Assembly: GCA_044345405.1 (NCBI GenBank)
Contig: JBIJBE010000084.1
Location: 1-29,397, forward strand
Direction of reading: 5' to 3'
Length of the DNA: 29,397 bases
Source: Bdellovibrionota bacterium
GTDB lineage: Bacteria > Bdellovibrionota_C > UBA2361 > OMII01
Part shown: positions 1 through 29,397 of the stretch, piece by piece
How the letters are laid out: each line of letters opens with the position of its first letter
Numbering within the stretch: position 1 is the first letter of the stretch
Position numbers and translations under genes: made by a program
Notes under the pieces: model-generated
The model's input: only the letters and a program-made list of their open reading frames with translations
Databases searched by the model: none
What the model was told of the DNA's origin: nothing

Positions 1-3000
1 ACCACCACACCAACTGTCACTCAAACGGCGACAACCACTCCGACCACGACACCGACCGCAACGCCAACCACGACGCCAACGACTACCCCGACCGTAACCC
101 AAACGGCGACGACCACGCCAACCAGAACGCCGACTGCTACGCCAACCAATACGCCAACGACCACACCGACCGTAACTCAAACGGCAACAACCACGCCGAC
201 GAGAACGCCGACTGCAACGCCGACCAACACGCCGACCACGACACCTACTGTAACTCAAACTGCAACAACTACGCCGACGACAACGCCGACTGCAACGCCG
301 ACCAACACGCCGACGACGACACCTACTGTAACTCAAACTGCAACAACCACTCCGACTAGAACACCGACAGCAACGCCAACAAATACTCCAACAACCACAC
401 CGACCGTAACTCAAACCGCAACAACTACGCCGACGAGAACGCCGACTGCAACGCCGACGAATACACCAACCACCACACCGACTGTAACTCAAACGGCGAC
501 GACCACTCCGACCACGACACCGACCGCAACGCCAACCACGACGCCAACGACTACCCCGACCGTAACTCAAACGGCAACAACTACACCGACTACTACGCCG
601 ACAGCTACGCCAACCAATACGCCAACGACCACGCCGACCGTAACTCAAACAGCAACAACTACGCCGACGAGAACGCCGACTGCTACGCCGACGAATACAC
701 CAACCACCACACCGACTGTAACCCAAACGGCGACGACCACTCCGACCACGACACCGACGGCAACGCCAACCACGACGCCAACGACCACACCGACCGTAAC
801 TCAAACGGCAACAACTACACCGACTACTACGCCGACAGCTACGCCAACCAATACGCCAACGACCACGCCGACCGTAACTCAAACGGCAACAACTACGCCG
901 ACGAGAACGCCAACTGCAACGCCGACGAATACACCAACCACCACACCAACTGTCACTCAAACGGCGACGACCACTCCGACCACGACACCGACCGCAACGC
1001 CAACCACGACGCCAACGACTACCCCGACTGTAACCCAAACGGCGACAACCACTCCGACGAGAACACCGACAGCAACGCCAACAAATACTCCAACAACCAC
1101 ACCGACCGTAACTCAAACCGCAACAACTACGCCGACCAGAACGCCAACTGCAACGCCGACGAATACACCAACCACTACACCGACTGTCACTCAAACGGCG
1201 ACAACTACACCGACTACGACACCGACCGCAACGCCAACCACGACGCCAACGACCACACCGACCGTAACTCAAACGGCTACGCCAACTAATACCCCAAGCA
1301 CCACCCCGACCGTAACTCAAACCGCAACAACGACGCCGACCAGAACGCCAACTGCAACGCCGACGAATACACCAACCACTACACCGACTGTCACTCAAAC
1401 GGCGACAACTACACCGACTAGAACGCCAACTGCAACGCCAACTAATACACCAACCACGACACCGACCGTAACTCAAACCGCAACGGCTACATCCACGATG
1501 ACGCCTACGGCGACGGCTACTACGACGCCGACCTCCACCCCGACGATGACGCAGACACCGACTACGACTGCAACCGCGACAGCAACCTCCACGGCGACAA
1601 CGACCCAAACCATCACCCCAACGGTTACGCTCACCCCAACGACAACGCCAACGCGAACCGCAACGCAGACAGCGACCAACACAGCAACCACCACACCGAC
1701 CGTAACTCAAACCGCAACGGCTACATCCACGATGACGCCTACGGCGACGGCTACTACGACGCCGACCTCCACCCCAACGATGACGCAGACACCGACTACG
1801 ACCGCAACCGCGACAGCGACTTCCACCGCCACCACAACACAAACCATCACCCCAACGGTTACGCTCACTCCAACGACAACGCCAACGAGAACCGCCACGG
1901 TAACCGCCACTAACACGCCAACCACCACACCGACCGTGACTCAAACGGCGACGGCTACAGCAACGATGACGCCGACCGCGACGGCTACTACGACGCCGAC
2001 CTCCACCCCAACGATGACGCAGACACCGACTACGACCGCAACCGCGACAGCCACCTCTACCGCCACCACAACACAAACCATCACCCCAACGGTCACGCAT
2101 ACTTCAACGACAACGCCAACGAGAACCGCTACGGTAACCGCCACTAACACGGCAACCACCACACCGACCGTGACTCAAACGGCGACGGCTACAGCGACGA
2201 TGACGCCGACGGCCACGGCTACTACGACGCCGACCACTACCGCGACAACGACACAGACCCCAACCTTGACGGCAACCTCCACAGCGACGGCAACCGCTAC
2301 AACGACCCAAACTATCACGCCAACGGTTACGCTCACTCCAACGACAACTCCAACGAGAACCGCCACGGTGACGGCGACCAACACGCCAACTACCACACCG
2401 ACCGTAACTCAAACCGCAACGGCGACAGCAACGATGACGCCGACCGCGACGGCTACTACGACGCCGACCTCCACCCCGACGATGACGCAGACACCGACTA
2501 CGACCGCAACCGCGACAGCTACCTCTACCGCGACAACGACCCAAACCATCACCCCAACGGTTACGCTCACGCCGACGACGACGCCAACGAGAACCGCTAC
2601 GCAGACAGCGACGAACACGGCAACCACCACACCGACCGTAACTCAAACCGCATCAACCACGCCGACGACAACGCCGACAGCGACCGCAACTAACACGCCA
2701 ACAACCACATCGACGGTAACTCAAACCGCAACACGCACGCCGACGACAACGCCGACCGCAACGGCAACCAACACCCCAACGAGCACCGCGACCGTAACTC
2801 AAACCGCAACGGCTACGGCCACGATGACGCCGACAGCAACGGCTACTATGACGCCGACCACGACCGCGACGACGACCCACACTCCAACTTCAACGGCAAC
2901 CTCAACAGCGACAGCGACCGCCACAACAACACAAACCATTACGCCAACGGTTACGCTCACTCCAACGACAACGCCAACGAGAACCGCCACGGTGACGGCA

Positions 3001-6000
3001 ACCACGACGCCAACCACCACTGCTACGACCACGCAGACCGCGACCACGACAGCGACCGCCACAGCTACGACCACACCAACATCCACCCCAACGATGACGC
3101 AGACTCCTACGGTAACGCCAACGAGAACCGCTACGGTAACCGTGACTAACACGCCGACCGTAACTCAAACCGCAACGGGTACAGCGACGACGACGCCGAC
3201 GGCAACAGCTACGATGACGCCGACCTCCACCCCAACGATGACCCAGACTGCGACAACGACCGCAACTGCGACAACGACCCAAACGGTCACGCCAACGGTT
3301 ACGCTCACTCCAACCACGACCCCAACGAGAACCGCTACGGTAACCGCGACCAACACGGCAACTACCACGCCGACCGTGACCCAAACCGCAACAGCTACGG
3401 CGACGATGACGCCGACCGCGACGGCTACTATGACGCCAACCTCTACCCCAACGATGACGCAGACTGCGACTACGACCGCAACCGCGACCGCCACCTCTAC
3501 CGCGACAACGACACAAACCGTTACTCCAACGGTCACGCTCACTCCAACGACAACGCCAACGAGAACCGCCACGGTGACGGCAACAACTACGCCAACCACC
3601 ACTGCAACGACCACGCAGACAGCGACCACGACAGCGACCGCCACAGCTACGACCACACCAACATCCACCCCAACGATGACGCAGACTCCGACCGTAACGC
3701 CAACGAGAACCGCCACGCTAACCGCGACCAACACGGCAACCACCACACCGACCGTAACTCAAACCGCAACGGCTTCAGCCACGATGACACCGACGGCGAC
3801 CGCTACTACGACGCCAACTACGACGGCGACCCCTACAAACACACAGACCATCACCCCAACGGTTACGCTCACTCCAACGACCACCCCAACGAGAACCGCT
3901 TCCGTGACGGCCACTAACACGCCAACCTCCACTGCAACGATGACGCAGACCTCGACCACAACCGCCACCGCCACCGCTACGACCACACCAACAACAACCC
4001 CAACGGTGACCCAGACTCCAACGACAACTCCAACGAGAACCGCCACAGTGACGGCGACTAACACGGCCACCACGACGCCGACCGTCACTCAAACAGCGAC
4101 TACCACGTCGACGATGACGCCGACCGCGACGGCTTCTATGACGCCAACTACTACCGCGACGACGACACAAACCCCAACCTCGACGGCAACCTCAACAGCA
4201 ACCGCGACCGCGACAACGACACAAACCATTACTCCAACGGTTACGCTCACTCCAACGACGACCCCAACAAGAACCGCTACGGTAACCGCGACCAACACGG
4301 CAACCACCACACCGACCGTGACTCAAACCGCGACGGCGACAGCGACGATGACGCCAACCGCAACGGCTACTACGACGCCGACCACTACGCCGACGACGAC
4401 ACAGACCGCAACCTTGACGGCAACCTTCACAGCGACGTCAACGGCCACAACGACCCAAACCATCACTCCAACGGTTACGCTTACTCCAACGACAACGCCA
4501 ACAAGAACCGCTACGCAGACAGCGACCAACACGGCAACCACCACACCGACCGTAACTCAAACCGCGACGACTACAGCCACGATGACGCCGACGGCGACGG
4601 CCACTACGACGCCAACCACGACCCCAACGATGACGCAGACCCCGACTACGACCGCAACCGCGACAGTGACCCCAAGCATCACCCCAACGGTTACCCTCAC
4701 TCCAACGACAACACCGACTAGAACCGCCACGGTAACCGCGACCAACACGGCAACCACCACGCCGACCGTGACTCAAACCGCAACGGTCACAGCGACGATG
4801 ACGCCGACCGCGACGGCTACTACGACGCCGACCTCCACCGCAACCACAACTCAAACACCGACTACGACCGCAACCGCGACAGCCACCTCTACCGCCACCA
4901 CAACACAAACCATCACCCCAACGGTCACGCTGACTCCAACGACAACGCCAACGAGAACCGCTACGGAGACAGCGACCAACACGGCAACCACCACGCCGAC
5001 CGTAACTCAGACGGCGACGGCAACGGCGACGATGACGCCGACCGCGACGGCTACTACGACGCCGACGACTACCGCGACGACGACGCAGACCCCAACCTTG
5101 ACGGCAACTTCCACGGCGACGGCAACCGCCACAATGACCCCGACCAGCACGCCAACGGTTACGCTCACTCCAACGACAACGCCAACGAGAACCGCTACGC
5201 AGACAGCGACCAATACGGCAACCACCACACCGACCGTAACTCAAACCGCGACCGCGACAGCGACGATGACTCCGACCGCGACGGCTACCATGACGCCGAC
5301 CACTACCGCAACGACGACACAGACCCCAACCTTGACGGCAACCTCCACAGCGACGTCAACCGCGACAACGACCCCAACCATCACGCCTACGGTTACGCTC
5401 ACTCCAACGACGACGCCAACGAGAACCGCTACGCAGACAGCGACCAACACAGCAACCACCACGCCGACCGTAACTCAAACGGCGACGGCTACAGCGACGA
5501 TGACGCCGACCGCGACGACTACTACGACGCCAACCACCACTGCGACGACGACACAGACTCCAACCTCGACGGCAACCTCAACAGCGACCGCGACCGCGAC
5601 AACGACTCAAACCATCACCCCAACGGTTACGCTCACCGCAACGACAACGCCAACGAGCACCGCTACGCAGACAGCCACCAACACGGCAACGGCCACGCCG
5701 ACCGTAACCCAAACTTCAACGACCACGTCGACGATGACGCCGACGCCGACCTTCACCACAACCACAACTCAAACACCGACTACGACCGCAACCGCCACGG
5801 CGACCTCTACGGCGACAACGACCCCAACCAATACACCGACGGTGACGCTCACCCCGACCCCGACGGCGACAGCGACGGCCACAGCTACCGCCACGGTCAC
5901 CGCGACGGCGACTCCAACCGTTACGAGCACGGCGACCGCTACGGTGACTCCTTCAGTTACCCCAACGGTCACCAATACCCCAACGGCAACGGGAACAACC

Positions 6001-9000
6001 ACAGCAACAGCGACGTCAACCAACACGCCGACTACGACGCCGACGGTCACCTTCACGCCGACCATGACCGCGACCGTTACAAGCACGACCACGGCAACCA
6101 CGACACCAACGGTAACGTCGACCGTCACTCAAACTCCGACGGCTACAGCGACCGTCACGAGGACATCGACACCGACGACTACCCCGACAGCGTCACCAAC
6201 CGTAACCGAAACTCCTACCACCACACCAACCGTCACAAGCACGGCGACTCCGACAACGAGTCCGACGATAACGGCCACCGTAACCCAAACTCCAACCCGA
6301 ACGGCGACGGTAACCAGCACAGCGACGGCGAGCGCTACTCCGACAGTAACTCCGACCGTCACACTGACCGTGACTCAGACGGCGACTCAAACCGCCACCA
6401 GCACCAGCACGTCGACCGCGACGATGACACCGACGATGACGTCCACGTCGACCGCGACCGTGACGAATACTCCAACTACGACCGCGACCCATACCAGCAC
6501 CGCGACCGCCACGATGACACCGACCGTGACCTCGACCGTCACCGAAACCGCAACGTCATCGCCAACGGTGACAAGCACCGCAACCGCCACCACAACGCCG
6601 ACTTCGACGGCAACCGTGACCACTACCCCAACAGCCACGGCGACGGTGACAAGCACGGCGACCGGAACGAGAACACCCACGGTCACCGCCACGGTTACCA
6701 CCACCCCGACAACCACCGCGACCGTAACCAACACGGCGACCTCGACGACGACCGCGACCGTGACTCCGAGCGTCACCCCAACCGTTACGCGAACACCGAC
6801 GATGACGGCCACCGAGACCGGCACCGCGACCGCCACCACTACCCCAACAGAAACGCCTACCGTGACACCAACGGCAACAGTAACTCCGACCCAAACCAGT
6901 ACTGCGACACCGACCGAGACGTCGACGGTAACACCGACCCTCACCCAAACACCGACAAGGACCGCTACGGTAACAAGCACGGCCACCGCCACGAGCACAC
7001 CAACGACAACGGCCACCGTGACTCAAACGGCAACCATGACCGGTACCACCACCAGCACGATCACAGCTACCGCTACTCCAACTATGACCGCGACGGTGAC
7101 CGATACTTCGACGGCAACGCCAACCGTCACGAACACGGTAACGGCTACGACCACACCAACCCATACGCCGACCGTCACAAACACCACCACCATGACTCCA
7201 ACGGAGACAAGTACCGCGACGCCAACGCATACGCCGACCGTCACACCGACCGTTACGCAAACGTCGACGATGACCGCTACGCGGACGCCAACCCTGACGC
7301 CGACCCTTACCGCCACCGCGACGGCTACCAACACGGCTACGAGCACAGCAACGATCACTGCGACAAGCACCGCAACAGCGACGGCGACTCAGACCGCGAC
7401 GCGCACTCCGACGGTCACATCCACCGCAACGGCCACACCAACTACGACACCAACCACGACATCGACAAGTACGCCAACAAACACTCCGACGATAACGTCG
7501 ACTCCTACGGAGACGGCGACCTCGACGCCGACTGCGATGCCGACAGAAACCGCCACGCACACGCCGACGATGACGGCGACCGCTTCTCGAACCGCTACCG
7601 CTACCGCGACACCGACCACGACGCCTACCTCAACCCCATCGGCGACGAGCACCGCTACGGTAACGCCGACAGCGACGGCTACGGCGACTGGCACGACGAC
7701 AGCGACTACAACCGCGAGTGTCACGGCGACGGCCACGTCGACGAGTACGGCGACGCACACGCCAACGACCTCGCCGACCGCGACCGATACCGCGACTACG
7801 ACACCGACCGAGACGGCTACGAGTACGGCGACAATGACAGCGACGTCGACGTCGACCTCAACCGCCACGCCGACTCGAACCCCAACGAGCACCCCAACTG
7901 AATCGCCAACTGTCACGCCGACGGTGACCACCACGGCGACCCTTACTCCAACCGTATCGGCGACTGCGACCTCAACCTCCACGCCTACAAGCACGCCGAC
8001 GCAGACGGCCACCATGACGGCCAGTCAAACCGCTACAGAGACCGCAACGGTTACCCCAACATCTACCGCCACGAACACGCCGACCCTGACCGCGACGGCG
8101 ACAACAACGCCAACCCAGACCGCGACCATGACGGCTACCGCCAGCGCTACCTCAACTGACACACCGACCGTCAGCCCTACTGTGACTATTACTCAGACAG
8201 CGACGGCGACCTCGACCGAGACTCCGACTCGCACTCCTTCGGCAACGGCGACAACCACACCTACTGTGACGGCAACTACTACGAATACCGCGACGCCAAC
8301 GACGACCGCAACGGTGACGACAACGCCAACGGTTACGTCGACTGTCACAAGCACGGCGACCTCTACCGCTACTCCAACGGTTACCGCGACTCAAACGGCA
8401 ACCAGTACGAGTACCTCTACCGCGACTGTGACCGCTACCACTACGAATACGCCATCAGTTACGCCAACCTCGACCGAAACCGCGACCGCGACCGCGACAA
8501 TTACTCGTACCCCAACTCAGTCGGCGACACCAACAGCGACGGATACACCGACACTAACGGCGACCGTAACAGTCACCGCGACTGCGACTGCAACTGAAAC
8601 CTCGACGTTAACACCAACTCAAACAGCAACCTCGACGGTAACGGCCACCGTAACACCGACCGTTACGTCAACATCGACGGTAACATCAACCGCCACAATC
8701 ACTCCGACTCTGACCTCAACGGCAACGCCGACCTCCACAGGAACGGCTACGAGCACTCACACGCCAACGGTGACAGCGACCGCTACCTCGACCGCGACGG
8801 AAACCGCAACGTCCACAAGCACGCCAACGATCACCTCTACCACAACAACCACACCTACAACGACGCCGACCGCGACAAGTACGAACACTCCAACGGTGAC
8901 AGCTACCCCAACAGAGAGTCCGACGCTGACCGCGACCCTAACCGCGACGCCGACGATGACGGAAACGAGCACGAGCACGCCAACGATGACCGTGACTCAC

Positions 9001-10590
9001 ACGGCGACAACCACCGCTACAAGCACTAGCTCCGCTACCGTGACTCCAACGCTCACGGCCACCCCGACATTTACGTCGACATCGACCGTCACGAGAACGC
9101 CGACCACTACGACAACGAGCACGGCGACCGCGACCCCGACGCCAACAATGACAGCAACGGTCACGGAGACTCCGACAACATCCGCCACTCCAACGCCGAA
9201 CGCTACCCTCACGGCAACAGCCACAGCGACTAGCACGGCGACGTATACCGCGACCGCGACTGCGACCAGCACCGCCACCCTGACGTCAACATCGACCGCG
9301 ACGGTGACATCAACCGCGACGAGCTCACCGACTGAGACCCCAACGGTGACTCCGACACAAACGCAGACTGCGACCGCTACCTCGACGATCACACCGACGA
9401 TGACATCAACCGCGACCACGACACCAACGTTGACTTCAACCAGCACGCGAACGCCGACTCCGACAGCCACGGCGACCTCCACCGCGAGCTCGACACCGAC
9501 TGCTGGGCCTACGAACACAGCGACGGTGACGCCGACTGTGACGGCGACAGCGACGGTTACCGCGACGCCGACAGAGACCTCTACGCCGACCGTGACTCCA
9601 CCGGTAAGCATCGTGAACTACCAGGTGCGCATCGCCGAGACGCCGATCTCCGGAATTCCGGTGATGGTGAACGCTGAGTCGCAAGTTACGGATGATAACG
9701 GCTCTATCGCGGTGTCGATGGACGCTGGTAAGTACTACGCGATCTCCTCAGGACTCTCGGCTGTAACCTTCGACTCGCTCTATGATAGTGGCGCGAACTT
9801 CATCAGTCGCGGAGATAAGGTAATTGAGGCCACTCGACTGGTGTCGGTGGGTGGGCCAGCATGTCGAATCTTGGTTGGCTCGGTGCCGAGCATCTACTTC
9901 ACGACGGTCAACCAGACTGACATGACGCACACCGTCTCCCGGATCTACAAGGCGAACCGCATGTACTCAGTAACCGGTGGCGCTACTCCTCCTGACTACT
10001 TCGCGCCGGGAACGAGTGGGTTCGCGGTGCCAGAGGTCGAGTTCACTCAGAACGGAGCGTTGACCGGCGTATGGAGCTTCCTGGGCCAAAGCGTCAACGT
10101 CTCAAGTGACCTCAATATGTGCGCCGACACCGGCGCTCCGGCTCAATGCTCGGTCGTTACGAAAGCAGAGCTGCGTGCTCCTGTCGACTACGCTCGAGCT
10201 GTCGTTATTCGGTTCACGAAGTTGGCGACCTCACTGGCTAAGAAGGGGCTATTGAAGAAATCGCAAGGTAGCTACGCGGCGACGTTGTTGGGACGCGGGG
10301 CCTCGATTCTCGCCGCGATGCAGAAGGCGTTGGCGCCGGCCATGACCGGAACAGCATATGTCTGCGATGCGCAACCAGCATCCTCGTGTAAGGCGCTCTC
10401 GCTGAAGTCCTTCAAGACCACAGCTCAACGAAACTTCGCTCGTCTGTTCGCCAAGCCGATACCAAGGGGCTTTGAATCGATAGCCAAGGCCGGACCTCAA
10501 GAGGGGCGACTATTTAAGTCGAACTCCCTTGATAAGCTTCCGGATGAGGTCTGGATCTGTCCAGCCGGCGTCACCCCAGCGGCTCAGTAG
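1..10590 (+). CDS. Giant Thr-rich (Thr-Xaa)n repeat surface protein A, 5'-partial; about 3200-aa stalk plus about 330-aa Cys-containing C-terminal region
   Basis: Frame 1 is open from base 1 (ACC ACC ACA CCA ACT GTC ACT CAA = TTTPTVTQ) through the supplied 1498..10590 ORF. The ATG at 1498 is an internal repeat Met. Non-repetitive C-terminus starts at about 9601 ([15 protein letters not shown]...[14 protein letters not shown]). Paralogous to 11746..19509. Confidence 0.9.
16..1467 (+). repeat. 78-bp (26-aa) tandem coding repeat, unit about [10 protein letters not shown][T/R]TPTATPT[N/T]TPTTTPT
   Basis: GTN-ACN-CAA (VTQ) recurs at 16, 94, 172, 250, 328, 406 ... 1264. One 48-bp short unit follows (1264-1311), then 1312, 1390, 1468. 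Confidence 0.9.
1468..5720 (+). repeat. 234-bp (78-aa = 3 x 26-aa) higher-order tandem coding repeat with interruptions
   Basis: Units start at 1468, 1702, 1936, 2170, 2404, then rearranged units, then 4084, 4318, 4552 (shortened), 4768, 5002, 5236, 5470. The antisense 73-aa ORFs recur with the same 234-bp spacing. Confidence 0.9.
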
Positions 10591-10673
10591 CTCCAGAGCA
10601 AAAGCTATTCGAGAAATCCTCGCTTTTAAACAGGGGGGGCGTTTGAAGAATCGGCTTCCGGCACACTCGATGG

Positions 10674-10765
10674 ATGTCACGCAATCTCTGTTCAAGTAGG
10701 TCGCCTATCCTGTGCTCATGAGCCATGGCGACGTCGTTATGTGTGGCGCGCATCCTCGTTGAGTT
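10674..10765 (+). pseudogene. Degenerate 5' fragment of the OprB-family porin gene (duplication remnant)
   Basis: Reads MSRNLCSSRSPILCS*AMATSL versus the intact MSRFLRSSCSLIVCALAMATPL at 19555, with a TTA>TGA stop. The upstream spacer (AAACAGGGGGG(G)CGTT.GAAG...CACACT) is also homologous to 19510-19554. Confidence 0.75.
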
Positions 10766-11745
10766 CACCGACATTATGCTCGCTTCCGAAGAAGTATTCA
10801 GTGCTGGATGCTGAGACCGCGGAGTCGAAACTCGCGTGAGCACCGTTGGGGAGCGCCACGGGGCTTGTGATGCAGCACGGGCGCTCACACCTCGGTGTTG
10901 AGATGGGTGAACGGCTGTAGTGGGCTGGTCGCTGGCCCGCTCTCTTCGAATATCTCCTCATCACGCCAGCATCGGCCCGTCGTAAGAGAACCCCCTGTGT
11001 GCACCGCCCCTCGCTTGAGGGTGAGATTATGTTTGTATTGGAACCCCTTCGGCTCATGCTCCAAGAGCCAGTTCCAATTTTTACGTCCTTATGCAGGTTT
11101 TGCGTAGTTCCCGATTCCATGTTTGAACGTCCGCGACCTCACTGGGTTCAAACGGGCACAACGAGTGCGCCAAGACGCAATGCGCAATAATTACAGCCAC
11201 CTGCTGAAGCCGCCGCACGTGGATTGGGACCTCGAGAGAGAGCAGCCGCTGTGCGGAAACTCCCTAGCGGGCCTCCAGATGGGGGTCACAAAGCCCCAGT
11301 GACGCACTGTTCTGTCGACCAAGGACTAGGGAGTTAGCCCGCTCAACGATGCCCGCTAAGTACCCGATTTGGCGTCTTACCACGTGGGTCTTTGGGGGGC
11401 CGAAAAGCTTAGGTTTTGACCGTTAAAAGCTCAATGATTTCAGAAAGTAGGTCGACCTAGATTGTGCGGCCCTAAGCTCCAGCGAACGCCGCGGACCCCT
11501 CACACCGAAAGCGGACGGTGTGCTCTCAGTCGTAGCAACGGAAAGCAGGGTTTTTTTTCCCCGCGTTTCTCGCAGGCAACTCGAGAAGGTTTTTGTCGGA
11601 GAATTTTTTGGCTCACTCCCTTATTACACGCGAGGGTGAACGCGACAGCAGAGCGGCTGCGTGGCTTCGAGCCATAAGAATTTTCTTTTCACTGAGCGCA
11701 CCTAACACCCTAAGTGCTTCAGATGATGCCCCCACCAAAAATGAA

Positions 11746-14700
11746 ATGCGCGTTCTTCGAGTAACGCTGCTGCTGTTGACCCTCTTGGTGTGCTTCGTAC
11801 CGAGGGTGTCGATGGCGTACCAATGCTGTCTCGTGCTCGATGAGAATGATAATCAGTGTTGGGGTGGTTCAGATTCCAACTCCGGAGGACCGTGCGATCC
11901 GCAGGATGGTACGCCTCAATGCGCGACGAACTGTTGGGGTGGGGGAGGCAGCGCCACCGCCACGCACACGAACACTCCCGCTGGCACTGCTACATCCACT
12001 CCAGCTGTTACCGCCACAGCGACATCGGCGAGCACCAATACAACTACTCCGACGACTGTTCCCACCGCGACCACACCAACGGCGGCAACAGCTACCGCCA
12101 CACAGGTAGCGACCGCGACTGCACCATCGACCGCAACTGCGACTGCACTCTCGACCGCGACCTCGACAGCACTATCGACCGCGACTGCCACGCCTCTGAT
12201 ACCCACCGCTACGCCGACGACGCTCGTTACCGCGACAGCAACTCTTTTGACAGCAACAGCAACGTCGACACGGACACATACACATACTCCAACCGTAACA
12301 GCCACGCCAACCGCTACGTGGAATTGTGGGACTTCAAGTGGGGACCTCTCCATCTTCGTCGCCAGTGTCACTGATGATGGGTTGTGGGGCGGCGGCTCTG
12401 GACTTGAGTCGATGCGGCAGACGTGCCAATCGCTCGCCGACGCGCGGGGATATACGGGAAGTTGGTATCCTCTTGTCTCTGACTCCACTTGGAACGCTCG
12501 TAACGTGACGGGCACCAGTGGAGCAGGCGCCATCTGGAACATGAACAGCCAAATCGTGTTCGCGGACCGGGCGACGATGTGGAGCGGCACCGCGCCGTCA
12601 TATTCGCTCGCTTACAAAGAGGATCGAACCTCATCCGGCTCGACGCAGGTATTCACCTCAACAACGTCGACTGGATATGTTACCTCTTCAACCTACACCT
12701 GCAGTGATTGGAAGAGCACATCCGGTAATACGTACTTAGGAGATCCTACCCTCAGCAAGGGTTGGATCGATGGGACGTATTCTCCCTACAATACGGCGGC
12801 GTGTACCGAGACAAAGTCGATCTACTGTATCGGTAACTACGTTCCTCCGACATTCACGCCCACCCCTACCAACACGCCACTTGTCACCAACACAGCGACG
12901 GCGCTCGCGACGAGCACGATAACCTTAACACCAACTTTAACCGCGACCGCGAGTCCTACGAGGACACCGACAGCTACGAGCACATTGACCGCGACGACGA
13001 CTGCGACCTCATCACCGATAGCAACCGCGACAGCGACCGCTCTCGCGACAGCAACGGCAACGCCATCGATTACTCCAACTCCGGCTGCACTCTGTATCAC
13101 TGACATGGAGTGGAATAGCCAGATGGATAGTTGTCCTGGAAGTGGTGGATACCATGCAGCAGGCCGTTGGTTCCCGTATATCACTTGGACCGGTGGGTCT
13201 CTCTATGCAACGGTCGGAGTGTACACAGACTCAAGTTGTACCACCCCAGCGACCAAGAATGGTGGTGGGAACGCGGTTGCTACTGACAACTCGACCGATG
13301 ACTACGACGCCACGCCGCGAATCTTTGAGTCCCTACACGATGATCTCTCCTGTCCGACGAGCGATGCGGCAGCGAGTTACATCGGAATCTCTGACGGCAC
13401 CCAGAGCATATGCGTCGCGTTCAATCTCGGCGTTGTCTCTCCTCCTATTTGTTTTGGAGCTCCCACCTCAACACCCACCGCAACTCCGACGACTACCCCG
13501 ACATCGACCCTCACGCAGACGTCGACGCCGACAAGCACCGTGACAGTAACGGCGACAGTAAGTCAAACGCCGACACCAACGGCAACGGTGACGGCTACTT
13601 CAACTCCAACCAGAACACCAACGGTTACGCCGACCGTAACTCAAACAGCCACGACAACATCAACATTAACTGCGACAGCGACGGCGACAGGGACTCCAAC
13701 GGTTACCCCGACGGTGACGCAGACATCAACGGCTACCTCTACCGCTACCAGCACCTCGACCGCTACCACCACCCCGACCGTAACCCCAACGGTCACACAG
13801 ACGCGAACGATGACGCCGACCGCGACCAGCACATCGACCGCCACGGCAACACCAACCGTAACGCCAACGGCGACTGCAACGACGACGTCGACCACCACAC
13901 CGACGGTAACGCAAACCGCAACGACTACACCGACGATGACGCCAACGGCGACCGCCACCACGACGCCGACCACCACCCCAACGGTCACGCAGACAGCAAC
14001 AACAACGCCGACGAGAACAGCGACTGCTACAGCGACCACTACGCCGACTACCACACCGACGGTAACGCAAACCGCGACGACAACGCCGACGATGACGCCA
14101 ACAGCGACCGCCACGACGACGCCGACCACCACACCGACCGTAACTCAAACCGCAACGGCGACAGCGACCACGACGCCAACCGCGACGGCTACTATGACGC
14201 CGACCACCACCGCGACGACGACACAGACCCCAACCTTGACGGCAACCTCCACCGCGACGGCAACCGCGACAACGACCCCAACTGTCACGCCAACGGTTAC
14301 GCACACTCCAACGACGACTCCAACGACAACCGCTACGCAGACAGCGACCAATACAGCAACCACCACACCGACCGTAACTCAAACGGCGACGGCTACAGCA
14401 ACGATGACGCCAACCGCGACGGCTACTACGACGCCGACCTCCACCCCGACGATGACGCAGACACCGACTACGACCGCAACCGCGACAGCTACCTCTACCC
14501 CGACAACGACCCCAACCATCACGCCAACGGTCACGCATACTCCAACGACGACGCCAACGAGAACCGCTACGCAGACAGCGACCAACACGGCAACTACCAC
14601 GCCGACCGTGACTCAAACGGCGACGGCGACAGCGACGATGACGCCGACCGCGACGGCTACTACGACGCCGACGACTACCGCGACGACGACACAGACCCCA

Positions 14701-17700
14701 ACCTTGACGGCAACCTCCACAGCGACGGCAACCGCGACAACGACCCCAACTGTCACGCCAACGGTTACGCACACTCCAACGACGACTCCAACGAGAACAG
14801 CTACGCAGACAGCGACCAACACAGCAACGACAACACCGACGTTAACTCAAACCGCGACGGCTTCAGCGACGATGACACCGACGGCGACGGCTACTACGAC
14901 GCCGACCACTACCGCGACGACGACACAGACCCCAACCTTGACGGCAACCTCCACAGCGACGGCAACAGCGACAACGACCCCAACTGTCACGCCAACGGTT
15001 ACGCACACTCCAACGACGACGCCAACGAGAACCGCTACGCAGACAGCGACCAACACAGCAACCACCACACCGACCGTAACTCAAACGGCGACGGCTACAG
15101 CAACGATGACGCCGACCGCGACGGCTACTACGACGCCGACCACTACGGCGACAACGACACAGACCCCAACCTTGACGGCAACCTCCACAGCGACGGCAAC
15201 CGCGACAACGACCCCAACTGTCACGCCAACGGTTACGCACACTCCAACGACGACTCCAACGAGAACAGCTACGCAGACAGCGACCAACACGGCAACGACA
15301 ACACCGACCGTAACTCACACGGCGACGGCTACGGCGACGATGACGCCGACCTCTAGCCAAACGATGACGCAGACTCCGACGACGACGGCAACCGCGACAG
15401 CTACCTCTACCGCCACAACCACCGCAACTGCTACGGTTACCCCTTCGGTCACACCAACGGTCACCAATACCCCATCGGCAACGGGAACAGCTACGGCAAC
15501 GGCCACATCAGCCAACACTCCCACGACCACGCCGACGGTCACCTTCACGCCCACCATGACCGCGACCGTTACGTCCACGAACACGGCAACGACGACACCA
15601 ACGACAACGTCGACCGTCACTAACACCGCTACACCAACTACTACCCCAACGGTGACACCGTCAGTAACTGAAACTCCGACCGCCACACCGACCGTCACCA
15701 ACACGGTGACTCCAACAACGAGTCCAACGATAACGGCTACCGTGACGCAAACTCCAACCCATACAGCGACCCTAACTAGCACCGCGACGGCCAGCGCGAC
15801 TCCAACGGTAACGCCGACCGTCACGCTCACCGTAACTCAGACCGCGACTCAAACCGCGACCAGCACCGGCACGACTTCCGCCACGCATACGAGCACCGCG
15901 ACCGCTACGACGACACCGACCGTGACCTCGACCGTTACCGAAACCGCAACGGCAACACCAACGGTGACAAGCACCGCAACCGACACTACAACACCGACCT
16001 CGACGGCAACGGTGACCACTACCCCAACAGCCACTGTGACGGTGACGAGAACCGAGACCCCAACGACGACACCGACGGTGACCGCGACGGTCACTACCAC
16101 CCCGACAACCCCTGCGACCGTAACCAACACCGCGACCACTACGCCAACAGAGACGGCCACCGTGACACCGACGGCAACATCAACTCCGACGCGAACCAGC
16201 ACCGCGACACCGACCGAGACGTCGACGGTAACACCGACCCTTACTCAAACACCGACAATGACCGCTACCGTAACAAGCACGGCCACCGCCACGAGCACAC
16301 CAACGACAACGACCACCGTGACTCAAACGGCAACCATGACCGGTACCACCACCAGTACGGCCACAGCTACCGCCACTCCAACCATGACCGCGACGATGAC
16401 CCAGAGCTCCACGGCAACACCAACCGTCACGAATACGGTAACGGCTACGACCACACCAACCCATACGCCGACCGTCACAAACACGATCACCATGACCCCA
16501 ACGGAGACAAGTACCGCGACACCAACGCATACGCCGACCGCTTCTCGAACCACAACCGCTACCGCGACGCCGAGCACGACCCCTACCTCAACCGCATCGG
16601 CAACGAACACCGCTACGGTAACGCCTACAGCGACGGCTACGGCGACTGGCACGACGACGGCGACTATAACCGCGAGTGTCACGGCGACCGCCACATCGAC
16701 GAGTACGGCGACGCTCACGCCAACGACCTCGCCGACCGTCACTACTACCGCGACTACGACCGCGACCGAGACGGCTACGAGTACGGCAACAATGACAGCG
16801 ACGTCGACGTCGACCTCAACCGCCACGCCGACTCGAACCCCAACCAGCACCCCAACTGAATCGCCAACTATTACAACGACGGTGACCGTCACCGCGACGA
16901 TCACACCAACCGTATCGCCGACCTCGACGTTCACGCCGACTCATACGCCGACGCAGACCGCCACCATGACAGCAAGTCAGACCGCTACAGAGACCGCAAC
17001 GGTTACCCCGACATCTACCGCGACGGACACAGCGACCCTTACCGCGACGGTGACCTCAACGCCGACCCAGAACCCCACCATTACCGCGACCGCGAGCGCT
17101 ACCTCAACTGACACACCGACCGTCAGCCCTACTGTCACTCTTACTCAGACAGCAACGGCGACCCCGACCGAGACTCCGACTCGCACTCCTTCGGCAACGG
17201 CGACAACCACACCTACTGTGACGGCGACTACTACGAACACCGCGACGCCAACGATGACCGCGACTGTGACGACAACGCCAACGGTTACGTCGACCGTGAC
17301 AAGCACGGCAACCTCTACCGCCACTCCAACGGTTACCGCGACTCAAACGGCGACCAGTACGAGCACCTCTACCGCGACTGTCACCGCTACCACCACTAAT
17401 ACGCCATCGGTCACTGCAACCTCGACCGAAACCGCCACCCCCACGGTGACAAGTACCAATACACCAACTCGGTCACCAACCCCGACACCGACGGATACAT
17501 CGACGCGAACGGCGACCGCGACCGCTACTGAAACGTCGACGGTAACACCAACTCAAACAGCAACGTCGACGGTAACGACTACCGTGACACCGACAGTGAC
17601 ATCAACCTCGACACTCACTCCGACCCTGACCTCAACGTCAACGGCGACCTCCACAGGAACGGCCACGAGCACTCAAACGCCAACGGTGACGGCGACCGCT

Positions 17701-19509
17701 ACCTCGACCTCGACCGAAACCCCAACGTCCACAAGTGCGCCAACTATCACCTCTACCACAACTACTACACCTACAACGACGCCGACCGCGACAAGTACGA
17801 ACACTCCAACGGTGACAGCTACCTCAACAGAGAGCCCAACGGTAACCGCGACCCTAACCGCGACGCCGACGACGACGGGCACGAGTACGAGCACGCCAAC
17901 AATGACCGTGACGGAGACGGCGACCACCACCGCCACCAGCACAAGTTCCGCCACTGTGACCCCAACGCTCACCGCCACGGAAACATCCACGTCAACCTCA
18001 ACCGTGACCGTTACGCCGACCACTACGACAACGAGCACGGCGACCACCACCTGGACGCCAACGGTAACACCATCGGTGACGGAGACTCCAACGACAACAG
18101 CGACACCAACGCCGAGTGCCACGCTCACGGCAACGGCGACACCTACGAGTTCAGCGACTCAAACCGCGAGCGCGACGGCAACGAGCACCGCTACCCTCAC
18201 ATCGACGTCGACCGCAACTGTGACATCTACGGCGACGAGTTCACCGACGGAAACCCCAACGTCGAGCCCGACAAACACGCCGACACCAACCGCCACCTCG
18301 ACCACCACACCAACGATGACATTAACCGCGACCACGACGCCGACGGTTACCCCAACCAGCACCCGAACGTCGACCCCGACCGCCAGCTCGACTCCAACCC
18401 CTGGACCTACGAACACAGCGACGGTCACGCCGACTGTGACGCCAACGGCGACGATTACGGCGACGCCGACAGAGAGCGCCACGCCGACCGTGACTCCACC
18501 GGTAAGCATCGTGAACTACCAGGTGCGCATCGCCGAGACGCCGATCGCCGGAATTCCGGTGATGGTGAACGCTGAGTCTCAAGTCACGGACGATAACGGT
18601 TCTATCGCTGTGTCGATGGACGCTGGTAGTTACTACGCTATCTCGTCGGGTCTCTCGGCGGTAACCTTCGAATCGCTCTACGACAGTGGAGCGAGCTTCA
18701 TCAGTCGCGGAGATAAGGTCATCGATGCTACTCGGCTTGTGTCGGTGGGCGGACCAGCATGTCGAATCCTGGTTGGCTCGGTGCCGAGTATCTACTTCAC
18801 GACGGTAAACCAGACCGATATGACCCACACCGTCTCCCTCGACTACAAGGTAAACCGCATGTACTCGGTAACTGGCGGCGCTACTCCTCCAGACTACTTC
18901 GCGCCGGGCACGAGCGGGTTCGCGGTGCCAGAGGTTGAGTTCACTCAGGACGGAACGTTGACCGGTGTATGGAGCTTCCTGGGTCAACGTGTCAGCGTAT
19001 CAAGTGATCTCAATATGTGCGCCGATACCGGCGTTCCGGTCCAATGCTCGATCGTTACGAAGACAGCGCTGCGCGCTCCTATCGACTACGCTCGGGCTGT
19101 CGTTATTCGGTTCACGAAGTTGGCGACCTCACTGGCTAAGAAGGGGCTATTGAAGAAATCGCAAGGTAGCTCCGCGATAACGTTCTACGGACGCGGGGCC
19201 TCGATTCTCGCCGCCATGCAGCAGGCGTTGGCGCCGGCCATGAACGGCACGGCCTATGTCTGCGATGCGCAACCAGTATCCTCGTGTAAGGTGCTCTCGC
19301 TGAAGTCCTTCAAGGTCACAGCTCAACGAAACTTCTCTCGTCTGTTCGCCAAGCCGATACCAAAGGGCTTTGAATCCATGGTTGCGGCCGGGCCTCAAGA
19401 GGGGCGAATGTTCAAGTCGAAATTCCTCGATAAGCTTCCAGGTGAGGTCTGGATCTGTCCAGACGGCGTCAACCCTTCGACCCCGCAGTTGAGGCAACCC
19501 TCGTTCTAA
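11746..19509 (+). CDS. Giant secreted Thr-rich repeat protein B: signal peptide, Cys-rich head, DUF1554/endostatin-like domain, second Cys domain, about 1680-aa Thr-Xaa stalk, conserved C-terminal region
   Basis: The supplied ORF starts at TTG 11593. The in-frame ATG at 11746 gives a Sec-type signal peptide, MRVLRVTLLLLTLLVCFVPRVSMA|YQCC, although no clear SD precedes it. The C-terminal region 18499..19509 is about 88% aa-identical to A (about 38 differences counted by eye). Confidence 0.88.
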   Translation: MRVLRVTLLLLTLLVCFVPRVSMAYQCCLVLDENDNQCWGGSDSNSGGPCDPQDGTPQCATNCWGGGGSATATHTNTPAGTATSTPAVTATATSASTNTTTPTTVPTATTPTAATATATQVATATAPSTATATALSTATSTALSTATATPLIPTATPTTLVTATATLLTATATSTRTHTHTPTVTATPTATWNCGTSSGDLSIFVASVTDDGLWGGGSGLESMRQTCQSLADARGYTGSWYPLVSDSTWNARNVTGTSGAGAIWNMNSQIVFADRATMWSGTAPSYSLAYKEDRTSSGSTQVFTSTTSTGYVTSSTYTCSDWKSTSGNTYLGDPTLSKGWIDGTYSPYNTAACTETKSIYCIGNYVPPTFTPTPTNTPLVTNTATALATSTITLTPTLTATASPTRTPTATSTLTATTTATSSPIATATATALATATATPSITPTPAALCITDMEWNSQMDSCPGSGGYHAAGRWFPYITWTGGSLYATVGVYTDSSCTTPATKNGGGNAVATDNSTDDYDATPRIFESLHDDLSCPTSDAAASYIGISDGTQSICVAFNLGVVSPPICFGAPTSTPTATPTTTPTSTLTQTSTPTSTVTVTATVSQTPTPTATVTATSTPTRTPTVTPTVTQTATTTSTLTATATATGTPTVTPTVTQTSTATSTATSTSTATTTPTVTPTVTQTRTMTPTATSTSTATATPTVTPTATATTTSTTTPTVTQTATTTPTMTPTATATTTPTTTPTVTQTATTTPTRTATATATTTPTTTPTVTQTATTTPTMTPTATATTTPTTTPTVTQTATATATTTPTATATMTPTTTATTTQTPTLTATSTATATATTTPTVTPTVTHTPTTTPTTTATQTATNTATTTPTVTQTATATATMTPTATATTTPTSTPTMTQTPTTTATATATSTPTTTPTITPTVTHTPTTTPTRTATQTATNTATTTPTVTQTATATATMTPTATATTTPTTTATTTQTPTLTATSTATATATTTPTVTPTVTHTPTTTPTRTATQTATNTATTTPTLTQTATASATMTPTATATTTPTTTATTTQTPTLTATSTATATATTTPTVTPTVTHTPTTTPTRTATQTATNTATTTPTVTQTATATATMTPTATATTTPTTTATTTQTPTLTATSTATATATTTPTVTPTVTHTPTTTPTRTATQTATNTATTTPTVTHTATATATMTPTSSQTMTQTPTTTATATATSTATTTATATVTPSVTPTVTNTPSATGTATATATSANTPTTTPTVTFTPTMTATVTSTNTATTTPTTTSTVTNTATPTTTPTVTPSVTETPTATPTVTNTVTPTTSPTITATVTQTPTHTATLTSTATASATPTVTPTVTLTVTQTATQTATSTGTTSATHTSTATATTTPTVTSTVTETATATPTVTSTATDTTTPTSTATVTTTPTATVTVTRTETPTTTPTVTATVTTTPTTPATVTNTATTTPTETATVTPTATSTPTRTSTATPTETSTVTPTLTQTPTMTATVTSTATATSTPTTTTTVTQTATMTGTTTSTATATATPTMTATMTQSSTATPTVTNTVTATTTPTHTPTVTNTITMTPTETSTATPTHTPTASRTTTATATPSTTPTSTASATNTATVTPTATATATGTTTATITASVTATATSTSTATLTPTTSPTVTTTATTTATETATSTATMTATSTSTSTATPTRTPTSTPTESPTITTTVTVTATITPTVSPTSTFTPTHTPTQTATMTASQTATETATVTPTSTATDTATLTATVTSTPTQNPTITATASATSTDTPTVSPTVTLTQTATATPTETPTRTPSATATTTPTVTATTTNTATPTMTATVTTTPTVTSTVTSTATSTATPTVTATQTATSTSTSTATVTATTTNTPSVTATSTETATPTVTSTNTPTRSPTPTPTDTSTRTATATATETSTVTPTQTATSTVTTTVTPTVTSTSTLTPTLTSTSTATSTGTATSTQTPTVTATATSTSTETPTSTSAPTITSTTTTTPTTTPTATSTNTPTVTATSTESPTVTATLTATPTTTGTSTSTPTMTVTETATTTATSTSSATVTPTLTATETSTSTSTVTVTPTTTTTSTATTTWTPTVTPSVTETPTTTATPTPSATLTATATPTSSATQTASATATSTATLTSTSTATVTSTATSSPTETPTSSPTNTPTPTATSTTTPTMTLTATTTPTVTPTSTRTSTPTASSTPTPGPTNTATVTPTVTPTATITATPTESATPTVTPPVSIVNYQVRIAETPIAGIPVMVNAESQVTDDNGSIAVSMDAGSYYAISSGLSAVTFESLYDSGASFISRGDKVIDATRLVSVGGPACRILVGSVPSIYFTTVNQTDMTHTVSLDYKVNRMYSVTGGATPPDYFAPGTSGFAVPEVEFTQDGTLTGVWSFLGQRVSVSSDLNMCADTGVPVQCSIVTKTALRAPIDYARAVVIRFTKLATSLAKKGLLKKSQGSSAITFYGRGASILAAMQQALAPAMNGTAYVCDAQPVSSCKVLSLKSFKVTAQRNFSRLFAKPIPKGFESMVAAGPQEGRMFKSKFLDKLPGEVWICPDGVNPSTPQLRQPSF
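12346..12834 (+). other. Endostatin-like / DUF1554-type domain within protein B
   Basis: The pattern IFV...GLWGG..G......CQ..A......G.W..LVSD ... CSDW.S ... W ... C....SIYCI matches my recollection of DUF1554 (Leptospira Len-like) domains. Not confirmed by HMM. Confidence 0.7.
13906..15345 (+). repeat. Three 78-bp units followed by five 234-bp units in protein B
   Basis: VTQ at 13906, 13984, 14062. The 234-bp units start at 14140, 14374, 14608, 14842, 15076, with a partial unit at 15310. Confidence 0.88.
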
Positions 19510-19554
19510 AAACAGGGGGGCGTTCGAAGCCTCGATCTCAGTCACACTAGCTGA

Positions 19555-20790
19555 ATGTCACGCTTCCTCCGCTCAAGTTGCTCGCTTATCGTGTGCGCAT
19601 TAGCCATGGCGACGCCGCTTTTCGCGCAAGAACCCCCGAATGTTGAGGAGGTCGTCCTGGCTGACCCTGAGGAGCACCTACTCGGCGATCTGGGACGCGG
19701 AAAGCTTGAGGAGGAGGGGATCCGTATAGAGCTCTTCGCCCTGCACGACTTCTGGGCAGATGTCGCTGGTGGACTCTCTCGAGGCGGGGGCGTCATGGGA
19801 AACACGAACCTGATTGTGAGCCTCGATACCGCGAAGATGGGCTGGTGGGAGGACGGCGCTATCGTTCTCTGGGGGATAGGTGTGTATGGACGGAGAGCGT
19901 CGAAGGTCGTTGGAGACTTTCAGTACACAAGTAGCATCGACGCCCCGGACTCTGTGGAGTTCTATGAGGGCTACTACGAACACTCGTTTTTGGATGGGTC
20001 CCTCGATGTTTTAGCGGGCATTCACGATTTTACACTGGAGTTCGCGATCCTCGATTACGCGTACACGCTGATCAATAGCTCCTTCATGACCCCTCCAACG
20101 ATCACCCAGTATACCTTTTCATTCTATCCGACCACCGGTCTGGGAACTCGAGCTTCCGTTAAGTTTACCGATCAGATCTACGGACTAGTGGGCGCCTATG
20201 ACGCCGAGCCGTCGAGCCTCACCGACCCTCGTGAACGAAATTGGGAGATCAGCAAGCGGGAAGGGATATATTCCATCGCCGAAATAGGGTGGAATGAGGT
20301 GGATACAAAGAAACCCCACATGAAGGTGGCCCTCGGAGCCTGGTTTAATTCGGGAACGTTTATTGATTCCGTCGGACAGGAACATACCGGCAATTACGGC
20401 ACCTATCTGCTCGCCGAGCGACAGCTGTGGCAAGAGGTAGAGGGGCAACAGCAGGGAGTAGGGATGTTCCTTCAGGTGAGCCAAGCTCGTGATGATCGCA
20501 ATACCTGCCCTTGGTACTACGGCGCGGGCCTTTCCTATACCGGTATTATCCCAGGGCGTGATGAGGATGTCGCCGCGTTCGGCATCGCGCAGGCCCTCTT
20601 TAGCTCAGAATTTAAAGAATACTATGACACAGACAACGCGAGCGAGCAGGTATGGGAGTTGAACTACCGAATACGAGTTCTCTCCTCGACCACCATAACC
20701 CCTGACGTGCAGTACGTGATAAACCCGTACGCCAATCCAGACGCTCAGGACGCCTTGGTCCTCTATCTTCGCACGGAGGTAGCGCTGTAA
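19555..20790 (+). CDS. Carbohydrate-selective porin, OprB family
   Basis: Signal peptide (…LAMATPLFA). Family-like motifs: G+RG.LEE.GI, LDT.K.GWW, GL.Y.GIIPGRDED..AFG, E.V.ELNYRI, ITPDVQYVINP, and a terminal beta-strand. Confidence 0.85.
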   Translation: MSRFLRSSCSLIVCALAMATPLFAQEPPNVEEVVLADPEEHLLGDLGRGKLEEEGIRIELFALHDFWADVAGGLSRGGGVMGNTNLIVSLDTAKMGWWEDGAIVLWGIGVYGRRASKVVGDFQYTSSIDAPDSVEFYEGYYEHSFLDGSLDVLAGIHDFTLEFAILDYAYTLINSSFMTPPTITQYTFSFYPTTGLGTRASVKFTDQIYGLVGAYDAEPSSLTDPRERNWEISKREGIYSIAEIGWNEVDTKKPHMKVALGAWFNSGTFIDSVGQEHTGNYGTYLLAERQLWQEVEGQQQGVGMFLQVSQARDDRNTCPWYYGAGLSYTGIIPGRDEDVAAFGIAQALFSSEFKEYYDTDNASEQVWELNYRIRVLSSTTITPDVQYVINPYANPDAQDALVLYLRTEVAL

Positions 20791-20817
20791 GGGGAGGGCG
20801 CTGGCGCGACGATAGGC

Positions 20818-20846
20818 AAAAAAACGGGGCCCAGAGGGCCCCGTTT
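20818..20846 (-). terminator. Intrinsic terminator of typA (possibly bidirectional)
   Basis: AAACGGGGCCC-AGA-GGGCCCCGTTT inverted repeat. The A7 run at 20818-20824 gives a U-tract on the minus strand. It lies between the convergent porin and typA genes. Confidence 0.85.
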
Positions 20847-20853
20847 GCTGTTC

Positions 20854-22668
20854 TTACGAGCGCTTATTCGCTGGTAAGATAGTCTTTCGAATTCGAATAG
20901 ACTTTGGCGTTACCTCAACCAACTCATCATCTCTGATGAAGTCGATCGCCTTCTCAAGGGTAAGCGGAACAACTGGAGTGAGGATCACGTTCTCATCCTT
21001 CGCCGCGGCGCGGATGTTCGTAAGCTTCTTCTCTCGGCAGATGTTCACGTTGAGGTCGTTGTCTCGGTTATGCTCTCCGACAACCATGCCCTCATACACA
21101 GGATCCTGTGGCTGCACGAACATCTTGCCTCGCGGTTGAAGTCCGAAGATAGCGTATGGAATAGCCTCTCCCTGACGGTCAGCGACGAGCGAACCGAGCT
21201 GACGGGACATGAAATCTCCCTTATACGGCTCGTAGCCCTTGAGGTATGAGTTCATGATTCCCGTTCCGCGTGTATCGGTAAGGAACTGGTTTCGGTATCC
21301 GATAAGTCCACGGGAAGGGATCTCGAACTCAAGTCGCACACGACCCGTTCCGTGATTAACCATGTTCACCATCTTTCCACGGCGAACAGAGAGGGTCTCT
21401 GAAAGGATACCGATGTGCGCTTCGTCACAGTCGATGATGAGGTGCTCTACAGGCTCGTGCTTCTCGCCGTCGATCTCCTTGTAGATGATCTGTGGTCGGC
21501 CCACGGTCACTTCAAATCCCTCACGACGCATCGTCTCGATCAGGATCGCCATCTGGAACTCTCCGCGACCACGAACGATGCAGCTCTCGTCCTCCTTCGA
21601 CTCCTCAATCTTGAGGGCCACGTTGTAGAGAGCCTCCTTGTGAAGTCGCTCCTTAATCTTCTGTGGTTGAACGAGCTTACCCTCCTTTCCTGAGAACGGA
21701 GAGGTGTTCGCCATGAACTTCATCGAGATCGTTGGCTCGTCTACCGTGATGCGTGGGAGAGCGAGCGGACGCTCAAGAGTACAGATCGTGTCACCGATCG
21801 ATACATCCTCGATACCTGAAAGGATAATGATCTCTCCAGGTTCCGCTTGGTCCACCTCGGCGAATGATATGCCCTGGTAAACTTGAAGTTTGGACACACG
21901 GAGGGGTTCAACCGTTCCGTTCTCGCCGATTCGAGCGAGTCGCTCGTTCTTACGGGCCGTGCCGTTGAACACCCGTCCGATAGCAAGACGACCAAGGTAG
22001 TCTGAGTACGAGAGGTTGGTCACCAACATCTGGAACGGCTGCTCTGGATTATGGGAAGGTCCAGGGATGTGCTTCACGATCGTGTCGAAGAGTGGCGCGA
22101 GCGTTGAGCTCTCATCTCCGATCTTGTGCATCGCGATACCTTCGCGACCGATCGCGTAGAGCACCGGGAAGTCGAGTTGGTCCTCTGTAGCGTCGAGGTC
22201 GATGAAGAGGTCGTATACCTCGTTCAGTACCTCTTGAGGACGCGCGTCCTGTCGGTCGATCTTATTCACAACCACGATGATTGAGATACCAGCCTCAAGC
22301 GCTTTGCGAAGTACGAAACGGGTCTGAGGGAGTGGTCCCTCAGATGAGTCAACGAGGAGGATACATCCATCCACCATCATCATCGCGCGCTCTACCTCGC
22401 CCCCGAAGTCGGCGTGGCCTGGGGTGTCGAGGATGTTGATCTTTACGTCTCCCCACTTCACGGAGCAGTTCTTGGCGGCGATGGTGATTCCACGCTCACG
22501 CTCAAGGTCCATGCTGTCCATTACACGTTCAGCGACCTCCTGGTTCGAGCGGAAGAGTCCGCTCTGTCGGAAGAGGTGATCAACAAGGGTCGTCTTGCCG
22601 TGGTCTACGTGCGCGATGATAGCGATGTTGCGGATATTGGGATTGATTACTTTAGAATTATCACTCAT
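20854..22668 (-). CDS. typA: Translational GTPase TypA/BipA
   Basis: IRNIAIIAHVDHGKTTLVD, ERERGITI, DTPGHADFGGEVER, NKID, GRGE...ILIETMRREGFE, C-terminal DDELVEVTPKSIRIRK; 604 aa. Confidence 0.98.
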   Translation of the reverse strand: MSDNSKVINPNIRNIAIIAHVDHGKTTLVDHLFRQSGLFRSNQEVAERVMDSMDLERERGITIAAKNCSVKWGDVKINILDTPGHADFGGEVERAMMMVDGCILLVDSSEGPLPQTRFVLRKALEAGISIIVVVNKIDRQDARPQEVLNEVYDLFIDLDATEDQLDFPVLYAIGREGIAMHKIGDESSTLAPLFDTIVKHIPGPSHNPEQPFQMLVTNLSYSDYLGRLAIGRVFNGTARKNERLARIGENGTVEPLRVSKLQVYQGISFAEVDQAEPGEIIILSGIEDVSIGDTICTLERPLALPRITVDEPTISMKFMANTSPFSGKEGKLVQPQKIKERLHKEALYNVALKIEESKEDESCIVRGRGEFQMAILIETMRREGFEVTVGRPQIIYKEIDGEKHEPVEHLIIDCDEAHIGILSETLSVRRGKMVNMVNHGTGRVRLEFEIPSRGLIGYRNQFLTDTRGTGIMNSYLKGYEPYKGDFMSRQLGSLVADRQGEAIPYAIFGLQPRGKMFVQPQDPVYEGMVVGEHNRDNDLNVNICREKKLTNIRAAAKDENVILTPVVPLTLEKAIDFIRDDELVEVTPKSIRIRKTILPANKRS

Positions 22669-22829
22669 GGGCGCGCATGGTAGCCCGTGAGCCGTTTTTA
22701 TTCAACGTAACGGCCCGAATTGTTTGAACCAGGCTCTCGTGGACCTTCACGGAGGGCCTACCTAAACCGTTGAGACTGGGTTATCCATCGAGGGATTTCA
22801 GTTGGTTCCTTATCTCGGTACGAGCTCGT

Positions 22830-24056
22830 ATGTCTTCACATGAAACCCATTCTGAGGGCGGCCTAACCTGGAGGATCCTCCTGGCCATGGGCCTTGGGGT
22901 TCTCGCCGGGGTGGTTTTTGGGGCGAAAGTCGCCGGCCTGGGCTTAGTGGGTAAGCTCTTCATTCAACTCATCAAGGTGATGGCGGTGCCCTTGGTGTTC
23001 TTTAGCATCGTTGACGCGTTGATCACGGCGAAGCTCTCCTGGGCGGGTGCTCGAAAACTCGCCGTCGTGGTCGTGATCAACACGAGTATCGCGTTGCTCA
23101 TTGGGCTTACCCTTTCGAACGCTGTTCAGCCCGGAGCCTATTTCGAACGGAGTGTCGCCACGATCGAGGGCGCGCAGCCTCCCAACGTGGACTCGATCGA
23201 TTTGGGAAGGATCGTGGCCTCGATCGTTCCAACTAGCATCGTCGCCCCGTTCGCCGAGAATAACGTCATTTCGGTGGTGCTCCTCGCCCTCCTTCTCGGT
23301 AGCGCCCTACGGCAGCACCTCACCGGTGGAAAGGCCGATTATGAGCTGATTCAGGCCGAGCGCATGATTCGAACCGTTCTCTCTGTGTGGAGCTCGGGTT
23401 TGATGTTGCTGGTGCGTCTCGTTCCGTTCGCGGTTTTCTGTGTCACGGCTCGGACGGTCGGGGAGTATGGGTTTGAGCCCTTCAAGGGGCTCTTCCTCTA
23501 TATCGTGCTCGCCATCTCGGGGATGCTGATACAGATAGCGCTGGTATATCCGGTATGGATTCGCTTCGTCGGAGGGATCCCGCTTGGGCATTTTATCAGG
23601 CTCGCGAAGAAGCCGATCGTCTACGCGTTCGGCACCAATTCGAGCCTCGCGACCTTGCCTCTGACCCTTGAGGCGCTCGATTCCTTGAAGGTCTCGAAGA
23701 GCGCCTCCCGGTTGGGCGCCTGTGTCGGCACGAACCTTAATAACGATGGCATCGTTTTATATGAGGCGATGGCGGTTCTCTTCGTGGCGCAAGCCTTTGG
23801 TTTTCACCTGACCCTTGAGCAGCAACTTCTCGCGGCGGGTATGAGCCTCATCGCGGCGATCGGTGTCGCCGGAGTGCCCGAGGCTGGGGTTGTTTCGCTC
23901 TCCCTCGTGCTCACGGCCGTTGGGCTCCCCCTTGAGATAGTGCCCCTCCTTCTCACGGTGGATTGGATCGTGGCTCGCATGCGATCCGTAACCAACGTTT
24001 TAAGTGACATGGCCGTTTCTATCGGGATCGATGGGTTGAGTAGCTCCCGCTCATAG
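22830..24056 (+). CDS. Dicarboxylate/amino acid:cation (Na+/H+) symporter, DAACS/SDF family (GltP/DctA-like)
   Basis: Multi-TM protein with G.LFIQLIK...PLVF, AFGTNSSLATLP, G..LNNDG..LY, GVAGVP.AG and VDWIVARMRSVTNV.SD motifs. The ATG at 22830 is preferred over TTG 22770. Confidence 0.92.
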   Translation: MSSHETHSEGGLTWRILLAMGLGVLAGVVFGAKVAGLGLVGKLFIQLIKVMAVPLVFFSIVDALITAKLSWAGARKLAVVVVINTSIALLIGLTLSNAVQPGAYFERSVATIEGAQPPNVDSIDLGRIVASIVPTSIVAPFAENNVISVVLLALLLGSALRQHLTGGKADYELIQAERMIRTVLSVWSSGLMLLVRLVPFAVFCVTARTVGEYGFEPFKGLFLYIVLAISGMLIQIALVYPVWIRFVGGIPLGHFIRLAKKPIVYAFGTNSSLATLPLTLEALDSLKVSKSASRLGACVGTNLNNDGIVLYEAMAVLFVAQAFGFHLTLEQQLLAAGMSLIAAIGVAGVPEAGVVSLSLVLTAVGLPLEIVPLLLTVDWIVARMRSVTNVLSDMAVSIGIDGLSSSRS

Positions 24057-24195
24057 CCCGCTTCCCGTGCGCCACAAAAATTTCGATCAATCCTAAGAAG
24101 CGATCCGATGCGAACAGATGCCGACGATGTTCGTAGGCTACCTCGGTAAGAGTATCCACCATAAATACATCCAAATTCATGTCGCAGAGGAAATC

Positions 24196-24366
24196 ATGAA
24201 CGAAGTAGAGATTCTTATCAGTCCAGCGCTCTCAGAGGTTTTGCGACGTATCGATTCCTTAAAGTCCAGCGAGAACATATCGCTTGAGGAGAAGATTCGA
24301 ATCGCGGAGCTTGTGCTAGCCGTTATTGAGGAAGAGAAAAAAGACGGCACGATGATGATGCAGTAG
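24196..24366 (+). CDS. Small hypothetical protein (56 aa, predicted helical)
   Basis: SD-like AGAGG 5 nt before the ATG at 24196. Protein-like amphipathic composition (MNEVEILISPALSEVLRRIDSLK...). Fills an otherwise empty gap. Confidence 0.55.
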   Translation: MNEVEILISPALSEVLRRIDSLKSSENISLEEKIRIAELVLAVIEEEKKDGTMMMQ

Positions 24367-24513
24367 GGGGTGCGCCACCGGGGGGCGGCCATTCTCCCCC
24401 TTCGCTAAAGCTTGGAGGGACAGGCTGGTCGCCGGAATATGCCGTGTTGCCGAACCAACCTGTGGCGCGCAGGAATGCGCGCCCTCCGATGTGCTGGGTC
24501 CGAATGACGCTCC

Positions 24514-25737
24514 CTACACCGCCTTCGCCAACGGATTTACCGCTCGCTCTCGTGGCGTTCCGAAATACTTCGAACAAAGAAGATCCGCCGCGTGCTCAGC
24601 GCCCTCTTTAAGGTCGCCGATAACGGGACGTTGTCGCTCTTGAAGCTCCTTGCGCGCGTTCCACGCCTCGGTCAATTTTTGCGCGAGGTACTGCGGTGTA
24701 AGTGACGCGAGCTCAAGGCTGAACTCCTCGCACTGGAGGAGCTTCAAATATCCACGAACCTTCGGTGCGTAGATAAGTCCCACCACCGGAGTCTCAACCG
24801 ATGACGCGAGGACGATCGAATGGAATCGCATTCCCACAAGGATACCGCACTTGCGAATCACAGCTTGAATATCGTGGCTCAAGTACGTTGAGTTAGTAAG
24901 GACTTTTGCGCCGCACATCTCAGCGAGCTCGCGGCAGGTCGCCTCATCCATCGGGTGAGTGCACACAATCAATGGCTGGAATGAATCAGTAACCTGCTTC
25001 TGAGCCTGTTGTACCCCTTCCGCGATAGTCTTCAGGAGCCCCTTTGGATCCGAGAGTCGCTCATTCGGATTGAGCCAGGTATCGAGGTAGGCGGTCGCGT
25101 TGATCGCCATCGTTGGCTTCTCTGGATCGAGTCCGAGTTCGCGCATGATCGAGACCGCGACCTTGTCATCCGAGACAGGATTAATGAACGCTGCGTCACC
25201 GGTGAGTTCTACCGGCTTCGTTACACCGATATCCTTGGTGAGCTTCTCGCTATCGCGCTCACGCATCATCACAAGGTCGCACCCTTGGATCGTCCACTTC
25301 GCGAAGAGGCGACTGATGGCGTTCTGGAACGGGCCGATGCCGGTTGAGTAGCACACCATCTTGCATCCCAAGAGTCGCGCGAGCGGAACGAGGAACACGA
25401 GGGTGATAAGGTAGTTGAACGCTGGGTTAAAGAGCTTCTTGCCGAAGATGATTCCGTCGCAAATAAGCGCGACGTCGCTCTTGGCGAGACAGATGAGGGT
25501 AGGGAGGCCAAGAAGCCGAAGGCTCAGGGTCCACGGCATTACGTTCACGGCCTTCACGTTGTATCGATCGCCGTAGTGCTTGCGAACCCACTCAGGCTTG
25601 ATGGTCGGCACGTAGAACTCAGCGTTCGGCATCCGCTTGGAGAGACTCTCCATAATGCTCGACATAATCGCCATGTCTCCAAGGTTTCGACCTGAGTTGT
25701 TGCCGAGGAGGGTGATCCGTGGGTGAGTGCCTTTCAT
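24514..25737 (-). CDS. Polysaccharide pyruvyl transferase family protein (CsaB/WcaK-like)
   Basis: N-terminal G...RNLGD.AI, GIGPF, RER.S, GDAAF, VGMRFHSIVLA and Y.PKV motifs typical of PS_pyruv_trans proteins. Confidence 0.9.
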   Translation of the reverse strand: MKGTHPRITLLGNNSGRNLGDMAIMSSIMESLSKRMPNAEFYVPTIKPEWVRKHYGDRYNVKAVNVMPWTLSLRLLGLPTLICLAKSDVALICDGIIFGKKLFNPAFNYLITLVFLVPLARLLGCKMVCYSTGIGPFQNAISRLFAKWTIQGCDLVMMRERDSEKLTKDIGVTKPVELTGDAAFINPVSDDKVAVSIMRELGLDPEKPTMAINATAYLDTWLNPNERLSDPKGLLKTIAEGVQQAQKQVTDSFQPLIVCTHPMDEATCRELAEMCGAKVLTNSTYLSHDIQAVIRKCGILVGMRFHSIVLASSVETPVVGLIYAPKVRGYLKLLQCEEFSLELASLTPQYLAQKLTEAWNARKELQERQRPVIGDLKEGAEHAADLLCSKYFGTPRERAVNPLAKAV

Positions 25738-25835
25738 AAGCGTAACTTCAAGAGGTTAGTACGGGCGATACTGTAATTGGATTAGGGAGTGTTTTCAAGG
25801 GAAGGGGGCCCTAGGGGGTGTAGCTCTAAGTGCAA

Positions 25836-26032
25836 ACGTGAACATGCACGTGCTCGTGAACGTAAACGTACCCGAAAGACGCAGGCTGCGACCCGGGAAA
25901 CTCTATGCGATTGGGGGAACATTTCCGTAGCCAACGTCCCAGAGTCCGTCATTGAGGCCGCTCGTCAGGGTAACGTAGCCACCTCGGAGCTGCCTCGTTC
26001 GGGTACGTTCACGTTTACGAGCAGGTTCACGT
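25836..26032. repeat. Long imperfect inverted repeat with hexameric (CGTGAA/CGTAAA-like) arms; REPIN/MITE-like element
   Basis: Left arm ACGTGAACATGCACGTGCTCGTGAACGTAAACGTACCCGAA (25836-25876). Reverse complement of the right arm (25998-26032) is ACGTGAACCTGCTCGTAAACGTGAACGTACCCGAA. Pairing extends imperfectly about 15 nt further inward. Confidence 0.75.
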
Positions 26033-26082
26033 GGGTAATCCTAAGGGCTTGGACGCTGCTGGAGATTAGGGTCCGCAGGTTA

Positions 26083-26111
26083 TTGACCGTCTCTCCCCGC
26101 ACCGCTACCCT
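26083..26111 (+). promoter_or_regulatory. Putative sigma70 promoter of the btu operon
   Basis: TTGACC-17 nt-TACCCT. The predicted start site (about 26118) falls just before the first riboswitch stem. Confidence 0.6.
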
Positions 26112-26119
26112 GCTAAGCA

Positions 26120-26279
26120 GTTGCGAGCGCCAGGGAAGAACGGTGTAAATCCGTCGCGGTCCCGCCGCTGTAAATGGGGTTTGGCCTCACGCACTCCACT
26201 GCCGTACGAGCCCACAAGGTTTCAAGGCGGGAAGGAGAGGCCCTTTCGATACCCCTAAGCCAGAAGACCTTCTCGCAAC
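26120..26279 (+). ncRNA. Cobalamin (B12) riboswitch
   Basis: AGGGAA-GAACGGTGTAAATCCG-TCGCGGTCCCGCCGCTGTAA core, CCACTG...GGGAAGG, and B12 box AGCCAGAAGACCT. Closing stem GTTGCGAG/CTCGCAAC. Directly upstream of a btuB-like gene. Confidence 0.93.
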
Positions 26280-26383
26280 GGTGAGGTCGTATGAGCGTCG
26301 CTCATGCAACCATCTCCCAAGTGTTCACCTCGTGGATTGGGTGTGCCCTTGCAGTTACCGTGTAAGTTAGTTCTAGGAAACGT

Positions 26384-28315
26384 ATGCGTGGACGTTCGTT
26401 CGCTCCTGCTCGCGTGGCGTGTGGTCTCATCCTCGCCTGCGTAGCGCCTTTGTCTTCCCTTCGCGCGGAAGATGTCGAGACCCCCGCCGATGCCGAACAG
26501 ATTATCGTAACGGCGAGTCGACTTGAAACAACGCAAGCCGATGTCGGTAGCTCCGTCTCCGTTGTGACGCAGGAGGAATTGCAAGAGGGGAAGTACCCAA
26601 CCGTTGTTGAGGCGCTCCGCAAGGTTCCCGGTGTCGATATCGTGCGAAGTGGTGGTCCCGGCGGAAACGCGGCGGCCTTTATCCGTGGCGCTGACAGCTC
26701 TCAAACGCAGGTGCTCATGGACGGCATTGAGCTTAACAATCCCGCCAATCCGAGCCGTGGCTTTAACCTTACGACCCTCACCCTTGAGAACGTCGATCGG
26801 ATCGAGATCATTCGCGGACCGCAGAGTATGATCTACGGCTCCGACTCGATCGGTGGAGTTATCAATATCATCTCCAAACAGGCGAAGAAGGGTACGCACG
26901 TGACCGCCATGACTGAGGCGGGCTCGTACGACTCGTTCAATAATGTCGGCTCCCTGTCGTATGGAAGCGACGCGATCGATTTTACGGGGGGAGTGACGCA
27001 GCAGGATGTGGGTAACATCTCCGCCGCTGGCGCGAACTACGGAAACTTCGAACAGGACGCCTATCACAACACCGCGCTGTCAGGACGCCTCGCGTTTCGT
27101 CCGAGTGATTCGGTTGATGGTGCGTTAATAACTCGATACAGCAAAAGTAACGCGGGTCTCGATAACATCGGTGGCTATGGTGGTGATGATCCGAACCGCC
27201 ACTACAACAACGAGGAGTTCTTTAATCGGGGTCAGATCGAGTCCCGTTTCTTAGATGACACCCTCACCACTAAGGCGTGGACCGACTACACCGACCACGG
27301 TCTCTACGACAATAACGATCCCGATCAGCAGAGCCAGGACTACCTCCGGTCGAACTACATCGGAAACATGTTGGACGCTGGAACGAGCGTGACGTGGGCG
27401 CCAAAGAAATATTTCTCCTCGGTTTTGGGCTACGAGTATGAGAAGGAGCGCGCAAGCTCCTACTACTACTCTGACGGCGCGTACGGACCGTACGAGGACG
27501 ATTTCAATTGGCGAAGCGCCAACACTAATAGCGTGTTCTTTGAGACGAAGACCTCCTACGAGGAGAAGGCATTCCTCGACGCGGGCGTTCGTTACGACCG
27601 GCAATCGATCTTCGGAGAGCGCACCACCTTTCGTGTCGCGCCAGCGTGGTATGTTACTGAGACCACCAAGCTTCGCGGGTCGGTGGGCACCGGATTTAAA
27701 GCTCCATCGCTTATGCAGCTTTATTCGCCGTACGGTAATCCCGACCTTCAAGCGGAGAAGAGTACAGGGTGGGATATCGGCGTTGATCAGCAGATCGTTC
27801 GCGATCGACTCGCCGCTGAGCTTACCTTCTTCGATAACGACTACACCGATCTGATTACCTTTAATCCATCGACCTTCGTGCTTGAGAATATCGATAGCGC
27901 GTACACGCAAGGTATCGAGGCGGCGTTAACATCTACGATTACAGATACGCTCTCTCTTCGCTCGGCGTATACCTACACTGAGACGCAAAACCGACAGACC
28001 GATGAGTCGTTGCTCCGACGTCCTCGCAACAAGGGAAGTATTACGGCGAACTATCAAGCCACCAGCCGACTGAGCTCTCAGGTTGAGTGGCGGGTGTATG
28101 GAAAGAGATTCGATAACGATTTCTCGACCTATCCTCCAACGCGAACAACGCTCGCTGGGTACGGTGTCGTGAACGTGACGGTCTCGTTTAAAGCGAACGA
28201 CAACGTTGAGCTCTTCACCCGCGTCGATAACCTCTTCGATCAGGAATACGAAGAGGTGCTCGGCTACGGAACGATGGGATGCGCGGCCTACGGAGGTGTG
28301 AAGGCAAGTTTGTAA
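26384..28315 (+). CDS. btuB: TonB-dependent vitamin B12 receptor
   Basis: Signal peptide, TonB box (EQIIVTASR), plug motifs (ALRKVPGV, FIRGA.S.QT.VLMDG, IEIIRGPQS.IYGSD.IGGVINII), GFKAPS, GNPDL.AE, LLRRP, DNLFDQEYE. Lies downstream of the B12 riboswitch. Confidence 0.88.
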   Translation: MRGRSFAPARVACGLILACVAPLSSLRAEDVETPADAEQIIVTASRLETTQADVGSSVSVVTQEELQEGKYPTVVEALRKVPGVDIVRSGGPGGNAAAFIRGADSSQTQVLMDGIELNNPANPSRGFNLTTLTLENVDRIEIIRGPQSMIYGSDSIGGVINIISKQAKKGTHVTAMTEAGSYDSFNNVGSLSYGSDAIDFTGGVTQQDVGNISAAGANYGNFEQDAYHNTALSGRLAFRPSDSVDGALITRYSKSNAGLDNIGGYGGDDPNRHYNNEEFFNRGQIESRFLDDTLTTKAWTDYTDHGLYDNNDPDQQSQDYLRSNYIGNMLDAGTSVTWAPKKYFSSVLGYEYEKERASSYYYSDGAYGPYEDDFNWRSANTNSVFFETKTSYEEKAFLDAGVRYDRQSIFGERTTFRVAPAWYVTETTKLRGSVGTGFKAPSLMQLYSPYGNPDLQAEKSTGWDIGVDQQIVRDRLAAELTFFDNDYTDLITFNPSTFVLENIDSAYTQGIEAALTSTITDTLSLRSAYTYTETQNRQTDESLLRRPRNKGSITANYQATSRLSSQVEWRVYGKRFDNDFSTYPPTRTTLAGYGVVNVTVSFKANDNVELFTRVDNLFDQEYEEVLGYGTMGCAAYGGVKASL

Positions 28316-28319
28316 CGGT

Positions 28320-28967
28320 ATGCTCGGACTCTCTGATACCACCGTTGGCGCGCTCGTTTCCGTGATCCTTCACGCAGGTGTCGCTGTGGCTTTTTTCGGG
28401 CCCCTCGGAGAGGGTACCGGTGCTGGCTCAACGGTTGTGATGGTGAGTATCGATGGGATCGAGGTGCCGGAGTCCAAGGGCGAGGACCTCCAGAAAGGTG
28501 AGCCGCAACCCATCCTCCCGGCCGTCCCCCAGGATGCCCAAGGAGCGGTCCAGACTCGCCAGGAGCCTCCTCACCCTGCTGCCTCTCGCGCCATGCCCCT
28601 AAGGCGCCAGAAGGCCCCCGAGCAGCCTCCAATCGCCCAACCCCAAGAGCCCCAAACAGGCGAATCTGGAGGCGGAGGGCTGCTCGGCTCCCTGTATTCT
28701 CAGCCCCTTATGACCTATATGCCAAAGCCTCTCTACCCCCGAAGCGCCCGGGAGCGGGGAGTTGAGGGTAAGGTCAGTGTAAAGGTGTGGGTTACCGCCG
28801 AGGGCACGGTCGAGCGCGCCGAGGTAGTAAAGGGCTCGGGCTCTGAGCTCCTCGATCGGGCGGCCCATGAGAGCGCTCTCGAAGCGAGCTTCAAACCCGC
28901 TCTCAAAGCTGGTGTCCCTACCGCCGCAGAGAAGACAATGGTCATAACATTCAGTTTAATCGAATGA
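28320..28967 (+). CDS. tonB: Energy transducer TonB
   Basis: N-terminal TM with S.ILH motif, Pro/Gln-rich linker, and C-terminal YPRSARERGVEGKV.V...V...G.V...V.KGSG..LLDRAA...F.PA domain. Confidence 0.9.
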   Translation: MLGLSDTTVGALVSVILHAGVAVAFFGPLGEGTGAGSTVVMVSIDGIEVPESKGEDLQKGEPQPILPAVPQDAQGAVQTRQEPPHPAASRAMPLRRQKAPEQPPIAQPQEPQTGESGGGGLLGSLYSQPLMTYMPKPLYPRSARERGVEGKVSVKVWVTAEGTVERAEVVKGSGSELLDRAAHESALEASFKPALKAGVPTAAEKTMVITFSLIE

Positions 28968-29397
28968 AGCGCTTCCTCCTCACCCTCATCGCAACGTTAA
29001 TGGCCGCTCCGTGTAGCGCCGAGGATGATCGATGCGCGCGGATTGTCTCGCTCTCGCCGAGCATCACCGAGGTGATCTATGAGCTCGGACTCGGAAGTAG
29101 GCTCGTTGGTGTGACGAGGTACTGTCGATATCCCGCCGAGGCGCAGTCGGTCGCGAAGGTCGGAGGGTTCTACGACATGAGCATCGAGAATATCATCTCG
29201 CTGAAACCTACCCAGGTATTTGGACTCCGAGAAAACGCTGAGATTCGAGAGAGCCTCCGTAAGTTCGGAGTTTCGACCAGCGAAGTGGACCACACAACCG
29301 TCGAAGGGATAAAGCGAAGCATCGCGATGGTCGGTGAGCTGTGTGGTGTTGGATCACGAGCCCGTGACAAGCTCGCCACCTTAGAGGAGCGAGAGCG
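28964..29397 (+). CDS. btuF: Cobalamin ABC transporter periplasmic binding protein (BtuF-like), 3'-partial
   Basis: Not in the ORF track. ATGA overlap with the tonB stop. Translates MKRFLLTLIATLMAAPCSAEDDRCARIVSLSPSITEVIYELGLGSRLVGVTRYCRYPAEAQSVAKVGGFYDMSIENIISLKP..., open to the window end. Confidence 0.88.
   Translation, partial: MKRFLLTLIATLMAAPCSAEDDRCARIVSLSPSITEVIYELGLGSRLVGVTRYCRYPAEAQSVAKVGGFYDMSIENIISLKPTQVFGLRENAEIRESLRKFGVSTSEVDHTTVEGIKRSIAMVGELCGVGSRARDKLATLEERE

Follow-up and report, generated by a model that had tools for sequence, protein, structure and literature searches.

Two giant threonine-stalked proteins encoded in tandem in a Bdellovibrionota bacterium may be head-stalk-anchor tethers of a rare, unannotated family

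The 29,397-nucleotide stretch of Bdellovibrionota DNA analysed here (the window) encodes two giant neighbouring proteins on the same (+) strand, A and then B, in which a strictly alternating (Thr/Ser)-X stalk leads into closely similar C-terminal tails. We suggest, with about as much confidence as doubt, that A and B are recent tandem paralogs and act as secreted head-stalk-anchor tethers belonging to a rare, unannotated family of Sec-exported proteins in diderm bacteria. The ORF listing of the window bears out the same-strand pair that a sequence-only reading of this DNA had described (at least 3529 aa and about 2587 aa), and the parts which that reading had assigned to B, namely a signal peptide, Cys head modules, a stalk of about 1680 aa and a conserved tail, were all found. 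The features of the locus are as follows.

1-10590, + strand: gene A ORF, 3529 aa visible, 5' end open at the window edge
1..9597, + strand: gene A stalk, visible aa 1-3199, strict (T/S)-X dipeptide repeat
1..1277, + strand: most uniform array of the A stalk, 78-nt (26-aa) unit, 234-nt super-unit
1450..5750, + strand: older, diverged 234/468-nt array of the A stalk (TRF period 234, 18.3 copies, 70% matches)
9598..10590, + strand: gene A tail and stop, 330 aa, aa 3200-3529 (nt 9598-10587)
10591..11745, no strand: A-B intergenic spacer, short ORFs only, none convincing
11593-19509, + strand: gene B long ORF, from the ORF listing
11746..11817, + strand: gene B signal peptide, Sec-type, aa 1-24, judged by eye
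11818..11949, + strand: B head module 1, aa 25-68, 44 aa, Cys-rich with six Cys
11950..12309, + strand: B T/A/P-rich linker 1, from sequence inspection
12310..12849, + strand: B head module 2, aa 189-368, 180-aa domain with four conserved Cys
12850..13083, + strand: B T-rich linker 2, from sequence inspection
13084..13464, + strand: B head module 3, aa 447-573, 127 aa, Cys-containing
13465..18495, + strand: gene B stalk, aa 574-2250, 1677 aa, strict (T/S)-X
18496..19509, + strand: gene B tail and stop, 337 aa, aa 2251-2587 (nt 18496-19506)

The likely start of B, judged by eye, is the ATG at 11746, which gives a protein of 2587 aa whose N-terminus, again by eye, opens with a basic n-region, runs into a hydrophobic core some 14 residues long and closes with small residues at the -3/-1 cleavage positions; no Shine-Dalgarno-like motif is evident by eye before this ATG. 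The spacer between the two genes gave no match in an Rfam scan or in a search for sigma-70-like promoters. Because the window edge cuts the N-terminus of A, its signal peptide and head lie outside view. Threonine accounts for 50.7% of the residues in A and 40.1% in B, the stalk occupies about 65-90% of each protein in the window, and the long minus-strand ORFs that the listing places over both stalks are by-products of their ACN-codon composition.

The two-residue register of the stalks is nearly perfect. In A it holds 1568 Thr, 29 Ser and 3 other residues at 1600 positions (1597/1600, or 99.8%, Thr plus Ser), and in B 801 Thr, 33 Ser and 5 others at 839 (834/839), with no slip or change of phase in either. 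All four Thr codons are in use in the A stalk, its X positions are occupied chiefly by Ala (26%), Pro (23%), Thr (12%), Val (9%), Ser (8%) and Gln (6%), and Lys and Cys are both absent from it. Superimposed on the dipeptide are tandem arrays: TRF resolves the array at 1..1277 into 5.5 copies of period 234 with 89% matches, and its X-register self-identity is 0.97 at a lag of 78 aa and 0.90 at a lag of 26 aa; a weak 26-aa proline periodicity continues downstream of the array at 1450..5750; and the B stalk carries a 234-nt array at 13891-15351 (6.2 copies, 86% matches by TRF). With its arrays of 78, 234 and 468 nt the A stalk has the Thr/Ser/Pro-rich tandem repeats that characterise mucin-type PTS sequences. 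The same (T/S)-X rule is obeyed in three of the related genome loci (L001-L004, four being a lower bound from a single peptide pattern taken from a 7-sequence alignment), with 655 of 657 positions over 1314 aa in L003, 266 of 270 in L001 and no phase change in the L004 stalk.

Comparison of the two genes points to selection on this register. The 3' 3019 nt of A and B are collinear at 86.4% nucleotide identity, a difference of 14% that argues for two separate, diverged paralogs over a single collapsed locus. In line with the claim that A combines a long stalk with the same tail as B, the tails share 289 of 328 residues (88%), and their codon differences comprise 51 synonymous and 41 non-synonymous changes. 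Within the collinear stalk the Thr register shows 81 synonymous against 10 non-synonymous codon differences, compared with 63 and 71 in the X register, and all four indels are even-numbered (2, 6, 6 and 6 aa), a pattern that looks like purifying selection on the protein. It bears directly on whether the genes might be artefactual or dead, that is, a mis-assembled repeat or low-complexity ORFs kept open by composition only. Such an explanation could draw on the contig end, which falls within the most uniform array of A, on the breaks inside the stalk that also occur in three of the four related loci, on the public gene calls for this contig, which retained only a 332-aa tail, and on the want of a Shine-Dalgarno motif before B. 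We give it scarcely any weight, since the stalks are read in one frame with a signal peptide, heads and a tail that appears to be under purifying selection, Thr-register changes are overwhelmingly synonymous and every indel preserves the register, the divergence of A from B rules out a collapsed duplicate, and an independent assembly shows the same design in L003, where the ORF of 3026 aa is complete.

The stalks are unlikely to fold, as judged from their proline spacing, scant periodicity beyond 2 and absent Pfam matches. In both stalks 21-23% of the X positions are Pro, with a median of 5-7 residues from one Pro to the next. Over its C-terminal 1000-1200 residues each stalk shows period 2 and otherwise at most a weak 26-aa echo (autocorrelation at most 0.22), and a Pfam search of two stalk pieces, one of them 600 aa of the B stalk, found no domain. 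A Thr-faced beta structure, of the ice-binding/nucleation TXT kind or amyloid-like, which would order water, ice or mineral, might be imagined because alternate Thr would set all hydroxyls on one face of a beta-strand and because a 26-aa unit underlies the arrays. It is in our view extremely improbable: prolines recur at the spacing just given and reach 49% of X positions in L003, regular turn positions are missing from the C-terminal 1000-1200 residues, and the coil-length repeat with fixed turns that marks ice-binding and nucleation beta-solenoids is not found in A or B. Stalk lengths in the family moreover vary in the manner of a spacer, from about 55 to more than 3199 aa.

The heads are less readily characterised. 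T-X linkers separate the three Cys-containing head modules of B, and Pfam and NCBIfam scans matched neither module 1 nor module 3, for which the Atlas also gave nothing usable. The domain of module 2 recurs as the head of the tail-bearing proteins P0018 and P0021 and twice in P0067, and in a Pfam scan of four aligned module-2 proteins DUF1554 (PF07588) was matched in two (best E 2.2e-5; P0018 reached 17 bits, the gathering cut-off being 27.5) and Endostatin in one (E 8.7e-4), while the module of the window itself gave neither at E<=1. These matches suggest that module 2 is distantly DUF1554/endostatin-like. Its AF2 model, made from a 4-row alignment, has a pLDDT of only 41 and leaves a binding function of the head without structural backing; structure prediction of the non-repeat segments, which the sequence-only reading had proposed, therefore succeeded for the tail (pLDDT 90.6, see below) and failed for this module. 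PHROGs gave one weak match (E 4e-4) to B residues 367-526, covering the end of module 2, linker 2 and the start of module 3, and a PADLOC scan gave nothing.

Additional support for the architecture comes from relatives. Wherever N-termini are visible the layout is a hydrophobic signal, a variable head, a T/P-rich stalk and the tail, and this general architecture rests on eight family members (B, L003, P0007, P0018, P0021, P0037, P0064 and P0050). Their heads include 14 FG-GAP repeats in L003, a DUF5122/Rax2 propeller in P0007 (1421 aa), DUF1554-like domains in P0018 and P0021, and domains of no recognised family in P0037, P0064 and P0050. The stalk lies directly upstream of the tail in 4/4 genome loci, and at least two family copies occur in the genome of L001 and L004, as two do in the window. 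That the tail follows T/P-rich stalks and quite different heads in other organisms reinforces the head-stalk-tail anatomy.

The tail itself defines a rare family, with 64 representatives among 1.84 billion in an exhaustive search and phmmer E-values down to 1e-67 for non-self relatives. In Pfam and NCBIfam scans no family reached its cut-off with either tail (below threshold there was one match, HVO_A0261_N, with 19 bits where 35 are required), the tail profile gave 0 matches to PDB sequences at E<=1, and all 29 catalogued relatives are unnamed or labelled 'hypothetical protein'; literature searches found no paper on proteins with a head, Thr-X stalk and tail, and the parts of a giant-gene preprint that bear on the question (10.1101/2023.11.21.568195) describe other protein types. 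As far as could be tested, the description of this system as undescribed thus holds. Public gene calls for the family mostly consist of the roughly 300-aa tail alone, and the tail cluster of A (P0068) was found on 15 contigs, the longest of 52460 nt. Full-length relatives of 1422-4528 aa were sought by a word-indexed search scored on the tail, which found none; this counts for little, as P0007 at 1421 aa falls just outside the range.

In an alignment of 31 sequences, in which A and B are full-length alongside the 29 relatives, four Cys (C89, C175, C184, C256) are invariant, two more (C264, C321) reach at least 90% conservation, and the invariant columns hold no conserved catalytic-type set of residues. 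A and B both show the hallmarks of the family, namely a domain of some 310-340 aa at the C-terminus, six conserved Cys, a conserved F-x-P-G-x-x-G-F stretch, a basic helical half and a near-terminal Cys, which in most members lies 1-3 residues from the C-terminus. The conservation of Cys fits an oxidising, extracytoplasmic location, and three disulfides are likely. The AF2 model of the B tail is confident and consists of a beta-sandwich part (strands within residues 3-168) and a helical bundle (189-311) of opposite charge, net -9 and net +14, respectively. This polarity is general, as the helical half is net positive in 31/31 sequences (median +14, pI 9.1-11.3) and the beta half net negative in 30/31. 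Foldseek placed the beta half closest to 4yok, 4fxt and 3hn5 in the PDB (E 8e-5 to 1e-3) at TM-scores of 0.22-0.26 on the query and 11-13% sequence identity. These are DUF3823-type Bacteroides surface proteins with two beta-sandwiches, and the likeness is that of a generic sandwich and not of membership, the basic helical half having no counterpart; Atlas matches to the tail (scores at most 0.84) were likewise all generic CarboxypepD_reg/PEGA-like sandwiches. Kinship with phage tail fibres was also considered and is unsupported, Foldseek against PDB and viral models returning only sandwiches of low TM-score (at most 0.26).

By analogy with known proteins and from its charge, we infer that the tail is an anchor. 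It could instead be an export or sorting domain for an outer-membrane secretion machine, possibly cleaved like the C-terminal domain of T9SS substrates, as its C-terminal position in 49/64 relatives, its conservation behind variable heads and the Cys 1-3 residues before the C-terminus in most members would be in keeping with, and as P0044, in which an RCC1-like repeat protein carries the helical half by itself, suggests an autonomous module. With about 320 aa, two sub-domains and three likely disulfides, however, the tail far exceeds known sorting signals in size, NCBIfam has no sorting-signal model that matches it, and no conserved secretion gene adjoins it in the four loci, which makes a sorting function distinctly improbable in our estimate.

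The neighbourhood identifies the host as a diderm but not a dedicated pathway. Seven genes follow B, encoding OprB, TypA, an SDF symporter, a pyruvyl transferase, a TonB-dependent receptor, TonB and a binding protein, and the OprB porin, TonB-dependent receptor and TonB mark a diderm envelope. OprB was considered as a partner of B and set aside: it is syntenic only in the closely related L001 and absent after the tail gene in L002, L003 and L004. Between the window and L001 identity is 96.5% for TypA, 86% for the SDF transporter, 78% for OprB and 64-67% for the tail, which suggests that the tail evolves fast, as expected for surface proteins. In agreement with the sequence-only reading, which had noted that SecA2/SecY2 and Gtf genes are missing from the window, no genes for SecA2/SecY2/Asp, GtfA/GtfB or other glycosyltransferases occur in the 10 kb downstream of B, nor does the window contain a GT-C enzyme, an oligosaccharyltransferase or a pgf-like GT-A. 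The nearest sugar-related gene, 5 kb downstream, encodes a CsaB-like polysaccharide pyruvyl transferase. Glycosyltransferases stand by the relatives in two of the four loci (in L003 a GT61 accompanied by a sugar kinase and a nucleotidyltransferase, in L004 a GT4), so few that their presence could be coincidental. Scans with Pfam, NCBIfam and the tail model found in A and B no T9SS, PEP-CTERM or LPXTG signal, no autotransporter barrel and no RTX/T1SS feature.

With no identifiable route of export across the outer membrane, the proteins could stay periplasmic or be released. In the latter case they might be matrix or slime glycoproteins of a biofilm or sheath, hydrated mucin-like polymers whose basic tail half cross-links acidic exopolysaccharide and whose heads bind matrix or substrate. 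Stalk composition and tail charge fit this equally well, a recognisable covalent or membrane anchor is missing, a polysaccharide pyruvyl transferase, an enzyme that makes anionic glycans, is encoded nearby, and genomes hold several copies with different heads (two in the window, at least two in the genome of L001 and L004). We nonetheless consider this role unlikely, as the well-studied proteins built of a head, a stalk and a C-terminal domain, such as the SRRPs, Cnm (in the part of PMC5856776 that describes it) and fungal adhesins, are bound to the cell.

Several known systems resemble A and B in layout, and the comparison suggests that A and B are analogous to the Ser-rich-repeat and Cnm adhesins and not members of those families. 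Like A and B, the SRRPs (Fap1, GspB, SraP and PsrP) combine a signal, a binding region, a long dipeptide stalk and a C-terminal attachment, and their stalk is an extended glycosylated spacer of hydroxy-amino-acid-X dipeptides. The parallel drawn earlier with SRRPs therefore stands for the strict dipeptide stalk and does not extend to membership: the register of A and B is Thr (1568/1600 and 801/839) with Ser at 2-4%, so that these are not Ser-X stalks, each tail closes as a globular domain of some 320 aa that lacks LPXTG and a hydrophobic segment and gave no Pfam or NCBIfam sorting signal at E<=1, the host is a diderm, the signal of B is of the short, ordinary Sec type, and neither accessory Sec nor GtfA/GtfB genes are linked among the seven downstream genes (visible 10 kb). 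The Als, Flo and Epa adhesins of fungi, with an N-terminal ligand-binding head and a C-terminal anchor, and the PTS regions of animal mucins have Ser/Thr/Pro-rich, tandemly repeated, length-variable O-glycosylated stalks, but they are eukaryotic, GPI- or membrane-anchored and lack a strict period of 2, which in A is unbroken over 3199 residues. The giant RTX/T1SS adhesins LapA, SiiE and MpIBP are long-reach proteins of Gram-negative bacteria that bind at their distal end and are retained by a module close to the cell, yet their stalks are folded and Ig-like and they have no Sec signal but C-terminal RTX/T1SS signals, none of which is found in A or B. Unlike type V and inverse autotransporters, A and B have no beta-barrel in the tail (AF2 model) and no autotransporter Pfam match, and their tails match none of the curated NCBIfam and Pfam models for T9SS or PEP-CTERM sorting domains. 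The search for a match to a characterised family, which would have undone the earlier proposal, thus found none among SRRPs, sorting domains, autotransporters and RTX/T1SS proteins.

Cnm of Streptococcus mutans has a Thr-rich region far shorter than the stalks of A and B. Cnm is composed of a signal, collagen-binding domains, this Thr-rich region and LPxTG, and the region is predicted to be O-glycosylated and resisted digestion by trypsin, Glu-C and pepsin (PMC5856776). Its modification is ascribed to the Pgf pathway, which employs a GT-A enzyme together with GT-C enzymes that work outside the cytoplasm (PMC12041528). As the two papers present them, Cnm and WapA share with B a signal, binding domains, a Thr-rich stalk and a C-terminal attachment in that order, and modification of the Thr-rich region outside the cytoplasm after normal Sec export sets a precedent for A and B (PMC5856776, PMC12041528); in contrast, the tail domain of A and B is unrelated and pgf-like GT-A and GT-C genes are absent from the window. 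T/P dipeptide low-complexity sequence also joins extracellular domains in the Pro-Thr linkers of secreted bacterial glycoside hydrolases, as in A and B, and kindred sequence is reported for the PT-repeat adhesins of Cutibacterium acnes (PMC3224659), but such linkers span tens of residues compared with 1677 and at least 3199 in the stalks.

We therefore return to the head-stalk-anchor tether as the reading that we propose. The N-terminal head would be interchangeable and presumably ligand-binding, in B consisting of a Cys-knot-like module, a DUF1554/endostatin-like domain and a third Cys module, and the strictly alternating (Thr/Ser)-X stalk would be a spacer of tunable length, kept extended most likely because its hydroxyl residues are densely O-glycosylated after Sec export. 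The tail of about 320 aa, stabilised by disulfides, would bind an anionic component of the cell envelope or matrix through its basic helical half and hold the protein there, so that the head is presented far from the cell. Glycosylated mucin-type chains extend by about 0.25 nm per residue, at which rate B could reach up to about 0.4 micrometre and A at least 0.8 micrometre. The architecture, the register rule with the selection on it, the family, the confident tail fold and its charge pattern are results of the analysis; O-glycosylation, surface exposure, the anchor role, the route across the outer membrane and the display of different heads at different distances, as had been supposed, are inferred, the head of A itself lying beyond the window edge. 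The earlier term 'filament system' overstates the case, because nothing indicates polymerisation.

A wider reading, to which we lend only tentative belief and somewhat less than even credence, is that A and B exemplify a previously unrecognised class of micrometre-scale Thr-X glyco-tethers spread over several diderm lineages, with its own C-terminal anchor or export domain and dedicated machinery for periplasmic O-glycosylation and outer-membrane delivery. The rule of a hydroxyl at every second residue would then reflect that dedicated pathway, and the class might owe its invisibility to assemblies that break within the stalk and to gene callers that retain only the tail of about 300 aa.

If the proposed tethers are real, diderm environmental bacteria would own an equivalent of the Gram-positive SRR adhesins and of eukaryotic mucin-type tethers that is built from different parts, namely a Thr-X stalk with a nearly perfect two-residue register over thousands of residues and a new disulfide-bonded tail domain of bipolar charge. 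Since catalogues hold the family almost only as 'hypothetical' fragments of about 300 aa, such proteins are systematically under-counted. The tethers would also raise three questions: what enzyme recognises a strict T-X code, by what means a chain of 2600 to more than 3500 residues crosses the outer membrane or attaches to it without a known signal, and what a cell may gain from a binding head held 0.4-0.8 micrometre off its surface.

The two giant genes of the window, A and B, lie on the same strand and are rich in Thr (50.7% in A and 40.1% in B), each ending in a Thr-rich stalk followed by a shared tail. Their features are as follows, with aa positions referring to B.

1-10590, + strand, ORF A, 3529 aa, no stop upstream in frame and 5' end at the window edge
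1-9597, + strand, A stalk, 3199 residues visible from the window edge on
9598-10587, + strand, A tail, 330 aa
11593-19509, + strand, ORF B, longest frame
11746, + strand, ATG, plausible start of B, giving 2587 aa
N-terminal, ahead of aa 25, + strand, B signal peptide, called by eye
aa 25-68, + strand, B head module 1, 44 aa with 6 Cys
between modules 1 and 2, + strand, B linker 1, T-rich
aa 189-368, + strand, B head module 2, 180 aa
between modules 2 and 3, + strand, B linker 2
aa 447-573, + strand, B head module 3, 127 aa, Cys-containing
aa 574-2250 (nt 13465-18495), + strand, B stalk, 1677 aa
18496-19506, + strand, B tail, 337 aa

The signal peptide was read by eye at the N-terminus of B, where a basic n-region is followed by a hydrophobic core and then by a cleavage motif of small residues. 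The two tails are identical at 289 of 328 residues, and the last 3019 nt of A and B are collinear at 86.4% nucleotide identity. The sequence-only reading had described two same-strand giant ORFs (A of at least 3529 aa and B of about 2587 aa), with signal peptide, disulfide-type head modules, a stalk of about 1680 aa and a tail in B, and with a stalk on the scale of at least 3200 aa and the tail of B in A; these descriptive statements are all correct. In the 1155-nt spacer between the genes (10591-11745) there is no convincing ORF, neither Rfam nor a sigma-70-like promoter pattern gave a match, and the ATG of B is not preceded by a Shine-Dalgarno-like motif. The ORFs that overlie the stalks in antisense or off-frame, up to 700 aa long (1-2100, 4438-5244, 6556-7560 and 13726-14772, all on the minus strand, and others), were rejected as genes because they follow from the ACN-NNN codon pattern, whose opposite strand reads as Val, or Gly/Arg/Ser/Cys, in alternation.

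Every second stalk position, here termed the register, is almost always Thr (1568 of 1600 in A, with 29 Ser and 3 others; 801 of 839 in B, with 33 Ser and 5 others), and in a sliding-window test both stalks kept one phase throughout. Thr is encoded by all four of its codons. The positions in between (X) hold mainly Ala (26%), Pro (21-23%), Thr (10-12%), Val (9-11%), Ser (8-11%) and Gln (5-6%), and do tolerate Arg (57), Glu (40) and His (20). Lys and Cys are absent from all 4876 stalk residues of A and B, which might reflect protease resistance or a constraint imposed by modification. Where the two stalks align, the Thr register shows 81 synonymous and 10 non-synonymous codon differences over 330 positions and the X register 63 and 71 over 329, and all four indels are even-numbered (2, 6, 6 and 6 residues), so that the (T/S)-X alternation is kept at the level of the protein and is more than a DNA repeat. 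Relatives with tails of only 31-64% identity follow the rule as well, with Thr or Ser at 655/657 register positions in locus L003 and 266/270 in L001, and no phase change in the stalk of L004.

The stalks grew out of a 26-aa (78-nt) unit: in A the first array is young (period 234 nt, 89% matches) and is followed by older arrays (70% matches), whereas the C-terminal 1000-1200 stalk residues have lost their tandem repetition, and if any trace of the 26-aa unit is left there it is a weak proline echo. Stalk pieces matched no family in a Pfam scan. A rival explanation is that the stalk is a folded, Thr-faced beta structure; however, the median Pro spacing of 5-7 residues argues against a regular beta-solenoid.

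The tail defines a rare, unannotated family. The tails of A and B matched no Pfam or NCBIfam family at cut-off, and no PDB sequence matched a profile of 31 tails at E<=1. When 1.84 billion cluster representatives were searched exhaustively with HMMER, 64 proteins matched at E<=1e-3; tightening the limit to E<=1e-10 left 41, and to E<=1e-30 left 14. None of the 29 word-indexed relatives carries a Pfam domain or any name beyond 'hypothetical protein'. The tail is C-terminal in 49 of the 64 matches, 52 are no longer than 352 aa, and in 45 the protein starts within 10 residues of the match. These short entries are gene calls cut short rather than small proteins. The frame of P0009 (locus L004) extends a further 230 stalk residues upstream, as far as the contig edge, and P0003, the catalogue entry for the window's own contig, covers no more than the final 332 aa of B (18511-19509). 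The A tail is catalogued as the 325-aa P0068, on 15 contigs (longest 52460 nt). Evidently gene callers skip the low-complexity stalk and place the start behind it, and the family is therefore catalogued as hypothetical proteins of about 300 aa.

In an AF2 model of the tail from the 31-row alignment (mean pLDDT 90.6, pTM 0.56), residues 3-168 are covered by beta strands and 184-321 by four long helices plus a small sheet. Its best PDB matches, two-sandwich DUF3823 proteins of Bacteroides (E 8e-5), reach TM-scores of only 0.22-0.26 and leave the helical half uncovered, and a viral library gave generic sandwich matches only. Net charge is positive for the helical half of 31/31 sequences (median +14, pI 9.1-11.3) and negative for the beta half of 30/31 (median -10). 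Cys89, Cys175, Cys184 and Cys256 are invariant and Cys264 and Cys321 at least 90% conserved, a set that fits an oxidising compartment; no catalytic residue set is obvious among the invariant columns. P0044 (370 aa) joins RCC1-like repeats straight onto the basic helical half (query residues 176-319), without stalk or beta half, and because of this the helical half may be an autonomous module. A rival reading takes the tail as an export signal.

All eight family members with a visible N-terminus share one layout: a signal-like hydrophobic segment at the N-terminus, then a head, a T/P-rich stalk and, last, the tail.

B (window), + strand, visible N-terminus
L003 ORF, complete, 3026 aa, 14 FG-GAP repeats, 1314-aa stalk
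P0007, DUF5122/Rax2-like propeller as head
P0018 and P0021, head homologous to module 2 of B
P0037, P0064 and P0050, heads without Pfam match

Including A, their stalks, by reading the sequences, range from about 55 to at least 3199 aa. Module 2, the head of P0018 and P0021, is also present twice in P0067. Among four aligned module-2 proteins a Pfam scan matched DUF1554 in two (best E 2.2e-5) and Endostatin in one, neither being matched in the window's copy, and the AF2 model of module 2 is unreliable, with a pLDDT of 41. Pfam and NCBIfam scans detected no relatives of modules 1 and 3, and an Atlas search gave no usable match for module 3. The stalk lies immediately upstream of the tail in 4/4 genome loci, and contig breaks fall within it at three of them. 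That the giant genes are an artefact is a further rival explanation. These four loci, from a contig scan by one peptide pattern, are a lower bound, and were deposited as Proteobacteria, Deltaproteobacteria and Gemmatimonadota MAGs.

Downstream of B lie genes for an OprB-family porin, TypA/BipA, an SDF symporter and a CsaB-like polysaccharide pyruvyl transferase, then a cobalamin riboswitch and TonB genes; the host is therefore a diderm.

24514-25737, - strand, polysaccharide pyruvyl transferase, Pfam PS_pyruv_trans E 8e-29 (CsaB-like NCBIfam match under cut-off, 109 bits vs 213)
26108-26290, + strand, cobalamin riboswitch, 75.4 bits, E 4e-17
26384-28315, 28320-28967 and 28964-29395, TonB-dependent receptor, TonB and periplasmic binding protein, after the riboswitch

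The riboswitch and the three genes after it form an ordinary B12-uptake operon. L001 is syntenic with the window (tail gene, OprB, TypA and SDF in order), and whereas TypA is 96.5%, SDF 86% and OprB 78% identical, the tail is only 64-67% identical, so that the giant genes must evolve much faster than the genes beside them. Consistent with the sequence-only reading, which found no SecA2/SecY2 or Gtf genes in the window, we saw no glycosyltransferase and no secretion gene downstream of B. Glycosyltransferase genes do adjoin the tail gene in 2/4 loci, where the following genes converge on it.

L003, 10962-15478, - strand, nucleotidyltransferase, GHMP/galactokinase-like sugar kinase, MFS transporter, GT61
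L004, 1701-5589, - strand, GT4, methyltransferase

These sugar-activation and glycosyltransferase genes are, at most suggestively, candidates for stalk glycosylation. The Thr-rich region of the Streptococcus mutans adhesin Cnm is modified outside the cytoplasm by the Pgf pathway (PMC5856776, PMC12041528), a precedent for glycosylation after ordinary Sec export, and on that account the absence of SecA2/SecY2 is no obstacle.

Taken together, the most economical reading is that A and B are head-spacer-anchor proteins of putative glycosylation, localisation and anchoring. Variable heads would bind different targets, the (T/S)-X stalk would be an extended, probably O-glycosylated spacer whose length could be altered via repeat expansion, and the conserved tail would engage some conserved component of the producing cell, which the basic tail half suggests might be an anionic envelope or matrix polymer. 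It is pure speculation that the pyruvyl transferase could make an anionic glycan bound by this half. A released matrix glycoprotein is the rival to such anchoring. Nearest in function to these head-spacer-anchor proteins are serine-rich repeat glycoproteins (SRRPs), Cnm, fungal adhesins and mucins. A and B lack the defining features of SRRPs, T9SS/PEP-CTERM/LPXTG-sorted proteins, autotransporters and RTX adhesins. In a literature search that covered subscription journals thinly we found no description of giant Thr-X proteins of diderm bacteria or of the tail. The design principle is a known one; what sets these proteins of diderm bacteria apart is their undescribed tail domain, the unusual strictness of the dipeptide code and their extreme length.
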